Below are positions 1-64,000 of a stretch of 64,000 bases of DNA, piece by piece. This stretch comes from a virus. The DNA lies in the IMG/VR virus record IMGVR_UViG_3300021962_000044, positions 1 to 64,000 of that record; one strand, 5' to 3'. A program made the position numbers and the translations under genes. The notes beneath the pieces are model-generated. The model was not told where the DNA came from and made no database searches. It worked only from the letters and a program-made list of their open reading frames with translations. Numbering within the stretch: the first letter of the stretch is position 1; each line of letters starts with the position of its first letter.

Positions 1-2
1 AT

Positions 3-251
3 TTATATACTAAAGATCAAATTTTATCAGGTGAATTATTGAAAAAAGCGGCTGAAACTGCATACTTTCGTAGTCGTGTGTTTTTGAATTTCCGTGAAAA
101 ATTTATGACTGTCAAAGTTGAGGCACCACAACTTGCTGACAAAATTTCTAATGAAGTAGAACAGTTACTAATTCATGCAGGAAAGACTGGTGTATATGTT
201 AAACACGGTAAAGCTAGTATAATTTTTGAATTCGCACATCGTAAAATTTGA
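3..251 (+). CDS. Hypothetical protein, 5'-truncated by the window edge
   Basis: Frame is open from nt 3 to the stop at 251; the track start at 39 is an internal TTG. Confidence 0.6.
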   Translation, partial: LYTKDQILSGELLKKAAETAYFRSRVFLNFREKFMTVKVEAPQLADKISNEVEQLLIHAGKTGVYVKHGKASIIFEFAHRKI

Positions 252-276
252 CAATAAATGGCATTCGTGCTATAAT
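248..276 (+). promoter_or_regulatory. Sigma70-type early promoter
   Basis: TTGACA-17 nt-TATAAT, followed by AGGAG RBS before ATG 311. Confidence 0.85.
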
Positions 277-310
277 ACTTGTATTGATTGATTAACACAC
301 AGGAGAAGCT

Positions 311-1330
311 ATGTCTACGATTCGCATTTTGTCAGGTTCTTATCGCAATGAAGCAGTTAAAGGTGAAGTGTTTACACTTGTTAAGGGTTTTCAGACAGGT
401 AAAAAAGGTAGTTATGTGACTGTTAAAAATGATGGTCAATTCCCAGGTCGTAGTGCTGAAGTTAAAATCTTAGTAGATACTATTAACAATATTGAATTTT
501 TGAATGGAGAACAAGTGTTAGCAAATACAGTAGAATTTAAAAAAGAAGTAGTAAAAGAAACTGACGAACAAGCAATGGACCGTATTGCTACACGTTTTTC
601 AGTACTTGATGAAATGTCTAAGGCATGTATCAGTGGTGACATACGTGCTATGATTGTGACAGGTCCTGCAGGTATCGGTAAGTCGCATGGTGTAGCATTG
701 CAAATGGAAAAAGCAAGCATGTTTGATCGTCTTGCAAGCAAGAAAATTCGCTTTGAAGTTGTCAAAGGTGCTATGTCAGGTATCGGATTGTTTGCTAAGT
801 TGTACAAATTTTCTGATGCTAAGAACGTTCTAGTTTTTGACGATTGCGATATCTGGGAAGATCAAGACGCTATCAATGTATTGAAAGGTGCATTGGATTC
901 AGGTAAGACACGTAGGATTTCTTGGAATAAAGATTCACGTATTTTGCGTGACGAAGGTATCCCGAATAGTTTCAACTTCAACGGCTCTATCATTTTCATC
1001 ACAAACAAATCGTTTGATGCTAAGAAAGCCGGCAAGATGCAACCTCACTTAGATGCATTGCAGTCTCGTTGTCACTTTCTGGACCTGACAGTTGATAGTG
1101 AACGTGACAAAATGTTGCGTATCAAGCAAGTGCATCGTGACGCTGATGGTGGTTTGTTTGCTGAGTATGATTTTACACAAGAACAGACAGACGAAATTAT
1201 GTCGTTTATCTGGGACAATCATTCTAAATTGCGTGAAGTGTCCTTGCGTATGTGTTTGAAGGTTGCTGACTTAGTTAAGATTAGTGCTAACTGGCGCGAA
1301 CTTGCTAAAGCAACTTGCATGAAGGCATAA
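311..1330 (+). CDS. P-loop AAA+ ATPase
   Basis: Walker A GPAGIGKS, Walker B VLVFDD, sensor ITN, Arg finger LQSR. Confidence 0.8.
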   Translation: MSTIRILSGSYRNEAVKGEVFTLVKGFQTGKKGSYVTVKNDGQFPGRSAEVKILVDTINNIEFLNGEQVLANTVEFKKEVVKETDEQAMDRIATRFSVLDEMSKACISGDIRAMIVTGPAGIGKSHGVALQMEKASMFDRLASKKIRFEVVKGAMSGIGLFAKLYKFSDAKNVLVFDDCDIWEDQDAINVLKGALDSGKTRRISWNKDSRILRDEGIPNSFNFNGSIIFITNKSFDAKKAGKMQPHLDALQSRCHFLDLTVDSERDKMLRIKQVHRDADGGLFAEYDFTQEQTDEIMSFIWDNHSKLREVSLRMCLKVADLVKISANWRELAKATCMKA

Positions 1331-1407
1331 GCCCTGCAGTGTGCGTAACGGCAATGTCAATAAGTCCGTTTCGATAAAGTTTTTCGTTCCTTTCTTTAAG
1401 TACTTTT

Positions 1408-1432
1408 GAGAGACTTCGGTCTCTCCTTTTTT
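1408..1432 (+). terminator. Rho-independent terminator
   Basis: GAGAGAC-TTCG-GTCTCTC plus T run. Confidence 0.9.
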
Positions 1433-1433
1433 A

Positions 1434-1462
1434 TTGATTTTTTGTTTTATTTGTTGTATAAT
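1434..1462 (+). promoter_or_regulatory. Sigma70-type promoter giving a leaderless mRNA
   Basis: TTGATT-17-TATAAT, ATG 6 nt downstream, no SD. Confidence 0.6.
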
Positions 1463-1468
1463 TGCTGA

Positions 1469-2497
1469 ATGATAGAATTGAATAATAAAGAACAGTTAAT
1501 ATATTTTATGATTACCAACTTAAGATTAAGTAGGTATGATATTCGTTTCCTTCAGAACCTTGAAAAAATCATTGTATCTAAAAAACGTATCACTAGCAAT
1601 CAATCAACACTAGTGGATAAACTTATTGAAAAATATGAACGTCAGTTTGTGAAAAATCAAATGTTCATCAAGGAATTAGCAAAACTTCCTTGGAAAACAC
1701 TAGTAGTGGAAACTACTGATGAATACACATCCGCTCATATAGGTATTGTAGATGACAATATCATTTTAAAAACTCCCTACAATAAAGCATTTATTACAGC
1801 ATTCAGATCACTTAGTCAATCTAGTTTTGTATGGGATAATATCAATAAATACTATGTTGCTGATTTAAGTACCTTTTCGTTAAAACTAGCATTACGAATT
1901 ACTGGAACTTTTTTTAATGAGATTAGATATAGCGATAATGTTAAAAAAATATTAAGCCAACAAGAGTATTACAAAGATGCAAAATACTGGACACCCACAT
2001 TAGTTTGTGTTAACGGTAATTATATGATTGCATGTACTAATTCTGCATTAGATGAAGCTATTAAACATATTACCTTAAATACAGAACTATCCACATTAGC
2101 AGAACTAGTACGATATGGAATAGAGATTGATACTAGTATCTTATTAACTGATGAAGAACGATTTGCTGGTTTATATAATCCCAAAGTAGAATTAACAAAT
2201 GTATGTGATATTGTGCCTTGGTTACAAAATATAAAATGTGATTATGTATCGGTATCAGGAGTAGGATTGTCAACTAGTGTGAAGTTTAAAAATGATTTAA
2301 AACAAGCATTAGAAATTGCAGGTATAAAGTATAATGATTCTTCACGTTTTATGACGCATGATAGTTTAAGTAAGTATAAATTTCCTGTAGTAATCAAATT
2401 CAAATTGATAACTGATGCAGAACAGGTTAATGCCGCAAAAGTAATCAATGTAATAAATAGTCAACCAGTTAACTTGGAAAAGAATGAAACAATGTAA
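1469..2497 (+). CDS. Hypothetical protein coupled to the helicase gene
   Basis: 342-aa ORF overlapping the helicase start. Confidence 0.7.
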   Translation: MIELNNKEQLIYFMITNLRLSRYDIRFLQNLEKIIVSKKRITSNQSTLVDKLIEKYERQFVKNQMFIKELAKLPWKTLVVETTDEYTSAHIGIVDDNIILKTPYNKAFITAFRSLSQSSFVWDNINKYYVADLSTFSLKLALRITGTFFNEIRYSDNVKKILSQQEYYKDAKYWTPTLVCVNGNYMIACTNSALDEAIKHITLNTELSTLAELVRYGIEIDTSILLTDEERFAGLYNPKVELTNVCDIVPWLQNIKCDYVSVSGVGLSTSVKFKNDLKQALEIAGIKYNDSSRFMTHDSLSKYKFPVVIKFKLITDAEQVNAAKVINVINSQPVNLEKNETM

Positions 2498-3941
2498 AAT
2501 AATCGTCAAAGACGAAGTGAATGTAAAGATAGAGGGACTTGAACTATCAGAGCGCAAAGCACTGATGAAAATGTTTGAGTACGAAATACCCGGAGCACGT
2601 TATTTACCCGCAGTAAGACTAGGTAGATGGAATGGTAAGGTAAGCTATTTCAGTTTAGCGGGTAGCACATACATTAACTTGTTACCTGAAATACTTCCTT
2701 ATCTAGACAATGCAGGATATGATATTGAGTTAGATGATTTAAGAGATTATACTACAACCTTTACTTTTGACAAAGTGTCCGAGGATACATTCAAAAATAA
2801 GAACTGGCCTAAAGGTCATCCCAAAGAAGGACAACCGGTAGAACTACGTGACTATCAAATTGAAATTGTAAACAACTTCTTAGAGAATCCACAATCATTA
2901 CAAGAAATTGCTACAGGTGCAGGCAAAACGTTAATGACTGCCGCACTAAGTTATAGTATTGAGAAGTATGGACGTAGTATTGTTATCGTCCCAAATAAAT
3001 CACTAGTAACCCAAACAGAAGCAGATTACATTAATCTTGGATTAGATGTTGGTGTATACTTTGGTGATCGCAAAGAATATAACAAAACACATACAATCTG
3101 TACTTGGCAAAGCCTTAACAATATGCTTAAGAAAACAAAGTCGGGTGAAGCTGAAGTTGAGATAGGTGACTTTATTGAAGGTGTGGTATGTGTAATGGTT
3201 GACGAAGTACATATGGCAAAAGCAGATGCATTGAAAACATTGCTTACAAGTGTATTTGCTAAAGTGCCCATTCGCTGGGGATTGACTGGAACTATTCCTA
3301 AAGCTAAGTTTGAAGCACAGAGTATATTTGTTAGTTTGGGTAATGTTATTGGTAAACTAAGTGCTAGTGAATTACAAGATCAGGGTGTTCTTGCACGTTG
3401 TCACGTTAACATTATGCAGTTACAAGATGGCAAAGAGTTTACCAACTATCAAAGCGAACTAAAACACTTGTTAGAAGATAGTGAACGATTGGATAAGATT
3501 GCTAGTTTAATTAGTGGTATCAATGATACAGGTAATACATTGATTCTTGTTGATAGAGTTAATGCAGGAAAAGAGATTGTTAACAGATTGCCTGGTAGCG
3601 TATTCGTTAGCGGTGCTACTAATATGACTGAAAGGAAAGAGGAATATGATGAAGTTGCCACTAGTACGAATAAAATTATTGTTGCGACTTATGGAGTTGC
3701 GGCTGTTGGCATTAATATACCTAGGATATTTAACCTTGTTTTGTTGGAGCCAGGAAAGAGTTTTGTTCGGGTTATCCAAAGTATTGGACGTGGAATTCGA
3801 AAAGCAGAAGATAAAGACCACGTACAAATCTACGACATAACTAGCAGTTGTAAGTTTGCTAAACGGCATTTGACCCAACGCAAGGCTTTTTACCGTGAAG
3901 CCAATTACCCCTTTGATGTAGAAAAGTTGACGTACAAATAA
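2484..3941 (+). CDS. uvsW: SF2 DNA helicase, UvsW-like
   Basis: LRDYQ Q-motif, ATGAGKT, DEVH, GLTGT, QSIGRGIR. Confidence 0.85.
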   Translation: MKQCKIIVKDEVNVKIEGLELSERKALMKMFEYEIPGARYLPAVRLGRWNGKVSYFSLAGSTYINLLPEILPYLDNAGYDIELDDLRDYTTTFTFDKVSEDTFKNKNWPKGHPKEGQPVELRDYQIEIVNNFLENPQSLQEIATGAGKTLMTAALSYSIEKYGRSIVIVPNKSLVTQTEADYINLGLDVGVYFGDRKEYNKTHTICTWQSLNNMLKKTKSGEAEVEIGDFIEGVVCVMVDEVHMAKADALKTLLTSVFAKVPIRWGLTGTIPKAKFEAQSIFVSLGNVIGKLSASELQDQGVLARCHVNIMQLQDGKEFTNYQSELKHLLEDSERLDKIASLISGINDTGNTLILVDRVNAGKEIVNRLPGSVFVSGATNMTERKEEYDEVATSTNKIIVATYGVAAVGINIPRIFNLVLLEPGKSFVRVIQSIGRGIRKAEDKDHVQIYDITSSCKFAKRHLTQRKAFYREANYPFDVEKLTYK

Positions 3942-4535
3942 TTATAAATATTCCCAGCCTGATCTACCGCGTTTTATTAACCCTCGGATAGCCTGACCAC
4001 TAATACCATATGATAATCCGGCTAGTTTTGTACTAGGAAAATGTTCTCCTGAGGGAGAAATACAAGGTCGATTGCGGTATTCTGCTAGTTTTTTCTTAGA
4101 ATTAGTTGTATGTGTTTTTCCTTTAAAAGGAGATTTTCTGCCCCTAGCACTATCAGCCATTTTTTGTTTGGTATCATCACTATGCTTTTTAATACCTTTA
4201 GTAAGCGCAGACATTGCAGCCGATGCTTCACGTTTCAATTGCTCATACAACCTTGATGATATTTTATATCTATTATGTAGTTTTGAATGTGCGGTCATCA
4301 TATCCACAGCCTTAATCATTTGAAATTTTGCTTTTCCCTCAACCATTTTAACTAATAATCTATGACAAATAAAATGCTCTCTGGCTGTTAATCTAATTAA
4401 ATTATCTTTTTTATTAGTACCGCCGAGACACTTTGGGATTATATGATGTTTTTCCGAGTATTCATCCAAAACTCTTGCTTTTGCTCTATTAACTATGTTA
4501 TTATACGTTATGGTATACTTATTATCTAAATACAT
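3942..4535 (-). CDS. HNH homing endonuclease with NUMOD3-like repeats
   Basis: EKHHIIPKCLGG..N..NL..LTAREHFICH; KHSDDTKQKMA and GKTHT repeats; ATG 4535 preceded by AAGGAG (track start 4607 is too long). Confidence 0.85.
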   Translation of the reverse strand: MYLDNKYTITYNNIVNRAKARVLDEYSEKHHIIPKCLGGTNKKDNLIRLTAREHFICHRLLVKMVEGKAKFQMIKAVDMMTAHSKLHNRYKISSRLYEQLKREASAAMSALTKGIKKHSDDTKQKMADSARGRKSPFKGKTHTTNSKKKLAEYRNRPCISPSGEHFPSTKLAGLSYGISGQAIRGLIKRGRSGWEYL

Positions 4536-4603
4536 TGCTGATTGCTCCTTTGTAGCGTTAGAGAGGGTGGGAACTGCAATTCCGCGACCCTCACACTTAT
4601 TTA
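4536..4603 (-). ncRNA. Late promoter plus conserved structured 5' leader of the HNH gene (candidate cis-regulatory RNA)
   Basis: TAAATA-5nt-GAGGGT cgcGG..CC c ACCCTC TCTAACGCT..AAGGAGC.ATCAGC; matches 24872-24936 with compensatory changes. Confidence 0.7.
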
Positions 4604-4618
4604 TCACGGAGAACTAAA

Positions 4619-5119
4619 ATTCGCATCCTAACACTAGACAATGAGTTCTATAACCTAGAAACACTTCCCGAAGAAATTGATGACCTGCGTTTTGCTATAT
4701 TGGACAATAGTAATCCCTCAAACGTAGATTATCATTACATTCCACTAATCTTTTTGGAATCATTTAACAGTCCTGCACTTGTATTAAAGATTGGTAACAG
4801 CACTATTAAGATGCCAGTGGATTGGCAAATACTAATTGGCGAACAAGAACATGGGGACTTAGAGACATTACCATTAACAAGTATCAATGATAGAGGCTTC
4901 AATGCATTTGAGTTTAATCCATTAAGTTCATTCAGTCCCTCATTCGTACCTATCGAGATTGTAGATATCTATCACGATGTAACATGGTATGCACCTCGCT
5001 TGAAAAACGGACAGTTCTTATGTGTGCCGATTGATGATGGACCTAAACCTCGCTGTGTATATTTTGTTAAAGAAATTAGTCGTAATTGTGAAATAGTAGA
5101 TTATAGTCAGGCATTCTAA
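4619..5119 (+). CDS. Hypothetical protein, probable ATT start
   Basis: Frame is open upstream of 4700 (IRILTLDNEFYNLETLPEEIDDLRFAILDNS); GGAG lies 7 nt before ATT at 4619; no in-frame ATG upstream of 4700. Confidence 0.65.
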   Translation: MRILTLDNEFYNLETLPEEIDDLRFAILDNSNPSNVDYHYIPLIFLESFNSPALVLKIGNSTIKMPVDWQILIGEQEHGDLETLPLTSINDRGFNAFEFNPLSSFSPSFVPIEIVDIYHDVTWYAPRLKNGQFLCVPIDDGPKPRCVYFVKEISRNCEIVDYSQAF

Positions 5120-5709
5120 TGGCAACGAAAAAGAGTACACCTACTGATGAAAAGTTTGAAGGGCAAGACTTTGACTTGTTTGATGCTCTTACAGCTATGG
5201 ATAAAAAAGACTATGGTTATTATGACAGATTAACAGAAGAACAACAAAAGAAGTTTGTTCCCTATATGATGACACATTGGATGAGTGCTATTAAAGGATC
5301 GGGTGACGTTCAGGGCTATTATTTACGTAGTGTTGACTATCACGCAAACAAACATCTATTCAATGAATATGTACAGAAACATCCTAAATTGCAATGGTAT
5401 ATGTTATGTGCTAGTAGTCCTGGATTAGGAAAACAGTTCCATCAATGGATTCCCCATTTAGGTAGCAAAGTTACATCATTAAAAGAACCTGCAAAAGCAA
5501 AAGATATCAAAGAATATTACACTAAGATTTATCCCAAAGTTGGTGCAGATGATATTGATGAGATTGCTAAGGCCTTTGTAGTAGAACATAAACGTAAATG
5601 TTATCTAGCAGAAACATTCCCTAACTTAAAACAATCGGATATAGAAGTTCTTAGTCAATTGGTGACTGAAGAAGAAATTAAGCAATATGAAAAAGACCGA
5701 GGAAACTAA
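5119..5709 (+). CDS. Probable clamp-loader small subunit (T4 gp62-like)
   Basis: FVPYMMTHWMS..N..KHPKLQW..KQFHQWI pattern resembles gp62; a gp44-like gene lies at 52256. Confidence 0.55.
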   Translation: MATKKSTPTDEKFEGQDFDLFDALTAMDKKDYGYYDRLTEEQQKKFVPYMMTHWMSAIKGSGDVQGYYLRSVDYHANKHLFNEYVQKHPKLQWYMLCASSPGLGKQFHQWIPHLGSKVTSLKEPAKAKDIKEYYTKIYPKVGADDIDEIAKAFVVEHKRKCYLAETFPNLKQSDIEVLSQLVTEEEIKQYEKDRGN

Positions 5710-6385
5710 ATCACTACATGGTTGTGAGTTCTGTAAAGCTACGTTCCAACGTGAAAGCACAGTACTTAAACATATATGTGAAACTAAACGTAGATGGTTA
5801 GAACGTGACCGTCAAGGTAATCGTGTGGGTTTTCAAGCTTGGCTACAGTTTTATAAGAAAAATACTGCAGGTACAAAAAATCGTACATATGAGGAATTCA
5901 TTAAGAATCCTTATTACCTTGCGTTCATTAAGTTTGGTCTATATTGTGTAGAGATTAAGTGTATTAATGTAAGTAGATTTAGTGATTGGTTATTAAAGAA
6001 TTCAATTCGTATTGATAACTGGCGACAAGACAGTAACTATACAAAGTTCTTATGTGAATATTTACGAACAGAAGATCCATTAGATGCGATACATCGTAGC
6101 ATTGAAACTACAATGGATAAAGCTGAAAATGAAAAAATTCAAAGCAGAGATTATTTACGCTATGGCAATGTAAATAATATATGTTATGAGATTGCCAGAG
6201 GACGAATTAGTCCATGGATGTTATATCAAAGTTCTAGTGGTGTAAGATTTTTAGATACATTACGTGATGACCAGCAGAAGATGATTATTGACTATATCAA
6301 TCCAGAGCAATGGGCCATTAAGTTTAAACGTGAACCAGAAAACGTGAAACAAGTTAAGGAATTATTAAATGCGGGCGGGTACTAG
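5687..6385 (+). CDS. Hypothetical protein with N-terminal zinc finger
   Basis: CEFC...F.....L.KH.C. Confidence 0.65.
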   Translation: MKKTEETKSLHGCEFCKATFQRESTVLKHICETKRRWLERDRQGNRVGFQAWLQFYKKNTAGTKNRTYEEFIKNPYYLAFIKFGLYCVEIKCINVSRFSDWLLKNSIRIDNWRQDSNYTKFLCEYLRTEDPLDAIHRSIETTMDKAENEKIQSRDYLRYGNVNNICYEIARGRISPWMLYQSSSGVRFLDTLRDDQQKMIIDYINPEQWAIKFKREPENVKQVKELLNAGGY

Positions 6386-6563
6386 AGTTCGTATACCATG
6401 GCAGAAAGGTGATATTATAGATTGGAATCAAACCTGTGCTTGGGCTATGGAACAGTTTGGATTACCCGGTGATAGATATGTTACACACTCAACTGAAAAT
6501 TATTTGGATTTCTATTTCAAGGATGAACGTGATGCTATTCTTTTTGAGTTGACCCGTGGCTGA
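6369..6563 (+). CDS. Small FxLxW-family protein 1
   Basis: W..EQFG..FYFKDERDAILFEL. Confidence 0.6.
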   Translation: MRAGTRVRIPWQKGDIIDWNQTCAWAMEQFGLPGDRYVTHSTENYLDFYFKDERDAILFELTRG

Positions 6564-6771
6564 CGTTATCCTATATATTACCGCCAAAAGAACTATGGAA
6601 ATAGGACATGAGTTACGAAACATGGGTTATATTCAGGGTGTTGATTTTGACTATGCTTACTACCAAGAGAAGTATGACAACTTTAGCCATGAACCTATTG
6701 TGAAACGACATGCAAGATTTACTTTTTACAATGATACTAATGCTAGTTATTTTGCGTTGAGGTGGGGATGA
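6556..6771 (+). CDS. Small FxLxW-family protein 2
   Basis: C-terminal FTFYNDTNASYFALRWG; GTG start overlaps the previous gene. Confidence 0.65.
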   Translation: MADVILYITAKRTMEIGHELRNMGYIQGVDFDYAYYQEKYDNFSHEPIVKRHARFTFYNDTNASYFALRWG

Positions 6772-7085
6772 ATATAACAGAAGAAATTATTAATCAAGTA
6801 GCCGATCAAATGGCTAAAGATATTGACGCAATGGTGTTAATGTCTGCATTAGGATGGCATTCTTTTGATTTTAATAAAGGTACCGTTTATGGTCAACCGT
6901 ATTTGACTGTACAACCATTGGACAGTATTAAATGGAAAGAAATGGAAGCATGGATGGTAGAAACATTTGGACCTACAGCACACGACGGTGTATGGACACC
7001 TGACATGAGATGGTATATGAATAATTCTAAGTTTTGGTTTCGTAACAAAAAAGATTTAGAATGGTTTCTACTAAGATGGCAATAA
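6768..7085 (+). CDS. Small FxLxW-family protein 3
   Basis: WMVETFG..FWFRNKKDLEWFLLRWQ; ATGA overlap. Confidence 0.7.
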   Translation: MNITEEIINQVADQMAKDIDAMVLMSALGWHSFDFNKGTVYGQPYLTVQPLDSIKWKEMEAWMVETFGPTAHDGVWTPDMRWYMNNSKFWFRNKKDLEWFLLRWQ

Positions 7086-7315
7086 TTGAACATTATGAAC
7101 GAGACCGTAGTTGGGATGAAACTAAACCTGGTTGGTATGAATGTAGTGTGAAAATAAAACGTATTGACAAATACTTAGAATTAATCGATTGGTTATATGC
7201 CAATATAGGAAAATGTGAAAGACATTGTAGATGGCGTACTACTTCCGATGATACAGTTAGTGTCAAGTTTAGATATGAAAAAGATTATATTATGTTTACG
7301 TTGAGGTGGAGTTGA
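7076..7315 (+). CDS. Small FxLxW-family protein 4
   Basis: WLYANIG..KFRYEKDYIMFTLRWS. Confidence 0.7.
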   Translation: MAIIEHYERDRSWDETKPGWYECSVKIKRIDKYLELIDWLYANIGKCERHCRWRTTSDDTVSVKFRYEKDYIMFTLRWS

Positions 7316-7581
7316 TGGCAACCATACCTCAAATACAAGATTACGATGACGATGATCCAAATATAGAACAGCGTAAAAAGCGTTGGGATTATTGGACAGC
7401 ATTGAAACTTGTACGTAAAGAATATATGGAACAAAACAAAGAGTTTGACGCATATGATTTTGAAGATTACCTTATAGGACAATATGGTATAAGAATGAAC
7501 ATTATTAATGGCAACATAACTGATGGTTATGAGATTGTTGACGAAAAGAAGTACCTAATATTTTTATTAAAATTCCAATGA
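7315..7581 (+). CDS. Small FxLxW-family protein 5
   Basis: IVDEKKYLIFLLKFQ; TGATG coupling. Confidence 0.65.
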   Translation: MATIPQIQDYDDDDPNIEQRKKRWDYWTALKLVRKEYMEQNKEFDAYDFEDYLIGQYGIRMNIINGNITDGYEIVDEKKYLIFLLKFQ

Positions 7582-7925
7582 ACCAATTATTTCCCATAAC
7601 CTCTATACAAAACAACAAATTTATGTTATCATGGCCTAACTGGGATAACATTAAACAGTTTGATACAAAAAAATTATTAATAGAATTATTGTTTAAAGAT
7701 ATGAAAGTTAAAGAAGCTGGAGTTGCATTAGATATGTATGACGGTGAGATAGATATTATGTGGATAGACCATCAATGGTGGATGAAAGATATCAATGGTG
7801 AATATGCAAAGTACCTAGAAGATATGTATACAATTAAAGGTGTAGCTTTTAATAGTGAAATAGAAGCATTGAAGCTACGAGATTACTTAGAGAAAAAATA
7901 TATTTGGAAAACATTGCAGGCGTAA
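7578..7925 (+). CDS. Hypothetical protein
   Basis: 115-aa ORF with ATGA overlap. Confidence 0.65.
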   Translation: MNQLFPITSIQNNKFMLSWPNWDNIKQFDTKKLLIELLFKDMKVKEAGVALDMYDGEIDIMWIDHQWWMKDINGEYAKYLEDMYTIKGVAFNSEIEALKLRDYLEKKYIWKTLQA

Positions 7926-7926
7926 T

Positions 7927-8481
7927 ATGGCACAAGACATAATGATAGATATGGAAACACTTGACACAAGTCCTGATTGTGTTATCTTAACCATTGGTGC
8001 AGTAAGATTTGATCCTAAAGGTAGTGGAGTTGTTGAAAGACTAGAATTACGACCTACTATTGAAGAACAAACAGAAATTTATAATAGGAGTATAAATGAA
8101 GATACATTACGCTGGTGGGGTGAGCAAAGTCCGGCAGCTCTTGAAGAGGCTATGGGAGAAAATGGCAGAATTCCATTTAAAGAATGTATGGAAATACTTT
8201 ATAAGTTTTGTTGGAATCGCCGTGCTGTGTGGAGTAATGGTGCATCATTTGATGTGGTTGTGGCAGAGTCGGCCTGGAGAAACCTTGAAATGCGAACCCC
8301 CTGGCCTTTCTACACCGTTAGAGATACACGTACCTTGTATGAGATAACTGGAGTAAGTCTTAAAGACGGCGGTCACGTAACCAGTCACAAAGCAGTTGAA
8401 GATGCCGAAAGACAAGCAATTGTTGTACAAAAAGCGTATACTAAATTAATTAAAGCAGAACTGGTACCTCCCCCAAAATGA
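7927..8481 (+). CDS. DEDDh 3'-5' exonuclease
   Basis: IDMETL, SNGASFD, RDTRT, HKAVEDA. Confidence 0.85.
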   Translation: MAQDIMIDMETLDTSPDCVILTIGAVRFDPKGSGVVERLELRPTIEEQTEIYNRSINEDTLRWWGEQSPAALEEAMGENGRIPFKECMEILYKFCWNRRAVWSNGASFDVVVAESAWRNLEMRTPWPFYTVRDTRTLYEITGVSLKDGGHVTSHKAVEDAERQAIVVQKAYTKLIKAELVPPPK

Positions 8482-9041
8482 GAATAGACTCAGATATTGA
8501 CATTGACTTTGGTGATAGAGATAAGTTATTACAACTTATAAAATATACGCCGGCAGCAATGCGTAATGTAAAACCAATACGTAAACATGCTACCGGTGTA
8601 TATGTTACTGACATTCCATATGATCCAGTCAACAGTATGTCAAGTATTGATTATACAGTTGCAGATAAACGTGGATATTTTAAATTAGACTTATTGAATG
8701 TTCATGTGTATAGTCAGGTTAGTGATGAACTGCATTTAATAGAATTAATGCGAGAACCTAACTGGGATAAACTTAAAGATCCTGTATTTGTAGAGAAATT
8801 AATTCACTTAAATAATCAATTTTATAATTTACAAAAAATGCCGGAACCAGTAGATAGTATTCCTAGATTAGCTATGTTTCTAGCTGTAATTCGTCCTGGT
8901 AAGAAGCATTTAATAGGTGAACGATGGATTAATGTTGCTAAAACTGTATGGGATAAAGGTACAGACGGGTATGTGTTTAAAAAGTCGCATAGTTTAGCCT
9001 ATTCACAGCTAGTTGTAGTTCATATGAACCTATTAGGGTAA
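8478..9041 (+). CDS. dnaE: DNA polymerase III alpha-like catalytic fragment (C-part of split mini-DnaE)
   Basis: DIDIDF, KHATGVYV, FKLDLL, AVIRPG and GYVFKKSHSLAY match DnaE motifs. Confidence 0.8.
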   Translation: MRIDSDIDIDFGDRDKLLQLIKYTPAAMRNVKPIRKHATGVYVTDIPYDPVNSMSSIDYTVADKRGYFKLDLLNVHVYSQVSDELHLIELMREPNWDKLKDPVFVEKLIHLNNQFYNLQKMPEPVDSIPRLAMFLAVIRPGKKHLIGERWINVAKTVWDKGTDGYVFKKSHSLAYSQLVVVHMNLLG

Positions 9042-9413
9042 GCGTTTAACTAATGTAATACTACGGCGTTTGCTTCTACGTTTATTTAATTCAATTATAC
9101 TACAGACAGGACCATGTAGTATAGTAAGACTTTTGTTATTAAATGTCCTAATATAGGGCTTAAATATACTCCATTCATCTTTTAAAAATAGATTGATGGG
9201 TATTAATCTATTACTTTCCCACCACCAAACATCACCTAATTCTAAGAATTTCTCTTTAATAGCGTTATCTATTATAGAACCGTAATCATATATAGTGGTG
9301 ACTATATCGTCCCTATTTTGAACAATTCCTACATAATCTTGATTTGCGTAGGAACAAATAGTTATGAAGGGGTGATTTTCGCCTAATCGTTTAAAAAACT
9401 CGTTTTGTATCAT
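9033..9413 (-). CDS. Hypothetical protein
   Basis: Probable ATG 9413 (MIQNEFF) downstream of a TAAATA element. Confidence 0.65.
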   Translation of the reverse strand: MIQNEFFKRLGENHPFITICSYANQDYVGIVQNRDDIVTTIYDYGSIIDNAIKEKFLELGDVWWWESNRLIPINLFLKDEWSIFKPYIRTFNNKSLTILHGPVCSIIELNKRRSKRRSITLVKRLP

Positions 9414-9498
9414 TAAAATTATAGTCTCGGATATATTTATCGGGCAAACCAAACCATTAATAAATTAATATATAAATACACAATAGGAGATTACATTT

Positions 9499-10266
9499 GT
9501 GTACTCAACCCAAGTTTTCATTTATACACAACGCCAAATCGTTGTATTATTATCAGGATATTCGCCAAGGAGTTATATGCCTCAGTATGCCAAACCACTG
9601 ACCCTACACAAGGGTGTAGATAACATGATTCAGTTCCAGTTTCTAAATCAACAACAAAAACCTGTTGATATTACTGGTAAATCAATAACATGTAGAATTA
9701 TCAACTATCAGGGTAATGAATTATTATTGCAAAAAGCACTAACCTTGCAATTACCTGCAACAGGAATTGCCGCATTAATGTTAGGTCCTGCTGATATAGA
9801 AAGTTTTGATGCTCAAAAATGTTATTACTCATTAGAGATTCCGGTAGGAGAATTTGATTATCCTGTATTCGTTGACCAAAATGCAGGTGCTAGAGGTGAT
9901 TTAAATATTGTTAATAGTGTACTTCCTAGCTTTGTACCTTCAATGCCAGTTACAATTCCTACAGGACAATCGTTCCCTAACAACAATAGTAATGGTAATA
10001 GCGATAGCAACTTGACTTATTATACCAGTGTAATTACAACCAATGATTCTAGTGTATTAACTTTGCAGGCAGAATATAGTGATTATTATGGTAATATTGC
10101 CATTGAAGGTTCTACTATTGTTGATGGAGATTGGTATCCAATATTCGCTGACACATACACAGAAGTAACAGATACAAAAGGGTATGTTGTAGAAGGCTTC
10201 CACCCATATATCAGAATGCAATTTGAAAGCAATGCTGGTTTTGTAACCAACATATTGGCAAGATAA
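9499..10266 (+). CDS. Putative virion structural protein (BppU-N-like beta-sandwich)
   Basis: FQFLNQQQKPVDITG motif; AGGAG RBS with GTG start. Confidence 0.5.
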   Translation: MYSTQVFIYTQRQIVVLLSGYSPRSYMPQYAKPLTLHKGVDNMIQFQFLNQQQKPVDITGKSITCRIINYQGNELLLQKALTLQLPATGIAALMLGPADIESFDAQKCYYSLEIPVGEFDYPVFVDQNAGARGDLNIVNSVLPSFVPSMPVTIPTGQSFPNNNSNGNSDSNLTYYTSVITTNDSSVLTLQAEYSDYYGNIAIEGSTIVDGDWYPIFADTYTEVTDTKGYVVEGFHPYIRMQFESNAGFVTNILAR

Positions 10267-10315
10267 ACAACCATAGTTGTTGATATCTCTGTTAGAGTAT
10301 GTTATACTACTACTA

Positions 10316-11293
10316 ATGTTTGATATTTTATCTATTATTCCGGGAAAGAAAAAAACAACAAGTAGTGGCTGGCACAGCTTCAACGCTATTTGTTGTAGCC
10401 ATCTCGGGCACAAACCCGATCGCAGAATGCGTGGTGGCATCAAGTTTGACGGACAAACTAATTGGTCTATGCATTGTTTCAATTGTGGATACAAATGTAA
10501 CTTTGTATTAGGTCGTAGCATAAGCTATAAAACAAAACAACTATTAATGTGGTGTGGTATAGATGATACACAAATAGGTAAGTGGAGTTTAGAAAGTCTA
10601 CAACAAAAAGACTTATTAGATATTGTTATTCAAAAGAAAACTAAATTTAAAATCAAATTCAAAGACCATGAATTGCCTGAAGGTGAATTGCTTGAAGGAA
10701 ATAATCCATTACACAAAGAGTATATTGATTATGTGCAGTCGAGGGGGATAAATTATAATGAGTATCCGTTCTTAATAACACCTACTGCAAAAGGTCGTTA
10801 CGCAAATAGAATAATCATTCCCTACACATATAAAAATAAAATCGTTGGTCACACCAGTAGATTCTTAGACAATAAAATACCAAAATATATTAACGAACAA
10901 CAACCGGGTTATTTGTTCAACATTGATATACAGAAGCCTGAGTGGCAAGTATGTATATTAACAGAAGGTATATTTGATGCATTAAGCATTGATGGTGTCG
11001 CAATCATGCACGATGATATAAGCAATGAACAAGCACAACTGCTTGCAACATTGAATAAACAAATCATTGTTGTTCCAGATAGAGATAAGACAGGATTAAA
11101 AATATGTGATAGAGCTTTAGAGTTGGGCTATAGTGTTAGTTTACCTAATTGGGAACCGGGTATTAAAGATGTCAATGATGCCGTAGTGCGTTACGGCAAG
11201 TTGGCAACTCTATTAAGTATCTTGCAAAATGCTACAATGAGTAAAATAAAAATAGAAATACAGAGGAAGAAAATTGAGAAAACAATCCAATAA
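10316..11293 (+). CDS. DNA primase (T4 gp61/DnaG-like)
   Basis: Zn-binding CC..HCFNC; TOPRIM EGIFDAL, PDRDKTG, KDVND; ATG 7 nt after a TTGATA-17-TATACT promoter. Confidence 0.85.
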   Translation: MFDILSIIPGKKKTTSSGWHSFNAICCSHLGHKPDRRMRGGIKFDGQTNWSMHCFNCGYKCNFVLGRSISYKTKQLLMWCGIDDTQIGKWSLESLQQKDLLDIVIQKKTKFKIKFKDHELPEGELLEGNNPLHKEYIDYVQSRGINYNEYPFLITPTAKGRYANRIIIPYTYKNKIVGHTSRFLDNKIPKYINEQQPGYLFNIDIQKPEWQVCILTEGIFDALSIDGVAIMHDDISNEQAQLLATLNKQIIVVPDRDKTGLKICDRALELGYSVSLPNWEPGIKDVNDAVVRYGKLATLLSILQNATMSKIKIEIQRKKIEKTIQ

Positions 11294-12713
11294 TAAAGAA
11301 TATACAGTAGAGATGCAGAAGTTGTTTCTGCAAATGATGATTACTAATGCTGAACTTTATACCAGAGTTATGAACATTATGAACTCTGAAAACTTTGATA
11401 GGTCTTTGCGTCCAGTAGCAGAGTTATTCAAAGAACATACAACAAAGTATAGTGTATTGCCTGATAGCACACAGATAAAAGCAATCACTGGTATAGATAT
11501 TGAAGTGATACCTGAATTAGTACAGGGACATTATGATTGGTTCTTCGAAGAATTTGAAGCATTTACTAGACGACAAGAGTTAGAAAGAGCTATTCTTAAA
11601 TCAGCCGATTTATTAGAAAAAGGTGAGTTTGAACCAGTTGAAAAATTAATCAAAGATGCAGTACAAATCAGTTTACAAAAAGACATGGGTACAGATTATT
11701 TTCTTGACCCTGCTGGTCGTATTAACAAATATTTTAATAGTGGTGGGCAAGTTAGCACAGGCTGGCCGCAACTTGATAGAATACTATATGGTGGATTTAG
11801 TCGTGGCGAATTGAATATTTTTGCAGGTGGTTCTGGCTCAGGTAAAAGTCTTGTTATGATGAATATTGCATTAAATTGGTTACAGACAGGAATGAGCGGT
11901 GTATATGTTACATTAGAATTGAGTGAAGAATTAACTAGTTTGCGTACTGATGCGATGTTAACTAACATGGGTACAAAAGATATTCGTAGAGATATTGGAT
12001 CAACTGAACTTAAAGTTAAAATGGTAGGTAAAAAGTCAGGACAATATCGTGTTAAAGCACTACCCGCACAAAGTAATGTAAATGATATTCGTGCTTATTT
12101 AAAAGAAGTACAGATCCAAACAGGTATTAAAATTGACTTTGTTATGATTGACTATTTGGATCTAGTAATGCCGGTATCTGTTAAAGTCAATCCTAATGAC
12201 CAGTTTATTAAAGACAAGTATGTTGCTGAAGAATTACGTAATCTTGCAAAAGAGATGGGTATATTGATGGTAACTGCAAGTCAATTGAATCGTACAGCGG
12301 TTGATGAAATTGAGTTTGACCATAGTCACATTGCTGGTGGTATCAGTAAGATTAATACAGCAGATAATGTGTTTGGTATCTTTACAAGTCGCAGTATGAG
12401 AGAACGTGGAAAGTATCAAATTCAATGTATGAAAAGTCGTAGTTCAACGGGTGTAGGACAAAAGATTGATTTAGATTATAATGTAGAAACCATGAGAATT
12501 AGTGATTCCGGTGGTGACGGTGAAGATAGTTACAGACCACAACCTAGCGCCACTGATATTATGAATAAGTTAAAACCCCAATCTACATTACAGTCTACAG
12601 AACCTATTATAGATCAATCTACAGGCGAGATATTAGAACCTGAAAACAAGAAAGTTGTAGTAGATGTTCAGGGGTCAAAGCTTAAAAACTTACTTAATAG
12701 TTTAAAGAAATAA
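11274..12713 (+). CDS. Replicative DnaB/gp41-like helicase
   Basis: GGSGSGKS, IDYLDL, TASQLNR, MKSR. Confidence 0.9.
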   Translation: MRKQSNNKEYTVEMQKLFLQMMITNAELYTRVMNIMNSENFDRSLRPVAELFKEHTTKYSVLPDSTQIKAITGIDIEVIPELVQGHYDWFFEEFEAFTRRQELERAILKSADLLEKGEFEPVEKLIKDAVQISLQKDMGTDYFLDPAGRINKYFNSGGQVSTGWPQLDRILYGGFSRGELNIFAGGSGSGKSLVMMNIALNWLQTGMSGVYVTLELSEELTSLRTDAMLTNMGTKDIRRDIGSTELKVKMVGKKSGQYRVKALPAQSNVNDIRAYLKEVQIQTGIKIDFVMIDYLDLVMPVSVKVNPNDQFIKDKYVAEELRNLAKEMGILMVTASQLNRTAVDEIEFDHSHIAGGISKINTADNVFGIFTSRSMRERGKYQIQCMKSRSSTGVGQKIDLDYNVETMRISDSGGDGEDSYRPQPSATDIMNKLKPQSTLQSTEPIIDQSTGEILEPENKKVVVDVQGSKLKNLLNSLKK

Positions 12714-12741
12714 TCCTTAAAATAGATAAATACTATTAGGA
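12714..12741 (+). promoter_or_regulatory. Late promoter in the loop of an RBS-occluding hairpin
   Basis: TCCT-taa-AATAG [ATAAATA] CTATT-AGGA. Confidence 0.55.
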
Positions 12742-12748
12742 AATTAAT

Positions 12749-13003
12749 ATGCAAAAACAAACTCGCAGCCTTCTGCAGGAATTGGAAGCTATCGGCAATA
12801 ATCGTGATACAAGTCATGTTATTGAGAGTAGAGCCCACAACATCATTACCAGTGCTATTAATTTATTAGAAATGATTAATAGGAACTATCCTAAAGAACA
12901 AGCAGAAATATTAGAGAGAAAGTTGCTTGGGGCGATTAAAAGCCGTGATCAAGGTAAGTTTTCTAAATCAATAAAGAAGAATAGCGACAAAGAGCAGTTA
13001 TGA
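12749..13003 (+). CDS. Hypothetical late protein
   Basis: 84-aa ORF after TAAATA. Confidence 0.7.
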   Translation: MQKQTRSLLQELEAIGNNRDTSHVIESRAHNIITSAINLLEMINRNYPKEQAEILERKLLGAIKSRDQGKFSKSIKKNSDKEQL

Positions 13004-14148
13004 ATTTAGCGGAAACATTAGCATTACTTAAATCTAAAATTGACAAACTATCTATAAATGAAGATAAAGGTCATTTAGACCACCCAGAAGATTTAATCTT
13101 TTTAGGCGGTAGTGAGGGTGCTAATCGTGCTATACAAGCTACTGTTGCTACAGTTAAAAATCCGGCAACTGTTACCATTAAATGGGATGGATATCCTGCA
13201 TTAATATTTGGACGTAATAGTTCAGGTAAGTTTAGTATTATGGACAAACATATGTTCAATAAGAAAGACGGCACAGGACGTCAAGTATTCAGTCCTGAAC
13301 AATTTGTACAATATGATCAAGCACGTAGTGTAGAGCGTGATAGTTTATGGCCTATTATTACTGAAATATGGCCTGGATTAGAAAAAGCTAGCAAAGGTGC
13401 TAAGGGTTATTACTGGGGTGATTTGTTATTTCATCAACCATTAAACGACCAAAACGGTAACTATGTTTTCAAAGCTAATCCTAATGGTATTACTTATAAA
13501 GTAGAAGCTAATAGCCCAATTGGTAAATTAATGAGTGGAAAACGTGCTGGTATAGCAGTACATCAGTATATTGATCCTAACGCAATGACTACAGATGAAG
13601 CAGTTACATTGGATGGTAATATAGGACAATTAAAAAATAATAGTGATGTTGCAATTGTTCCTAGTGCTATGCCAACAGCACCTAAGCTTAAGATAGATAA
13701 CACTTTATTAAAGAACGCACAGAATGCAATAAAGAAATATGGTCCTGCAGTGGATCAATTGATGAATACTGCCCCACAAGCACGTAATACATTTAATCAA
13801 TTGTTTACTGTATATATTAACAAGAAGATTGTTTCGGGCGATTTAAACAATCTTGCTAGTGGTTTTATGGATTTTGTAGAAACTAGACCTATGACTGACA
13901 AAATGAAAGCTAAGATAAGTGAACATCTTAATAATAATAAAGATGCTATTGTTGGAGCATTTACTATATGGATTGCAATGTACAACCTAAAAATGTCTGT
14001 AGTTAGTCAATTAAATAAAGCCGCAGAAGTTAGTCCTGTTAAAGGATATTTAGAAGACGGAACCGAGACACATGAAGGTTTTGTATCAAATGGCTTAAAA
14101 TTTGTAGATAGAATGGGCTTTAGTCGTCAAAATCTAGCCAGAAGATAA
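13000..14148 (+). CDS. Ligase-like nucleotidyltransferase-fold protein (DUF6267-like), probably packaged
   Basis: HLDHPED, KWDG, WGDLL, EGFV, LKFVDR; N-terminal leader ending LSINE. Confidence 0.55.
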   Translation: MNLAETLALLKSKIDKLSINEDKGHLDHPEDLIFLGGSEGANRAIQATVATVKNPATVTIKWDGYPALIFGRNSSGKFSIMDKHMFNKKDGTGRQVFSPEQFVQYDQARSVERDSLWPIITEIWPGLEKASKGAKGYYWGDLLFHQPLNDQNGNYVFKANPNGITYKVEANSPIGKLMSGKRAGIAVHQYIDPNAMTTDEAVTLDGNIGQLKNNSDVAIVPSAMPTAPKLKIDNTLLKNAQNAIKKYGPAVDQLMNTAPQARNTFNQLFTVYINKKIVSGDLNNLASGFMDFVETRPMTDKMKAKISEHLNNNKDAIVGAFTIWIAMYNLKMSVVSQLNKAAEVSPVKGYLEDGTETHEGFVSNGLKFVDRMGFSRQNLARR

Positions 14149-14226
14149 GCCCAAAACCAACATTTTTTGTTGCCAGGCATAAATAATAGTAGAGCTATAT
14201 GCTCACAAACTTAAAGGAATTTTATC

Positions 14227-14592
14227 ATGGCACAATTTACACGTGTAAACGGCGACTATCTACCAGTCATTAACTATGACGCACCTGACTATACAAATAG
14301 CGGTGTAAACGCAGTTACTTCTGGAGCAACTGTTCAACCACAAGGTCCAAAATTGGACTTCTTCACAGTCACTTTTGACGGTGCATTGACTACAACACAA
14401 TTGAATGTAGCTGTTCAGACTATTCAACAATTAGCTACAATCTATATGTATGAGTATACAGATACAGGTAATGACACATTAGCTGTTGCTTTATATCCAG
14501 TTGGCGCATGGACAACTACAAGTTTAGACACTGCATTGACTGCGGCTGTTGAGGCTGTAACAGTTACAGCTACTGCTACATTCACAGGTTAA
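14227..14592 (+). CDS. Small virion structural protein
   Basis: Thr/Ala/Val-rich; own late promoter, RBS and terminator. Confidence 0.6.
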   Translation: MAQFTRVNGDYLPVINYDAPDYTNSGVNAVTSGATVQPQGPKLDFFTVTFDGALTTTQLNVAVQTIQQLATIYMYEYTDTGNDTLAVALYPVGAWTTTSLDTALTAAVEAVTVTATATFTG

Positions 14593-14611
14593 TTTTAACT
14601 TGAACAAAAGG

Positions 14612-14636
14612 ACCCGAGAAATTCTCGGGTTTTTTT
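14612..14636 (+). terminator. Rho-independent terminator
   Basis: ACCCGAGA-AAT-TCTCGGGT plus T run. Confidence 0.9.
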
Positions 14637-14655
14637 ACCTCTATTAAATAGTAAT

Positions 14656-15114
14656 ATGAGTTATAAGATTACTTGTTATACATTATTTGATATTACACCA
14701 ACTGGAGTAATGAATCGGCATCGTCCTGTTGAAAAAGAACAAATACCTGAATGGTTACATAAAAGAAATACACAATGTAATTTTGACACGGTATTACAAG
14801 CAGTATCATTGAGAAGTCAACCTGAAATATTAAATATGCCAAAAAAAATAGAAATAAGATTTGATGAATTTGGTGATTTTGGATTTCTGTTTGAACAACG
14901 TGAAAATGAAATTTATAATTGCTGGTCTTTTGATTTTGAAATACAACATGCTAGTGTTTTTAATGACGGTACTAATGAATTAGGAGCATTGTATAGTGAT
15001 TGTGACAATGTTCCAATGATCAAAACAGACACTAGTTGGAGTGAATTACCTTCATTTTTAGATACCAGTGCCGAACTACGTAATATATATTTTAAAGTTG
15101 TAGAATATGATTAA
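14656..15114 (+). CDS. Hypothetical late protein
   Basis: ATG 5 nt after TAAATA. Confidence 0.7.
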   Translation: MSYKITCYTLFDITPTGVMNRHRPVEKEQIPEWLHKRNTQCNFDTVLQAVSLRSQPEILNMPKKIEIRFDEFGDFGFLFEQRENEIYNCWSFDFEIQHASVFNDGTNELGALYSDCDNVPMIKTDTSWSELPSFLDTSAELRNIYFKVVEYD

Positions 15115-15586
15115 ACGATATAATGCCGAAAAACAGTTAGCTAAATTAATGAAACCCAATATTATTGGGGATTTAGAAGATGTTATAATTTTTCAAAATA
15201 CTGATGGTAGCTATGAGTTATTCAATATGTATCATATTACTAAAAATGAAAATAATGAATATATAGTAACAATGCATACTACATTTACTATTCATAATTT
15301 TAACACACTTAAACATGCTGTAGCATGGTGTACATTTGACAAAAGAAATATGTTTTATCAGGCTAATAGGATATTAAAATTGGATAATTTACTAGCTGGG
15401 TTGGAAGTAGATATATCATTACATACCAAAATCTTCAAAAATGCCAAAGATACGGACAATCGTCTAATAGTTTTATCCAAATTAAGTGAGGATAAGCTGA
15501 AAAAAAGACGGTATACGGATGAATTGTACACATATATTAATGATTCTAAAAAATGGCAAACTAAAAGATTTGACACAAAACCCTAA
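15107..15586 (+). CDS. Hypothetical protein
   Basis: 159-aa coupled ORF. Confidence 0.7.
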   Translation: MIKRYNAEKQLAKLMKPNIIGDLEDVIIFQNTDGSYELFNMYHITKNENNEYIVTMHTTFTIHNFNTLKHAVAWCTFDKRNMFYQANRILKLDNLLAGLEVDISLHTKIFKNAKDTDNRLIVLSKLSEDKLKKRRYTDELYTYINDSKKWQTKRFDTKP

Positions 15587-15635
15587 CAATAAAACAAAAA
15601 AGATAAATACTTTATATTAGTCTTGGAATATAACT

Positions 15636-16358
15636 ATGAAATTAACCGAATTCGACAACAAAAAAATATCAACAGCTTCTAGAGCTTTGAATGAACACTA
15701 TTCTCTTCCGTTTAATACAAAGAGAATGACTGTAACTGAAACTAAGTCTATGCTTGGTAAAGTTCGTGGATTGATTAATGAAACCAAATCATCTACTGAC
15801 TTTTATCAAAGCCAAACTAGTCCATCGTACATGAAACTAGTGTTTATGGAACAAGCATTAGCTGACCATTTTAACTATTTACAGTCACTACCTAAAACTC
15901 GTATCGTTGTAGAGAACGAAGAAGTTGAAAAATCACAGGTTGTTCTTGCAGCCCAAGACATGGTAGACCAAGTACAAAAAATGGTTGAAGAAGTATCTGA
16001 TATGTTAGTAAAAGAATTACCAGCATTAACATCAGGTGTTCAAAGCGAAATTGGCGTAAATGAAAGTGAATCTTTCAACCAACAAGTTACTGAAGCACTA
16101 ACTGCACTACAAGCCGCATTGACACAATCTAAAGGCACATTACAATCTGCATTGAACGGTATTACTGGTCAAGGCGGTGAAATGGCTTCTGATAATGCAT
16201 TTGGTGATGAGACTAATGATATGTCTGCTGATATGGATATGTCTGCTGATATGGAAACACCCGGCGGTGAAGAAGATTTCAGCGTTGATGATGACATATC
16301 TATTGAAGAACCAGATGAAGAAATGCCCGTTGCAGGTGCTGGCCGCGCAAAGAGATAA
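15636..16358 (+). CDS. Putative head core/scaffold-like protein
   Basis: MKLTE leader, coiled coil, acidic C-terminus, late promoter. Confidence 0.5.
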   Translation: MKLTEFDNKKISTASRALNEHYSLPFNTKRMTVTETKSMLGKVRGLINETKSSTDFYQSQTSPSYMKLVFMEQALADHFNYLQSLPKTRIVVENEEVEKSQVVLAAQDMVDQVQKMVEEVSDMLVKELPALTSGVQSEIGVNESESFNQQVTEALTALQAALTQSKGTLQSALNGITGQGGEMASDNAFGDETNDMSADMDMSADMETPGGEEDFSVDDDISIEEPDEEMPVAGAGRAKR

Positions 16359-16681
16359 TGCGATTATTTGAGCTATCAAATCCAAACCCACTATTAGTAA
16401 GATTAGTTGCTGTAACAAGTCAGTTGGCTAGTGATATTGATAGTGGTGTTGAACATTCTGATTGGACAGTTGATGAGTTATTAGATTACTATAAAAGTAA
16501 TGATATCATATTAGCTAAAGATGATTTGTACGATATGATTAAAAAGCCACCATTAAAGAATAAAATTTCAAACATTCAAGGTGATAAGGTTATATTTAAG
16601 GGTCAAGAAACCCCAGTAGAACCTGAAGAAGAAGAAAGTAAAAAAGTTGTCAAACAAATGGCACAAAAAGCAATGAAGTAA
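16358..16681 (+). CDS. Putative head-associated protein
   Basis: MRLFE leader; TAATG coupling. Confidence 0.55.
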   Translation: MRLFELSNPNPLLVRLVAVTSQLASDIDSGVEHSDWTVDELLDYYKSNDIILAKDDLYDMIKKPPLKNKISNIQGDKVIFKGQETPVEPEEEESKKVVKQMAQKAMK

Positions 16682-16682
16682 G

Positions 16683-17009
16683 ATGATTACACTCTCTGAA
16701 AAAGCTTCAAATAAAATACAACAAATAATTAAAAAACGTGGTAAAGGTCTAGGAATACGAATAGGCGTCAAGACCACTGGTTGTAGCGGATTAGCATATG
16801 TATTAGAATATGTAGATGAATACACATATGAAGAATCTATTATTAATTATGCACAACCTAATTTTATTGTATTAGTAGATAAAAAGCATGATGTTTATCT
16901 AAAGAACATGAAAGTAGATTATGTGCGTAATGGGTTAAATGAAGGGTTTGAGTTTAGCAACCCAAATGAGCGTGACCGATGCGGTTGTGGAGAGAGTTTT
17001 AGAGTTTAA
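16683..17009 (+). CDS. iscA: A-type Fe-S cluster carrier IscA
   Basis: TTGCSGLAY and C-terminal CGCGESF. Confidence 0.95.
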   Translation: MITLSEKASNKIQQIIKKRGKGLGIRIGVKTTGCSGLAYVLEYVDEYTYEESIINYAQPNFIVLVDKKHDVYLKNMKVDYVRNGLNEGFEFSNPNERDRCGCGESFRV

Positions 17010-17053
17010 CCTAAATTCTTGCATTTAAATATAAAATATAATATAATAGTTAA

Positions 17054-17740
17054 ATGTACATTCCAAACAAATATAATTATGTCCCAATGAGCCGTGTAGA
17101 AATAGACGGCAAACGCAGATACGCTACACCAGATGGTGAAAAACTCCCTTCAGTTACTACTATTTTAGACGCTACTAAAAGCGAAGAATCTAAGAAAGCA
17201 TTAATGGAATGGCGTAAACGTGTAGGTGCACAAAAAGCACAAGAAATCACAACAGAAGCCGCAGGCCGTGGAACACGAATGCACAAATGGTTAGAAAACT
17301 ATATTAAAACAGGAGCAACGGGTGAGCCCGGAAGCAATCCATATAGCTTACAAAGCCATACTATGGCACAAACTATCATTAGTGAAGGTCTTATTAAATG
17401 CAATGAATATTGGGGTACAGAAGTTCCTCTCTATTATCCAAAAATTTATGCAGGGACAACAGACCTAGTAGGTATACATGATGGTGATGAAGCTATTATG
17501 GATCACAAACAAACAAATAAACCTAAAAAACGTGAGTGGATTGAAGATTATTTTGTTCAGTTAGCCGCTTATGCTAATGCTCACAATGAAGTGCATGGTA
17601 CAAAGATACGTAAAGGTGTTATTTTTATGTGTTCCGCTGATAATCTTTATCAGGAATTCATATTAGAAGGATCTGATTTTGACAAGTATTCAGATATTTG
17701 GTTCAATCGTGTAGAAAAATATTACATGAGCTTTCTGTAA
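17054..17740 (+). CDS. PD-(D/E)XK exonuclease
   Basis: LPSVTTIL, GTRMH, AGTTDL, DHKQ, QLAAY; leaderless after TTGCAT-17-TATAAT. Confidence 0.85.
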   Translation: MYIPNKYNYVPMSRVEIDGKRRYATPDGEKLPSVTTILDATKSEESKKALMEWRKRVGAQKAQEITTEAAGRGTRMHKWLENYIKTGATGEPGSNPYSLQSHTMAQTIISEGLIKCNEYWGTEVPLYYPKIYAGTTDLVGIHDGDEAIMDHKQTNKPKKREWIEDYFVQLAAYANAHNEVHGTKIRKGVIFMCSADNLYQEFILEGSDFDKYSDIWFNRVEKYYMSFL

Positions 17741-17783
17741 GAAATAATGATAAATAAGTGTAAATCTTCAAAGAATTACACTT

Positions 17784-19262
17784 ATGGCCATTATACAGAT
17801 ATCGAAAATTCAACAACGTTCAGGTAACCTTGTAGACCTGCCACAATTATCAGAAGCACAATTAGGTTGGGCAAATGATGCTAAACGCCTTTTTATAGGT
17901 GGTACCGGCAATGCTAATACTTATAATGAAAACATTGAGGTATTAACATCATATTCTGATATTACCTTTAGCCAAATAAATGGTAGTGAAGGTAACCTAG
18001 ATATTAATTCTGCCGCATCAGGACAAGTTTTGGGTTATAACGGAACTGATTGGGTTAACAAAGGCGGCACAGCAGGCGGACTAATTAATTTAGGCACAGT
18101 AGCCAATGTTAAATTAGGTGGAGGTGTTAATGGATATGTGTTACAAACAGATGGTTTGGGTAATTTAAGTTGGACTACTCAAACAGGTGGTGGCGGCAAT
18201 GCTAACGCTGCCGGCTCTAATACACAAATTCAATTTAATAATGCTGGTTTGTTTGGTGGAAATTCAGGATTTACTTTTGAACAAGTTACCGGCGCAATGG
18301 CAGTTCCAGGAACACTTGCAGTAAGCAATACAATTACCGGAACAAGATTAATATCTAATATCGCTACAGGAACAGCCCCGTTAACGGTAACAAGTACCAC
18401 ACAAGTTGCTAACTTAAATGTAGCTACATCAGGTGTTGCAGGAACAGTAACAACAGCGGCACAACCTAATATCACCTCAGTAGGAACACTAACAAGCTTA
18501 ACAGTAACTGGTAATATTATCGGTGGCAATGTATATGCTAACACAGGCACAATTGGTGCAACTAATTTAACTGGTACACTAACAACAGCCGCACAGCCAA
18601 ACATAACAAGTGTAGGCACATTAACTAGTTTAACTGTTACAGGAAATATTACGAGTGGCAATGTATATGCTAATAGTGGTACTGTTGGCGCTAGTTTATT
18701 AACTGGTACATTAACCACTGCGGCACAACCAAATATTACAAGTGTTAGCACTTCATTTACCAATCTTACATTTGCAAATGCACAAACAATCAGTGGTAAT
18801 AATATGACATTGACTACTGGCGCAAACACAAATGTTGGTACTATTACTGGTAATTGGTCATTATCTACCGGATCACAGCTACGTGCCACATATGCTGACT
18901 TAGCAGAATATTATGTAGCAGATCAACATTATGAATCTGGTACTGTTTTAGCATTTGGCGGAGACAAAGAAGTTACACTAGCAGAAGATGGAACATCACG
19001 TGTTGCAGGTATTGTTTCAACTAACCCAGCATATGTATTGAATACTGCATGTGAAGGTGAACATACCGTAGTATTAGCATTACAAGGACGTGTTCCTTGC
19101 AAGGTGCGTGGAATAATTCGTAAAGGTGATATGATGGTATCTGGCGGAAATGGCTTTGCTAGAGCAAGTTTATCACCTCATATGGGAACAGTTATTGGCA
19201 AAGCATTAGAAAACTTTGATGGAATCGAGGGCGTAATTGAAGTCGCTGTCGGTAGATTATAA
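17784..19262 (+). CDS. Tail fibre/receptor-binding protein (Mtd-N-like start, C-terminal intramolecular chaperone-like domain)
   Basis: IQQRSG..LPQL..LGWA; three TTAAQPNITSV repeats; YADLAEYY..GRVPCKV..GKALE. Confidence 0.75.
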   Translation: MAIIQISKIQQRSGNLVDLPQLSEAQLGWANDAKRLFIGGTGNANTYNENIEVLTSYSDITFSQINGSEGNLDINSAASGQVLGYNGTDWVNKGGTAGGLINLGTVANVKLGGGVNGYVLQTDGLGNLSWTTQTGGGGNANAAGSNTQIQFNNAGLFGGNSGFTFEQVTGAMAVPGTLAVSNTITGTRLISNIATGTAPLTVTSTTQVANLNVATSGVAGTVTTAAQPNITSVGTLTSLTVTGNIIGGNVYANTGTIGATNLTGTLTTAAQPNITSVGTLTSLTVTGNITSGNVYANSGTVGASLLTGTLTTAAQPNITSVSTSFTNLTFANAQTISGNNMTLTTGANTNVGTITGNWSLSTGSQLRATYADLAEYYVADQHYESGTVLAFGGDKEVTLAEDGTSRVAGIVSTNPAYVLNTACEGEHTVVLALQGRVPCKVRGIIRKGDMMVSGGNGFARASLSPHMGTVIGKALENFDGIEGVIEVAVGRL

Positions 19263-19275
19263 ATAGGAAAATAAA

Positions 19276-19563
19276 ATGGCATCAGCAATTTATACAGCAA
19301 ACAGTTCAAGTCAATTAACAACAGTAGCAACTACCGATAAAGTTCGTATTGCTACTACAACATCAGCTATAGCTATAGCAGTAGGTAATTCTAGCATTAC
19401 GGCTAACTTAACGACAGGAGAAATTATCCCTGCTAACACAGTAGACAATAACTTCTTGGTTGGCCAAGGTAATTATATTGCTTACATCAATGTAGCAGGT
19501 ACAGCAGGAGCATTCAGTATAACTCAACTAGGTGCAAATCACGCCAATACAGGCACTGAATAA
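19276..19563 (+). CDS. Small virion protein
   Basis: Ala/Thr-rich; TAAATA and AGGA upstream. Confidence 0.6.
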   Translation: MASAIYTANSSSQLTTVATTDKVRIATTTSAIAIAVGNSSITANLTTGEIIPANTVDNNFLVGQGNYIAYINVAGTAGAFSITQLGANHANTGTE

Positions 19564-19599
19564 TATATATTAGATAAATATTTTATAAGGAAAAATAAA

Positions 19600-20490
19600 A
19601 TGGGAAATGCTCTAAAGATTAGAAAATATCAGGATGGTCAAGTTATTGATGACGGCTTTCCTAACGATGGCTCAACAAACAACGGATATAGTGACTCTCA
19701 ACCCGGTATTGTAGGCGGTATTAATGAAGATAGCGATATGATTCGTTGTGATGCGGCTGTACTTGTAAAAGGTTTAGGAACTATTACGGCTGATACAGGT
19801 AGTTCCACAGTTACAGGAACTGGTACACATTTTAGTACTGATGGATTTACTGGCTCTAGTCAACTTTGGGTTAGTGATGGTGCCGGTGGTTACACATCAT
19901 TGGGAATCTATAGTAGCACAACTGATGACGAAGAATTAGAATTAGGTGACCCTTCAGGTTCAAATGTAACTGATAGTGCTTGGTACTATACCGCAACTAG
20001 CAACAGTTCTATCGTTCGTCAAAAAGGTTCTAGAAAATTCTTAGTTGCGGCCAATAACAATGTCATCCAAGATGAATCTATTGCGACCGGTCAGGCATAT
20101 ATGATTGCTACTGTGGGTGATACTGATTGGCAAGCACTTGGTGCTGATGCAACAGCCGCCCAATATGATATTTTTACAGCATTGAAAGATGGAACAGGTT
20201 TAACAACTAATGGTGAAGTTTATGCAGTTGCTACATGTTTATTAGTAGACTTAAACAGTCCAACAGAACCTAACACAATTAGTGTTCAAATTAATGATGA
20301 TGGCAATACATATTATGCAAGCCGTTTGAAGAACAAGTTCAGCACTAACTTTGCTACACCATATGCAAATTGCAATCCAGGTGTAACATTCTCTGCTACA
20401 TTCTTTAATGATAATGGTAACACATTACCTAACCCATCAGCTTCTGGTGACTTAGTTTATACATTAGTTGGTACAGAAAACTGGTGTTAA
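19600..20490 (+). CDS. Virion structural protein, paralogue of 21318-22709
   Basis: MGNALKI, IVRQKG.RKFLV, YMIATVGDTDWQALGA. Confidence 0.65.
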   Translation: MGNALKIRKYQDGQVIDDGFPNDGSTNNGYSDSQPGIVGGINEDSDMIRCDAAVLVKGLGTITADTGSSTVTGTGTHFSTDGFTGSSQLWVSDGAGGYTSLGIYSSTTDDEELELGDPSGSNVTDSAWYYTATSNSSIVRQKGSRKFLVAANNNVIQDESIATGQAYMIATVGDTDWQALGADATAAQYDIFTALKDGTGLTTNGEVYAVATCLLVDLNSPTEPNTISVQINDDGNTYYASRLKNKFSTNFATPYANCNPGVTFSATFFNDNGNTLPNPSASGDLVYTLVGTENWC

Positions 20491-20508
20491 TACTATAACA
20501 CTCAAAAG

Positions 20509-20531
20509 AAAAAGCGACTTAGGTCGCTTTT
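20509..20531. terminator. Terminator, possibly bidirectional
   Basis: AAAAGCGAC-TTAG-GTCGCTTTT. Confidence 0.8.
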
Positions 20532-20546
20532 CCATTAAATAAACGC

Positions 20547-21227
20547 ATGATTACATATAGAAACCCAAACACATTAGGACATCTTAAAGAAGACTGGATT
20601 GAAACTTATCGCACGTTCAGTAACAATAGTTATTACGATTCAAACTATATTCATTATAGCGACTTAGAAGTTATTAACGATGATAGGGTACAACCTAGAA
20701 ACTGTGTACCCATTCATCAACATTGTGATATGGAAATCTTAGGATACATTATAGATGGTCCTTGCTATCACAATGACAACTTGCATAACTACGGAGAAGT
20801 TCCTAGTGGATGTGTACAGCGCATGAGTTCAGGAACGGGTATTTGGCATACTGAAGGTAACTTATCAGATAACCCAATTCGTTATTTACAGATTTGGCTA
20901 CGACCAAACAAACATAATTTTCCACCACAATACGATGTAATGCAATTTACTAGAAAAGATAAATTGAATAAGTTTTGTCCCATCGCCAGTAATACTGGTC
21001 CTATACATATTAATAGCGATGCAAAAGTATTTGCAGGCATATTCACTCAAGATTTTAACGTCAACTTGAATAATAGTCGTAGATATTATGTATATGTTGT
21101 TAGCGGGACAGTAAAAATCAATGGATATGATTGTGTCGAAACTTCAGGATTGAGTTTTGAGAGTGAAGATTTGTTAACTATTGAGCAGGCCAAGGATGCA
21201 GAGGTGTTGCTTTTTGACCTTCGTTGA
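20547..21227 (+). CDS. Pirin-family bicupin protein (YhhW-like)
   Basis: TFS..YYD, VINDD, HQHCDMEI, QRMSSGTGIWHTE, LQIW, LLFDL. Confidence 0.9.
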   Translation: MITYRNPNTLGHLKEDWIETYRTFSNNSYYDSNYIHYSDLEVINDDRVQPRNCVPIHQHCDMEILGYIIDGPCYHNDNLHNYGEVPSGCVQRMSSGTGIWHTEGNLSDNPIRYLQIWLRPNKHNFPPQYDVMQFTRKDKLNKFCPIASNTGPIHINSDAKVFAGIFTQDFNVNLNNSRRYYVYVVSGTVKINGYDCVETSGLSFESEDLLTIEQAKDAEVLLFDLR

Positions 21228-21242
21228 TAAATATATGATACG

Positions 21243-21295
21243 CTCTTAATTCTGAGAGTTTATGCAGTACCCACTGCGTAGCGGCTAGAACCCGC
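21243..21295 (+). promoter_or_regulatory. Three-hairpin 5' leader after a late promoter
   Basis: CTCTTA/TGAGAG, TATGCAGT/ACTGCGTA and GCGG-CTAGAAC-CCGC stems. Confidence 0.5.
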
Positions 21296-21317
21296 AATTA
21301 TAATTAAGGAAAATCAA

Positions 21318-22709
21318 ATGGGACGTCCTCTAAAAATCGCAAAGGCTCAAGCAGTCTTAACAATTACTGATACAGCCGCAACAGGTAGTATCGTTACAAT
21401 ATCAGGTGGAAATTTAACTACATCACCAACAGTTGGTGTAGCTAAAGGTATGCCATTCCAAGTAGCTACAACAGTTGGTGGCCTAACAGCAGGTGTTACA
21501 TATTTTATAAATTCAATACTATCAAATACTACATTTGATGTATCTGCTACAGACCTAAGTGTTCAGCCACAAGTTATGGCAACACTGTCTGACACAAGTA
21601 GTCAAACAGTTTTAATGTCGGTTGGTGTAGTTGATGCTTATTTTAATAATCCAGTAGGTGGTGCAGGTTTCCCTGCAACTAACGCTAATACATATGGTGT
21701 AGTTGGTGGCAATACAGCAATTGTTGGTAATCAAGTATTAACACGTGTTGCTATTGGTATCAATGGTACAGGTACATTGTACACACCTACAGCAGTTAAC
21801 ACAAGCACAGTGGTAGTAGGTGTAGGTACTGATTTAGCTAACTTAACAACTGGTGCCGCACTTCAAGTAGGTGTTGCTAACATTAATGGTAGTACTGATT
21901 ATGTTAATCTAGGTTTTGCAAGTGCAACAAAAGGTGATGTAACAGTAGCTGTTGCAAACACTGTAGTATCAGGAAATATAATTGGAACTTCTGGTAATGC
22001 CCAAACTCTTATAGTAGATATGCCAATTACATTTAGTGCTAATTTGGGTACTCTAGTAACAGGTACAACATATTTTGTTAAGGCTATTGCTAATGCTGCC
22101 GCATTTACAGTATCTACTAGCCAAAGTGGCCCTGAAGTACAAATGGCTGCCGCTACTGGTACACCAGATGCTGTAATGAACCGTGTTGTATTAACTGCTA
22201 ATGCAAATGTTGTAGCAAGTGGTGCGGCATATGTTTATGCAAATGATGAAGCTGGTTTTATCGTTCGTCAAAAAGGCAAAACAAAATATTTAGTTACAGG
22301 TGGTACAACTGGCTTGACAGCACAATGCTATACAGCTAACGTAGCAAACACAGCATTAACACCAAACACAATGAACATCTTGTCTACTGACGCCGCATCT
22401 GCTACAGCATTTGTATCAAGTATTAATGACTATAACTCTGAAGTGTTCCCAACACAAGTTGCAGCCGGTTCATTATCAGCAGGTACTGTTTACACAATTT
22501 ACAGTGCAGGTACAACAAACTGGACAGCAGTTGGTGCTATGGCTAATATGACAGGTATTACATTCACTGCTACTGGCGCAGGATCTGGTACAGGTACTGC
22601 TGTTGCATATACTGTTAACCCTGACGTTATTGCTACATTCAATACTGCGGCGGCTGCTAATGCGGCTAACGGTCAACCTAACCCGATCGTAGTTATTGCT
22701 AGTGCTTAA
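21318..22709 (+). CDS. Virion structural protein
   Basis: Ala/Thr/Gly-rich; MGRPLKI, IVRQKGKTKYLV; two G.TYF modules. Confidence 0.7.
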   Translation: MGRPLKIAKAQAVLTITDTAATGSIVTISGGNLTTSPTVGVAKGMPFQVATTVGGLTAGVTYFINSILSNTTFDVSATDLSVQPQVMATLSDTSSQTVLMSVGVVDAYFNNPVGGAGFPATNANTYGVVGGNTAIVGNQVLTRVAIGINGTGTLYTPTAVNTSTVVVGVGTDLANLTTGAALQVGVANINGSTDYVNLGFASATKGDVTVAVANTVVSGNIIGTSGNAQTLIVDMPITFSANLGTLVTGTTYFVKAIANAAAFTVSTSQSGPEVQMAAATGTPDAVMNRVVLTANANVVASGAAYVYANDEAGFIVRQKGKTKYLVTGGTTGLTAQCYTANVANTALTPNTMNILSTDAASATAFVSSINDYNSEVFPTQVAAGSLSAGTVYTIYSAGTTNWTAVGAMANMTGITFTATGAGSGTGTAVAYTVNPDVIATFNTAAAANAANGQPNPIVVIASA

Positions 22710-23023
22710 TGATGACAAGTACTATTAAAATGCCGACTCAGACAACTAAAACTGATATCGCTGTACTTCAAGTTCAAGTTAAAAACATTGAACAGGACGT
22801 CAGCGAAATCAAAACTAGTCTTAAAGAGATGCATGAATGTCTTGACCGTAACGCAGAAGAAACTAGAGAACTTCTAACTAATATGCGTAACGAAGATATG
22901 ATTGCTCATAAAGAATTAGGAGCAAAAGTTTCTGCTTTAGAAAAGTGGAGATGGATGATGATGGGTGCAGGCATAGTTTTAGGATCATTGGGATTTGATA
23001 TGATAGCAAAAATGCTAAAATAA
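22709..23023 (+). CDS. Coiled-coil protein with C-terminal TM helix (holin/XhlA-like)
   Basis: Heptad coiled coil followed by WRWMMMGAGIVLGSLG. Confidence 0.55.
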   Translation: MMTSTIKMPTQTTKTDIAVLQVQVKNIEQDVSEIKTSLKEMHECLDRNAEETRELLTNMRNEDMIAHKELGAKVSALEKWRWMMMGAGIVLGSLGFDMIAKMLK

Positions 23024-23049
23024 AAAAAGAGACTTAGGTCTCTTTTTTT
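23022..23049. terminator. Bidirectional terminator between convergent genes
   Basis: A7-GAGAC-TTAG-GTCTC-T7. Confidence 0.9.
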
Positions 23050-23450
23050 GTAAGTGCTTTTAATTTCTTTTGAACAACATCAAAATTTACAGTACTAAAC
23101 AGTCCAGGATGTAATGGTTTAGGATATTGATTATCTCCCACCCATGCATACCCACAATGTTCTTCATTTAGTACTGGAGTAAATTCTTCATCTATCTTGC
23201 AAAAAAATGTATGATATGTAAATGTATTATTTACAAATTTTTGTATAGGTACTAATTTTGGATTTTCTGGAAAGTACCCAATTTCTTCATTACATTCTCT
23301 ATCAATGCCCACAAGTAATGTTTCACCATTTTCTATTTTCCCACCCGGAATGCCCCAGTTACCCGGATTTTTATTATCCGTTCTAAGTAGATATAAGAAT
23401 CGTTGTGTGTTTTTAGCGTAAAAGAAAACGCCTGCTGAGATATTATTCAT
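23034..23450 (-). CDS. Nudix hydrolase
   Basis: Nudix box GGKIENGETLLVGIDRECNEEIG; LNEEH..YAW. Confidence 0.9.
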   Translation of the reverse strand: MNNISAGVFFYAKNTQRFLYLLRTDNKNPGNWGIPGGKIENGETLLVGIDRECNEEIGYFPENPKLVPIQKFVNNTFTYHTFFCKIDEEFTPVLNEEHCGYAWVGDNQYPKPLHPGLFSTVNFDVVQKKLKALTKKET

Positions 23451-23478
23451 ATGCTAAGACATTATAGCATAAAGTAAA

Positions 23479-24855
23479 TTAGATTACAATACTATAATCA
23501 CCCTGGTCGTAAAAACCTTCCCACGATTTCATCCAGGAACCTTCTGAAGCAACATATCGATATTGTACATTAGTTGTTAAATTGGTTACGTATTGTACTT
23601 CAGTATCTACCGCACTGTTAAACGCAACAAACCATTCACCTGTTGTATCATCATATTCAATAATATCGTTTGCATATGCTACTACATTTCCCCATGCAAT
23701 AGTTGTATTATCCGGACTACCAATATCTTCTACTATAAGATATCTAATTCCGTTAACAGGAGTAGGTAACCCTGCATTTGGTCCAGTGACTAATGGGTTG
23801 ACCACGCTGTCTACAGGATCCAATGTATTTTGAGGCAGGGTATCCGGATCAATATTATAGATTAATAATCTATCATCATTTGGATCTGGAACAATAGTAC
23901 CTACAATTTCAGTATTCATAAAAGGATTTTGTAACCATATCTGACTAATACCTGGACGTAATGTTCCGTATACATTAAGCAAACTTGACCAATACAAACT
24001 AGTATTGGGATTAGGTGGCAAATCTAAATTTTCATTATCGGGATAGAAATCTTGATTAGCAGGTAATAATTGTAAACTATTACCTATTAATAATAACTTG
24101 TATCCGTATGGTGTAATCTTTTGTCTTGTACCTAATAACAAATCATCATTCTGTATATCATCTAATGCTTTACCAGAGAATATACTTGCAATAATCTTTT
24201 CAATAACACCCATCTTTTTAAGTTTGGCTGCATTGCTAATCCATATAGGCATGTAGAATTTCCAACTTAATACGTCAATGGGATTACCTGTACCTTGCGG
24301 AATAGTTCTACTACTAAATGTTAAACCATCTTGATATACAACACTTAAACTAGTCCAATCAATAAAGTTATCAGTAGATTGAATTTCTAATGAAGGATTG
24401 AATAGTGTACCTAGTTGTTCAATCAATTCTAATTTTTGATTATAATTAGTTGTCCATAAATCTACACTCATACGTAATGTATAGGGTACTGGCATTAATC
24501 TTTCAACAGTAAATGCCTGTCCTTGTACAGTTTCATAACTTTGTGTTTCTGTGTTATAGCTACGTTGACGAACTTGAATTTTATCAATGAAAGTGGGGTC
24601 CTGAGTTCTTTTTTGATCATATTCTAGACCAGTAATATAATATGTAATAAGTGGTGCGCTAGGTAAATTACTTGCACTGTTATTAGCAATGATAGTACTT
24701 GCTTGACGACTTGAGTCACCATACATAACTGGTACACGAACAAGTATATCATTACCTGCAGGATCTTTACCTTTAGTAACATACCAATTACTAAAGATTT
24801 TTCCAAACTGAATTAGAAATCTGCGGACCTGATTATCGTAGAAGAAGGCTGCCAA
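23479..24855 (-). CDS. Tail terminator/sheath stabiliser (T4 gp15-like)
   Basis: FFYDNQVRRFLIQFGKIFSN..VPVMYG..MPVPY..EQL..LFNP; TTG start at 24855 after AAGGA. Confidence 0.7.
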   Translation of the reverse strand: MAAFFYDNQVRRFLIQFGKIFSNWYVTKGKDPAGNDILVRVPVMYGDSSRQASTIIANNSASNLPSAPLITYYITGLEYDQKRTQDPTFIDKIQVRQRSYNTETQSYETVQGQAFTVERLMPVPYTLRMSVDLWTTNYNQKLELIEQLGTLFNPSLEIQSTDNFIDWTSLSVVYQDGLTFSSRTIPQGTGNPIDVLSWKFYMPIWISNAAKLKKMGVIEKIIASIFSGKALDDIQNDDLLLGTRQKITPYGYKLLLIGNSLQLLPANQDFYPDNENLDLPPNPNTSLYWSSLLNVYGTLRPGISQIWLQNPFMNTEIVGTIVPDPNDDRLLIYNIDPDTLPQNTLDPVDSVVNPLVTGPNAGLPTPVNGIRYLIVEDIGSPDNTTIAWGNVVAYANDIIEYDDTTGEWFVAFNSAVDTEVQYVTNLTTNVQYRYVASEGSWMKSWEGFYDQGDYSIVI

Positions 24856-24871
24856 AATAGTATTCCTTGTA

Positions 24872-24936
24872 TAAATAATAGTGTAACTCGCGGCTTCTGA
24901 CACCCAGTTACTCTAACGCTATTAAGGAGCATCAGC
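24872..24936 (+). ncRNA. Late promoter plus conserved structured 5' leader of the GIY-YIG gene (candidate cis-regulatory RNA)
   Basis: TAAATA-5nt-GTAACT cgcGG..CC c AGTTAC TCTAACGCT..AAGGAGCATCAGC; covaries with 4536-4603. Confidence 0.7.
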
Positions 24937-25551
24937 ATGACTATTTATCTTTATAAAAAGACCCATCGTATTACTGGATTAAAGTATCTAGGAAAAACTT
25001 CTTCAAAAGACCCGCATTTATACACAGGTTCGGGAAAATATTGGAAATCGCATCTAAACAAGCACGGATTTGATTACGATACTGAAATCTTAAGAGAATG
25101 TTATACTAACGATGAAGTTAAGCAATGGGGTGAATATTACAGTAACTTATGGAATATAGTTGAAAGTAATGAATGGGCTAATCTAAAAATAGAATCAGGT
25201 GACGGGGGCGATCCCGGTCCAATTGGTCGTAGTAAAATTGCAAAAGCTCAAACAGGAAGAAAACATACTACAGAAGAAAATGAGCACAAAAGCAAAAGAC
25301 AAACTGGTATAAAACGATCACCGGATTATCTTGCAAAAAAGATTGGACTAACATACAAAAAACCAAAAGCAAGAACTAGGCCAAACAAAAACAAAGGCAG
25401 ACAACTAACACAAGAATGGATTGATAATAGTGCAAAAAGTCGCACCGGCATGAAATACAAAATAATAGAATGTCCGCATTGCGGGAAACAGGGCGGGTCT
25501 TGCACTATGCCAAGATGGCATTTTAATAATTGCAAATCTCTAAAATCTTAA
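24937..25551 (+). CDS. GIY-YIG (Seg-like) homing endonuclease
   Basis: IYLYKKTH..GLKYLGKT, YTGSG, WANL; NUMOD3-like GRKHT; C-terminal CPHC..WHFNNC. Confidence 0.85.
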   Translation: MTIYLYKKTHRITGLKYLGKTSSKDPHLYTGSGKYWKSHLNKHGFDYDTEILRECYTNDEVKQWGEYYSNLWNIVESNEWANLKIESGDGGDPGPIGRSKIAKAQTGRKHTTEENEHKSKRQTGIKRSPDYLAKKIGLTYKKPKARTRPNKNKGRQLTQEWIDNSAKSRTGMKYKIIECPHCGKQGGSCTMPRWHFNNCKSLKS

Positions 25552-27266
25552 GGTTGCGGTGGTAGTGTATCTGGTGCTATTGTCAAAATAGTTGACAATG
25601 CTTGTTTCTGTGGAATCTCTGTTCCACTAGTTGTTATTGTAACGTTACTGTTATTTATGAAGCTAGATTGTTGTGACAAATCTGTTTCAGTGAATCCAGT
25701 TTGTGTTCTTACATTCTTAGATATGCGAACCCATATCCTACCATCCCAACGATATAGTAGTTGTGGTAGATAATCTGTACGTAAGAAATATGCACCAACT
25801 TGTGGGTTCTGAGGGAATGCAATTCCTGCACCAGTTGGGAATCCATTTGGAGCCTCAGCCGTACCATCTAAGTAACCTGTTGTATATCCAAAAGTTCTTG
25901 GACTACTACGTGCAATAAAAGCAAATCTAGGATCAGCATCAGCACGATAGTCCATAGTATTTGGTCCGTATGGTTCTGTACCTGTAAAGCCTGGTAGTTC
26001 TGGATTCTGATCTGCCGTAGCATATGTGTTATCTGCAGTACCATATGGTCCTGTAACAGGACCTGTAGGTTGTAATGTTAATACTGTCTCACCTTCAACT
26101 GGGCCTGAACCATTACCTATACGTTGTGGTGCTAGTACAGTAGATTCTAAGTTTATTTGATGTGCAACCTGCAATGGTTCAATGAACATATCTATAGTCA
26201 TATCCCAAATACTTTTTATAGTTGATTTGGGAATACGAAGTACCGGACTTGAGTTTTTATATTTAGGATTACGTACCATTGCAACAGTACCGGTTGCTAC
26301 AACAGGTGCACCACTGTTATTTGTAACAACATTTATAGGTGGAGCCGGCTGATTATATTTACCTGATAATTCAGTATTAGTTTCAAATTCACCATATGTA
26401 GGGACAATATATAAATTGCTTCTATCATAACCTGCTTTAGGAACTAATCTGTCTGCCTCTTCAAGAATAGCATTATTGATTTGTAGATTCTTATTGTATG
26501 TAGCAAGAATATCTTTAAGATTTTGATTAGGATCAAGTTCCCAATATACTGTATTAGGTGGTACAATACCAATTGGTACTTCTTGTTTAGATATATAATT
26601 CTTGTCACCAAATGTAATACTATAACCAGCAGGATAAACTTTATTACTATTCCATAATCCAAGATAATTATCCTGATCAATTGGCTCAGTTAATATCTGA
26701 CTAAATTCTTCACTATCAACTAATGGTTCACATTTAATACGCCATAAATGCGGATACCATGTAGGACTAAATCCTTCACTAGCAAAGTTACCATCTGTTA
26801 TTTGATAAAATCTTTTTAATGCTACTGGTATAGTTTCTTTTAATGGATTATAATCTAATAAATGAGGTAATTCTAATACATCACCTACCATTAACTTACG
26901 ACCAATTAAATCAATCATATCGTTATAATGAATAGTAATAAAGATAATATCGTTATTTAAAAATAAACCAAATTGACTTAAATCAAAGTCTAGATTTTGT
27001 ACATTATAATGTCCACGTAATCTATAAATATTAGGATCATATGTCCTATCTCTATTCTCTAAAAATAATAAATCTTGTATATTAGTAGGATCTAATGAAT
27101 CATATTGGGGTTGTGTATAATCAATACTTGCACCCTGATCTGTAGGACCTAAGTATTTGTGAATATATAAATCAGTGGCGCCAACAGTAAACATCTCTGA
27201 TATTGTTCTATCAAAGAAACGATAATCATTTGATTTCGTGGGGTGATATAATGAGAGTCTAGGCAT
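25548..27266 (-). CDS. Neck/head-closure protein (gp14-like) with extensions
   Basis: LSQFGLF..GDVLELPH; lies upstream of the gp15-like gene; ATG 6 nt after TAAATA. Confidence 0.55.
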   Translation of the reverse strand: MPRLSLYHPTKSNDYRFFDRTISEMFTVGATDLYIHKYLGPTDQGASIDYTQPQYDSLDPTNIQDLLFLENRDRTYDPNIYRLRGHYNVQNLDFDLSQFGLFLNNDIIFITIHYNDMIDLIGRKLMVGDVLELPHLLDYNPLKETIPVALKRFYQITDGNFASEGFSPTWYPHLWRIKCEPLVDSEEFSQILTEPIDQDNYLGLWNSNKVYPAGYSITFGDKNYISKQEVPIGIVPPNTVYWELDPNQNLKDILATYNKNLQINNAILEEADRLVPKAGYDRSNLYIVPTYGEFETNTELSGKYNQPAPPINVVTNNSGAPVVATGTVAMVRNPKYKNSSPVLRIPKSTIKSIWDMTIDMFIEPLQVAHQINLESTVLAPQRIGNGSGPVEGETVLTLQPTGPVTGPYGTADNTYATADQNPELPGFTGTEPYGPNTMDYRADADPRFAFIARSSPRTFGYTTGYLDGTAEAPNGFPTGAGIAFPQNPQVGAYFLRTDYLPQLLYRWDGRIWVRISKNVRTQTGFTETDLSQQSSFINNSNVTITTSGTEIPQKQALSTILTIAPDTLPPQP

Positions 27267-27330
27267 ATCTATTATTTATCGTTTATAGTCGGTTCAGTAA
27301 ATAGAATAAGAAAATGGGTCAAATTAAAGG

Positions 27331-27359
27331 TTGACAACAAATGAAACATCTGCTATAAT
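27331..27359 (+). promoter_or_regulatory. Sigma70-type early promoter
   Basis: TTGACA-17-TATAAT; spacer resembles the promoter at 248. Confidence 0.85.
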
Positions 27360-27391
27360 ACACAAATGCGCTATAAATTTAGGAGAACTTA

Positions 27392-28576
27392 ATGGCAACA
27401 CGTAAACCCGAAAAGAAAATCATTAAAGCTAGTGATTATTCACAGGTTAAGACACTTAACCCAAGAGACCCGGACACAGAATATTTAGGTCCTGAACCTA
27501 TGTTTGCCGTACAACCCGATGAAGATAGACGCCGAGTCGCACTTATGCGTAGTTTCACGTGGTACGGTCGTTTCTATGGTAAGAAAGATGCTAAAGAATT
27601 TTTAGCACAATACTTAGACCTACGTGAACGCCCGCAAGAGGCTAAGATTATGCGTAAGATTGATGAGAAAGAATGTATCAATACTCTAGCCTGGTTAGCA
27701 CGTATGGAATTGCGTGGATTAGAACTATCTGAAACAGAATCATATACATTACAAAATGAAATCAAACGGTTGCTTGAGACTATTAACAAACCACAAGTGA
27801 TTGAGGCTATGGTACCCGATGCTCCTACTAGACCCAATATTCAGGAAATTTTAAAAGATAAAGCACGTGAAGCGGCAGGTGAACTTGAAGGATTGTTTGA
27901 TGAATATATTACGTCAGGCGCCGGTGCAAAACACACATTGCGACCAATGGATGAGGTTGCTAAAAAGAATGTGATGCCACAACATATAAGTTTATTGACT
28001 GATGTATGGAAAAAGAAACTGAATGAAATTGAAGAAGTATTGAAAGGTACGGATAGTCAATTAGTGCAGGGCTATCAACACTTAACCAAAACTCAATTGA
28101 AAAATATTGTAAAATTTATTGAATTGGTTATCAGTGACTTAAACAGCTATATCAGTGTTAAGAAAGCGGCAAAGGCCCCACGTGCCCGAAAAGCTGTTCC
28201 TGTAGAGAAACAGGTGGCAAAATTGAAGTACTTGAAAACATTCAAAGATACTGCAACAAAACTTGATTTAGTAAGTATCAGTCCTATCAAATTGCATGGT
28301 GCAAGTGAAGCATGGGTTTATGATACTGCAAAACGCAAGTTACACCATTACATTGCGGATGATTATAGCAAAACATTTACAGTTAAAGGTAGTACGTTGT
28401 TGGGATTTGATTCAGCACAAAGTGAAGTAAAGACACTACGTAAACCAAGTGAGCAGATTAAAGAAGTTATGGGTAGCAAGCCTGCGGCACGTAAGTATTT
28501 TAAAGACATTAAAGCAGTTAGTACAACACCTAATGGTAGATTTAATGAACATATGATTATTTTGAAAGCATTCTAA
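27392..28576 (+). CDS. Early hypothetical protein
   Basis: 394-aa ORF with AGGAG RBS. Confidence 0.75.
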   Translation: MATRKPEKKIIKASDYSQVKTLNPRDPDTEYLGPEPMFAVQPDEDRRRVALMRSFTWYGRFYGKKDAKEFLAQYLDLRERPQEAKIMRKIDEKECINTLAWLARMELRGLELSETESYTLQNEIKRLLETINKPQVIEAMVPDAPTRPNIQEILKDKAREAAGELEGLFDEYITSGAGAKHTLRPMDEVAKKNVMPQHISLLTDVWKKKLNEIEEVLKGTDSQLVQGYQHLTKTQLKNIVKFIELVISDLNSYISVKKAAKAPRARKAVPVEKQVAKLKYLKTFKDTATKLDLVSISPIKLHGASEAWVYDTAKRKLHHYIADDYSKTFTVKGSTLLGFDSAQSEVKTLRKPSEQIKEVMGSKPAARKYFKDIKAVSTTPNGRFNEHMIILKAF

Positions 28577-29010
28577 TGAGTAAAATTGATTTAAACAAAT
28601 ATAGTGAATTTGTAGAAGCTGTAACAAGCAAGGCTAGTAATGACTTAACTACATTTATGGATCGATGTGATGAACTTGATGGTAATTACATTGGTGATGG
28701 TGTACATGGTCCTGATATCAATGTACCATTGTTATTAACCGCTTGTCTAGGATTAGCGGCAGAAGGTGGAGAGTTTATTGAAGTGCCCAAAAAGATGTTT
28801 TTTCAGGGCAAACCTTTAACTGATGCTGAAGTGTTTCACTTAAAGCGTGAGTTAGGAGATGTTATGTGGTATTGGATTAATGCTTGTAGAGCATTGAACC
28901 TTGATCCAAATGACGTTATTGATGAAAACGTGCGTAAATTAGAATCACGCTATCCCGGCGGGTCATTTGATGCACATTATAGTGAAAATCGTAAAGAAGG
29001 TGATATATGA
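28576..29010 (+). CDS. mazG: MazG-like NTP pyrophosphohydrolase
   Basis: GLAAEGGEF.E..KK..ELGDVMWY..N..KL..RYP. Confidence 0.85.
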   Translation: MSKIDLNKYSEFVEAVTSKASNDLTTFMDRCDELDGNYIGDGVHGPDINVPLLLTACLGLAAEGGEFIEVPKKMFFQGKPLTDAEVFHLKRELGDVMWYWINACRALNLDPNDVIDENVRKLESRYPGGSFDAHYSENRKEGDI

Positions 29011-29603
29011 AAGTTAAAATTAAATCTCTAAAAGTTAATCTGGATAACATAGATTTTGTAGATCCGGATCAAGTAAATGATGGTAGAAATGGTAAAATCC
29101 TTGAACAAGAAATGATGAGGCAAGGATATCCCATAGATCAAAATGGTACAATTGACTTACCCGGAATTGAAGTTAAAAGCAGAAAGTCATCAACTGATGC
29201 AATGCATACAGTTGGCACAATGACATATGACGACATTCTAGTTACCCCGTGGGATCAAACACCATTTAAGAAAAAGTTACAAACACAATATAGGGTTACT
29301 ATTAACAAAGAAGAATGTACCGGTGGTGTTAGTGCTACTGGTAAAGTAGTAGATTTGTCTGATCCAGAAATTCAAAAAGAATTAGAGGATGCATATGAAA
29401 AATGTCGTGCTGAACTCATTGCACAGGGACAAATATATGTAGGACAAACAATTACAGCCGGCGGACAGTATGGTAAATTAGAACATAAGCCCGGTCCTAA
29501 TGGTACTGGCAAAAGTTATGCATTAAGAATACCCAATTCAGGTATGAAAAAAATGCTAACAATGGCTAACAGTACATTTAATCAACTTTTTGAATCAAAT
29601 TAA
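29007..29603 (+). CDS. MutH/Sau3AI-like PD-(D/E)XK endonuclease
   Basis: DLPGIEVK catalytic motif; WDQTPFKKKL, ELEDAYE..GQ..ITA..QY..HK and YALR parallel MutH. Confidence 0.5.
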   Translation: MKVKIKSLKVNLDNIDFVDPDQVNDGRNGKILEQEMMRQGYPIDQNGTIDLPGIEVKSRKSSTDAMHTVGTMTYDDILVTPWDQTPFKKKLQTQYRVTINKEECTGGVSATGKVVDLSDPEIQKELEDAYEKCRAELIAQGQIYVGQTITAGGQYGKLEHKPGPNGTGKSYALRIPNSGMKKMLTMANSTFNQLFESN

Positions 29604-29621
29604 AGGTATATAATTATATAA

Positions 29622-29652
29622 TGTTTCCTGATAAATACAATATCGGGAAACA
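29622..29652 (+). promoter_or_regulatory. Late promoter inside a 12-bp RBS-occluding hairpin
   Basis: TGTTTCCTGATA-aatacaa-TATCGGGAAACA, ATG at 29656. Confidence 0.75.
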
Positions 29653-29655
29653 CAT

Positions 29656-30453
29656 ATGACAATATCAGCAACAGCAAATATCCTTTCTACTCCATCTGGT
29701 CTAACATTAGATGAATTGAAACAAGCATTATTCCAAAACGTTAGATATCGTCTAGGAGATGGCATCATTGACTTGGAACTAGATCCTCAACACTATGAGG
29801 CGGCATATAACTATGCTATCAAAGTCTATCGTCAAAGAGCGCAAAATGCCACACAAGAATCTTATACTCTTTTCACAATAGAAAAGAATGTTGATACATA
29901 CACACTTCCTAGCGAGTTTATTAACGTCAGATGTTTATATCGTAGAACCGTTGGTTTAGAAACAGGGCCAAGTTCTAGCAGTTTTGACCCATTTAGTTCA
30001 GCTATTCTAAACACATATTTGCTAAACTATAACTATGCAGGTGGTATGGCAACATATGATTTCTATGCTGGTTATGTTGAATTAGCCGCACGTATGTTTG
30101 GTGGATATGTAGTTTATACATTTGATCCAGTAACCAAAGTACTACGTATTGTTCGTGATCCAAAAGGATCTGGTGAGCGTATATTGATTTGGGCAGACGT
30201 TCAAAGAACACAAGAAGTATTGTTGCAAGATCCGGGTGCTGGCGTTTGGATTGGTGATTGGGTTTATGCTGTTTTAAAAGGTATCATTGGTGAAGCACGT
30301 GAGAAGTTTGCTAGTATTGCAGGCCCAGGTGGCGGTACAAGCTTAAATGGTGCGGCAATGAAGGCTGAAAGTAAACAACTACAAGAACAATTAATACAAG
30401 AATTGAAAAACTATGTAGATTATTCCGCTCCCTTAACATGGGTACAAGGCTAA
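29656..30453 (+). CDS. Neck protein (T4 gp13-like)
   Basis: RLGDGIIDLELD..; GEAREKF..GPGGGTSLNG. Confidence 0.75.
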   Translation: MTISATANILSTPSGLTLDELKQALFQNVRYRLGDGIIDLELDPQHYEAAYNYAIKVYRQRAQNATQESYTLFTIEKNVDTYTLPSEFINVRCLYRRTVGLETGPSSSSFDPFSSAILNTYLLNYNYAGGMATYDFYAGYVELAARMFGGYVVYTFDPVTKVLRIVRDPKGSGERILIWADVQRTQEVLLQDPGAGVWIGDWVYAVLKGIIGEAREKFASIAGPGGGTSLNGAAMKAESKQLQEQLIQELKNYVDYSAPLTWVQG

Positions 30454-30490
30454 ATTAACTTGGGTTTGAGGATAAGGCATAAATACAAGT

Positions 30491-31321
30491 ATGAAAAACA
30501 TACTTGCAACCATAATTGCTGAAGATACAAGTTATAATAAATCTGTAACTAGATATTTGAGTAAAACACATCCTGAATTATGGAATAAAATATTAGAAAT
30601 CACCTCTTTTTTACCAAAAAATGCTAAACCTAAACAAAGAGTGTGGCATGTATTACATGAAAAATATTCCATAGAGCTATGTCCAATTACCGGAGAAGCA
30701 TTGCGATGGAATGAAAAAGATTACAGAAGATTTGCGTCCATTGAAGCAAAAAATAAAGGTATCGGAAAGATAGTCAGTAGTGCAACTACTGGTAATCATT
30801 GGAGACAAAAAGATCCTAATAAATCTATGCAAGCTAATGAAAAATTCTCAACTGGATTTATTAAGGGTAATCATAAGCCTTGGAATGAACGTAACAGAGA
30901 TTACACATCTAGTTTAGAAGCAGCCAGAAAAACTTGGATGGAAAAATATGGAGTTGATAATCCCTCTAAATGTCCTGCTATACGGCAAAAACTTTCTAAA
31001 TCTGCAATCAGTAGATATTCAGGAGTAGATAGAACTCTGGAAGTAGAATATTATAACGCTGTTAAATTGGTCACTAATAAAAACTGGTATGAACATTTTT
31101 ATGATATTAATCCTAATCGGTTGTCAAGAAGTAGAGACCTTCACTTAGACCACATTTACAGTATTAGTGAAGGTTTCAAAAATAATATTCCTGCAGAAGT
31201 TATTGGGCATTGGACTAATCTAAGATTAATTCCAAAAATAGAAAACTCTAGTAAGGGTGCCAAATGTCACAAAACAATAGAAGAATTATTTGAGGATTAT
31301 AATAGGGTAAATTCTAATTGA
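30491..31321 (+). CDS. HNH homing-type endonuclease
   Basis: EKYGVDNPSK module; HLDHIYS..NL.LI...EN..K. Confidence 0.75.
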   Translation: MKNILATIIAEDTSYNKSVTRYLSKTHPELWNKILEITSFLPKNAKPKQRVWHVLHEKYSIELCPITGEALRWNEKDYRRFASIEAKNKGIGKIVSSATTGNHWRQKDPNKSMQANEKFSTGFIKGNHKPWNERNRDYTSSLEAARKTWMEKYGVDNPSKCPAIRQKLSKSAISRYSGVDRTLEVEYYNAVKLVTNKNWYEHFYDINPNRLSRSRDLHLDHIYSISEGFKNNIPAEVIGHWTNLRLIPKIENSSKGAKCHKTIEELFEDYNRVNSN

Positions 31322-31352
31322 CATTACTATTAGTATATGTCATAATCAGCTT

Positions 31353-31994
31353 ATGAAAAATAAAATTATAGGTGTGTGCGGCCTGATAGGTAGCGGCAAG
31401 GACACAATTGCTGACTATCTTTGCACATTTCACGGATTCAAACGTGTTAGTTTTGCGGCAAGTTTAAAAGACGCAGTAGCAGCCGTCTTTGGCTGGAATA
31501 GAGAATACTTAGAAGGTTCAACTAAAACCAGTAGAGCTTGGCGCGAGCAAAAAGATGAATGGTGGAGTGCCCGATTAGGTATGGAAATCACCCCACGTTG
31601 GGTATTACAATACTGGGGAACAGAAGTCTGTCGTAATAACTTTCATACTGATATTTGGGTAGCTAGTGTAGAGAACAAACTACGACAAACTGATGAAAAC
31701 ATTGTGATTACAGACTGTCGTTTTGTTAATGAAGTTAATTCTATTAAAAGTGTAGGTGGAATTACAATGCGAGTTAACAGGGGTGAGCGACCAGTTTGGT
31801 ATAGTGCCGCAGTTGATTATAACAATGAGCCTGAAGGTAGCGAACAAAGACTAAAAGCTATGGTAGAATTAAGCAACTATGCTGTTCATGCTAGTGAGTA
31901 TTCTAGTGTAGGCTTATTGTATGATTACTATATCGATAACAATGGTTCAATTGATGAGTTACATAAACAAGTGAACTCAGTAGTCAACCTGTAA
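31353..31994 (+). CDS. Deoxynucleoside monophosphate kinase (T4 gp1-like)
   Basis: GLIGSGKDT, FA..LK, PR..LQ..GTE, ITDCRF.NE, HASE. Confidence 0.9.
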   Translation: MKNKIIGVCGLIGSGKDTIADYLCTFHGFKRVSFAASLKDAVAAVFGWNREYLEGSTKTSRAWREQKDEWWSARLGMEITPRWVLQYWGTEVCRNNFHTDIWVASVENKLRQTDENIVITDCRFVNEVNSIKSVGGITMRVNRGERPVWYSAAVDYNNEPEGSEQRLKAMVELSNYAVHASEYSSVGLLYDYYIDNNGSIDELHKQVNSVVNL

Positions 31995-32321
31995 GTCTCC
32001 TCGTTTCCAGGTAACTTCTTTCTTTTTAACCACTTCCACACAGTTAAGACAGATACTACGTAGATTAGATAGTTCAGCGTTATCTAAATTACCATCAATG
32101 TGAAAGACTGTAATTTGACTTGTAAATAAACTTTTGAAGCCGCATAAGTCACATGCGGTTTTTTTCTTATAACCTTTAGTTTTCCATTTAGGGGCACGTG
32201 GTTTAAGTTTATTTTTCTTTCTCCCACACTCATCACACATACTTCTATAGTGTGTTATTCCTGCACGATTGTAGTTAACAGCGCAGTGATTCTTTCCACA
32301 AGTATTGCATACAGGTCTCAT
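31977..32321 (-). CDS. Zn-finger protein with degenerate HNH motif
   Basis: Four CxxC pairs; HIDGN..N....NL..ICLNC; ATG 4 nt after TAAATA. Confidence 0.7.
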   Translation of the reverse strand: MRPVCNTCGKNHCAVNYNRAGITHYRSMCDECGRKKNKLKPRAPKWKTKGYKKKTACDLCGFKSLFTSQITVFHIDGNLDNAELSNLRSICLNCVEVVKKKEVTWKRGDLQVDY

Positions 32322-32441
32322 AATGTATTTATGCCCAGAACCTTCGAAGGTACGGTAAGTAAGCCTTTTTATAGGTATTTGATAAATATTAATATGCAAA
32401 CAGGTAGTAAACCTTAAAATTTTACATAAAGGAAATATAAA

Positions 32442-35400
32442 ATGGCATTAACATCTCCAGGCGTAGAAGTAACGATCATTGACCAGAGTCAATATCTTCC
32501 AGCCCCAACGAATTCAGTCCCACTTATTCTATTAGCAACAGCACAAAACAAAGCTGATGCATCCGGAACAGGTGTAGCAGCCGCAACTACAGCGGCTAAC
32601 GCAAATAAACTGTTCCAAGTAACAAGTCAACGAGATTTGGTAAACTTGTATGGTACACCATTTTTCTATACAACGACAAATGGAACACCAATTCAGGGTT
32701 ATGAATTAAATGAATATGGTTTATTAGCAGCCTATTCAACATTAGGTGTAACAAATCGTTGTTATGTTTTACGTGCTGATATTGATTTAGCTAGCTTAGT
32801 AGGTCAAACAGGTCGTCCAACAGGCAATCCAGATTCTGGTACATATTGGTTAGATACTACTACAAGTACATGGGGTATATATGAGTTTAATCAAACCACT
32901 GGTCAATTCACATTACAAAATCCAATTGTTATCACAAATGCAACTGATTTAACTGCAGGTGTACCTAATAGTAGTATTGGTAATATCGGTGATTATGCAG
33001 TAGATGCTATTCAAATTACTAGTGTACCTACCGGAAGTGAAAGAACTTATTGGTATAAAACAACTGCTAATGTTTGGGTAAAATTAGGTACTGATGGTTG
33101 GAGGTTAGACACACCTGCAGTGCAGGCTACCGAATCTAATCCATCTTTAACAGCGGGCAATACATTTACAATTAATTTGTCGGGTATAGCAGGTGTAACA
33201 GCAACTATTACAGTTCCTGTAGCACCTAACAATAATGTAGCAGGAGTTGCTACCGCAATTAATTCTTTAGATTGGCCACAATTAACAGCAGAAGTTCGTA
33301 GTGGTAAGTTATGTTTATTCAGTAGTCAACATATTGTTTCAGGTACACAAAGTCTTGATATAGCTAACGGTGCTGGCACTGCATTGACTGACATGGGATT
33401 AGTGGCAGGCTCATATAATCAACCAGTAATTGCATATGGTACAAGTGCTCAAATGCCATTATGGGGAAGCAATCAATCAACACCTAGACCAACTGGTTCA
33501 GTCTGGTTAAAAGTTGGTTCTGCTGGTACTGGTTTAAATCCAGTACTATCAGTGTTCAATGGTGCCACCCAATCATTCCAAACTAAAAATGTATCTTTAG
33601 CTACATCAGATTGGACAGCAACAAGTAATTTAGATGCTACCGGTGGTCAAGCTATTCCTGCAGGTAGTATATATGCTCAGTATTCATTCAATACACAGGC
33701 ATCATCTGCCCCTGTTTATATGTGGGAAAGAATTGCTACTGGTCCAACTGTAATTACCGGTTCTAATACGGCTCCAAACTTTACTAGTGGTCCATATTAT
33801 ATGTTAGTATATGTAAGTATTCCCGGAAGCACATCATTAAGTTCTGGATATCAGTTTACATTAGCAGACAACACAGATGCTACAGATTTTGTAACAGCCT
33901 GGGCAGCAGCTAATATACCATATACAACTGCAAGTGTAACAACAGACGGTTCTATACAATTGACACATACTGAAGGTGGTGAAATTATTTTAAGTGATTA
34001 TTTTAATTCATCTTTTACTAATATTAATGTATCTAATGGGTTAATAGAAGATGCTGGATTTATCATTGGTACAACTGGTAGTGTAAAGACTGGCATTTCT
34101 AACAGTGCATCATTTATTGTATCTCAAACATCAACTAGTGGAGTAGGATCAGGTGCTACATTTGCTGTTAATACATTTTTAAATATTTATGTAGTAAATG
34201 GTGATGGTGTTAGTGGTGCAGGTGGCAGTGGTTATGCAGTAGGTGACACCGTTACTATCGCAGGTACTAGTTTAGGTGGAACAACACCAGCAAATGATTT
34301 AGTTCTTGAAATTACATCAGTATCTGCTGGTGCGGCAACATCTTGTACATATATATCAGGTCAACCCCCATCACACTTTACTACACAATTAAGTAATTGG
34401 GTAGAATTTACATACACTGCTAATGAAGGTGCTCCTGCAGTTGCTCCTGCTAATGATACAAACTGGTTCTACAGTGTAGTTGACCAAGTTGATATTATGA
34501 TTAACTTCTCGGGTCAATGGTATGGTTATGGTAATAGAGATTACGATAGTAATGGTTTCCCACTACCAAGTGGCACTAACGTAACTGATCCAAATGGACC
34601 ATTAATTAGTGCTACATCTCCTGCAGTACAAAGTGATGGTACTCCACTAGAATATGGTGACATATGGATTGACACTAGTGATTTAGAAAATTATCCAATA
34701 ATCAGCCGTTGGCAGAGTGTTAGTGGTACTGATCAGTGGGTGTTAATAAATAACACAGACCAAACAAGTAGCACGGGTGTAGTTTTTGCTGATGCTCGTT
34801 GGTCTAGTGATCAGGATACAATAAGTCCAGTAGATGATCCTATCCCAACAATTGTTAGTTTGTTAACTAGCAATAATTTAGATTTAGATGCTCCAGATCC
34901 AACATTGTATCCATCAGGTATGTTGTTGTTTAATACACGCCGTAGTGGTTATAACGTAAAACAATATAGATCAAACTATTTTAATGGTACAGATTTCCCA
35001 GATGAAACATTGCCAACATATACTGATACTTGGGTAACAGTAAGTGGCAATCAGACAAATGGTGCACCATATATGGGTCGTAAAGCACAACGTGCAATGG
35101 TTGTACAATCATTGAATGCGGCAATTGCTACAAATACAGCAATACGTGATGAAGATAACTTCTTTAACTTGCTAGCAACACCTAATTATCCAGAACTACA
35201 GCCTGGTATGATTACATTGAATAATGACCGTGGTCAAACTGGTTATATTCTAGGTGATACCCCAATGAGATTACCGGATGATGCTACTGCAATTCAAGCA
35301 TGGGCTAATAACGAAGCTGGTGCAGCAAGTACAGGTGAAGAAGGTCTTGTAAATCGTGATACGTATATGGGTCTATTCTATCCTAGTGGATTGGCAACAG

Positions 35401-36017
35401 ACTTATCAGGTAATCAAGTAGCAGTACCGGCATCATATATGATGTTACGTACATTCTTACGTAATGATACTATTAGCTATCCGTGGTTAGCGGCAGCAGG
35501 TACTCGTCGTGGTACAATTGACAATGCATTAAGTATTGGTTATGTTGATAGTACTACTGGTGAATTTATGCCAATTAAAACACGTTTAGGTATACGTGAT
35601 GTATTGTATATTAACTTCATTAATCCTCTAGTATTCTTTACTGGTGTTGGTTTATTGAATTACGGTAACAAAACAAGCTTTAATAGTTCAAGTGCATTAG
35701 ATAGAACTAACGTTGCTCGTTTAATTGCTTACATACGTAGACAATTAACATTGGCAGCAAGACCGTTCGTATTTGAACCTAATGATGCATTGACACGTAA
35801 TCAAATTGCAGGTGTTGTACAAACATTGATGGTTGATTTAGTTGCAAAACGCGGTCTATATGATTATCTTGTAGTTTGTGACGAAAGTAACAATACTCCA
35901 GCAAGAATCGATAGAAATGAATTGTGGATTGATGTTGCAGTTGAGCCAGTTAAGGCAGCTGAATTCATCTATATCCCAGTTCGTATATTGAACACAGGCG
36001 AGCTTGGTGGACAATAA
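32442..36017 (+). CDS. Tail sheath protein (gp18-like) with large insertions
   Basis: MALTSPGVEV; PWLAAAG.RRG, INP, NVARL, FVFEPND, NNTPARID, KAAEFIYI. Confidence 0.95.
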   Translation: MALTSPGVEVTIIDQSQYLPAPTNSVPLILLATAQNKADASGTGVAAATTAANANKLFQVTSQRDLVNLYGTPFFYTTTNGTPIQGYELNEYGLLAAYSTLGVTNRCYVLRADIDLASLVGQTGRPTGNPDSGTYWLDTTTSTWGIYEFNQTTGQFTLQNPIVITNATDLTAGVPNSSIGNIGDYAVDAIQITSVPTGSERTYWYKTTANVWVKLGTDGWRLDTPAVQATESNPSLTAGNTFTINLSGIAGVTATITVPVAPNNNVAGVATAINSLDWPQLTAEVRSGKLCLFSSQHIVSGTQSLDIANGAGTALTDMGLVAGSYNQPVIAYGTSAQMPLWGSNQSTPRPTGSVWLKVGSAGTGLNPVLSVFNGATQSFQTKNVSLATSDWTATSNLDATGGQAIPAGSIYAQYSFNTQASSAPVYMWERIATGPTVITGSNTAPNFTSGPYYMLVYVSIPGSTSLSSGYQFTLADNTDATDFVTAWAAANIPYTTASVTTDGSIQLTHTEGGEIILSDYFNSSFTNINVSNGLIEDAGFIIGTTGSVKTGISNSASFIVSQTSTSGVGSGATFAVNTFLNIYVVNGDGVSGAGGSGYAVGDTVTIAGTSLGGTTPANDLVLEITSVSAGAATSCTYISGQPPSHFTTQLSNWVEFTYTANEGAPAVAPANDTNWFYSVVDQVDIMINFSGQWYGYGNRDYDSNGFPLPSGTNVTDPNGPLISATSPAVQSDGTPLEYGDIWIDTSDLENYPIISRWQSVSGTDQWVLINNTDQTSSTGVVFADARWSSDQDTISPVDDPIPTIVSLLTSNNLDLDAPDPTLYPSGMLLFNTRRSGYNVKQYRSNYFNGTDFPDETLPTYTDTWVTVSGNQTNGAPYMGRKAQRAMVVQSLNAAIATNTAIRDEDNFFNLLATPNYPELQPGMITLNNDRGQTGYILGDTPMRLPDDATAIQAWANNEAGAASTGEEGLVNRDTYMGLFYPSGLATDLSGNQVAVPASYMMLRTFLRNDTISYPWLAAAGTRRGTIDNALSIGYVDSTTGEFMPIKTRLGIRDVLYINFINPLVFFTGVGLLNYGNKTSFNSSSALDRTNVARLIAYIRRQLTLAARPFVFEPNDALTRNQIAGVVQTLMVDLVAKRGLYDYLVVCDESNNTPARIDRNELWIDVAVEPVKAAEFIYIPVRILNTGELGGQ

Positions 36018-36025
36018 TAAAATAT

Positions 36026-36050
36026 GATACCCCGAAAGGGGTATCTATTT
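36026..36050 (+). terminator. Hairpin/terminator between sheath and tube genes
   Basis: GATACCCC-GAAA-GGGGTATC with a weak T tail. Confidence 0.6.
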
Positions 36051-36082
36051 AAATAGATAAATATTAATAACAGGAGAAAAAA

Positions 36083-36718
36083 ATGGCAATAGCCTCACAA
36101 TCATTGTTTAACATGACCGTAGCATCTGATAATGCTGGCGGAAATCAGGGCTTGCTAATGCCCAAACTACAATATCGTTTTAGAGTTAATTTTCTTAACT
36201 TTGGTACGAGTGCATCTACAAATGAATTAACTAAGCAAGTTATTGACGTAACACGCCCTTCAGTTAGTTTTGGTGAGATTACTATACCAGTTTATAACTC
36301 TACTATGTATTTGGCAGGACGTCACGAATGGCAACCTATGACAATCAACGTTAGAGATGACGCTACCGGTAGTGTTTCAAAATTGGTTGGTCAACAATTA
36401 CAGAAACAAATGGACTTTGTTGAACAAGCATCTGCGGCTACTGGTCAAGATTATAAGTTCCAAACAAACATTGAAATCTTAGATGGTGGTAACGGTACTG
36501 CTGCTCCTGTGGTATTAGAAACATGGGAAGTATATGGATGTTTCTTACAAGGTGCTAATTACAATAATTTAGCATACAGTTCTAATGAAGTAGTAACTAT
36601 ACAGATGGCAATTCGTTTTGACAATGCAGTTCAATCACCATTGACTTCAGGTGTTGGCACAAGTGTTGGACGTGCTTTTGGTGGACAATCAACTACTGGT
36701 ATTGGTTCTACAACTTAA
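36083..36718 (+). CDS. Tail tube protein (gp19-like)
   Basis: PKLQYRFRV..AGRHEW..LD...LAY; directly follows the sheath gene. Confidence 0.85.
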   Translation: MAIASQSLFNMTVASDNAGGNQGLLMPKLQYRFRVNFLNFGTSASTNELTKQVIDVTRPSVSFGEITIPVYNSTMYLAGRHEWQPMTINVRDDATGSVSKLVGQQLQKQMDFVEQASAATGQDYKFQTNIEILDGGNGTAAPVVLETWEVYGCFLQGANYNNLAYSSNEVVTIQMAIRFDNAVQSPLTSGVGTSVGRAFGGQSTTGIGSTT

Positions 36719-36736
36719 TATATTTTAATATATTAA

Positions 36737-37927
36737 ATGTCTGGATTCTTTCAAAACTTACTAACAGACGCTGCCGGAGGATTCTTCGGCAACGACTACC
36801 TTCGTGATTATACTCACGCTAGTAAAACATTCAGACCTAATGCATATCAATATGCACCTAAATTTAAATTCCTATTCCATGTGTATTTTGAAATCAATCA
36901 AAGTGCATATGCAGTAGGATTACCTCAAGGTGCAAACTTTGGCTTAGCTGTTAAATCTATTAAATTGCCTAGCTACTCATTTGATACACATACAATGAAT
37001 CAATACAATCGTAAACGTATTGTACAAACAAAAATTAAATATGATCCTATAGATATTAACTTCCATGATGACAATGGTAATTTAATTCGTAATATGTGGT
37101 ATAATTACTATACATATTATTATAAAGATGCAAGTATTCCAGTAGCATCGGTATCAGGAAGACAAGCACAACAAACAGGTAATGGTAGTACTAATAGTCC
37201 CAATAATACAAATTATAATTTAAGAAATATCTATTCACAATCTATTACAGGTGATACTAATTGGGGCTATGTAGGAGAAACACCTGATAGTCCTGCTACT
37301 AATATACAAGCTAGTAATGGACAAACTAAAATTCCATTTTTTAAGAACGTTACAATATTTGGATTTAATCAACATAATTATGTAGCATATACCTTAATTA
37401 ATCCTATCATTAATAGATTTACACATGATACCTACGATTATTCACAGGGTAATGGTACAATGACAAATACAATGACATTAGATTATGAAACTGTTAAATA
37501 TTTCCAAGGTGCTATTAATGGTAAAGAACCTAGCAATATTGTTGCTGGATTTGGACTAGAGACTAATTATGATAGAGTACCTAGTCCTATTACAAGACCG
37601 GGAAGTCAGGCTAGTATATTAGGTCAAGGTGGTTTAGTAGACGGAGTTAATGGCGTCATTAACGATTTGTCCGGAGAAAACACAAATGTATTAGGAGCTA
37701 TACAAAAAGCAGGTGCTACTTATAATACTCTTAAAAATATGAATTTAAAACAAGCAATTAAGAGTGAAGTAACAACTGGAATCACTAATGCTATTATGAA
37801 TCCTTTAAATAATACTGGAAGAAATGTATTATTTAATTTACCTATATTTGGTAATACACCAAATCAATCTAAACAAGCAAATGGTAGAGCCGTAGTTCCT
37901 CCTAATATAAATAGTACAGGAGGATAA
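36737..37927 (+). CDS. Tail-tube-like baseplate protein (gp48/gp54-like)
   Basis: VKSIKLP..NQYNRKR..YDPI..FHDD; position after the tube gene. Confidence 0.6.
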   Translation: MSGFFQNLLTDAAGGFFGNDYLRDYTHASKTFRPNAYQYAPKFKFLFHVYFEINQSAYAVGLPQGANFGLAVKSIKLPSYSFDTHTMNQYNRKRIVQTKIKYDPIDINFHDDNGNLIRNMWYNYYTYYYKDASIPVASVSGRQAQQTGNGSTNSPNNTNYNLRNIYSQSITGDTNWGYVGETPDSPATNIQASNGQTKIPFFKNVTIFGFNQHNYVAYTLINPIINRFTHDTYDYSQGNGTMTNTMTLDYETVKYFQGAINGKEPSNIVAGFGLETNYDRVPSPITRPGSQASILGQGGLVDGVNGVINDLSGENTNVLGAIQKAGATYNTLKNMNLKQAIKSEVTTGITNAIMNPLNNTGRNVLFNLPIFGNTPNQSKQANGRAVVPPNINSTGG

Positions 37928-37930
37928 CTC

Positions 37931-38290
37931 ATGGCACGAATTATAGATGACCGCACGTCAACTGATTTAACAGTTAAAATATTTGATGATTTCTATTCAT
38001 TTAATATGGTAGTTAACGGTAATGAATTTGATATTGTTAATGGATATTTTAAAACAGTATGCGCTACTAGAGCTATCGCAGGTAATTTTACTGCATTTTT
38101 ATTTAGAATATCACAAGAAACAGGAATTCCTGTATTAGATTTGTTGGGCCAAATTCAAGGTACTAACAAATTGCAAATGAATCAGGTTATATCATACTAC
38201 TTAAACAGTTTTAAATCTAAAACTAGTTTATACGGTGTCAGTACAATACCTCAACCAACTCAACCTGTAGCACGTAACATCGTGCAATAA
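37931..38290 (+). CDS. Hypothetical virion protein
   Basis: 119-aa ORF in the tail operon with GGAGG RBS. Confidence 0.65.
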   Translation: MARIIDDRTSTDLTVKIFDDFYSFNMVVNGNEFDIVNGYFKTVCATRAIAGNFTAFLFRISQETGIPVLDLLGQIQGTNKLQMNQVISYYLNSFKSKTSLYGVSTIPQPTQPVARNIVQ

Positions 38291-38292
38291 TC

Positions 38293-38730
38293 ATGGCAAA
38301 GTTTGCTCAAGGTATATTCACTCCAAAAAATGTTCAAAAATATGTAGGTAAACATACACCTAGATATCGTAGTGGATGGGAACTCACATTTATGATGTTC
38401 CTGGATTCTAATTCGAGCATAATTCAATGGGCAAGTGAATCTATTAGAATTCCATATAGAAACCCCTTAACCGGAAAAGCTAGCACATATGTTCCGGATT
38501 TTTTAGTTTTATATGAAAATAAGTATAAGAAGCAAATAGCTGAACTTGTTGAAATCAAACCAAAAAAACAATCACTAATTGAAAGCAGAACAGCTAGTGC
38601 TAGAGACCAAGCTATTGTGGCAGTCAACCACGCTAAATGGGCATCCGCACGTGCATGGTGTTCACAAAATGGTTTAACTTTTAGAGTAATTAATGAAAAT
38701 GACCTTTTCTATAATGGGCGAAGCAAGTAA
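38293..38730 (+). CDS. Head completion nuclease (T4 gp4-like, TnsA fold)
   Basis: YRSGWE..F.D..WASE..IPY..YVPDF..EIKP..N.AKW. Confidence 0.85.
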   Translation: MAKFAQGIFTPKNVQKYVGKHTPRYRSGWELTFMMFLDSNSSIIQWASESIRIPYRNPLTGKASTYVPDFLVLYENKYKKQIAELVEIKPKKQSLIESRTASARDQAIVAVNHAKWASARAWCSQNGLTFRVINENDLFYNGRSK

Positions 38731-38742
38731 CTAAATACTTGT

Positions 38743-39225
38743 ATGACAAAAAAATTAACCGAATTGTTTGAATTACCACAAGATGAAATTGACAGCTTGC
38801 ATATTCCTATTCCAGAAAATGCACATGAGATAACCACTGATGCATTAAGTGCGTTAGAAAAGATTGACCAAGCATTGCCACAAGTACGTGGATTAGATGC
38901 AAGTGACGGAGAACTAGATGAACTAGCACAAATGGCAGTAGATAGTTTTAAAGATTTAAGTGATTTGGGTATGCAAGTAGATAGTAGATTTAGTAGCGAA
39001 ATTTTTAGTGTTGCAAGTAATATGTTAGGCCATGCTATTACAGCTAAGACTGCAAAGCTTAATAAAAAGTTAAAAATGATTGATTTACAGCTTAAAAAAG
39101 CACAGTTGGATCAAAAATTAGCTAGCAAATCCGAAGAGATAGAGAATACTCCTGTCGGTGAAGGCAAAGCTTTAGACCGTAACGAGTTGTTAAAGATGTT
39201 GGCTACTAAAACAAATGAACAATGA
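38743..39225 (+). CDS. Helical protein, possibly small terminase subunit
   Basis: Helical/coiled coil, late leaderless start; assignment tentative. Confidence 0.35.
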   Translation: MTKKLTELFELPQDEIDSLHIPIPENAHEITTDALSALEKIDQALPQVRGLDASDGELDELAQMAVDSFKDLSDLGMQVDSRFSSEIFSVASNMLGHAITAKTAKLNKKLKMIDLQLKKAQLDQKLASKSEEIENTPVGEGKALDRNELLKMLATKTNEQ

Positions 39226-39251
39226 TAAATACATAATACAGGAATAATGAA

Positions 39252-39881
39252 ATGAAAAGCCTAAAAACATACATAACCGAAAGTCTTAAGAGTTACAACT
39301 ATACTATAAAGATTGCTGGTGACGTTGATAAAAACTTTATAGATATGTTTAAGTACAATCTAAACAAGTTTGATCCTATACGAATCAGTGATCCAACTAA
39401 GACACCTATACAAAAAGATCCATATGGATTTCCTAATTTGAGTAATCAATCTGTAACTATTATTAAGGCAGACTTTAGATATCCAGCTACTGAACCAATG
39501 ATTCAACAAATTGCTCAATTATTGGGCTATAATGTTAATATGGTTCGTGTTATTACTACTGATTTTGATGATAGTATTAACAGTGAAGCTGAAGGTTATG
39601 CTAATGAAATGAAAGATAGTCCAATACTTACACATGAAGAAATGGGTGAGCAACCTGGTGCTAAAGAAGCAAATAAAGCATATGGTGATAGTTATTTAAC
39701 TAGCATCAAAGATCAAATGAAGGGTTCAACTATTGATATCCCTTATGCAGGACAAAAAACACCAAATTCGTTTGATCCATTCAAACCATATTTAGATGAT
39801 GAAAAAATGGGCGATAAGAGTCCAATGAGTACAATTAAACGTCCACCAAAGCCGGCAACTGGCGCCAGCGTATCAAAATAA
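39252..39881 (+). CDS. Putative internal head protein
   Basis: MKSLKTYITE resembles the T4 capsid-targeting leader. Confidence 0.55.
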   Translation: MKSLKTYITESLKSYNYTIKIAGDVDKNFIDMFKYNLNKFDPIRISDPTKTPIQKDPYGFPNLSNQSVTIIKADFRYPATEPMIQQIAQLLGYNVNMVRVITTDFDDSINSEAEGYANEMKDSPILTHEEMGEQPGAKEANKAYGDSYLTSIKDQMKGSTIDIPYAGQKTPNSFDPFKPYLDDEKMGDKSPMSTIKRPPKPATGASVSK

Positions 39882-39893
39882 AAGGAACATAAC

Positions 39894-42593
39894 ATGGATT
39901 TCAAAAGTTTATTATCACAACTAGACCAGTTGAACGAAGCAAAAGAAAAAACTAAAACTGGACTAAAGCATACTGCTGAACCCGGTGGCTACGGTCGTAA
40001 AGATGACGAAGATGACGAGGGTCATAAAGTTAAATCTACTGCTGTGAAAAAAGGCAAAGGTCGTCCTAAGAAAGACGCAGATGATTCAGGTGAAACTAAA
40101 AAATATGACTTTAGTGCATTTGGTGTTAAGTCTGGTAAAGATGTTAAGTTGCCTAAACATGATAAAAAGAAAACTACAGTAGTTAAAGGTAAATCACAAA
40201 GCCATGCCTCTAATAAAGTAGATGATGGTACTGATCCTGGTGAAGAACCCAAAACAAAGAAAAAAGGTCTAAAAGAATATTTTGATTCACTAGACAAAGC
40301 ATTGAACGAAGCTGAACAGATTCAAATCAAACCAGCAAGTCAAATGCCTAAACAACCTGGACAAACTTCAATGGGTCAAAAGCCAGCAATGCCTGGCCAG
40401 CAACAACAAGTAGCTGGTCAACCACAAAAGAATACACAAGTTATTCAGCAAGGTGATAAAGTTTTAGGTACTGTTGATAATCAAAATTTAGCTAATCAGA
40501 TTAAACAATCTATTGGCAAAGGCGAAATGACTTTGATGCCTGACCAACAAGTAAATGAATTAGATGCCGGCACAGTTGCTAGTTATCAAGATAAAGCCTT
40601 TGACAAGTTTATGGGTGGCGATGATAAACGTGCTCAGGGTTTAGATCGTGCATCTAAAAAACAAGCTGGGGCATTTGGACATGTACCAACTACACAAAAA
40701 GTAAATGAGAAAGATATCGGTAAGCACAACAATGCTACTACAGGCTTTGATGCATTAGTTAAGAAACTAACACCTAAGTATGGTGTAGAGGCAGCTAAAC
40801 GTATTGCTGGTGCACAACTAAAGAAAATTCGTGAAGCCGATCAACCACCAAACGATAGTTTGTTGAGTCCAATGAGTGAAGCACGTGCTAAAGCTGAAAC
40901 AGCAGGTAAGAAAGTTACTAAAGACTTGCCAGGTAATCAAGATAAATTAGATGTAGCAGAACCAAAAGGTAAGCTAGATGCTAAAGATTTCAAAGAATTG
41001 TCTAAGAAAAAGAAAGTGAAAGAAGGTATGGAACACAAATTAAAAGCAGCTCGCCATACAGGTAAAGCACACGCATTATCTAAGCAAGCATACAATTGCA
41101 ATTATGATGATATGGAAGAATCAAGACACTATCATGAAGGCTTCAAAGAAGGTTTAGATGAGTGCTATGGTCAAATGCCAATTCAAGGTTATATCGGTGA
41201 AGCAAATAACGAAGTAGCTGATATGGCTAGTTACGGTGCTCACACACCTACTATGGAAGATGACATGTACGAAATGGATAAAACTTCTTACATGAAGCAA
41301 CAAGCAATCAAGACTCCGGGTAACACCTTTAAGGCATTTGGTCAAACTTTCAAAGACAAGGAAGTACTAGAAAGTCCATTCGCTTTTGAAGCATGGGAAA
41401 AAGAATTGAATTCTATCTTAGAAGGTAAAGATGTTACTGAAGGAATGACTGTTTCTATCAGTAAAGGTCAACAAGGCACTCCTGATTCAGTAAGTGTTTC
41501 AGCACAAGATGCAGAAGCTGACCAATTATTAGGTATAATCAAATCAGCAGGTTTAGGCTTGTTTGGTGGCGATGATGCTGGTCACTCTCACACAGGTCAA
41601 CCAATGACAGTTGATGTTGACGGTGGTGAAGGTCCTCAAGCTAATATTGAAGTAGTTGATGACCATGATGATATGTTATCATTAATTCGTAAAATGACTG
41701 GTCAAGGCCCTGCTCAATCAAACGGTGATTATGAAGAAGAAGGTGGTGAAGAAATGCACGGTCATGATCATGGTCATGAAGAAACATGTGAAAGTTGCGG
41801 TGGAATGATGGAAGAGGGTCATTCATGCGGTGAGGCTGTTGAAGAAAATGAAACGATACCCCAGGCAGAAGAAGAAGTTGCCGAAGAAATCAATCCTAAC
41901 AACAATGATGAAGCTGAAGAAGAACAAACAGATGCCACACGTGATGCCGCATTAGCAACAGCTGCCGGTAAAAACTTTGCTGATACAGATGCTCCACTTG
42001 AAGAAGGTGGTGACGGTGGTGAAGCAAGTGATGCAGGAAACATTGGTGTTGAAGCCGGTGATGCAGAAGAAGAAATGCAAGCTTCTATGAATGAAGAAGA
42101 TGAAGATGAAAAACAGAAGGATGGTTTAGAAGAATCAAGTTTTGCCAATCTGTATAGAAAATTAGCAATGTTATCTGAAGAATCTACTAGTGAGAAAGAT
42201 GACAAAGCAGAAAAAGCCGCTAAAAAAGTCGCTAAAGATATCGAATATGATGAAGATCATAAGGGTAAAGATGACGACAAGGCAGAAGAAGCTGGTAAGA
42301 AAGTCAAAAAAGACATTGAGTATGATGACAAGAAAGATAAAAAAGAGAAGAAAGAAAAGATAGACGAATGGGCCAATGATGCAGGTCCGGGTAAATCTGC
42401 TTCAGATACATCATTTGAAACTGATATGGACTTTATGATGAATGTTATCAGCGGTGGTTTGAACAAGCGTAAATCAACTGGCCAAACAACTATTCCTGTT
42501 ATTGCCAATCAAGTTAATCGCACAGTATCAAACGGAATGACAGGTATCAATGAATCTGTTTCTGATTGGAAAAAACTAGCAGGTCTTAAGTAA
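39894..42593 (+). CDS. Large low-complexity prohead core/internal protein
   Basis: Highly charged; many (L/V/I/M)xE sites; internal KAxxAxKKVxKD repeats; ends WKKLAGLK. Confidence 0.6.
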   Translation: MDFKSLLSQLDQLNEAKEKTKTGLKHTAEPGGYGRKDDEDDEGHKVKSTAVKKGKGRPKKDADDSGETKKYDFSAFGVKSGKDVKLPKHDKKKTTVVKGKSQSHASNKVDDGTDPGEEPKTKKKGLKEYFDSLDKALNEAEQIQIKPASQMPKQPGQTSMGQKPAMPGQQQQVAGQPQKNTQVIQQGDKVLGTVDNQNLANQIKQSIGKGEMTLMPDQQVNELDAGTVASYQDKAFDKFMGGDDKRAQGLDRASKKQAGAFGHVPTTQKVNEKDIGKHNNATTGFDALVKKLTPKYGVEAAKRIAGAQLKKIREADQPPNDSLLSPMSEARAKAETAGKKVTKDLPGNQDKLDVAEPKGKLDAKDFKELSKKKKVKEGMEHKLKAARHTGKAHALSKQAYNCNYDDMEESRHYHEGFKEGLDECYGQMPIQGYIGEANNEVADMASYGAHTPTMEDDMYEMDKTSYMKQQAIKTPGNTFKAFGQTFKDKEVLESPFAFEAWEKELNSILEGKDVTEGMTVSISKGQQGTPDSVSVSAQDAEADQLLGIIKSAGLGLFGGDDAGHSHTGQPMTVDVDGGEGPQANIEVVDDHDDMLSLIRKMTGQGPAQSNGDYEEEGGEEMHGHDHGHEETCESCGGMMEEGHSCGEAVEENETIPQAEEEVAEEINPNNNDEAEEEQTDATRDAALATAAGKNFADTDAPLEEGGDGGEASDAGNIGVEAGDAEEEMQASMNEEDEDEKQKDGLEESSFANLYRKLAMLSEESTSEKDDKAEKAAKKVAKDIEYDEDHKGKDDDKAEEAGKKVKKDIEYDDKKDKKEKKEKIDEWANDAGPGKSASDTSFETDMDFMMNVISGGLNKRKSTGQTTIPVIANQVNRTVSNGMTGINESVSDWKKLAGLK

Positions 42594-42610
42594 TTAGTTC
42601 TGTGTAAAAG

Positions 42611-42637
42611 TACCCGGCATTAGTCGGGTATTTTTTT
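42611..42637 (+). terminator. Rho-independent terminator
   Basis: TACCCGGC-ATTA-GTCGGGTA plus T7. Confidence 0.9.
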
Positions 42638-42688
42638 GGCTATAGTCTTTATAAAAAAACGATAAATACTAAATAAGGTGATATAGTT

Positions 42689-45328
42689 ATGAGTCAACAA
42701 AACATAGATTTCGGTTCCTTCCCCGACGATCCGAATGCGGATGCAATAAGAACGGCATTCCAAAAAGTACAAGATAACTTTGATGAAATATATGCAGCAG
42801 CCACTGTAGGTAGTGTAACATCAGTTAATAATGGTTCCGGCATTACAGTTAATACTCCTACAGGTAGTGTTGTTGTTACAGCTAATATTGCATGTGTACA
42901 AGTATCCACATCTTCATTATTAGTTAGTCGATCAGGTAGTACACCCGGAACATCTGCTAATATTACCAGTTCTTCTCAAATATTAGTAATAGATATTAAT
43001 CCGGCAAATGTTTTTTCTGCTAATTTTTCTGGTGTCAGCGGAGCATTAGCAAATCTTACCGGAACATTAACAACAAACTCTAACAGTCAACCAAATATTA
43101 CAAGTGTTGGTACACTAGCAAACTTAACAGTAACTGGAAATGCTAATGTAGGTAATATTGGTGCTACCGGAGTTGTTGCAACTACATTAGGCGGAACATT
43201 AACAACTATATCACAACCAAATGTAACAAGCGTAGGAAATTTAACTTCATTAAATGTAACCGGTAATATTAGGTCATCAGCTTATATAGGTGGAAATGTA
43301 TCTACTACTGGAGCCAATGCAATATTTGTAGGTGACGGTGGTTTATTAAGTAACTTAACTGTCTCGGCTGGTAGTTCAATTGTTAATGGTAATAGTAATG
43401 TTAGTATAACGGCAAACGGTAATGTAACTACTAGTGTTGCAGGCATTGCTGACATATTCATTGTTACTAGTACTGGTGCTAATGTATCCGGATATCTAAC
43501 TGTTTCTGGTAATATCACCGGTGCAAATGCAAATCTTGGTAATGCTGTTACTGCTAATTATTTTATTGGTAATTTACATGGTATTGCTAACAGTGCTACT
43601 ACTGCGGGTACAGTAACAACTGCGGCACAACCTAATATTACAAGTGTCGGTACATTAAGCTCAGTAACAGTAACTGCTGATGTGACAGCAGGAAATGTTT
43701 ATGCTAATAGTGGTATAGTTAAGGGACAATATTTATACGGTGATGGCAGTAATATTTCTAATATTACTATTTCAGCAGGTAGCTCTATTGTTAATGGTAC
43801 AAGTAATGTAAGTATACCGGGAGCTAATGGTAATGTTAATACCGTTGTTGCCGGTAACACTACTTTAGTTGTCACTGGAACAGGGGTTAACGTAGCAGGT
43901 AATTTAAACGCTACCGGTACTATTACTGGTAACTTCAACGGCAATGTAATTAATGCTACACAGGGCAATATTACAAGTTTAGGAACATTAACAGGGTTAA
44001 ATGTATCTGGTGCAAGTAATTTAGGTCCAGTGGGTAATGTAACAATTACCGGCGGCAATGCCAATGCATTTTTAATGACTAATGGATCTGGAACATTAAC
44101 TTGGAATAACGGTACACTATTACCGGTACAAGGTAGTAATAGTCAAGTAATATTTAATGACGGTGGAACAATTTATGCAGGTAATGCTAACTTAACTTTT
44201 AATAAAACAACTGGATTATTAACATCAACTTTATTAGGTGGAACATTAACTACAGCCGCCCAACCAAATATAACAAGCTTGGGTTCACTAACATCAATCA
44301 CTATTAATGGACCTACTATTGCTAATGGTACATTTAATACCGGAAATGCTAATGCAAATATTATCACTGCTAACTATTACATAGGTAATGGTTCAAATTT
44401 AGCAAGTATAACAGGTGCAAATGTAACCGGAACTGTAGCAAACGCAACATACGCAATAACTGCGGGTACTGCAACAACTGCGGGTACAGTAACAACAGCC
44501 GCACAACCAAATATTACAAGTGTTGGTACACTGACTGGATTAGGTGTAAATGGTACAATTACTGGTGTAAATATTACTGCAAATACAGGCGTGTTTACAG
44601 GTAATGGTAGTTCTTTAACAGCACTAAATGCAAATAACATTAGTTCAGGTACTCTTGCTCAAGCAAGATTAGCAAATGCAAGTGTAACATTAGGTAGCAC
44701 AGCATTAACGCTTGGTTCAACAGTAACAACAGTTGCAGGCCTGTCAAGCGTTACATCAACTACATTTGTTGGTTCATTGAGTGGTGCGGCAACAACAGCA
44801 GGTACAGTAACAACAGCCGCACAACCAAATATTACAAGTGTTGGTACATTGACCTCATTAACAACAACTACTATTAGTACTGGTGCAAACTCAACAGCAG
44901 GAACTATTACTGGTAATTGGTCATTGTCAGCTGGATCCCAATTACGGGCTACATATGCTGACTTAGCAGAATATTATGCAGGTGATTCAAATATTGAACC
45001 AGGCACGGTAATTGAATTTGGCGGCACACAAGAAGTTCAAATTTGTAATTCATATATGAGTAGGTTAGTTGCTGGCATTGTTACAACAAAACCAGCATAT
45101 ATAATGAATACTGATATCAGTTGTGAATATCCTATTGCAATTGCATTACAAGGTCGTGTTCCGGCTAAAGTAATTGGACCAGTAAAACGAGGTGATATGA
45201 TGGTTAGCTCAAACAACGGTCATGCTATATCTTGTAAATCACCTAATATGGGAACTGTATTAGGAAAAGCACTAACTGATTTTGACGGTAAAACAGGTAT
45301 AATAGAAATTATGGTAGGAAGAACATAA
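42689..45328 (+). CDS. Tail fibre protein with C-terminal chaperone-like domain
   Basis: N-terminal D.IRTAF.K..NF.E.Y; ~7 QPNITSVG-type repeats; YADLAEYY..GRVP.KV. Confidence 0.8.
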   Translation: MSQQNIDFGSFPDDPNADAIRTAFQKVQDNFDEIYAAATVGSVTSVNNGSGITVNTPTGSVVVTANIACVQVSTSSLLVSRSGSTPGTSANITSSSQILVIDINPANVFSANFSGVSGALANLTGTLTTNSNSQPNITSVGTLANLTVTGNANVGNIGATGVVATTLGGTLTTISQPNVTSVGNLTSLNVTGNIRSSAYIGGNVSTTGANAIFVGDGGLLSNLTVSAGSSIVNGNSNVSITANGNVTTSVAGIADIFIVTSTGANVSGYLTVSGNITGANANLGNAVTANYFIGNLHGIANSATTAGTVTTAAQPNITSVGTLSSVTVTADVTAGNVYANSGIVKGQYLYGDGSNISNITISAGSSIVNGTSNVSIPGANGNVNTVVAGNTTLVVTGTGVNVAGNLNATGTITGNFNGNVINATQGNITSLGTLTGLNVSGASNLGPVGNVTITGGNANAFLMTNGSGTLTWNNGTLLPVQGSNSQVIFNDGGTIYAGNANLTFNKTTGLLTSTLLGGTLTTAAQPNITSLGSLTSITINGPTIANGTFNTGNANANIITANYYIGNGSNLASITGANVTGTVANATYAITAGTATTAGTVTTAAQPNITSVGTLTGLGVNGTITGVNITANTGVFTGNGSSLTALNANNISSGTLAQARLANASVTLGSTALTLGSTVTTVAGLSSVTSTTFVGSLSGAATTAGTVTTAAQPNITSVGTLTSLTTTTISTGANSTAGTITGNWSLSAGSQLRATYADLAEYYAGDSNIEPGTVIEFGGTQEVQICNSYMSRLVAGIVTTKPAYIMNTDISCEYPIAIALQGRVPAKVIGPVKRGDMMVSSNNGHAISCKSPNMGTVLGKALTDFDGKTGIIEIMVGRT
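44483..44848 (+). repeat. Exact 48-bp direct repeat (44483-44530 and 44801-44848)
   Basis: GGTACAGTAACAACAGCCGCACAACCAAATATTACAAGTGTTGGTACA occurs twice. Confidence 0.9.
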
Positions 45329-45329
45329 T

Positions 45330-45953
45330 ATGGTAACTATAGAATTATTAACGGCAATGTGTCCAAAAACAAAACGTTCTATCTTAGAGGGTTATGTAGA
45401 GCCACTCAACACAGTAGCAGAATACTATGAGATGTTTGAGAATCCACGTAGAATTGCTGGCTTCTTAGCACAAATAGCACACGAAAGTGGTGGCTTTAAC
45501 GCTGTCATTGAAAACTTAAATTACTCAGCTAAAGGATTGATGGGTACATTTAAAAAGTATTTTCCTAATGAAGAACTAGCAAAACAATATGAACGTAAGC
45601 CAGAAATGATTGCTAATCGTGTTTACGCTAATCGTATGAAGAACGGTGATGAGAATAGTGGTGATGGATTTAGATTCAGAGGTCGTGGACTAATTCAATT
45701 GACCGGTCGTGATAACTATACACGTTTTGCAGAAGCATTAGATATGAGTATTGAAGATACTGTAAGATATTTAGAAACACCAAATGGTGCTGTTGCCAGT
45801 GCTGGTTGGTTCTGGGACAATAATAAACTAAATCAATTCTGTGATAAAGATGATTTCATTACATTAACAAAACGTATTAATGGTGGCACTATTGGATTGG
45901 AAGATAGAAAACACCATTATCATTTGGCATTACAACATTTGGGCGCACATTAA
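45330..45953 (+). CDS. Glycoside hydrolase family 19 endolysin
   Basis: FLAQIAHESGG, ENLNYS, FRGRGLIQLTGRDNY, TKRINGG..GLEDR. Confidence 0.9.
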   Translation: MVTIELLTAMCPKTKRSILEGYVEPLNTVAEYYEMFENPRRIAGFLAQIAHESGGFNAVIENLNYSAKGLMGTFKKYFPNEELAKQYERKPEMIANRVYANRMKNGDENSGDGFRFRGRGLIQLTGRDNYTRFAEALDMSIEDTVRYLETPNGAVASAGWFWDNNKLNQFCDKDDFITLTKRINGGTIGLEDRKHHYHLALQHLGAH

Positions 45954-45954
45954 T

Positions 45955-48534
45955 ATGGCACAACCAATATGGAATACACCAGCAGGTTCATTGGGTACAT
46001 TCCCGGCCACAATACCGTTGGCTGTTCAATTATCAGCATCAGCCGTTTCTCCTGCAACTAGTGTTACATATACCTTACTTAGTGGTACATTACCTGCAGG
46101 ATTAACAATTAATAGTTCAGGGGTAATAAGTGGAACTACTCCGATAGTAACACAAGATGTAAGTAGTACATTTACAATTAGAGCCACTGATAATTTATTA
46201 GTAGTTCGTGACCGAACTTTTTCAATGATTATTTCAGGTGTGGCAATTCCTGAATTTACAACTCCAGCTGGTAGTATATTAAACACCATTGATAGTGTGT
46301 GGATTGAGTTACCAATAGAATATTCCAATCCTGATAATACTAATACAATTCAAATTGAGTTACAAGAAGGTCTATTACCACCTGGATTAGAGATTAATAC
46401 TGAGGGTATAATTAGAGGTTATCCTAATCCTCCTATAGTTACTGTAACAGTAAATCAAATAGTAACAAATGCTACAATTACTAATGGTTCTTCAAATACA
46501 ATTACATGTACAACTACTAATTCATTTACTGTAGGAAGACCGGTAGTTTTTACTAATACTGCTTTTGGTGGCATAGTCGGAGGAACTACTTATTACATAA
46601 GATCAATTGATAGCACAACTACATTTACTATATCTGCTACACAAGACGGACCAGTCTATGCATTAACAACTGGTACCGGATCTATGACAGTTACCCTGCC
46701 TTCAGTATCAACCGGTCAACCCATTATACGAACTTATTCTTTTATTCTTAGATTAACAAGTGCGTTAGGAGGAGATACAGCATCATATAATATTACTGTT
46801 ATAAATCAAAACACACCGGTAAGCCAAGGTGGACCAGGTAATCCACCTAACACACGTGTTCCTACTATACTTAATACTAGACCTAGAACATATGTAATTA
46901 CTGATAGTGATCCGTATTATGGATACTATATATTACCACCAGTAAGTCCATCTATACCGGCAACTATTGGTACAGTTAGAAGTGGTGAGAATTTTGCTTT
47001 TAAAATAATAGGTTACGATTTTGATGGCAATACTTTAGAATATGATTATATTAATTTGCCATCAGAATTGACAGGTGATATTAATACCGGATGGATTACT
47101 GGAGTTCCGACATTAAATTCAATTGGATTAAGCACATTTAATTTTGCAGTTAATGTTTATAAAGCAGGAAGAACTGATATTGTTACTGCTAATTTTAACT
47201 TCACTTATAATGTAAGTAATGAAATAACTGATACAATAGTATGGGTTACTCCTAATGATTTAGGTACAATTTTTAATGGTTCAATTAGTACATTAAGTGT
47301 TACTGCTATAGCAGATACTGAATTATCATATAGAATAGTTGATGGGGCATTACCTCCTAATCTTTATATTTTAGACAATGGTGAAATAACCGGTAGGGTG
47401 TCTGAACAACCCACTGATACATTATTAGCACAAAACACAGAAACAGTTTTCACTTTTACTGTAGAAGCATATTCACCTTTATATTCAGTAGTACAATCTG
47501 AAAAAACATTTACGGTAACTGTATTGCAAGAATATAATCAACCAACTGATACTCTTTATATACAAGCTACAACTAGTATAAATGATAGAAATATAATTAA
47601 TAGTTTGTTATCTAATGAAACATTAATTCCGGAAGAAATGTTATACAGACCAAATGACATTTATTTTGGTAAAGCAACTAATGTTATATATGAACATGCA
47701 TATGGAATATATGCTAGTAATATTGATGAATATTTAGCCGCAGTAACTCAAAATCATTATTGGAGAAATATTACATTAGGTGAAATAAAAACTGCATTAG
47801 CAAAAAATAGTGCAGGTGAAATCATATATGAAGTAGTATATAGTGAGGTTATTGATAATTTAGTTAATCCTCAAGGCATAAGTATTCAACAAGAAATTGT
47901 ATGGCCAAGACCAATTAATTTGGGATTAGGTCCTTGGTATACAAGTGTTACTAATACATATTCTAGTTATAATAAAGATTTACCTCCTGGTTATTATACT
48001 AGTAGGACACCGGGCTATGCACAAACATTATATCCAAATAGTTTATTCAACATGCGTAATCGTGTAGCACAAGTTGTTGGGCAAGAATATGATAGCAGAT
48101 TGTTACCATTGTGGATGACTAGTCAACAAGAAAATGGCGGTACATTAGGTTATACTCAAGCTTGGGTTATATGTTATACTAAACCTGGAATTATTGTTGA
48201 TGGTGAACAATTAACTTATGCTGAATTTGAAGCGACTGGTTTAAAAAGAACACATACTCTAAATGGAGCAACTGTAATAGACTATTTTAGTTATGCTGAA
48301 ACTATTAAAAATAATATACAAAATAATTGGCAATATACACTGAATCAAATCAACTTTAGAATTGATAGATTTAGTGTAGATAAAAGTGAAACATACAACT
48401 ACGACAAAAATCTTAATCCACCTGCTTGGACAGGATTACCAAGTGCAACACCCGTACCTGATCCATTGGATAGTAAGAATTTCTATGTATTGTTCCCTAG
48501 AGAAACAATTTTACCAGATCAATCAGAATACTAA
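45955..48534 (+). CDS. Baseplate/tail protein with putative-Ig repeats
   Basis: Repeated W.TP.G.LG and G.LP.GL.I...G.I.G modules; probable start ATG 45955. Confidence 0.7.
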   Translation: MAQPIWNTPAGSLGTFPATIPLAVQLSASAVSPATSVTYTLLSGTLPAGLTINSSGVISGTTPIVTQDVSSTFTIRATDNLLVVRDRTFSMIISGVAIPEFTTPAGSILNTIDSVWIELPIEYSNPDNTNTIQIELQEGLLPPGLEINTEGIIRGYPNPPIVTVTVNQIVTNATITNGSSNTITCTTTNSFTVGRPVVFTNTAFGGIVGGTTYYIRSIDSTTTFTISATQDGPVYALTTGTGSMTVTLPSVSTGQPIIRTYSFILRLTSALGGDTASYNITVINQNTPVSQGGPGNPPNTRVPTILNTRPRTYVITDSDPYYGYYILPPVSPSIPATIGTVRSGENFAFKIIGYDFDGNTLEYDYINLPSELTGDINTGWITGVPTLNSIGLSTFNFAVNVYKAGRTDIVTANFNFTYNVSNEITDTIVWVTPNDLGTIFNGSISTLSVTAIADTELSYRIVDGALPPNLYILDNGEITGRVSEQPTDTLLAQNTETVFTFTVEAYSPLYSVVQSEKTFTVTVLQEYNQPTDTLYIQATTSINDRNIINSLLSNETLIPEEMLYRPNDIYFGKATNVIYEHAYGIYASNIDEYLAAVTQNHYWRNITLGEIKTALAKNSAGEIIYEVVYSEVIDNLVNPQGISIQQEIVWPRPINLGLGPWYTSVTNTYSSYNKDLPPGYYTSRTPGYAQTLYPNSLFNMRNRVAQVVGQEYDSRLLPLWMTSQQENGGTLGYTQAWVICYTKPGIIVDGEQLTYAEFEATGLKRTHTLNGATVIDYFSYAETIKNNIQNNWQYTLNQINFRIDRFSVDKSETYNYDKNLNPPAWTGLPSATPVPDPLDSKNFYVLFPRETILPDQSEY

Positions 48535-48557
48535 ATATATAACGGAACACAACGAAT

Positions 48558-49583
48558 ATGAGCACAATTAACACAAACGGTATCAATGTAAATTACCCTG
48601 TACCAGGGGTAAATAACAACAGCCAAGGTTTTAGAGATAACTTTGCGGCAATTAGAACTAACTTGAATACAGCTGGTACTGAAATCACAGACCTACAAAA
48701 CAAAGTAGTTGTTAAATCAGCACTAGCAAATTCTACAGTAAACAATGATATGGCTAATACTCTTATTAGCAATGCTTTAACACGTAGTTTTCGTGCTAGT
48801 ACTTACAATTTAGGTAATGCAATATCAGGCACAGTATTAGTAAATGTATCCTTAGGTGATGTTCAGTATGGTACTATTGCAGGTAATACTACTATTCAAT
48901 TTACTGGATGGAGTCCTACTAGTACTCAAAGTAACGTTCAATTACAATTAGCAGTATCAAATAATTTAGCAGTATTATCATTCCCTAGTCAAGTGACCGA
49001 CGGTGTAACATCATTGGAAAATTATGCAAATGTTGCCAATACTAATACAGTTTCTATTCCATATGGTGTAACCCAATTAGATTATAGATTCAGTACATTG
49101 GATTGCGGTAATTCAATTACAGTAGAACCATTTAATAATCCCAGAATAATATCACAAGTTCAACAAAGAACACCGGCACCAACGGGCTTTCAAGGAGATG
49201 TAGCCGGCGATATTGCAATAGATGCTAACTATGTTTATGTATGTACTGCATCATACAATTCAATTGCAAATACAGTTGTAATTGCAAATGCTAGTTCTAC
49301 TGGAGATTTGTTAACAGTTTCAAATACAGGTAGCTTAACTTTAAACGATCCTATAATTTTTACAGGAGCTAACGTAACACAAGCTAATTTGGTAGCAAAT
49401 ACAATATATTATGTTAAAGCAATTGCATCCTCAGGTGCTAACGGAACAATTTCTGTAAGTGCTACTAGATCATCAGGCACTGCAGGAGCCAATGTTACAT
49501 TAACAACAACTGCAAATGGATTTAGCGCAAATACATTTAATGGTACTGATATATGGAAAAGAATTGCACTAACTTCTTGGTAA
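48558..49583 (+). CDS. Virion/baseplate-associated protein
   Basis: YPVPGVNNNSQGFRDNF N-terminus; D.NYVYVC..WKRIAL..W C-terminus. Confidence 0.65.
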   Translation: MSTINTNGINVNYPVPGVNNNSQGFRDNFAAIRTNLNTAGTEITDLQNKVVVKSALANSTVNNDMANTLISNALTRSFRASTYNLGNAISGTVLVNVSLGDVQYGTIAGNTTIQFTGWSPTSTQSNVQLQLAVSNNLAVLSFPSQVTDGVTSLENYANVANTNTVSIPYGVTQLDYRFSTLDCGNSITVEPFNNPRIISQVQQRTPAPTGFQGDVAGDIAIDANYVYVCTASYNSIANTVVIANASSTGDLLTVSNTGSLTLNDPIIFTGANVTQANLVANTIYYVKAIASSGANGTISVSATRSSGTAGANVTLTTTANGFSANTFNGTDIWKRIALTSW

Positions 49584-49594
49584 TAAATATTTGA

Positions 49595-49828
49595 ATGGAA
49601 CACCCATTCATTTCATCACTATCTGATAAAACTCTTGAGGAGTTGCAGACTGTCATGTCCGAATTAACTAAAAAACTAAACTTTGCATATCGTATGCAAA
49701 ACAGTGCCATGATTCATCAATTAAATATGGTTATGGCTAGCTATAAAGCTGAATATGGTCGCAAAATGGATGAGCTTCTTAAAAAGCAAGGTGACCGAAC
49801 TCAAATCAATATTCAAAAAGAAAGCTAA
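49595..49828 (+). CDS. Hypothetical protein
   Basis: ATG 5 nt after TAAATA. Confidence 0.65.
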   Translation: MEHPFISSLSDKTLEELQTVMSELTKKLNFAYRMQNSAMIHQLNMVMASYKAEYGRKMDELLKKQGDRTQINIQKES

Positions 49829-49830
49829 AA

Positions 49831-50433
49831 TTGACTACACGCATAGAACGAGATTTTTCATTTCAAGCAGGTGTTTATTTCCAAGAAGAATTTTTAATGA
49901 ACGTATATACTATATCATTATATATGGATGTAGAAACAGAATCTATTAGAGAACAAAACGTAGCAATGGAAAGAATCAAATACTTTCTAAATGATTGTTT
50001 AGAGAATAGCATTTTTGTACAAGATACTGAACATAAAATTATTGAGAAATATAATTCATGTGGCTTTAAAGTTTGTACAGTTCCCGAAGAACCTTACGAT
50101 CAAATTATTACTATACTGTTATTAACTAAACTGAATAGCATTACTGAAGGAAGATTAGTAATTACTGATATTACTTTAGGCTCAAGGATAAGCGATCAGG
50201 TTAAGTTTAGTTATGATATTGAAAGTCCACGTGGTCCTTTAGAAGTAGCCGGATGGTGGACAGATAACGGTACATCAATATCAGATCCTGTCAAAAAATC
50301 AGTACGTAAAGACAAAATTGTTAAGTTGTTTAAAACACAATCAACAGATTGGGCAGAATACAATTTAATTTGGAAAGAAAAAGATCCTAAAATTAAAAGT
50401 GAAATTGTTTTCACTACCGATCTTGAAAAATAA
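49831..50433 (+). CDS. Hypothetical protein
   Basis: 200-aa ORF with TTG start. Confidence 0.65.
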   Translation: MTTRIERDFSFQAGVYFQEEFLMNVYTISLYMDVETESIREQNVAMERIKYFLNDCLENSIFVQDTEHKIIEKYNSCGFKVCTVPEEPYDQIITILLLTKLNSITEGRLVITDITLGSRISDQVKFSYDIESPRGPLEVAGWWTDNGTSISDPVKKSVRKDKIVKLFKTQSTDWAEYNLIWKEKDPKIKSEIVFTTDLEK

Positions 50434-50481
50434 CTAACCAAAACTATTGTATACTATTGATAACTATGCTATAATATACAA

Positions 50482-50988
50482 ATGAAAACTGATAATTATG
50501 GTCAATTAATTTTTAATCAAAATGACCTATGCGAATTATTCTTACAAGACCCTACCCGTACTATCAATAATGCACTAGTTGATAGCGTGATAGAATTTAA
50601 TGGGTTTCTATCATTAGACAATATTCCAAATTTACAATTGTATCAAAAACCAACTATATCACTGGAAGAGTTTGATAACAATAAGCAGAAAAATTGGCAT
50701 ATGCCCAAAGAATATTATGAATTAGATATTGCTAAATGGGTGTTAGATCAATGCAAAAGTGAAGCAGAATTACAACGTGCAGGTGAGGAATTAATTAAGT
50801 TCCAAGAACGTAATATGTTTGTATTATTACAATATTTAAAGTATTTGGTTGACACAATGCGTAAGAATAATATTGTTTGGGGAGTGGGTAGGGGTAGTAG
50901 TGTAGCAAGTTTTGTATTGTTTTTAATAGGAATACACCGTATAAATAGTTTATACTATGATCTATCTATAGATGAGTTTTTAAAATAA
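50482..50988 (+). CDS. dnaE: DNA polymerase III alpha-like fragment (N-part of split mini-DnaE)
   Basis: R..EEL..; WGVGRGSSVASFVLFLIGIHRINSLYYDLSIDEFLK corresponds to DnaE GRGS..FERFL; leaderless sigma70 promoter. Confidence 0.8.
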   Translation: MKTDNYGQLIFNQNDLCELFLQDPTRTINNALVDSVIEFNGFLSLDNIPNLQLYQKPTISLEEFDNNKQKNWHMPKEYYELDIAKWVLDQCKSEAELQRAGEELIKFQERNMFVLLQYLKYLVDTMRKNNIVWGVGRGSSVASFVLFLIGIHRINSLYYDLSIDEFLK

Positions 50989-50998
50989 GGAGAATATA

Positions 50999-51358
50999 AT
51001 GGCTAATTATAAAACAGCAATGGGTAAAACAGTTGATATGGCTGCATTAACCGCAAGAAATGAAAAAACTAGAGCAGTCGGTAATATGAAAGTTAATGCT
51101 CGAGGTGATACTATTGACGGGCAGGGTCGTATTATTAAAACGGCTACCGCCAAAGTAAATGATTCATATAACAAAACTGTAGGTAATCGTTCAGCACAAC
51201 CGGTACGCAATAAGCCAAAAACATCTGCGGCACCTCCATCAAAACCCGCAATTGATCTATCACAACTAAATGAAATTGAACGTGAATTAGAAGAATCATT
51301 AGAAGATGATTTAGAAATTGAAAAAATTAAAGCACAGGAAATTAAAGGTAAAAAATGA
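50999..51358 (+). CDS. Hypothetical protein
   Basis: AVGNMKVNARGD motif; AAGGAG RBS. Confidence 0.7.
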   Translation: MANYKTAMGKTVDMAALTARNEKTRAVGNMKVNARGDTIDGQGRIIKTATAKVNDSYNKTVGNRSAQPVRNKPKTSAAPPSKPAIDLSQLNEIERELEESLEDDLEIEKIKAQEIKGKK

Positions 51359-51732
51359 ACCAATACAGTAAACCAGCATTTAGCCCTACTAAAGTAGATA
51401 CAATGAGATTCTTTAAGGATCATATCATTGTATCTGACATGCATTTTGATGAACGTGTAACTTCAGGTGGTATTATCTTAATGGATGATGATAAGAAAAG
51501 TTCTGGCATTAGACCTCGTTGGGCAAAGATTTATGGTATAGGTCCTGATCAAAATGATCCACAATTAGAAATTGGTAAATGGATACTTATTAGTCATGGT
51601 CGGTGGACACGTGGAATTACAGTTGAAACTCCTGCAGGTAAACAAACATTGCGTAAAGTTGATCCTAATGATATACTCTTAGTATCAGATGAACCAATGG
51701 AAGATGAAACAATAAGTGATAAGGTATATTAA
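51355..51732 (+). CDS. groES: GroES-like co-chaperonin
   Basis: DHIIV..ERVTSGGIIL mobile loop, GIGP, DILLV. Confidence 0.75.
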   Translation: MNQYSKPAFSPTKVDTMRFFKDHIIVSDMHFDERVTSGGIILMDDDKKSSGIRPRWAKIYGIGPDQNDPQLEIGKWILISHGRWTRGITVETPAGKQTLRKVDPNDILLVSDEPMEDETISDKVY

Positions 51733-51750
51733 CATGACAGGAGTGGATGA

Positions 51751-51966
51751 ATGAATTCAATTGAGTTAGCGGATCACTTAATATTTCGGGCAAAACATTT
51801 ACATGAATTTACTGTAACTACAACTGTACCCAAAAATCTTAAATTTAATGGTCATATACCATTTGACATTAGTGTAAAAGATGATATACTTAGTGCTATC
51901 GTATATGCTGTAGACTTTGATGAAGCTACAACAATACTTAATAATTATTTGGAAAAACACACATGA
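51751..51966 (+). CDS. Hypothetical protein
   Basis: 71-aa ORF with AGGAG RBS. Confidence 0.55.
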   Translation: MNSIELADHLIFRAKHLHEFTVTTTVPKNLKFNGHIPFDISVKDDILSAIVYAVDFDEATTILNNYLEKHT

Positions 51967-52259
51967 TAAATTGGTTAAGACAAAAATTACAAAATTTTCT
52001 GCATCCACAATATCCACATGACAGTGATGTAGTAGAAACAAAAACTCATAGAAGAGGTGTTCTAGTTAGAGGATCAAGTCTTGATAGTAGAGGTATGAGT
52101 TTTACTATCCATATGGCTAGTGGTGGATATGTTTTAGAATACTCATCTTATGATGACAAAACAGATAGACATAACCATAATTTACATATTATCCCTTCCG
52201 ACCAAGATATGGGTCAGGGTATCGCACATATTATCACATTAGAAATGTTAAGAAAATGA
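51963..52259 (+). CDS. Hypothetical protein
   Basis: ATGA overlaps at both ends. Confidence 0.65.
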   Translation: MINWLRQKLQNFLHPQYPHDSDVVETKTHRRGVLVRGSSLDSRGMSFTIHMASGGYVLEYSSYDDKTDRHNHNLHIIPSDQDMGQGIAHIITLEMLRK

Positions 52260-53182
52260 ATAAGAAACTTTGGGTAGAATCATACAGGCCGAACACAATA
52301 GCAGACTATGTGTTTGTAGATGAACGACAAAAGAATCAAGTAGAGGGTTGGGTTAAAGATGGATCTATCCCTCATTTATTACTATCAGGTGATCCGGGTA
52401 CAGGCAAAACAACTCTTGCTAAAGTACTGATCCACGAACTTGATGTAAGTGAATATGATGTATTGGAGATCAATGCATCACGTGAGAATAGCGTAGATGT
52501 TGTACGTAACAAGATTGTTAACTTTGTACAAACAATGCCTTTTGGTAGCTTCAAAGTAGTATTATTAGATGAAGCAGATTATTTGACACCAGCTGGTCAA
52601 GCGGCATTACGTAATGATATGGAAGCATATCATATGACAGCAAGATTTATTTTAACTTGTAACTATCAGCATAGAATTATCCCTGCATTGAAGTCACGAT
52701 GCCATGAGTTTCACATTACAAAAACAGATAAAACAGAGTTCACTGCGAGAGCGGCAACTGTGTTAGTAAGTGAAAACATTGAATTTGATTTAGATGATTT
52801 AGATAGTTATGTTCGTGCCACATATCCAGATTTGCGTAAATGTTTAAATCAGTTACAGGTTAATAGTAGTACAGGGAAACTATTACCACCACAAACACAA
52901 GGATCTAGTGAGAATGAATTATTAGTTGATGCAACTAATTTATTTAAAGCAGGCAAAATCCTTGAGGGTAGACAACAGTTATTACAATATATTGCTTTGT
53001 ATCCTACACGTATTGAAGATACATATGCATGGATGTATCAAAATTTAGATTTATGGGGTAAGTCTAATGAGAAGCGTGATGCTAGTATTATTGTTATTAG
53101 AAATGGTTTAGCTAATCTAAGTTTAGTGGGTATACCTGAAATTAGTTTGGCAGCAACTCTTTGCGAACTTTCTGCGTTATAG
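52256..53182 (+). CDS. Clamp-loader large subunit (T4 gp44/RFC-like)
   Basis: WVESYRP, GDPGTGKT, NAS, LDEAD, SRC. Confidence 0.9.
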   Translation: MNKKLWVESYRPNTIADYVFVDERQKNQVEGWVKDGSIPHLLLSGDPGTGKTTLAKVLIHELDVSEYDVLEINASRENSVDVVRNKIVNFVQTMPFGSFKVVLLDEADYLTPAGQAALRNDMEAYHMTARFILTCNYQHRIIPALKSRCHEFHITKTDKTEFTARAATVLVSENIEFDLDDLDSYVRATYPDLRKCLNQLQVNSSTGKLLPPQTQGSSENELLVDATNLFKAGKILEGRQQLLQYIALYPTRIEDTYAWMYQNLDLWGKSNEKRDASIIVIRNGLANLSLVGIPEISLAATLCELSAL

Positions 53183-53192
53183 GATTATCAAC

Positions 53193-53465
53193 ATGAGATA
53201 TTTATTAATTACATTCATGAGAAAGCCCAATGGGCAAATTGATGAACAAGTAGCGGTATCAAAAAAAGTTAAACCAAGTGACTTGCAGACCTGTAATGTT
53301 ATATTAGATTATGCTAATAAAACAGTAGATAAATGCGTAATTGAAGGTAAAGCTTTAGATAGAGAGTGGGATAAGATGCATGAATATTATGTAAAGATTT
53401 ATCCTAATCTTATTTCACAACTTGAAAAAGAAGCAAGTATTACTGCAAAGACAAATGGGGCCTAA
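53193..53465 (+). CDS. Hypothetical protein
   Basis: 90-aa ORF with AGGA RBS. Confidence 0.65.
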   Translation: MRYLLITFMRKPNGQIDEQVAVSKKVKPSDLQTCNVILDYANKTVDKCVIEGKALDREWDKMHEYYVKIYPNLISQLEKEASITAKTNGA

Positions 53466-53475
53466 GCCCCATTTT
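53453..53475. terminator. Bidirectional terminator
   Basis: AAATGGGGC-CTAA-GCCCCATTTT between convergent genes. Confidence 0.85.
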
Positions 53476-53476
53476 G

Positions 53477-54259
53477 TTAACTGTATAAGTTAAGCACATG
53501 TTCAATGATTTTATGTCGTTGAACGTCTTTGAGTTCAAATTTGCATAATTGCAATCCCGGAATCACCCCCTTCCTCAATCGATTTTGTAAATCTAATAGC
53601 CCATTGTCGGCTGTTTTACGATCGGCTTGTTCAATATCGCCAGTAATTACAATCTTACTACCGACGCCGATTCTGGTCATAATCATTTTAAGTTGACCCG
53701 GGGTTGCGTTTTGTGCTTCGTCTAATACTACCCAACTATGTTTGAAATTTCGTCCTCGACAAAATGCTAGAGGTGCAATTTCCACTATCTGTTCTTCTAG
53801 CATGTGGGCTATTTCCTTTGTTGTGTAGAATTCACGCAAAACGTCTAATAACGGTCTAGTCCATGGTTCCATCTTTTGATTGATATCTCCTGGCAAAAAC
53901 CCGTGTTTTTCGTCATCAACACCTACTGCAGGCCTAGATAATATAATTCTATCACATTCACCATTACGCATAGCTTTTATGGCAGCAAGCATAGCTAAGT
54001 AAGTTTTACCAGTACCCGCAGGACCTGTGACTACGACAATATCTGTCTGCTCATCCAGTAGTGCGAGGATATAATTTTCTTGGTTAACTGACTTAGGGAT
54101 AAGTTGAACGGGCTTTTTATTGACCCGCATTTCCCGTTGTGCTTGTGCGAAATCTATCGTTTTTGATTCATGTGTGTAAAATGTTTGATTATCTTGTTTT
54201 TTACTGTGTGAAAACCGTGTGTCTTGTGTACGTAATGCGCTAGTTTTTCTTTTGCTCAA
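53477..54259 (-). CDS. phoH: PhoH-like ATPase
   Basis: GPAGTGKT, GFLPG, RGRNF, DEAQN, TRIG, GD..Q.D; TTG start 54259 after AAGGAG. Confidence 0.95.
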   Translation of the reverse strand: MSKRKTSALRTQDTRFSHSKKQDNQTFYTHESKTIDFAQAQREMRVNKKPVQLIPKSVNQENYILALLDEQTDIVVVTGPAGTGKTYLAMLAAIKAMRNGECDRIILSRPAVGVDDEKHGFLPGDINQKMEPWTRPLLDVLREFYTTKEIAHMLEEQIVEIAPLAFCRGRNFKHSWVVLDEAQNATPGQLKMIMTRIGVGSKIVITGDIEQADRKTADNGLLDLQNRLRKGVIPGLQLCKFELKDVQRHKIIEHVLNLYS

Positions 54260-54430
54260 GTTAATTCTCCTTTGTAGAGCGTGAGTTCTCATAACACTCA
54301 AGTTTATTTAAGGTCAATACTATCAGTCATAGTAGCATACTTATTGTGTAGCCATTAATGATAAATATTAGGCTACGGTATCAAATATCGTTATTTGATG
54401 TATTCAAACTATAAAAGATAAATACTTTAT

Positions 54431-55039
54431 ATGAAAACCGCAGACGAATTTTTTGACAACGTTGATTATGTTAGCATAATCGATACCGTTAAGGGTATAT
54501 TTACCAGTGACGGCTCAATGGCTGTTTTACTAGACTACGAGCGAGTCTTAGATGAAGCCGACTTATATGCATTTAAGAACTGGGAATTGGGCGAATTAGT
54601 TCAGGGCCCTGACGTTAAACGCTATACAGTAGCATGTATATTCATGTATCCATACAAATTAATGCCCGACCCACGTGGTGCTAAACGTTTAGCTAGTGTG
54701 GGATGCAAAATCAAGTTTAAAAAGACTAAGATTAAGGTTCCGGTAGCTGTGACTAATCCAGATGATTATATCCCGGGTACAAGATATCCAAAAACAGCTT
54801 TACGTGAAGTATGGCTAGTATATATTGAAATGCCCAAAGAATTGATGGATGATATCCGTGAAGGTTCTATTGACTTGGCTGGTCAGAATATTGACTTGAA
54901 TGAGTTAGATGATGCCTACGATGCTGATTTAGATAAAGAAGATACCGGTGAAGAGGAAGATCAACAACAGGATATGATGGATCAAACCGGTACAGCAGCT
55001 CCTGGAATGGGAATGCCTCCTCCATTACCGGCAATGTAA
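54431..55039 (+). CDS. Hypothetical late protein
   Basis: ATG 6 nt after TAAATA; acidic tail. Confidence 0.7.
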   Translation: MKTADEFFDNVDYVSIIDTVKGIFTSDGSMAVLLDYERVLDEADLYAFKNWELGELVQGPDVKRYTVACIFMYPYKLMPDPRGAKRLASVGCKIKFKKTKIKVPVAVTNPDDYIPGTRYPKTALREVWLVYIEMPKELMDDIREGSIDLAGQNIDLNELDDAYDADLDKEDTGEEEDQQQDMMDQTGTAAPGMGMPPPLPAM

Positions 55040-55040
55040 T

Positions 55041-55598
55041 ATGACAAATAAAACTATATTAAATGAAGGTTTAGAATATCACGACTTAGTAGGTCAAATG
55101 CTTCCTACCGTAACTGTAGATGAATATGCGGCTCATATGGGTGAAGATAGTGAAATAGTAACATTAGCATTTACTGTTAAAAGTGAAGCTGCCGGAAATG
55201 ATTTAGCTGATTGGTTTGAACGTGGTTATGATTTTGTATTAGATGCACAAGTTAGCGAAGGTGAAGTTAAGCCCGGGCAATATCTAGTATTTGTTGAAAT
55301 GAATCGTAGAAGTAGTGTACCTAAACGTATCATTGAATTGTTAGATGATTTAGAAACATTAACTGCTATACCAGTTAAAGATTGGACAGTTGTTGTTGAT
55401 GATGAAGAATACTCACCAGAAGAAGATGTATTGAAACAAGTTATTACTATCAGTCCGCATGAATATCGTGAAACTGAAGAAGTTGATGAAGAAGAAATTA
55501 ATGAAATGCGTGAAAGAGCTGGATTAGAAGTTAAAGTACTTCATGCTGATAAACAAGATGCTGAAATAAAAGCATTTAAATCAATGGCGGGATTATAA
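55041..55598 (+). CDS. Putative head-associated protein
   Basis: ILNE leader; acidic; ends MAGL. Confidence 0.6.
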   Translation: MTNKTILNEGLEYHDLVGQMLPTVTVDEYAAHMGEDSEIVTLAFTVKSEAAGNDLADWFERGYDFVLDAQVSEGEVKPGQYLVFVEMNRRSSVPKRIIELLDDLETLTAIPVKDWTVVVDDEEYSPEEDVLKQVITISPHEYRETEEVDEEEINEMRERAGLEVKVLHADKQDAEIKAFKSMAGL

Positions 55599-55600
55599 GA

Positions 55601-56176
55601 ATGGCAACAATATTACCTAAAAAAGCCGGATTTGAACAACCAATGGCATTGGATGATGATCACTATACAACATTGGCAGCTGATCCTAGTATTAATCAAT
55701 TCCCTCAAGGTAGTAGTTATGGTAGTACCTCTTTCGGTAATAACAGTATGAGTGCAGGTGGTTTTGGGTCACCAAACTCATTTTCAAGCCCAAACTTCAA
55801 TCAACAATCAACTTCAGGATTTGGAAGCACACAAAACGTTAATCAATCAAATAGCAATCAACCAGTACTCACAGGAGCCGCACCAACAAATGCTGCCAGT
55901 GGGGCAGATGTATTAGTAGCTAACGACAACACAGATTGGATTAACAAAAAATGGCGTCCAGTTATGGGTTGGATCTATATGCTAACTTGTACCATGGACT
56001 TTGTTATATTTCCAATCTTATGGAGCTTATTACAAGCAATGAGCAAGGGATCAGTTACAATGCAATGGCAACCACTAACATTGCAAGGTGCCGGTCTTTA
56101 TCACATCGCTATGGGTGCTGTTCTTGGTATTGCGGCTTATGGTCGTACAAAAGAAAAGATTGAGGGTAAATCTTAA
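55601..56176 (+). CDS. Holin-like membrane protein (3TM/GTA holin-like)
   Basis: WRP.MGW.Y hydrophobic helix; GAVLG...YGRT.EK. Confidence 0.7.
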   Translation: MATILPKKAGFEQPMALDDDHYTTLAADPSINQFPQGSSYGSTSFGNNSMSAGGFGSPNSFSSPNFNQQSTSGFGSTQNVNQSNSNQPVLTGAAPTNAASGADVLVANDNTDWINKKWRPVMGWIYMLTCTMDFVIFPILWSLLQAMSKGSVTMQWQPLTLQGAGLYHIAMGAVLGIAAYGRTKEKIEGKS

Positions 56177-56177
56177 T

Positions 56178-56205
56178 TTGACAAATAGCACAACGGTGTT
56201 ATAAT
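56178..56205 (+). promoter_or_regulatory. Sigma70 promoter giving a leaderless dnaJ mRNA
   Basis: TTGACA-16-TATAAT, ATG 6 nt downstream. Confidence 0.7.
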
Positions 56206-56211
56206 AGTTAA

Positions 56212-57012
56212 ATGGAACATTATCAAACTTTAGGGGTAGCTAAAACTGCTACGCCTGATGAAATTAAAAAAGCATATCGCAAGTTAGCAAGTCAACATCA
56301 CCCTGATAAAGGTGGTGATACTGCTACATTTCAAAAAATTCAAATTGCATATGATATTTTAAGCGATCCTGAAAAACGTAAACAATATGACAATCCAATG
56401 CCTCAAGGTTTTCCTGGAGGTCATCCAGGACAAGGTGGATTCCATTTCAATATGAATGGTTTCAGCATGGATGATATATTTGGACAAATGTTTAAACAAC
56501 ATCATCAACAGCAACAGCAACAACAAGTATACAGAACAAGTGTTTGGATTAATTTGGAACAAGTATATTCGGGCGGGGAGCAAACAATGAAGTTGCAAAC
56601 TCAGCATAAAGCGCATATGATAAAGATTGATATACCCAAAGGTATACAAGAAGGTGGTCAAATACGTTATGAAAATATAGTTGATGGAGCACCTTTAATA
56701 GTAGAATTTAGAATTCATAATCATTTGAAATATGAAAGAAGAATTAATGACTTATACTGCAATCAACCCATATCAGTATTAGATTTAATTGTTGGAACAA
56801 GTTTTGAATTTACTACCCTGGGTGGTAAAACCCTAGAAGTAACAATTCCTCCCAAAACTCAACCGCATATGCATGTGAAATTAGGTGGGCATGGATTGCC
56901 AATACAAGGAACTATTGCGTATGGAGACCAAATACTATTGCTAAAACCCTTTATACCTGATATAGTTGATAGTCGTATAACTGATAGCATTTTGCTATCT
57001 AAATCTGAGTAA
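56212..57012 (+). CDS. dnaJ: DnaJ/CbpA-type class II J-protein
   Basis: J-domain with HPD, G/F linker and C-terminal domain; no Zn finger. Confidence 0.9.
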   Translation: MEHYQTLGVAKTATPDEIKKAYRKLASQHHPDKGGDTATFQKIQIAYDILSDPEKRKQYDNPMPQGFPGGHPGQGGFHFNMNGFSMDDIFGQMFKQHHQQQQQQQVYRTSVWINLEQVYSGGEQTMKLQTQHKAHMIKIDIPKGIQEGGQIRYENIVDGAPLIVEFRIHNHLKYERRINDLYCNQPISVLDLIVGTSFEFTTLGGKTLEVTIPPKTQPHMHVKLGGHGLPIQGTIAYGDQILLLKPFIPDIVDSRITDSILLSKSE

Positions 57013-57036
57013 ATAATTTTTTAAAAGGAACTGAAT

Positions 57037-59313
57037 GTGAATAATTCACCCGAAATCGAAGCAATTATCGAGGAAGCAATTGGATTTGCTAAACAGCGTA
57101 AACATCAATATTGTACTATTGAACATTTGTTATTAGCATTGATAACACACACACCATTTAAGAAATGTTTGGATAGTTTCGGAAGTGATACCGAAACAAT
57201 GATTCAAGAGGTTACTGCATACGTTGATAGTCTACATGCTATTGTTGCAAAGGTAGAACCTGAAATTGAAATTCAACCACGAAAAACTAATAGTTTAGAA
57301 CGGGTAATGAATCGTTCAGTAACACAGGTACTATTTACCGGTCGTAGACAAGTTACAACTATTGATTTATACTTAAGTATATCTAGCGAGGGAAATAGTC
57401 ATGCACATTATTTCTTATTAAAATATGGTATAAGTAAAAATGATTTTGTACCACATTGGCAACAAACTTACAAAGGGGCTGAATTCACAGCTAAACTTTC
57501 AGAAAATCAAGCTGATGAAATATTGGAAGAATATACAACTAATTTATCCGATCTAGCACGATCAGGTAAATTAGAGCCACTCATTGGACGTAGTAAAGAA
57601 CTTGATGATATTGTAAATGTTCTTGCTAAACGTTTTAAAAGTAATGTATTAATGGTGGGTGATCCGGGTGTGGGTAAAACTGCAATTGCTGAAGGTCTCG
57701 CACAAATGATTTCACTAGGTGATTGCCCGGAGTTTATTCTTAACCATGAAGTATATTCACTTGAAGTGGGAGCATTACTTGCAGGATCTAAATATCGTGG
57801 TGACTTTGAAGAAAAGGTCAAACAAGTACTAGAAGCACTAAACACTAAGAAAAAATCAATTTTATTTATTGACGAAGCACATACTATGAAGGGCAGTGGT
57901 TCAGCTAGCAATGGGTCAATTGACTTTGCTAACATGATTAAGCCTGCAATTACTAAAGGTACATTAAAAGTTATTGCAAGCACAACTTGGGAAGAATATT
58001 ACGAATCATTTGAAAAGGATCGTGCATTAATGCGTAGATTCTATCGTGTATCAATAGATGAACCATCACTTGACAGCACTATTCGTATTCTTAAAGGATT
58101 AAGCACACGATTAAATGACTTCCATGAAGTTGATATCAGTGAGGAAGCAGTAACGGCAGCAGTAGAAGCGTCAGCTAGATATATTCATGACCGCAAGAAC
58201 CCAGACAAAAGTATTGATTTACTTGATGCGGCTTGCGCTAAACAACGTGTTGCAGGGAATAAGGGAGCAATCATTACTAAAGATTTGATCCACGAACAAG
58301 TTGAAAAATTCACAGGTGTTCCTGCTGATAAACTTAATGGTGATAACTTTGACCGTATCAATAGCCTTGAAGTTAATATCAAAGGTAAATTGTATGGACA
58401 GGATGAAACCGTTGAACAAGTATTAGAACGTGTATATGTATCATTTGCTGGAATAGGTAATGAACATAAACCTACAGCAAGTTTTATCTTCTTAGGCCCA
58501 ACTGGCACAGGCAAAACAGAATTAGCCAAGTTGTTAAGTAAAAATCTTGACATGACATTACTCAAGTATGATATGAGTGAATATAGTGAAAAACACTCAG
58601 TATCAAGTTTGATTGGTCCGCCCCCTGGCTATGTTGGCTTTGGAGATAGCCAAGTAGGTGGAGGACGATTAATCAATGACTTAAGCAAGAACCCACACAG
58701 CATTCTGTTGTTTGACGAAGTAGAGAAAGCTCACCCTGATATCTTTAACATCTTCTTACAAATGTTAGATGAAGGACGTATTACTGGAAGCAATGGTAAA
58801 GAAGTTAACTGTAAGAATACTATTATTATTATGACAAGTAACTTGGGCAGTAGTGATAGTGAGAAAAACAATATTGGATTTGGTAATCAGGAAAAAGTAG
58901 GTGAAGATGACAAAGCAATTAAAGAATTCTTTAAACCAGAATTTAGAAATCGTGTTGATTTGATTTGTAAGTTTGGTAAACTTGATACATTAGCTATTAA
59001 GAAAATTGTTGTTAAGTTTACAGAAGAATTAAAAAAATCTCTAATAGAGAAACATAACATTAGTTTGAATTTGAGTGAGCCGGTTGTGGATTATTTAGCT
59101 GATAAAGGTTATGACAAAAAGATGGGCGCCCGTCCACTAGGTCGTAAAATTGATGAATTGATTCGTGTACCATTGAGTAAGAAAGTATTGTTTGAACGTA
59201 TTAAAAATGCTATGGTAACATGTATTCTAGTAGATGATAAAATTGAATTTAATGTAGTACAGAAATCAATAGCGAAAGTAGGATCAGATGGCATTATTGA
59301 AATCAGTAACTGA
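57037..59313 (+). CDS. clpA: ClpA-type AAA+ unfoldase
   Basis: N-domain EHLLLAL; GDPGVGKT and GPTGTGKT; KYRG and GYVG pore loops; IGF ClpP-docking loop; no M-domain. Confidence 0.92.
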   Translation: MNNSPEIEAIIEEAIGFAKQRKHQYCTIEHLLLALITHTPFKKCLDSFGSDTETMIQEVTAYVDSLHAIVAKVEPEIEIQPRKTNSLERVMNRSVTQVLFTGRRQVTTIDLYLSISSEGNSHAHYFLLKYGISKNDFVPHWQQTYKGAEFTAKLSENQADEILEEYTTNLSDLARSGKLEPLIGRSKELDDIVNVLAKRFKSNVLMVGDPGVGKTAIAEGLAQMISLGDCPEFILNHEVYSLEVGALLAGSKYRGDFEEKVKQVLEALNTKKKSILFIDEAHTMKGSGSASNGSIDFANMIKPAITKGTLKVIASTTWEEYYESFEKDRALMRRFYRVSIDEPSLDSTIRILKGLSTRLNDFHEVDISEEAVTAAVEASARYIHDRKNPDKSIDLLDAACAKQRVAGNKGAIITKDLIHEQVEKFTGVPADKLNGDNFDRINSLEVNIKGKLYGQDETVEQVLERVYVSFAGIGNEHKPTASFIFLGPTGTGKTELAKLLSKNLDMTLLKYDMSEYSEKHSVSSLIGPPPGYVGFGDSQVGGGRLINDLSKNPHSILLFDEVEKAHPDIFNIFLQMLDEGRITGSNGKEVNCKNTIIIMTSNLGSSDSEKNNIGFGNQEKVGEDDKAIKEFFKPEFRNRVDLICKFGKLDTLAIKKIVVKFTEELKKSLIEKHNISLNLSEPVVDYLADKGYDKKMGARPLGRKIDELIRVPLSKKVLFERIKNAMVTCILVDDKIEFNVVQKSIAKVGSDGIIEISN

Positions 59314-60022
59314 TGTACCGGGTATAGATTATTACGATTACCGAGATAGTGAATATTATAATAAGTTTGCTTATCGGTTAAGATTTAAAATGCCCAGTAT
59401 TAGGTATATCATCAATGAGACCAAAGTTGATGGTTTGATGAAAAGGTATAATGCTACTAGTGGTTGGCGAGTTATTAGAGAAGAAGATAGACCAATAGTT
59501 ACTGAAAATCTAGAAGCACTTAAACAGTTAATAGAGTTACGTAATAGTGTTAAAAAGAATGGTACAGCAACAGTTCGTTTAGAATGGAATCATGCATCTG
59601 TTTTTAGCAATGATTTATCTTTTTTGAAAAACATTGAAAACATCAAGCCTGAATTAGAATATGATTATACTCAGGTACAAACAAACAATTTTGTAGGTGT
59701 AAAATCATTTGTTAATGATCCTAAACATAAGTTTAGAGTATATTTGAAATCTAAGATAGTTAAGGGTGATTTAATACAACAACTTGATGATCTGTTAAAA
59801 CGCACCCCTAGCTTGTATCCATGTAATTCATTAAAAAATTGGTTACTAGGTGCATTACTTACTACAAATCAACATACTTGGAGATACCGTTTTACTAGTC
59901 CTACACATTTCATTGATTATGATGATGAAAGTACATTAAGCTATCTAGCAATAATGTATGGAGAATATCTTGGAAAACGATATAAATTAGAAAAAAGAAT
60001 AGAAAATTATGGAACCAATTAG
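59288..60022 (+). CDS. Hypothetical protein
   Basis: 244-aa coupled ORF. Confidence 0.7.
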   Translation: MALLKSVTDVPGIDYYDYRDSEYYNKFAYRLRFKMPSIRYIINETKVDGLMKRYNATSGWRVIREEDRPIVTENLEALKQLIELRNSVKKNGTATVRLEWNHASVFSNDLSFLKNIENIKPELEYDYTQVQTNNFVGVKSFVNDPKHKFRVYLKSKIVKGDLIQQLDDLLKRTPSLYPCNSLKNWLLGALLTTNQHTWRYRFTSPTHFIDYDDESTLSYLAIMYGEYLGKRYKLEKRIENYGTN

Positions 60023-60422
60023 AAAATTTATTAATTTAGTTGAATCTGCACAGAGTGTTGAACAACTAGCACATATAAGCGATAAAGCATTAGATGATGC
60101 TTATCATTATGGTCGTAGCACACCCGGAGCAAACTTTGGTTGGTTAGCTAATATTGAAAGTGCAAAAGCCGCTAAAAGATTGATTGATGCCGGTGAAACT
60201 GATATTGAAAAGATTAGTGATGCTATTCATGACGGCTGGAATATCACCGCAATGGCAGATTATAATAATAAATTACAATTAGATAGTCCTACTCCTGATG
60301 AAAAGAAGGCTAAAAGAGCTAAATTAGCACAACAATCTTATAGTCAGTTGCCGGAAGAAGAAAAAGAAAAAGATCGGGTAGTTGCTAGGGCTTTATTAAA
60401 CGCAATTACAGGTACTGCATAA
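60009..60422 (+). CDS. RyR-repeat-domain protein
   Basis: IHDGW...YSQLPEEEKEKDR; leader IRKFINLVE. Confidence 0.6.
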   Translation: MEPIRKFINLVESAQSVEQLAHISDKALDDAYHYGRSTPGANFGWLANIESAKAAKRLIDAGETDIEKISDAIHDGWNITAMADYNNKLQLDSPTPDEKKAKRAKLAQQSYSQLPEEEKEKDRVVARALLNAITGTA

Positions 60423-60458
60423 AAGTGATAAATACTCTAATAAAATGGAGTATTTACC

Positions 60459-60623
60459 ATGGCAAAGATTGTAACAGAATCAATCGTAATCACTTTTAGT
60501 AAAATAGTAAAAGACAACGATTCGGGTACTAGTATCACTAGTCCTGACATCCAAGCGGCTTTAGAGCAAGTAGCCCAAGAATTAATTGGCGATAGTGTAG
60601 TTGTTGAGGTTGTAAAAGCATAA
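60459..60623 (+). CDS. 54-aa late protein missing from the ORF track
   Basis: TAAATA, GGAG RBS, MAKIVTESIVITFSK...VVKA*, TAATG overlap with the next gene. Confidence 0.75.
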   Translation: MAKIVTESIVITFSKIVKDNDSGTSITSPDIQAALEQVAQELIGDSVVVEVVKA

Positions 60624-61009
60624 TGAGCCAAACAACTACTCTTATACTATTGCCACAAACAGCATATGTTAATCCAGGCAATGGAGCACCATACACTGTT
60701 ACTGGTAATAGCCAACCCGGCGCATCATACATTATCAGTCCTAGATCATTGCAAACAGTTAATATTAACTTGACAAATTGTACTGGTAATATTACTATTG
60801 AAGCTAGTTTAGCTACTACTCCTAGTAGTACAGATTGGTTTAAAGTATATGAATTAGAAGCTAACGCAAATGCCGCTAGTAATAGCGCACCACAAATAGC
60901 TAGCAATGCATCAGTTTACACAAATATTAATGGTAACTTTGTTTATATGAGAGCAAAGGTTGTAGATTTTCAAGGTGGATTGGTTAATTTTGTTAAGTTA
61001 AGTTATTGA
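60623..61009 (+). CDS. Virion beta-sandwich protein
   Basis: GNITIEASL..DWF..GNFVYMRA, similar to the C-terminus of 9499-10266. Confidence 0.6.
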   Translation: MSQTTTLILLPQTAYVNPGNGAPYTVTGNSQPGASYIISPRSLQTVNINLTNCTGNITIEASLATTPSSTDWFKVYELEANANAASNSAPQIASNASVYTNINGNFVYMRAKVVDFQGGLVNFVKLSY

Positions 61010-61010
61010 T

Positions 61011-62900
61011 ATGAGAAATATTGTCATTATGCCGGGAGGCTTTCATCCCTTTCATGCAGGTCATGCCGCATTATATCAAAGTGCAGTAAAAGCATTTAAT
61101 GATGCTGACGTATATGTAGCCGCAACAAATGACACAAAAACAAGACCTTTTCCTTTTTCTGTTAAAGAGAAGTTAGCAAAGCTTGCAGGTGTTGCAGATA
61201 AACACTTTGTACAAGTTAAAAGTCCCTTTCAACCAAAAGAAATAACCGATCACTATAATCCGGAAGAAGATGTATTAATCTTTGTTCGTAGTGAAAAAGA
61301 TAGAAATGAAAGTCCTAAGCCGGGTGGTACAAAGAAAGATGGTACTCCAGCATATTTTCAACCCTGGACAGGTAAGAATCTACAACCATTTGGTAAACAA
61401 GCATATATTGCTTATCTACCTACAGTAGAGTTTGGTCCAGGAATTAGTAGTGCAACAGAGATACGTAATGCATGGCCTAACTTAGATGACCGTCGTAAAA
61501 CAGCAATGGTTATGAGTTTGTACCCGGTAACTCAAAAGAATCCTAAGCTTGCCGCTAATGTTGTTAAGATGTTAGATATGGGTATGGGTAATGAGTTAGA
61601 TGAGGGTATGGGTAAAGCATTGGGTACAGCCGCGTTAGCAGGTAGCCTAGCATTAGGTGGTTTATCTAGTATGGGTAAAACAGCAGTTACTAACTGGGAT
61701 AAATTACCACAACAAATGAGTACTCAACAAGATAGTAAAGGTGGTGAAAAGATTATGTCTGTAACTGGTCCTAACAATAAAGGTGAGTATCGTGTTAGAG
61801 TTACTACAGATAATGATGTACAAGAGTTTGTTACTAAAACTCCACCAAAGGCATTAAATGAATTTGCCCCACCGAGTAGTGACCGAGGTGACGGCGGAGA
61901 TAGTAGAAGTCGTAGAATAAGAAAACTATTAGAAATTGCTATACAAGTAGCAAAAGAAAAAAATATCGATGAATTGGGTATGATTCATGGTATGAATATG
62001 ATAGCAGGTGATGAATTTTTCAATACAGCAGTTGAAGGTATACTACCAGACATAACAGATAAAGAATATATGTTTGTGCTACAGAGTGCTTATAAAACAG
62101 TAAAGCAAGGTTTGGCAGAAGCAAAGAAAAAAAGAAAAAAGAAAAGTAAAAACCGTAGTCTTGGAAGATACTTCTTCCCGGGATATAGTTACTATGGCGG
62201 CGGTGGAGAATCTGGTGAGGGTGGAGGAGATGGTGGAAGTGAAGGTATGGCGGAAGGCTTCCCTCAACCAGGACCAAGTTCAGGTGCTCCAAAACAGTTC
62301 GGTGCTGATGCCCAAATACAAACTCGCCAAATGACGGTAAAAGATATTATATCATCTATACCCGGTGTGCCTTACTATAACAATGTAGTCGATGATTGGG
62401 ACGCTAAAGATTATAGTTGGGGCGTTACTAAAAAAGTTATAGAGTATGCTACTTACTTGAAGGATCATCCAGAAAGTTTAGCAAAGTTGCCACCGGCAAT
62501 AGTATTAAACGGTAAGTTTGAAGATGGCGCCCATAGAGTATCTGCCATATGGTTGCTACAACAAAGAATGGATCCTAAAAATCCATTGTGGAAAAATGTT
62601 AAATTAAATGTTCAATTTGTTAAGCAAGGTATGACGGAAGGCGAAGAAATTACTGAAGGACCTTTTGTTCAACGTCTTGGACGTCCTAATAAAGTTAATA
62701 TCTATGTGAGACATACTACAGGCAAACCCTCTTTGCTTATTGCAACTGATATTCCTTATTCAATATATGATAAGTTTATTGCAAAGGCTATGCAAAAATA
62801 TCCACAATTTAGGCAAACAGACTTTTCATTTAAATCTGCTGATAAACTTAAGGAAGAAACTAAATTGTCCGAAAGTGCTGATTACTTAGACGAAAATTAA
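61011..62900 (+). CDS. HIGH-motif (cytidylyltransferase-like) nucleotidyltransferase fused to linker-separated modules, one ParB/Srx-like
   Basis: PGGFHPFHAGH, SATEIR; PPAIVL..EDGAHRV; QG(L/M)xE linkers. Confidence 0.7.
   Translation: MRNIVIMPGGFHPFHAGHAALYQSAVKAFNDADVYVAATNDTKTRPFPFSVKEKLAKLAGVADKHFVQVKSPFQPKEITDHYNPEEDVLIFVRSEKDRNESPKPGGTKKDGTPAYFQPWTGKNLQPFGKQAYIAYLPTVEFGPGISSATEIRNAWPNLDDRRKTAMVMSLYPVTQKNPKLAANVVKMLDMGMGNELDEGMGKALGTAALAGSLALGGLSSMGKTAVTNWDKLPQQMSTQQDSKGGEKIMSVTGPNNKGEYRVRVTTDNDVQEFVTKTPPKALNEFAPPSSDRGDGGDSRSRRIRKLLEIAIQVAKEKNIDELGMIHGMNMIAGDEFFNTAVEGILPDITDKEYMFVLQSAYKTVKQGLAEAKKKRKKKSKNRSLGRYFFPGYSYYGGGGESGEGGGDGGSEGMAEGFPQPGPSSGAPKQFGADAQIQTRQMTVKDIISSIPGVPYYNNVVDDWDAKDYSWGVTKKVIEYATYLKDHPESLAKLPPAIVLNGKFEDGAHRVSAIWLLQQRMDPKNPLWKNVKLNVQFVKQGMTEGEEITEGPFVQRLGRPNKVNIYVRHTTGKPSLLIATDIPYSIYDKFIAKAMQKYPQFRQTDFSFKSADKLKEETKLSESADYLDEN
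62242..62642 (+). repeat. 17-bp near-perfect direct repeats flanking the ParB-like module
   Basis: AAGGTATGGCGGAAGGC (62242-62258) and AAGGTATGACGGAAGGC (62626-62642); degenerate third copy near 62107. Confidence 0.8.
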
Positions 62901-62957
62901 AAATATTTTGACCCCCTTGTTTTGATGTAAATATTACTATCTTAACAAGAGGATCAA

Positions 62958-63947
62958 ATGGCAACTAAGAAAACAATCGAAAAGGTTACTGCTAAACCAG
63001 CAAAAGCCGCAACTAAAACTCCAGCAAAAGCACCGGTTAAAGCACCCGCTAAAGCTTCTAAAACAGCTAAAACAGTTCCTGTAGAAAAACTACAAGAAAT
63101 TGCTGATCAGGCTGCTAAAGAACCAGCTCAGGCAGCGGGCCCGGGTCAAGTTCAAGTTAACGTAGATTTTCTACGTACAACTAAAGTACATATTGCTATG
63201 CCATGTTATGGTGGTATGCTAACAGAATCAACATTCATGTCATTCATCAAGTGGGCAAATACAGCTCGTCAACTTGGTATTGATTGGACATTAGAAACAA
63301 TGGTTAATGAATCACTCATTAGCCGAGCAAGAAATACATTAACTGCTAAGTTTTTGGATATGCCAGACGCAACACATTTATTCTTTGTTGATGCTGACAT
63401 TGGTTGGGAGCCATGGCATCTACTAGTTCTACTGAACCGTGACGTTGATGTTATCGGTGGACTATATCCAATGAAGACAATGCCAATTAAATGGGTTGTT
63501 AATGGATTTGAAGGTGCTGAAGAAGGTACTGATGGATTACAAGAAGTATCTAAAGCAGGTACAGGTTTCTTGTTGATGAAGAAACATGTGTTTGAAAAGA
63601 TGAAGACTCATCCTGCAGTTAAACAGTATAAGAACGACATTGGATTAGATCCAAAGTTTGACCAGCACTTAAAAACGTATTTTGATACAGCGGTTCGTCA
63701 GAATCGTTACTATAGTGAAGATTGGACATTCTGTGAAAACTGGCGTGATATGGGCGGCCGCATCTGGGTTGACAAACGTGTATTGTTACGTCACTCAGGT
63801 AGTTATGTATTCTGTATGGAAAATCAGGAACATTTGATGAAAACGATCGGCCCTATGTATGTTGAAGAACAGGCTAAAAAGGCACAACCGGCAGCTCCGG
63901 CAGTTCTCCCGGATGCAACTGGTGTAGTATCAATAGCTACAACTTAA
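62958..63947 (+). CDS. GT-A-fold glycosyltransferase-like protein with Lys/Ala/Pro-rich N-tail
   Basis: IAMPCYGG, SLISRARN, FVDAD (DxD), GTGFLL, SEDW.FC. Confidence 0.75.
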   Translation: MATKKTIEKVTAKPAKAATKTPAKAPVKAPAKASKTAKTVPVEKLQEIADQAAKEPAQAAGPGQVQVNVDFLRTTKVHIAMPCYGGMLTESTFMSFIKWANTARQLGIDWTLETMVNESLISRARNTLTAKFLDMPDATHLFFVDADIGWEPWHLLVLLNRDVDVIGGLYPMKTMPIKWVVNGFEGAEEGTDGLQEVSKAGTGFLLMKKHVFEKMKTHPAVKQYKNDIGLDPKFDQHLKTYFDTAVRQNRYYSEDWTFCENWRDMGGRIWVDKRVLLRHSGSYVFCMENQEHLMKTIGPMYVEEQAKKAQPAAPAVLPDATGVVSIATT

Positions 63948-63950
63948 TAC

Positions 63951-63972
63951 AAAGCCCCGAAAGGGGCTTTTA
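63951..63972. terminator. Rho-independent terminator
   Basis: AAAGCCCC-GAAA-GGGGCTTTT. Confidence 0.85.
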
Positions 63973-64000
63973 TCTTTTTAGATAAATACTCTATGGACTT

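Follow-up and report, generated by a model that had tools for sequence, protein, structure and literature searches.

Homing-endonuclease cassettes inserted antisense at gene junctions of a giant phage lie next to non-ATG translation starts

Two nuclease genes of an uncultured giant phage from a lake lie in mobile cassettes that co-convert the rewired translation start of the neighbouring gene. The cassettes are mobile, co-converting units because identical blocks are found in diverged flanks and because alleles with and without a cassette coexist in two metagenomes. The window analysed covers the opening 64 kb of a jumbo-myovirus contig from IMG/VR, which is 111 kb long. Taken as a whole, the data are best explained by free-standing homing-endonuclease gene units, each composed of a late-promoter-like box, a 5′ hairpin leader, a strong Shine-Dalgarno sequence (SD) and a nuclease ORF, which would replace the native translation start of their neighbour. 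We give this explanation a probability of about 0.6.

Organisation of the cassettes

At site 1, the HNH cassette (3942-4605, minus strand) fills the gap between the gene of a UvsW-like DNA helicase (2484-3941, plus strand; Pfam ResIII/DEAD/Helicase_C/UvsW_N, phrog_16) and a conserved gene of 166 aa, phrog_11279, to which no function is assigned (4619-5119, plus strand). The nuclease ORF (3942-4535, minus strand, 197 aa) runs from ATG 4535 to a stop at 3944-3942, which appears on the plus strand as a TTA directly after the helicase TAA (3939-3941), 0 nt apart. Its leader (4536-4605, minus strand) contains the late-promoter-like GATAAATA at 4605-4598, a hairpin at 4592-4563, the box CTCTAACGCTA at 4563-4553 and the SD AAGGAG at 4550-4545. 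Only 2 nt separate GATAAATA from the rewired start of the downstream gene (4608-4621, plus strand), where a GGAG (4608-4611) is followed after 7 nt by ATT (4619-4621). The ORF carries a homing-nuclease domain, with matches to phrog_655 (E 4e-47) and NUMOD3 (1e-9) and a visible HH..N..H motif; the match to Pfam HNH is weak (18.7 bits, under the cut-off). It is under purifying selection (dN/dS of about 0.2 against the L167 homologue). About 60 C-terminal residues of the L167 and L168 enzymes are missing from the window HNH, and this short form may be inactive.

At site 2, the cassette (24870-25551, plus strand) lies between the gene of a gp15-like tail sheath stabiliser (23479-24855, minus strand; Pfam T4-gp15_tss, phrog_11196) and that of a virion structural protein (25548-27266, minus strand; phrog_11591), for which gene order is the sole basis of the name gp14. 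The leader (24870-24936, plus strand) has the same layout as the first one: TATAAATA at 24870-24877, a hairpin at 24883-24911, CTCTAACGCTA at 24911-24921 and AAGGAG at 24924-24929. The rewired gp15 start (24853-24868, minus strand) begins 1 nt away from TATAAATA and consists of AAGGA (24868-24864), 8 nt and TTG (24855-24853). The GIY-YIG-like ORF (24937-25551, plus strand, 204 aa; phrog_314) ends in a Cys/His zinc-finger-like motif, and its stop (25549-25551) overlaps the minus-strand stop of the gp14-position gene (25548-25550) within TTAA (25548-25551). No match to Pfam was found for this ORF. AlphaFold predicts its conserved N-domain with pLDDT >90, and a fold search of the PDB with this domain returned the I-TevI catalytic domain as the top three hits (prob 1.0, TMt 0.68, E 0.012). 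The predicted structure supports with moderate confidence that this ORF too has a nuclease domain. It is likewise under purifying selection (dN/dS 0.10 against the L208 homologue).

According to the original prediction, each of these cassettes is antisense between two co-directional genes, with contact between stops at one end and a promoter box back-to-back with an outward ribosome-binding site (RBS) at the other. Each coordinate was re-read directly in the sequence and all were correct. A third cassette of the same contig (site 3, 71.4-72.1 kb, past the window) is also antisense, which makes three of three. In all three the nuclease stop touches or overlaps that of the upstream host gene, as it does at 15 of about 22 convergent cassette junctions surveyed. 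As a rule for the family the antisense orientation does not hold, many related cassettes being co-directional with their neighbours.

One conserved leader serves different nuclease families: it is common to cassettes 1, 2 and 3 and to dozens of IMG/VR nuclease genes, and is absent from Rfam. In its predicted fold the late-type box precedes a hairpin located upstream of the SD, which is unpaired in both the MFE and the centroid structures. This differs from control of the I-TevI/mobE type, in which a hairpin hides the RBS and a late promoter lies within. We also considered other types of element. Neither cassette matches an intron family in Rfam; both flanking ORFs are complete and the insert replaces an intergenic spacer only, unlike a group I intron or an intein-borne endonuclease. 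The nuclease is the sole ORF, and terminal inverted repeats, flanking direct repeats and target duplications are absent above chance-level short matches, which does not fit an insertion sequence or transposon with outward-reading signals. No terminator flanks the cassettes on either side.

Transfer between phages

The insertions are present or absent among close relatives: 78 of 80 loci at site 1 and 79 of 80 at site 2 are empty. A block of 790 bp (3885-4674) is identical to contig L009 within flanks that are 12-15% diverged, and holds the cassette between 57 nt of the helicase gene and 56 nt from the downstream gene. This block is the site-1 unit as recently transferred. At site 2, 1542 bp (24352-25893) are identical to contig L207 within flanks 11-14.5% diverged, and comprise the cassette together with 504 nt of gp15 on one side and 343 nt of the gp14-position gene on the other. 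These blocks come from metagenome assemblies and could contain chimeric joins. Both of them include the SD and the start codon of the rewired neighbour.

In a tree of the flanking genes the occupied alleles are scattered, with 5 label changes required, at least 2 of them forced. Together with the identical blocks this scatter indicates co-conversion, in which donor and recipient are not told apart. Empty and occupied alleles occur together, at similar depth, in two metagenomes (runs X1 and X3, whose Logan contigs stop at 4685). The idea of a defined mobile unit is thus borne out. The signature of recombination is read directly from the blocks, and we infer the nuclease cut. Repair, either of double-strand breaks or by homologous recombination, would carry the cassettes from phage to related phage and leave short co-conversion tracts. 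Linkage to an insert can persist without any selection for bases up to about 10 nt away.

Start codons of the neighbouring genes

Judging from the sequence, ATT 4619 is the real start of the phrog_11279 gene, because no ATG, GTG or TTG is found between the in-frame stop at 4559-4561 and position 4700, residue 2 aligns with position 2 of the phrog_11279 profile, 78 relatives have ATG exactly where the window has ATT, and the differences among occupied lineages over the first 27 codons are nearly all synonymous (about 10, with 1 non-synonymous). TTG 24855 is taken as the gp15 start, as in the homologues; an in-frame GTG upstream (24903) is a less likely alternative. We consider it very improbable that the unusual starts are an annotation artefact and that the host genes begin at the canonical TTG 4700 and GTG 24903. 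These are indeed the first canonical starts in the ORF listing. However, a start at 4700 would drop 27 conserved residues, the ones with the near-synonymous pattern; in L168 and L191 an in-frame stop lies just upstream and no canonical codon is available; and all homologues start at the ATT or TTG position.

The empty alleles give a different picture of the junctions. At site 1 all 78 have a TGnTATAAT-like spacer of 11-20 nt and ATG, without GGAG, whereas the occupied lineages start with ATT, ATT, CTG and ATT. At site 2, 74 of 79 empty alleles have ATG without an SD and 5 have AAGGA with TTG; the occupied lineages start with TTG, TTG and ATT. An SD with a non-ATG start is therefore found in all 7 diverged occupied lineages, and non-ATG starts are found in 7/7 of these against 5/157 empty alleles. 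The original prediction had staked its case on the empty alleles having other starts and RBSs. This holds at site 1, where ATT with GGAG occurs in 0/78, and is weakened at site 2. There, the SD and TTG may be older than the insertion, because the five empty AAGGA+TTG alleles have a gp15 5′ end like that of occupied L208; one of the empty alleles (L163) resembles L208 in both the spacer and the gp15 5′ end.

Similar starts are seen beside other cassettes. The dNMP kinase gene at L191 starts with ATC right behind an in-frame TAA, and the terminase start, likewise right behind an in-frame TAA, is one of ATA, ATA and GTG. When sites are counted independently, non-ATG starts are found at 5/8 tight divergent junctions against 1/22 loose ones (Fisher p = 0.002, with starts called by eye). 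Three other tight junctions still have ATG (L228, L172 and L175). ATG is retained where the native signals are retained, as at L170 and at site 3 (80/80 ATG). Promoter-proximal ATGs are frequent on the contig itself, with TATAAT-N6-ATG at 6-7 gene starts and [GC]ATAAATA-N4-8-ATG at 8. With 3-4 diverged lineages per site that have differing non-ATG codons and never ATG, selection appears to act against ATG where a cassette is present.

In the phrog_11279 gene, codons 1-3 are ATT CGC ATC in the window and ATG CGW ATA/ATT in empty alleles. Across its 498 nt, the window has bases absent from every empty allele at positions 3, 6 and 9 only, beside the cassette. No base private to the occupied allele was found in the 3′ ends of the two upstream genes, helicase included. 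The three positions would fit a destroyed nuclease target, without proving it.

Origin of the non-ATG starts

The cassettes would occupy stop-to-start gaps of 0-20 nt, antisense, in conserved operons, the nuclease ORF extending right up to the end of the element, where its stop touches that of the upstream host gene. Insertion would strip the downstream gene of its native start, which is probably leaderless at site 1 (a promoter-proximal TGnTATAAT box 5-6 nt before ATG) and would depend on stop-start coupling at site 2. In occupied alleles a strong SD, back-to-back with the cassette promoter, would then drive the gene from a near-cognate codon. Since the co-converted block includes the SD, the start and the first codons, these travel with the cassette at a given site.

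As to why the codon is not ATG, we tentatively prefer, at somewhat short of even odds, self-immunity of the carrier against its own nuclease. In empty alleles the enzyme would recognise the start region; the change of ATG CGT ATA into ATT CGC ATC, that is the start plus adjacent silent changes, would make the carrier a poor substrate, and the SD would compensate for the weak codon. A narrower version is more doubtful: the start codon would itself be a 'silent' immunity site, one fixed target triplet being mutated and expression regained via the cassette-linked SD. The carrier could mutate this triplet because translation from ATT, CTG or TTG still begins with Met.

It is rather unlikely that the weak codon serves expression balancing only, keeping output near the low native level after forced SD-led initiation, with nuclease specificity irrelevant. 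An SD with a weak start does exist without a cassette, in the five empty site-2 alleles as opposed to 74 with ATG and no SD, and in the site-1 homologue of PA5oct (AAGGTG+TTG, without a nuclease), and the retention of ATG alongside native signals also agrees with such balancing. However, an SD-like motif and ATG occur together in about 42 other genes of the contig, and the same gene in 121Q, the site-1 homologue, has AAGGAG+ATG. A weaker SD would suffice, yet the occupied alleles of sites 1 and 2 never took this route, and the private changes at codons 2-3, which are silent, would be left unexplained. Less probable again is a founder effect, in which a cassette landed in, or by accident made, an allele with an SD and a non-ATG start; with no recombination in the few bases around the insert, these neighbours, though neutral, would have been carried along ever since. 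The junction is always inside the co-conversion tracts, and the empty AAGGA+TTG alleles, with the resemblance of L163 to L208, agree with this reading. Against hitch-hiking, the occupied nucleases are only 44-85% identical and their neighbours differ in codon (ATT and CTG; TTG and ATT) and never have ATG, which one base change would bring back; ATT with GGAG is missing from all 78 empty site-1 alleles, and the pattern is repeated at unrelated sites.

In its strong form, the original prediction treated the outward RBS, perhaps along with the start codon, as a built-in portable end that the cassette delivers to every new site. We find this improbable. An SD-N7-(ATT or ATC) right behind the promoter box, with similar A-rich spacers, is shared by site 1 and the dNMP-kinase site of L191. 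However, the RBS is junction-specific: cassettes resemble each other only as far as the (G/T)ATAAATA box, their SDs are not the same (GGAG-N7, AAGGA-N8, GGGG-N6), the third cassette (with ATG) and about 22 other sites use the neighbour's own promoter or RBS, and the lack of terminal repeats and target duplications also speaks against a portable end.

Relation to known systems

Free-standing homing endonucleases as such are well known. Their harmless settling beside essential genes is, to our knowledge, documented in a few T4-family cases only. Here, natural population data show the exact extent of the moving unit, its very short co-conversion tracts and a design in which the ORF runs to the edge. 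They also reveal that the neighbour's start is repeatedly rewired: a promoter-proximal or coupled ATG gives way to a near-cognate codon with an SD, which explains some of the odd start codons annotated in phages. The link between start-codon choice and target-site immunity is directly testable, and the pairs of empty and occupied junctions provide ready substrates for discovering new nuclease specificities. If the start codon does act as an immunity site, an essential neighbour depends on a junction that travels with a selfish element; if this is general, near-cognate starts next to nuclease genes would flag homing targets in uncultured phages.

I-HmuI and I-HmuII, from the Bacillus phages SPO1 and SP82, are intron-encoded HNH enzymes with NUMOD-type DNA-binding modules. 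They recognise mainly the downstream flank, so that carriers are immune via flank polymorphisms and flanking markers are excluded. Such marker exclusion has been described in HMU phages (PMC2988022). The window HNH enzyme likewise has a NUMOD-type module, a likeness that serves as a lead only; it differs in having a free-standing gene and in that a start codon is among the changes proposed to confer immunity.

For T4 free-standing endonucleases, promoter displacement, co-conversion and remote cutting have been reported (PMC2988022). Like the seg and mob genes of 'intronless homing', the present cassettes place GIY-YIG or HNH genes between conserved genes, have their own late or middle promoters, would spread by break repair with flank co-conversion (the cut being presumed here) and can displace intergenic promoters. 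Unlike them, they are antisense with their own promoter, end their ORF exactly on the neighbour's stop, share one leader across nuclease families and have the downstream start rewired to an SD and a near-cognate codon. The sole T4 homing endonuclease gene that is antisense between two co-directional late genes is segD, between genes 23 and 24 (PMC2988022). It lacks its own promoter and lies between terminators, whereas our cassettes have a late-type promoter box and lack terminators. The mobE insertion in nrdA of Aeromonas phage Aeh1 ('genes in pieces') provides new expression and assembly signals for the flanking coding sequences (PMC3045599). The present insertions likewise impose new signals on flanking host genes, but mobE splits a gene in sense orientation, whereas here the insert lies between genes and alters only initiation signals. 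Finally, the PeSL cassettes of T4-type phages are also short conserved modules of promoter and stem-loop that border mobile gene cassettes (PMC2839356, PMC4122927); they combine early promoters with a terminator-like stem-loop, whereas the modules described here, which are tied to nuclease genes, join a late-type box to a 5′ hairpin with an SD.

Junction layout and gene starts

Each cassette comprises a promoter-like box, a hairpin leader, a Shine-Dalgarno sequence (SD) and a homing-endonuclease ORF. At site 1, a UvsW-like helicase gene (2484-3941, +) is followed by the HNH gene (3942-4535, -), its leader (4536-4605, -), GGAG (4608-4611, +) and, after 7 nt, the ATT codon (4619, +) that opens a conserved 166-aa gene (phrog_11279). 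At site 2, the gp15-like gene (23479-24855, -) starts with TTG at 24855 behind AAGGA (24868-24864, -). The leader of the GIY-like cassette (24870-24936, +) and the GIY-like gene (24937-25551, +) follow, and a single TTAA holds the stops of this gene and of the gp14-position structural gene (25548-27266, -). Direct reading of both sites showed the coordinates of the original prediction to be correct throughout.

Five points indicate that ATT 4619 is the true start of the phrog_11279 gene. Between the in-frame stop at 4559-61 and 4700 there is no canonical start codon; the alignment to the family profile begins at residue 2 of the ATT-started protein; 78 relatives carry ATG at exactly this codon; differences between occupied (cassette-bearing) lineages in the first 27 codons are almost only synonymous; and the occupied locus L168 has an in-frame stop 5 codons upstream that is followed by no canonical start codon. 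Scans of both sites for consensus promoters and terminators gave counts at shuffle level; they placed no terminator where the convergent genes meet and no host-gene promoter inside the two cassettes. The RNA sequencing runs cover small shares, as contigs only, with zero cover of 3973-4577 in X18, and are uninformative on transcription, strand or a possible antisense dampening.

Empty and occupied alleles

The parent contig (111,075 bp, about 32% complete by CheckV), of which the window is bases 1-64000, is assigned by protein similarity to a jumbo myovirus, with distant kin (32-48% at the amino acid level) in PA5oct, Atu_ph07, Phosso and the Rak2/121Q group. DNA searches against cultured phages returned no close one, only distant helicase matches and zero matches for site 2. 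Because this was too little, the comparison of alleles was drawn from IMG/VR, a source of hundreds of freshwater relatives with protein identities of 80-100%.

The site-1 cassette is absent from 78 of 80 related loci, the two occupied ones being identical to the window. In the empty alleles a spacer of 11-20 nt, in most cases with GTGATATAAT in it, separates the helicase stop from ATG. The apparent 378-nt gap of one locus (L028) was rejected as an insert, being a tblastn truncation. At site 2 the cassette is absent from 79 of 80 loci, with a stop-start distance of 0-10 nt; 74 of these alleles start with ATG without SD. The predicted difference in start codon and ribosome-binding site between empty and occupied alleles was thus borne out at site 1, where GGAG occurs in none of the 78 empty loci, but only in part at site 2, where five empty alleles already have TTG behind AAGGA.

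Searches with the nuclease sequences found further occupied lineages. At site 1 these read GGAG-N7-ATT CGC ATC (L167, HNH 67% identical), AAGGAG-N7-CTG CGT ATC (L168, 62%) and GGAG-N7-ATT CAA ATC (L185, 44%, with a very diverged flank gene); at site 2, AAGGGA-N7-TTG (L208-212, nuclease 85% identical). Occupied L160 (site 2, GIY gene 71% identical to that of the window) has its stops overlapping in the same TTAA, and its gp15 starts at ATT, or at TTG four codons upstream. Non-ATG starts were found in 7/7 occupied lineages versus 5/157 empty alleles. Since the occupied lineages vary in their weak codon and never use ATG, ATG seems to be selected against in occupied alleles. The abutment of the two stops is kept in L167, L185, L170 and L208 despite differing lengths of the nuclease C-terminus.

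Two other loci have genes beside these junctions. In L152, whose site-2 allele is empty and of the TTG type, a GIY-like gene (48% identical; 3911-4270, +) lies in sense at the other end of gp15, a second insertion site adjoining this gene. In PA5oct (L367), the helicase and the homologue of the site-1 gene are separated by an 83-aa ORF (141983-142234), which might be the remnant of an earlier insertion; the homologue starts with TTG behind AAGGTG.

What the insertion replaces

TATAAT-N6-ATG stands before 6-7 genes of this contig (for example at 1469, 17054, 50482 and 56212) and [GC]ATAAATA-N4-8-ATG before 8 (for example at 27266(-), 30491, 32321(-), 54431 and 63993). As these -10-like or late-type boxes lie just 4-8 nt from the ATG at many gene starts, promoter-proximal starts are common and probably leaderless, which suggests that mRNAs with no leader, or almost none, are widespread in this phage group. 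Empty site 1 shows precisely this promoter-proximal ATG design, and empty site 2 is a stop-start coupled pair. Both native designs need ATG, and insertion of a cassette abolishes both. At site 1 of L170 (HNH 43% identical), where a TGnTACTAT-N6-ATG module survives beside the cassette, the gene starts with ATG.

Mobility of the cassettes

The view of the cassettes as defined mobile units was upheld. Between the window and L009, which comes from another sample and has an identical HNH gene, there are zero differences over 3885-4674 and 12-15% in the flanks; against L207 there are zero over 24352-25893 and 11-14.5% in the flanks, these blocks coming from assemblies in which chimeric joins are possible. 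In the site-1 flank-gene tree, built after removal of the gene's first 12 nt, occupied alleles turn up at scattered positions among the empty alleles. Finally, metagenomes X1 and X3 contain both forms at similar depth: the occupied form is an exactly matching contig, and in the contig of the empty form 3942-4628 is replaced by 30 letters consisting of the empty spacer and ATG CGA ATA T. Taken together, blocks, tree and coexisting alleles form the footprint that would be expected if the cassettes home with short co-conversion tracts, which take in both the SD and the unusual start codon. A transposon-like element was rejected, as neither terminal inverted repeats nor target duplications exceeded chance; a 12-nt direct repeat (24850 and 25581, 11/12 matching) is at the expected chance level.

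Third cassette and generality

A third copy of the shared leader, at 72.0 kb of the contig, precedes an HNH_3 gene lying antisense between two plus-strand ORFs. The upstream one is a conserved 16-aa mini-ORF (MKDYDFYWNLKGYPRG; contig 71365-71415, +, in L003 and outside the window) that precedes a 146-aa gene. In empty relatives the mini-ORF stop overlaps the ATG of the latter (TAATG); in the occupied allele the mini-ORF has one extra codon, and its stop TAA (71413-15) overlaps the nuclease stop TAG (71412-14). As this repeats the layout of sites 1 and 2, antisense orientation and an end on the stop of a neighbour are common to all three cassettes of the genome. In the divergent neighbour at the third site the native late-type box, AAGGA and ATG are all retained, and ATG is the start in 80/80 relatives at this site. 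A hairpin near 71.45 kb, considered as an intergenic terminator, was rejected because it lies inside the nuclease coding region.

The survey covered 54-75 non-redundant cassettes. Antisense placement, true of all three cassettes here, does not stand as a family rule, many surveyed cassettes being co-directional with their neighbours. Where a divergent neighbour has its SD touching the promoter box, the start is non-ATG at 5/8 sites: the window's two, a dNMP kinase (ATC, directly behind an in-frame TAA), a terminase (start within ATA, ATA or GTG) and one unknown gene. With a promoter-bearing spacer in between, the start is ATG at about 21/22 sites (Fisher p = 0.002 for tight versus spacer-bearing junctions, starts called by eye). 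Stops abut or overlap at 15 of about 22 convergent 3' junctions, TTAA being the commonest form. The observation behind the original prediction is confirmed and extends beyond two sites; its interpretation is partly supported.

Possible reasons for the non-ATG start

The reading ranked highest is self-immunity with compensation by the SD, to which we give a probability of about 0.4. Private bases, i.e. window bases absent from every empty allele at the same position, occur in the 498-nt site-1 gene at positions 3, 6 and 9 only (against 78 empty alleles), and codon-3 ATC is present in all four occupied site-1 lineages and in no empty allele. None was found in the helicase 3' end, the gp14-position 3' end or the gp15 5' end. 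I-HmuI-type HNH enzymes read the downstream flank, and the absence of private bases from the upstream genes was counted in favour of immunity.

Ranked second is expression balancing, in which the weak start codon offsets the SD. SD with TTG does occur without a cassette, in the five site-2 alleles and in PA5oct, but SD with ATG is the norm elsewhere in the genome and is also found in 121Q. The non-ATG start could instead merely be linked to the insert and hitch-hike with it, which ranks third; the junction is indeed tightly linked to the insert, and empty alleles of the L163 type resemble sisters of occupied L208. Either a lost cassette left these alleles behind as scars, or they are pre-adapted recipients.

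Nucleases, leader and known systems

The HNH protein carries an HH..N..H motif and a NUMOD3 repeat and strongly matches a PHROG homing-endonuclease family. The second nuclease, without a Pfam match, is GIY-YIG-like with moderate confidence: it has an invariant 90-residue N-domain (IYLY..YLGKT..; predicted structure pLDDT > 90), for which the I-TevI catalytic domain takes the first three places in the PDB fold search, and a terminal Cys/His finger. PDB sequence searches with either nuclease found no match, only the fold search being informative. Both ORFs are under purifying selection (dN/dS 0.20 for HNH, 0.10 for GIY-like). The window HNH (197 aa) ends ..SGWEYL and those of L167 (258 aa) and L168 run about 60 residues further. 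The short and the long genes nevertheless both terminate right at the helicase stop; it seems that a 3' deletion restored this contact in the window.

The cassettes belong to the free-standing homing-endonuclease kind (PMC2988022), an already known kind of which they are a variant unusual in five respects. They are antisense with their own promoter, whereas segD, the sole antisense homing-endonuclease gene of T4, lacks one (PMC2988022). In addition, the ORF runs to the element's edge, one leader is common to different nuclease families, no RBS-hiding hairpin is predicted by folding, and the neighbour's start is rewired in linkage with the cassette. Literature searches found no report of such linked rewiring.

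The leader matched no Rfam family. Elsewhere in the window, the Rfam freshwater-2 motif (RF02980, 62 bits, above the gathering score) lies at 21243-21320 (+), directly upstream of a 463-aa gene starting at 21318. In L176-L179, L199, L206, L194 and L202 (IMG/VR contigs, probably podovirus-like) the same leader stands behind a co-directional gene whose stop codon sits inside the ATAAATAA box, so that one sequence serves both as promoter box and as the terminus of the upstream ORF.

Follow-up and report, generated by a model that had tools for sequence, protein, structure and literature searches.

To our knowledge, the control and harmless insertion of free-standing homing endonucleases are understood for only a few T-even cases, all of which involve sense-strand hairpins. 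The genes for I-TevI, I-TevII, I-TevIII, segB and mobE of the T-even phages and Aeh1 have late promoters and hairpins that sequester the ribosome-binding site (RBS); these hairpins lie in the sense read-through transcript, contain the Shine-Dalgarno (SD) sequence and have the late start inside them (PMC2988022). Dassa et al. (2009; PMC2677866) describe TATAAATA and hairpins upstream of metagenomic free-standing endonucleases in 'fractured genes', read the hairpins as masking the RBS on the sense strand, and consider that the invading gene brings its neighbours' control signals. Antisense RNA has been detected over one homing endonuclease gene and its upstream neighbour, namely CfrI of cyanophage S-PM2 (Millard et al., 2010, as summarised in PMC2984593), which is ~225 nt long, of unknown function and, in that summary, without a described portable cassette. 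Among insertion sequences, IS10/Tn10 encodes the RNA-OUT/RNA-IN pair (PMC5006887), and IS200 encodes art200, a cis-encoded small RNA opposite the 5' UTR of the element's enzyme gene that has been shown to be Hfq-dependent (PMC4513863).

In a 64,000-nucleotide stretch of viral DNA (the window), an HNH and a GIY-YIG homing endonuclease gene are each headed by a copy of a cassette of ~85-90 bp. As in IS10, promoter-like boxes converge where the enzyme gene of a selfish element begins, a putative small, structured antisense RNA would pair with the translation initiation region, and copies could act on one another in trans, as in multicopy inhibition (PMC5006887). The two have no relation in sequence or in Rfam, however, and the cassette differs in that its predicted promoters are phage late promoters, its overlap of ~55-60 nt takes in the whole leader, its antisense RNA would have two hairpins with an anti-SD in a loop, its gene encodes a homing endonuclease and not a transposase, its antisense transcript can run into a host gene, and it is known from sequence alone. 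With the T-even and Aeh1 leaders it shares a predicted late promoter just upstream, a leader RNA hairpin and the delay or limit on expression that these would bring, but in the cassette the SD is outside the hairpin, the predicted late start is at the hairpin base and the fold is selected on the other strand. CfrI likewise overlaps a homing endonuclease gene in a T4-like phage but has no sequence match to the cassette, to which no phage in GenBank has a match. The genes of Dassa et al., compared by description only, also combine 5' UTR hairpins with late boxes, GIY-YIG and other endonucleases, and aquatic metagenomes. The PeSL cassettes of T4-like phages (PMC4122927, PMC2839356) are similarly small, conserved, composite regulatory exchange points flanking variable genes, although they place an early promoter and a stem-loop on one strand and have no tie to endonucleases or antisense transcription; art200, in an enterobacterial insertion sequence, is similar in position but unrelated in sequence.

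Cassette copies in the window and across viral contigs

The original prediction had written out both leaders, and a sequence check found their elements where it had placed them, the HNH copy being on the minus strand. A 20-nt core has two matches in the window, one in each leader, against 0.01 expected by chance, and a third copy lies outside the window in the same genome (G000:C1:72005-72090(-)). The features of the two window copies and their neighbours are as follows.

3942-4535, minus: Mob-like HNH homing endonuclease gene with NUMOD3, 197 aa
4526-4532, plus: HNH backward late-promoter-like box CTAAATA, in HNH codons 2-4 (TAT TTA G)
4537, plus: predicted antisense start, a G
4537-4562, plus: HNH hairpin 1 (P0, one bulged U); minus-strand bases TCTAACGCT, ACA, AAGGAGC, A, ATCAGC
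4563-4592, plus: HNH hairpin 2, on the selected fold strand, antisense to the HNH gene
4604-4598, minus: HNH forward late-promoter box ATAAATA, predicted mRNA start G 4592
4592-4587 and 4568-4563, minus: HNH stem arms GAGGGT and ACCCTC, with CGC, GG..CC and C between them
4562-4554, minus: HNH copy of TCTAACGCT
4550-4544, minus: HNH SD AAGGAGC, followed by ATCAGC (4542-4537) and ATG (4535)
4608-5119, plus: host gene phrog_11279, start ATT 4619, SD GGAG 4608-4611 directly after the cassette
23479-24855, minus: gp15 tail-sheath stabiliser gene, start TTG 24855, SD AAGGAA 24868-24863
24870-24877, plus: GIY-YIG forward T4-type late-promoter box TATAAATA, predicted mRNA start G 24883
24883-24888 and 24906-24911, plus: GIY-YIG stem arms GTAACT and AGTTAC
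24912-24920, plus: GIY-YIG copy of TCTAACGCT
24924-24930, plus: GIY-YIG SD AAGGAGC, followed by ATCAGC (24931-24936) and ATG (24937)
24883-24911, minus: GIY-YIG hairpin 2, on the fold-selected strand (P1 of 6 bp, a G:Y pair between two bulged G, and P2)
24912-24936, minus: GIY-YIG hairpin 1 (P0), CUGAUGCU pairing with AGCGUUAG, loop CCUUAAU an anti-SD; plus-strand bases TCTAACGCT, ATT, AAGGAGC (SD), ATCAGC
24870-24936, minus: predicted antisense RNA, two hairpins, MFE -16.7 kcal/mol
24942-24948, minus: GIY-YIG backward late-promoter box ATAAATA, in gene codons 2-4, predicted antisense start G 24936
24937-25551, plus: GIY-YIG-type homing endonuclease gene, 204 aa

The HNH ORF matches phrog_655 and NUMOD3, and the GIY-YIG ORF matches phrog_314, with ~30% identity to annotated GIY-YIG/seg-like endonucleases; the ORFs downstream of the cassette have the catalytic domains, and the sporadic insertion between conserved genes, of homing endonuclease genes. 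The module was found in every viral-contig scan, and 173 distinct copies were parsed, gathered by sequence patterns in which part of the P0 arms was fixed in each scan and the partner arm left free. It is present in 161 viral contigs and in at least three nuclease superfamilies, and tabulation of the downstream genes gave nucleases of at least 16 N-domain groups (HNH, GIY-YIG, TnsA-like and zinc-finger), with Pfam matches to NUMOD3 (29), HNH types (~36), GIY-YIG/SegE (9) and TnsA-like (2). The hairpin and TCTAA.GCT occur in all 56 distinct upstream sequences printed from 96 loci matching AAGGAGCATCAGCATGnnTATTTA, one further such locus being cut at a contig end. The cassette is portable and, as predicted, independent of the nuclease domain: nucleases of three different N-domain groups are preceded by hairpins of 30 nt that are identical. 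It occurs in a lineage of uncultured, apparently freshwater phages of the T4 superfamily. The Rfam 15 covariance models, among them RNA-OUT, freshwater motifs and ribozymes, gave no match at the cassette at gathering threshold over the whole window, and a search at E up to 10 with all three copies gave none at the element on either strand. The sole gathering match in the window, at 21243-21320, is to freshwater-2.

Strand specificity of the conserved fold

The conserved structure belongs to the strand opposite the nuclease gene. Over 19 pairs in 148 distinct copies, 98.9% are standard on the antisense strand, a level reached by 0 of 500 shuffles and set against 31-50% in slid controls, compared with 87.1% when the same pairs are read on the sense strand. 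Covariation, which the original prediction had drawn from two copies, is real and extensive across this set, with double changes at 13 of the pairs. Read as antisense, these pairs include 345 G.U and 14 A.C, and the two counts change places in the sense reading. P0 has 99.6% standard pairs on the antisense strand versus 75.3% on the sense strand, and both P0 and the G:Y pair hold on the antisense strand only. P1 has 17 G.U and no A.C in the antisense reading, and no G.U against 17-20 A.C mismatches in the sense reading; an independent parse of the 173 copies yielded 40 different combinations of P1 arms, of which 14 contain a wobble if read as antisense and none if read as sense. All pairs that can discriminate between the strands (G.U versus A.C) place the selected fold opposite the gene, contrary to the proposal of a structured leader in the nuclease mRNA. 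Nothing pointed to self-cleavage of the RNA or to a role as nuclease cofactor. Hairpin 2 is nevertheless available to the mRNA, which may make use of it, since standard pairs still account for 98% of P1 and 95% of P2 in the sense reading.

It is in the antisense RNA only that TCTAACGCT and ATCAGC form a hairpin of 8 bp, with two conserved G.U pairs and a loop (consensus CCUUNNN) that is an anti-SD sequence, and antisense pairing is kept by all variants of the two motifs (ACCAGC, GCCAGC, ATTAGC, TCTAATGCT, TCTAACACT). The GCT/AGC pairing proposed earlier survives as the end of this antisense helix; on the sense strand the helix has two A.C mismatches. Hairpin 1 and its anti-SD loop are nearly invariant, and hairpin 2 varies between copies. 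MFE folding of the antisense strand gave two hairpins in all three copies of the genome, and the sense-strand MFE fold of the GIY-YIG copy formed neither. Folded as single sequences, the antisense strands reach z-scores of just -1.2 to -1.6, which is weak thermodynamic support; it is the comparative data that support the fold. An RBS-sequestering leader hairpin of the I-TevI/mobE type was considered and rejected, as the SD and P1 are 12 nt apart, with the SD on the 3' side, transcription is predicted to begin with the first base of P1, and the only helix in the SD region is P0, with its sense-strand mismatches.

Face-to-face promoter-like boxes and the flanking genes

The stem had been observed to begin 5 nt after TAAATA, and 105 of 163 family copies have ATAAATA, 5 nt and then T-G, which supports the suggested tie to late promoters. 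ATAAATA also lies 13-48 nt upstream of at least ten ORF starts in the window, and CTAAATA accounts for 12% of forward boxes in the family. The TATTTA in nuclease codons 2-4 is predicted to be a backward-facing late-promoter box: downstream of the ATG it is found in each of the three frames (66, 17 and 11 of 106), with a single protein family having it in all three (6, 8 and 7 times), and it stands 5 nt from CAGC in 120 of 153 copies. Backward and forward boxes have flanking preferences in common, an A before the box and T-G at the start. TATTTA is kept in 30 of 35 contexts where the cassette is co-oriented with the upstream gene and in 59 of 64 divergent ones, and P0 is intact in all 35 of the former. 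On both sides, a TATAAATA-like box stands ~6 nt before the predicted start, as in T4-type late promoters, which have no -35 element. The cassette has two features of an RNA-OUT-like cis-antisense regulator, namely an opposite-strand promoter, judged by sequence, in or beside the start of the target gene, and a conserved fold specific to the antisense strand.

Both window cassettes lie antiparallel, exactly between two host genes, with an SD just outside each. The gp15 start was assigned from alignment with cassette-free alleles. The cassette is absent from 79 of 80 close gp15 relatives, and in the cassette-free relatives a gap of 4-12 nt separates the stop of the upstream gene from the gp15 ATG. 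The cassette in the window occupies that gap, leaving only ~25 nt, with no promoter box, between hairpin 2 and the gp15 start. Among 39 relatives of the host gene with its start at 4619, 37 likewise have no HNH cassette; these 37 have a consensus sigma-70 promoter, which the cassette replaces in the window, and cassette-free alleles have ATG at the homologous codon. The best reading of this arrangement is that the antisense transcript would be the only route to gp15 and to the second host gene in the window.

A candidate antisense regulator and its alternatives

As the conserved fold fits the strand opposite the nuclease gene, the cassette probably makes an antisense RNA that restrains the nuclease. 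We favour, with moderate confidence, a model resembling IS10 RNA-IN/RNA-OUT in which face-to-face late promoters yield a nuclease mRNA and a two-hairpin antisense RNA. The cassette would form the 5' end of free-standing homing endonuclease genes, bracketed by two ATAAATA boxes. The forward box would direct nuclease transcription from the G that opens the P1 stem, and the backward box would direct antisense transcription from the G that faces the final C of ATCAGC. This RNA would consist of a 5'-terminal P0, then hairpin 2 (P1, the G:Y pair with bulged G, and P2) and then a U-rich tract complementary to the forward promoter. Its complementarity to the nuclease mRNA would be complete over the whole leader, from the mRNA 5' end up to the start codon. 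By analogy with RNA-OUT acting on RNA-IN, it would most likely restrain nuclease translation or stability. Production of the antisense RNA, its 3' end and repression of the nuclease are what we infer from this architecture. For the GIY-YIG copy, an RNA of ~67 nt is predicted if transcription ends at the U-rich tract, and otherwise a 5' leader of the gp15 mRNA. The antiparallel placement between host genes implies that the antisense transcript continues into gp15 and the 4619 gene, and would give each a promoter and a leader.

The cassette might instead be only an adaptor for host genes, its promoter, leader and SD restoring expression of the phage gene that it separates, with the pairing to nuclease mRNA incidental. 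Loss of translational coupling by gp15 and of the sigma-70 promoter and ATG by the 4619 gene fit this account, as do host start codons within 36 nt of the cassette in ~25 of 67 divergent loci and the retention of full ATAAATA more in divergent (51 of 59) than in co-oriented (19 of 30) contexts. We nonetheless consider it unlikely as the whole explanation, because a third of the cassettes point the same way as the gene upstream, a context in which an outward transcript serves no host gene but P0 and TATTTA still persist, and the neighbour of the third copy has an ATAAATA box of its own between cassette and start codon. A role in the nuclease mRNA leader, with the hairpin or single strands acting as a 5'-terminal stabiliser, a translational switch or a protein-binding site, seems improbable: the forward box does put the mRNA start exactly at the P1 base in most copies, as for 5'-hairpin stabilisers, P1 and P2 remain well paired on the sense strand, and leader hairpins are known in T-even endonuclease genes (PMC2988022), but the P1 mismatches, the antisense restriction of P0 and the G:Y pair, and the position of the SD outside the hairpin oppose it.

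Still harder to sustain is an insulator or terminator, in which hairpin 2 and the U-rich tract would halt host-strand transcription that enters the nuclease gene in antisense. A mean of 6.8 U is found in the 12 nt beyond the hairpin on the antisense strand, but gp15 in the window would be silenced, P0 and the backward promoter would be left unexplained, and a simple terminator scan found nothing at either window site. For the antisense RNA itself the terminator features are weak, with an A/U-rich base to hairpin 2 and two bases other than U ahead of the U-rich tract, and a tight terminator would silence gp15 in the window, so a discrete small antisense RNA may be a minority product. The strand asymmetry and conserved bulged G of the cassette recall attC and IS200/IS605 ends, and G.T is tolerated in DNA hairpins also; yet a strand-specific single-stranded DNA structure recognised in homing, repair or recombination is a very remote prospect here, given that no recombinase is associated and that the correctly spaced boxes on both sides fit transcription.

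Within the antisense model, the near invariance of P0 between cassettes makes action in trans on every cassette-bearing nuclease mRNA possible. One tentative extension, which we regard as speculative, combines such a trans network with a promoter-and-leader adaptor and with P0 wobbles that keep one strand folding. Each antisense RNA would dampen all cassette-bearing nuclease mRNAs in the cell, those of co-infecting phages included; through the adaptor, nucleases could enter between essential genes that are coupled and cause no polar effect; and retention of the two P0 G.U pairs as wobbles would confine folding to a single strand. If true, a whole guild of selfish nucleases, unrelated to one another, would be under one dosage or immunity system. 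The cassette represents a large structured-RNA family missing from Rfam and a clear case of strand-asymmetric folding enforced by conserved G.U pairs, and it appears that, by way of an antisense RNA, one compact element solves both the restraint of the nuclease and its insertion between essential genes.

Architecture and portability of the cassette

Both leaders lie in the window exactly as the original prediction gave them, and their 20-nt core, CTCTAACGCTANWAAGGAGC, occurs at two places in the window, both within these leaders, where 0.01 would be expected by chance. The window covers the opening 64 kb of an IMG/VR virus record of 111 kb, from a distant member of the T4 superfamily that encodes UvsW, virion proteins and the tail-sheath stabiliser gp15. 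Searching with a covariance model of the wider family reveals a third copy in the same record, so that the nuclease genes and cassettes at issue are:

3942-4535, minus strand: Mob-like HNH endonuclease ORF with NUMOD3
24937-25551, plus strand: seg-like GIY-YIG endonuclease ORF
72005-72090, minus strand: third cassette copy, followed by an ORF of another HNH type (EIHHIDGN motif)

Viral contigs were scanned with three patterns, each fixing a different part of the module, which yielded at least 120, at least 120 and 96 loci, and every listed match except five chance matches has the full architecture. This begins with (T)ATAAATA, about 5 nt, the outer stem arm P1, CRC, the inner stem P2 with its loop, a single C and P1', and continues with TCTAA(C/T/A)GCT, 3-11 nt, AAGGAGC, (A)ATCAGC, 0-3 nt and an ATG followed by TATTTA. 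The parsed set comprises 173 distinct copies from 161 loci; a conserved apical loop motif was excluded, as 84 different loops occur among the 173 copies. The cassette has no match in Rfam 15, even at E up to 10, the leader has none among GenBank phages, and a literature search on the motif string returned irrelevant matches only; the module is undescribed. A search of 185,579 species genomes gave one match, a complete cassette at 744-810 on the minus strand of a 42.9-kb contig with phage-family proteins, placed in a Bacteroidota bin (a Haliscomenobacter sp. MAG, NZ_JBBAKG010000049.1; locus L274). This could be a hint at the host or a mis-binned phage contig, and Haliscomenobacter was dropped as a named host, a single-contig match being too weak.

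Most ORFs downstream of the cassette are homing endonucleases by PHROGs, and Pfam assigns to 91 full-length ones NUMOD3 (29), HNH (15), HNH_3 (13), HNH_5 (8), GIY-YIG/SegE (9) and a TnsA-like nuclease (2), with C2H2 fingers also present. Whole-protein clustering fused families through common NUMOD modules, and N-terminal domains (residues 6-95) were clustered instead, giving 16 N-domain groups. A single identical 30-nt hairpin is common to three of these groups, which indicates that the cassette has been exchanged between nuclease genes and bears out the proposal that it travels independently of the nuclease domain. At five loci (L046, L033, L039, L017 and L065) very short ORFs of 15-87 aa follow intact cassettes; these are probably decaying nuclease genes that have retained the cassette.

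The folding strand and the putative backward promoter

In the P1 stem, read on the nuclease strand, the 173 copies hold 1018 Watson-Crick pairs, 20 A.C or C.A pairs and no G.U, and among 40 distinct arm combinations A.C occurs in 14 and G.U in none. An A.C mismatch on one strand is a G.U wobble on the opposite strand. The minimum-free-energy folds of the antisense RNA from all three copies of this genome contain, besides the P1-P2 hairpin (hairpin 2), a second hairpin, P0, whose arms CUGAUGCU and AGCGUUAG, complementary to AGC+ATCAG and CTAACGCT respectively, form a helix with two G.U pairs, closing a 7-nt loop, CCUUNNN, that is an anti-Shine-Dalgarno sequence. Antisense pairing of P0 is preserved in the natural variants ACCAGC, GCCAGC, ATTAGC, TCTAATGCT and TCTAACACT and in two double changes, and the CRC bulge and single C of the nuclease strand become a G:Y pair between two bulged G residues (GC 115, GU 24, AU 8). 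When 148 distinct copies are aligned in the antisense orientation, 98.9% of the pairs in the 19-pair structure are standard, a share that none of 500 shuffles attained and that fell to 31-50% in slid controls; double changes occur at 13 of the 19 pairs.

Pairing of the cassette read as antisense and as sense RNA
All 19 pairs, standard: antisense 98.9%; sense 87.1%
G.U : A.C: antisense 345 : 14; sense 14 : 345
P0, standard pairs: antisense 99.6%; sense 75.3%

The segments that the original prediction treated as invariant single strands are thus the two arms of a helix confined to the antisense RNA; the original prediction is supported in part, in that the module is portable, heading 16 N-domain groups, but the selected fold is that of the strand opposite the nuclease gene. 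In the sense mRNA the Shine-Dalgarno sequence is predicted to be unpaired with a probability of only 0.39, and its ribosome site is not taken to be fully open.

The T4 late-promoter consensus is TATAAATA, with transcription starting about 6 nt downstream. At least ten ORF starts in the window have ATAAATA 13-48 nt upstream, and on this sequence evidence ATAAATA is very probably the late promoter of this phage. The TATTTAT in the first nuclease codons is the reverse complement of this box, so that the other strand reads ATAAATA, 5 nt, then T-G, with geometry and flanking preference equal to those of the forward box. As a nucleotide motif that extends the module past the start codon, TATTTA falls in three frames, as ATG nnT ATT TAT (residues xIY, 66 of 106 copies), ATG nTA TTT AT ((I/L)FI, 17 of 106) and ATG TAT TTA (YL, 11 of 106), at a constant 4-6 nt from CAGC. 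All three frames occur inside a single protein family (6, 8 and 7 times), which excludes a protein-level cause for the shared N-terminus xIY. Masking in read-through transcripts, in the manner of T4 gene e or I-TevI, would pair AUAAAUA with UAUUUAU; it was rejected on CTAAATA loci that lack a matching downstream change, and an A/U helix of 6 bp enclosing some 70 nt would also be unstable.

Elsewhere in the window (21227-21320, plus strand), a freshwater-2 RNA at 21243-21320 (RF02980, 62 bits) begins 9 nt past an ATAAATA box and ends at the start codon of an ORF (21318-22709, 463 aa) that neither Pfam nor PHROGs matches; the RNA resembles a motif for the 5' leader of a late gene.

Insertion sites beside host genes

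The cassette is absent beside 79 of 80 close gp15 relatives (80-92% identity), in which the stop codon of the upstream virion-protein gene lies 4-12 nt before the gp15 ATG. In the window this gap is occupied exactly by the cassette, antiparallel to both flanking genes, and gp15 now starts at TTG 24855 with a new AAGGAA ahead of it. Only about 25 nt, holding no promoter box, separate the gp15 start from hairpin 2, so any gp15 transcript has to cross the cassette on its antisense side and would, by sequence, originate at the backward box (24942-24948) or at a late box (27273-27279) that precedes the virion-protein gene. The sole relative in which this site is also occupied (L351) carries, about 130 nt before its gp15 match at 3001, a diverged copy (ACTGATACTCC ... 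GTGTTAGA) with a compensatory G:C to A:U change in P0.

Beside the gene after uvsW, the cassette is absent from 37 of 39 relatives, and in cassette-free alleles an ATG start stands directly behind a consensus TTGACA-17-TATAAT promoter, which the cassette replaces in the window. In L363, L387 and other cassette-free alleles this ATG lies just 5-6 nt past the promoter, which suggests an early mRNA with no leader or almost none; the -35 box of the promoter extends into the final codons of uvsW. The homologous start codon in the window is ATT 4619, behind GGAG at 4608-4611. Both cassette-adjoining host genes have thus lost their ATG and show silent changes in the first codons relative to cassette-free alleles (several in the gene starting at 4619), which may be marks of co-conversion or of target-site immunity left by the endonucleases. 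At the 3' junctions the stop codons of nuclease and converging host gene overlap in TTAA (25548-25551, GIY-YIG) or abut in TAATTA (3939-3944, uvsW and HNH), without spacer or terminator. An ATAAATA box at 3944-3950 on the plus strand, directly after the uvsW stop and within the last part of the oppositely transcribed HNH gene, would if active drive antisense transcription across the entire HNH gene.

Across the family, roughly two in three cassettes diverge from the upstream neighbour, whose start is at most 36 nt from the cassette in about 25 of them. In about one third, cassette and neighbour are co-oriented, and the stop codon of the neighbour falls within or beside the TATAAATA box. Both classes retain the backward TATTTA, and P0 stays intact in both.

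Probable antisense control of mobile nucleases

The best-supported reading of these sequences is that face-to-face late promoters would produce fully complementary 5' RNAs, of which only the predicted antisense one is selected to fold. This RNA would probably limit nuclease translation or mRNA life, by analogy with IS10 RNA-OUT/RNA-IN (PMC5006887), IS200 art200 (PMC4513863) and the CfrI RNA of S-PM2 (PMC2984593), the last a detected but unexplained RNA. P0 and its loop barely differ from one cassette to the next, in contrast to the variable hairpin 2, which would permit action in trans. In the window the same transcript would have a further role, as the leader of gp15 and of the gene at 4619, so that hairpin 2 and the U-rich tract could not act there as a tight terminator. 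Such a two-role cassette agrees with the idea that an incoming endonuclease gene has to fit into the transcription of its host and may bring promoters for its neighbours (PMC2988022, PMC2677866).

Four alternatives were weighed: a pure adaptor for host genes, a leader function on the sense strand, an insulator or terminator, and a DNA structure specific to one strand. Each accounts less well than the antisense-RNA model for the wobble pattern of P0 in combination with the backward box kept in co-oriented contexts. What is known is cis-antisense control of the enzyme gene of a selfish element, and the cassette would be a variant of such control.

Follow-up and report, generated by a model that had tools for sequence, protein, structure and literature searches.

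Two distant genes of an uncultured phage encode the halves of a minimal DNA polymerase III alpha core

Can a family-C DNA polymerase be reduced to two small proteins encoded at distant sites of a phage genome? This question is raised by a viral sequence of 64,000 nucleotides (positions 1 to 64,000 of IMG/VR record IMGVR_UViG_3300021962_000044), referred to here as the window. A preliminary description of the window had proposed that two of its open reading frames form a miniature DnaE core of about 355 residues, cut between the FERFL motif and the catalytic DxD. Both reading frames are present, and the protein end and protein start quoted for them are right. The N-half (50482..50988, plus strand) encodes 168 aa and the C-half (8478..9041, plus strand) 187 aa, giving 355 aa together, and the two genes lie 42 kb apart in the window.

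The N-half matched the Pfam family PF07733 (DNA_pol3_alpha, E 5.8e-9; residues 90-167 correspond to profile positions 17-94) as well as phrog_11127 (E 8.6e-40). Residues 380-454 of Taq Pol III alpha aligned with it from the GRGS motif through to ERFL. It comprises an N-terminal region followed by the palm helices, which bear the nucleotide-binding loop GVGRGSS, and it ends in DEFLK, immediately ahead of the catalytic DxD. Residue E165 is invariant in the phage N-halves and corresponds, in the alignment, to the position where Taq has R452.

The C-half matched phrog_11778 (E 9.2e-53), and the Pfam search with it gave no match. Searching the PDB with its single sequence returned noise only (a phytase, E 1.5). 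A profile of 75 homologues was needed to reach E. coli Pol III alpha, which it matched collinearly (E 2.7e-5). In this alignment, DxD corresponds to E. coli residues (Ec) 401/403, the segment from KxD to RPG to Ec 538-641, and KKSH to Ec 740-769. Among the 75 diverse homologues, D6, D8, K69, D71, R139 and P140 are invariant, while D10, H37, G40, K142, K168 and H171 are nearly so; the C-half indeed keeps the catalytic aspartate equivalents together with RPG and KKSH, as had been claimed. It contains the metal-binding strands (D6, D8, K69, D71) as well as a finger element in truncated form (R139-P140-G, K168-S-H171). Its ends vary, and the alignment shows no conserved C-terminal tail that might bind a clamp. 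PF07733 on the N-half was the sole Pfam match of both reading frames at E ≤ 1. Thus neither carries an intein or Hint match, in agreement with the preliminary description. The two reading frames are halves of a minimal family-C polymerase core in which all catalytic motifs are kept.

The proposed split point was confirmed by rare natural fused homologues. Three such forms of 375-376 aa were found, with both halves in one protein and a linker of about 10 residues joining the end of the N-half to the DxD. The N-half is collinear with residues 1-186 of the fused forms, neither half has spare residues at its ends relative to them, and PF07733 runs across the junction (E 4.8e-16). A tree places the fused forms as a single, secondary fusion; one of them, P0278, had no match in the viral contigs searched. 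The AF2 model built for a fused form, with a pLDDT of 85.4, was superimposed on Taq Pol III alpha with a Z score of 22.1 (rmsd 3.1 Å over 295 aa) and on Geobacillus PolC with a Z score of 20.9, the next-best fold being at Z 3.7. The C-half alone was modelled with a pLDDT of 96.2, and its best 15 Foldseek matches were all DnaE. Judged by the motifs and by the fold match of the fused homologue, the family-C hallmark is present, namely the Pol-beta-like palm, the hG[GS] loop and three catalytic acidic residues.

The structural alignment of the fused form stops at Ec 773, and nothing in the mini-polymerase is a counterpart of the region beyond, where E. coli has its OB domain. The thumb region, Ec 404-537 (134 aa), has shrunk to about 45 aa; the thumb had been described as missing, which is mostly correct, but a remnant is kept. 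Similarly, Ec 642-739 is reduced to about 12 aa, and the finger is partial. Direct domain searches agreed with the reported lack of PHP and clamp-binding (HhH) regions. PHP (PF02811) had no match in either reading frame, and neither PHP nor HhH (PF14579) was matched in the record to which the window belongs, in two 100%-complete relatives or in the cultured phages Atu_ph07 and Paride. In these same genomes the finger profile (PF17657) gave nothing above the Pfam cut-off, and no intein was found. The record itself is only about 32% complete, and the absence of other Pol III domains rests on the complete relatives. Within this set, the domains needed to rebuild an ordinary DnaE are not encoded elsewhere. 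The protein encoded just upstream of the N-half (49831-50433) was considered as a missing Pol III domain and set aside, as it had no PHROG match and no significant Pfam match (best E 0.059). In a metagenome scan, all that came up were DnaE genes of the ordinary long kind (L173, L174). A family B polymerase, which the preliminary description had suggested looking for, is present at full length (879-917 aa) in the same record outside the window (G000:C1, about 77.5-80.2 kb), and also in all five relatives examined.

The two halves travel together. All 10 long related uncultured contigs carry both, and in cultured jumbo phages of the RaK2/PA5oct/Atu_ph07 type they were found in 96 and 95 records, with genus counts that match except for Klebsiella (11 versus 10). 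The co-occurrence across phages that was to be checked is thus observed. The halves are at least 30 kb apart in all cases: 37-95 kb in nine of the ten uncultured contigs, 282 kb in the tenth, and 30-224 kb in the cultured phages. Single-protein searches with each half gave at least 8000 candidates, almost all being homologues that fall in one length class, and in metagenomes the split mini Pol III is a very frequent find. Strong purifying selection acts on both halves, with a dN/dS of about 0.12 for the N-half and about 0.10 for the C-half.

Each half also has a fixed neighbourhood. A small conserved gene without an assigned function (9033..9452, minus strand; phrog_11637, E 1.2e-30) converges on the C-half and overlaps its 3' end, an arrangement that is the same in Atu_ph07, Paride and RaK2. 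Downstream of the C-half lies a module composed of a T4-type DNA primase (10277-11293, plus strand; phrog_47, E 3.7e-35) and a DnaB-like helicase (11274-12713, plus strand; phrog_19, E 8.6e-67), and this order is kept in the same three phages. Downstream of the N-half, a GroES-like head-morphogenesis gene (51355-51732, plus strand; phrog_931, E 8.3e-16) is followed by a gp44-like clamp loader (52256-53182, plus strand; phrog_168, E 8.8e-74), an order kept in Atu_ph07, Paride and 121Q. Replication modules hold both half-genes in every genome examined, and with this primase, helicase and clamp loader the rest of the replisome is of T4 type, as had been noted.

Altogether, these data make it very likely that each of the two genes supplies one chain of a minimal, heterodimeric family-C nucleotidyltransferase, which would most likely serve as an accessory templated polymerase. 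The cut would pass through the Pol-beta-like palm. The N-chain would provide helices and the GRGS loop, a motif that Iyer et al. (PMC7824862) assign, in their treatment of Pol III, to the NTP-binding subdomain. The C-chain would contribute the three acidic metal ligands, with the strands on which they lie, and a finger element of reduced length bearing RPG and KKSH. Since the palm is divided between the chains, we infer that the active site forms only once both associate non-covalently. The identity as a minimal Pol III alpha, along with this two-chain assembly, is the part of the reading that we hold with the greatest confidence. The predicted activity, templated DNA synthesis, is somewhat favoured and is not assured, because the enzyme lacks the thumb and most of the fingers, the parts by which cellular Pol III grips primer and template. 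Its polymerase-specific motifs, which are retained, and the fixed gene positions beside primase-helicase and clamp loader point to an accessory polymerase. The lack of PHP and HhH, the near-complete loss of the thumb, the absence of anything past Ec 773 and the presence of a T4-type family B polymerase suggest that the mini-enzyme most likely works with the phage replisome at low intrinsic processivity.

The Pol III palm might instead serve a non-replicative or non-templated nucleotidyltransferase, such as a terminal transferase, a nucleotide-signal synthase or a DNA-modifying enzyme. Such a role would suit a protein deprived of the thumb, of most of the fingers and of all DNA- and clamp-binding domains, in a genome that already has a complete family B replicase. 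Moreover, many members of the Pol-beta superfamily are non-templated transferases, and weak structural matches to two of them, Cid1 and ANT(2'')-Ia, were obtained (Z 2-4). However, RPG and KKSH are finger motifs of family C and are invariant or nearly so, DnaE and PolC are matched far more closely in structure (Z 21-22) than any other transferase (Z ≤ 3.7), and both genes are housed in replication modules. We therefore regard a non-templated activity as unlikely, although it is the best of the alternatives.

A more specific role for the accessory templated polymerase can be imagined, in which it would be dedicated to primers within the T4-type replisome, bound physically to the primase-helicase (the C-half module) and the clamp loader (the N-half module), and would extend or process the primers and then hand off to the family B replicase. 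This would resemble DnaE serving PolC in Firmicutes, or Pol alpha serving Pol delta/epsilon. In Firmicutes, DnaE is the primer-extending partner of PolC. The phages are similar, by analogy only, in having a second, family-C polymerase beside the main replicase, with the C-half gene always beside primase and helicase; in contrast to Firmicutes, the main replicase here is of family B. We consider this primer-handling role speculative and rather improbable.

The preliminary description had envisaged a two- or three-subunit enzyme, the candidate third subunit being the product of the gene upstream of the C-half. This gene (7927..8481, plus strand) encodes an Rv2179c-like DEDDh 3'-5' exonuclease (PF16473, E 1.5e-30), and its overlap with the C-half start by ATGA was seen as reported. 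An obligate epsilon-like proofreader would be in keeping with this overlap, with the position of the exonuclease upstream of the C-half in 68 of 68 close uncultured relatives (directly adjacent in 56) and with its dN/dS of 0.03. In L010, however, the sole one examined of the 12 non-adjacent cases, two unrelated sugar-nucleotide genes stand between exonuclease and C-half. Further away, no exonuclease match came from the genes next to the C-half on its upstream side in Atu_ph07, Paride and RaK2; PF16473 had no match anywhere in Atu_ph07 or Paride, and in RaK2 and 121Q the PF16473 gene sits elsewhere in the genome. The family is also widespread, with homologues in 514 records that cover phages of many unrelated types. 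Judged from these gene orders, the exonuclease is a lineage-specific neighbour and not a conserved partner of the split polymerase. Thus the two-gene family-C core stands, and an obligate three-subunit polymerase-proofreader is doubtful.

The reading frames amount to small parts of a large protein, and one might take them for pseudogene remnants of a once complete DnaE, or for halves joined by protein trans-splicing as the split-intein DnaE of cyanobacteria might suggest. Either view is scarcely credible, being contradicted by the dN/dS of about 0.1, the invariant catalytic residues, the thousands of homologues of the same length class, the missing intein or Hint match and the lack of spare end residues relative to the fused forms. 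In cyanobacteria, the intein halves splice a full-length DnaE that is cut at a site other than the phage split. Both systems make a polymerase from two distant genes, but the phage one has no intein, is cut through the active-site fold and gives a minimal product.

Compared with cellular DnaE and PolC, the split enzyme shares the Pol-beta-like palm, the GRGS loop, the DxD and third Asp, RPG and KSH. It differs in having about 355 aa in two chains instead of about 1160 aa in one, and in missing the PHP, HhH/clamp-binding and tau-binding regions and anything past Ec 773. We know of no smaller family-C polymerase core.

The preliminary description had cautioned that such genes may already be known, and rightly so. 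A minimal split DNA polymerase III alpha was published in 2021 by Iyer, Anantharaman, Krishnan, Burroughs and Aravind (Viruses 13:63, PMC7824862) in group 2.2 jumbo phages, which are T4-related and RaK2/PA5oct/Atu_ph07-like. The Pol III passages of that paper describe a stand-alone NTP-binding N-unit and a Mg- and template-binding C-unit, encoded by distant genes, with no other Pol III domains and with a T4-like replisome and a family B polymerase alongside. All five of these features are found here, and orthologues of both genes were identified by PHROG and tblastn in Atu_ph07, PA5oct, RaK2 and 121Q. Compared with those passages, there is no essential difference, and the split polymerase of the window is the published enzyme, in one more uncultured member. 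For the N-half, the annotation as Pol III alpha goes back to 2018 or earlier (PMC6102473). The split phage polymerase treated in a 2026 preprint is, judged from the part available, a chimallivirus enzyme and thus a different one. In the literature searched, no biochemical or activity test of the split mini Pol III was found.

The value of the window is therefore one of confirmation and not of a new kind of finding. To the published system are added the fused forms, which do not appear in the Pol III passages of PMC7824862, the fixed synteny, the structure-level match values, the dN/dS values and the lineage-specific exonuclease neighbour. The fused forms offer a ready single-chain construct for enzyme testing, and the fixed neighbourhood of each half is useful to whoever undertakes it. 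What makes the split mini Pol III remarkable as a class is an active site built from two chains in phages that have a family B replicase of archaeo-eukaryotic type, and the Pol III passages of the 2021 paper propose it as a model of the ancestral Pol III module (PMC7824862). If it did handle primers, the two-chain assembly would make its active site conditional on assembly of the replisome.

Both open reading frames that the preliminary description had assigned to a minimal DNA polymerase III (Pol III) α core are present in the window, on the plus strand and with the termini claimed for them. The N-part (50482..50988, 168 aa) ends in GVGRGSSVAS...DEFLK. It matches phrog_11127, "DNA polymerase" (E 8.6e-40), and its residues 90-167 match Pfam PF07733, DNA_pol3_alpha (E 5.8e-9, profile 17-94 of 260). 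Residues 380-454 of Taq Pol III α align with it, covering palm helices and GRGS, up to ...ERFL. Residue E165 (codon 50974-50976) is aligned to Taq R452 of ...FERFL, and a glutamate at this position is invariant across phage N-halves and fused forms.

The C-part (8478..9041, 187 aa) starts with MRIDSDIDIDF. A Pfam search with it gave no match, and it matches phrog_11778 (E 9.2e-53). Conservation was read from 75 diverse homologues aligned with the C-part, to which they are 30-56% identical: D6, D8, K69, D71, R139 and P140 are invariant and D10, H37, G40, K142, K168 and H171 nearly so. The profile of this alignment recovered E. coli Pol III α (E 2.7e-5) in collinear pieces: the DxD motif corresponds to E. 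coli 401/403, residues 54-140 to 538-641 (spanning K553/D555 to RPG) and residues 152-180 to 740-769 (FNKSH). Thus, the approximately 134 E. coli residues from 404 to 537, thumb included, are reduced to about 45 in the C-part; residues 642-739 are reduced to about 12, and nothing past about residue 773 has a counterpart.

An exhaustive phmmer search of 1.84 billion representatives with the C-part returned 381 matches. Among the 150 matches listed, nearly all were either shorter pieces or proteins of 180-215 aa standing alone, and one was the metagenome protein P0278 (375 aa). Two relatives, P0391 and P0392 (81% and 78% identical to it), were found in ENA and Logan data. All three are natural fusions of 375-376 aa, in which the N-half aligns in full and a linker of about 10 residues separates it from DxD; in P0278, PF07733 spans the junction (E 4.8e-16). 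Comparison with these fused forms indicates that the split point carries no spare sequence, and no intein or Hint domain was detectable in the two ORFs, as expected from the initial view of a split without intein. In the C-half tree, which was rooted by midpoint only, the fused forms make up one clade (SH-aLRT 100) inside a larger clade (support 97). The nine other members of the latter are genuine stand-alone C-halves, each beginning a few residues ahead of DxD, and the larger clade is itself nested among split forms. With a root anywhere outside the 97-support clade, this nesting would make fusion secondary and the split state older.

P0278 was modelled with AlphaFold2 from an alignment that had been checked to place N-halves and C-halves each on the matching half of the protein. 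The model (pLDDT 85.4, pTM 0.84) was uncertain at residues 1-70 only. The top 18 Foldseek matches were all family-C polymerases (best E 3.5e-8). With VIA-align, the model matched Taq Pol III α (3e0d_A) with Z 22.1 (rmsd 3.1 Å over 295 residues), PolC with Z 20.9 and E. coli Pol III with Z 15-16, the last match stopping at residue 773; the best fold outside family C reached Z 3.7. The predicted structure of the fused homologue is that of a palm with partial fingers. For the C-part of the window (pLDDT 96.2), the 15 best Foldseek matches were all DnaE chains.

With the window as reference, Nei-Gojobori dN/dS came to about 0.10 over 23 relatives for the C-part and to about 0.12 over 44 for the N-part, indicating purifying selection on both. 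Ten long uncultured contigs found via one half all carried the other, 37-95 kb away in nine of them and 282 kb away in the tenth (or 51 kb, should its genome be circularly permuted). Among cultured phages, 96 records of the collection contain the C-part and 95 the N-part, with identical genus counts save for Klebsiella (11 vs 10). The halves are never adjacent in cultured phages: the distance between them is about 30 kb for the Escherichia/Salmonella group, 43.6 kb for PA5oct-type phages and 116-224 kb for SCTP-2, Atu_ph07 and Phosso. Each half keeps its own neighbourhood. Downstream of the C-half, the window shares with Atu_ph07, Paride and RaK2 the order small converging gene (phrog_11637), structural-like gene, primase, DnaB-like helicase; downstream of the N-half, it shares with Atu_ph07, Paride and 121Q the order small gene, GroES-like gene, gp44-like clamp loader. 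The phrog_11637 gene (9033-9452, minus strand, no Pfam match) overlaps the C-half 3' end, an arrangement common to Atu_ph07, Paride and RaK2. Together, the conserved, co-occurring and selected genes for the N- and C-halves hold a complete set of family-C catalytic motifs.

The preliminary description, largely right on the split polymerase, had also proposed an exonuclease as a possible third subunit. The Rv2179c-like DEDDh exonuclease (7927..8481, plus strand, PF16473 E 1.5e-30) does overlap the C-part start through ATGA, and in close uncultured relatives it lies upstream of the C-half in 68 of 68 loci, directly adjacent in 56. At the one non-adjacent locus examined, dTDP-4-dehydrorhamnose epimerase-like and cytidylyltransferase-like genes intervene (L010:2076-3004). 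The upstream neighbours of the C-half in Atu_ph07, Paride and RaK2 gave no exonuclease match; PF16473 had no match in Atu_ph07 or Paride, and its match in RaK2 and 121Q is placed elsewhere in the genome. Homologues of the exonuclease, "exonuclease A" of T4-like phages among them, are present in 514 records from phages of many kinds. The coupling thus reflects local gene order and does not define the system, and a third-subunit role is not supported.

Nor did the missing domains turn up elsewhere in the 111-kb parent record, Atu_ph07, Paride or two relatives with a completeness rating of 100%: PHP (PF02811) and HhH (PF14579) had no match, and no match to the finger domain (PF17657) exceeded the Pfam cut-off; the sole signal was a sub-threshold finger match within the Atu_ph07 C-half itself. 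On a metagenome contig (OKRZ01000398.1, L173:8366-12382), an ordinary DnaE is spread over two ORFs, one of 382 aa with the PHP domain and, 67 bases downstream, one of 933 aa with the remainder (PF07733, finger and HhH); either a frameshift or a split of another kind accounts for this.

A search for a family B polymerase, suggested earlier, found a full-length one in the parent record (phrog_262, E 1.9e-193), about 27 kb past the N-half, and another in each of five relatives. In the parent record it is a single ORF of 879-917 aa, unlike in Atu_ph07 (NC_042013.1, ~212.3-213.7 kb; 418 and 578 aa) and Paride (OR805295.1, ~88.9-92.7 kb; 825 and 379 aa), where matches fall in two separate open frames, so that the main replicase also appears to be split there.

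We infer that the two chains would join non-covalently to form the active site of a templated, poorly processive DNA polymerase aiding the family B replisome. Loss of the thumb and of most finger elements makes a non-templated transferase activity the main rival. The positions of the two genes, next to the primase-helicase and clamp-loader genes, invite speculation about a role tied to the replisome, such as primer handling.

This kind of enzyme is already published: the Pol III passages of Iyer et al. (2021, PMC7824862) propose a role in one-strand synthesis or repair, view the split Pol III α as an ancestral-module model and do not mention fused forms. The Atu_ph07 N-half, gp316, had already been annotated as Pol III α (Attai et al. 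2018, PMC6102473), and a literature search found no biochemical study of the split mini Pol III α. To the published kind, the present analysis adds the rare fused forms, placed as derived in the tree, together with the constant gene neighbourhood of each half, structural match values and selection estimates.
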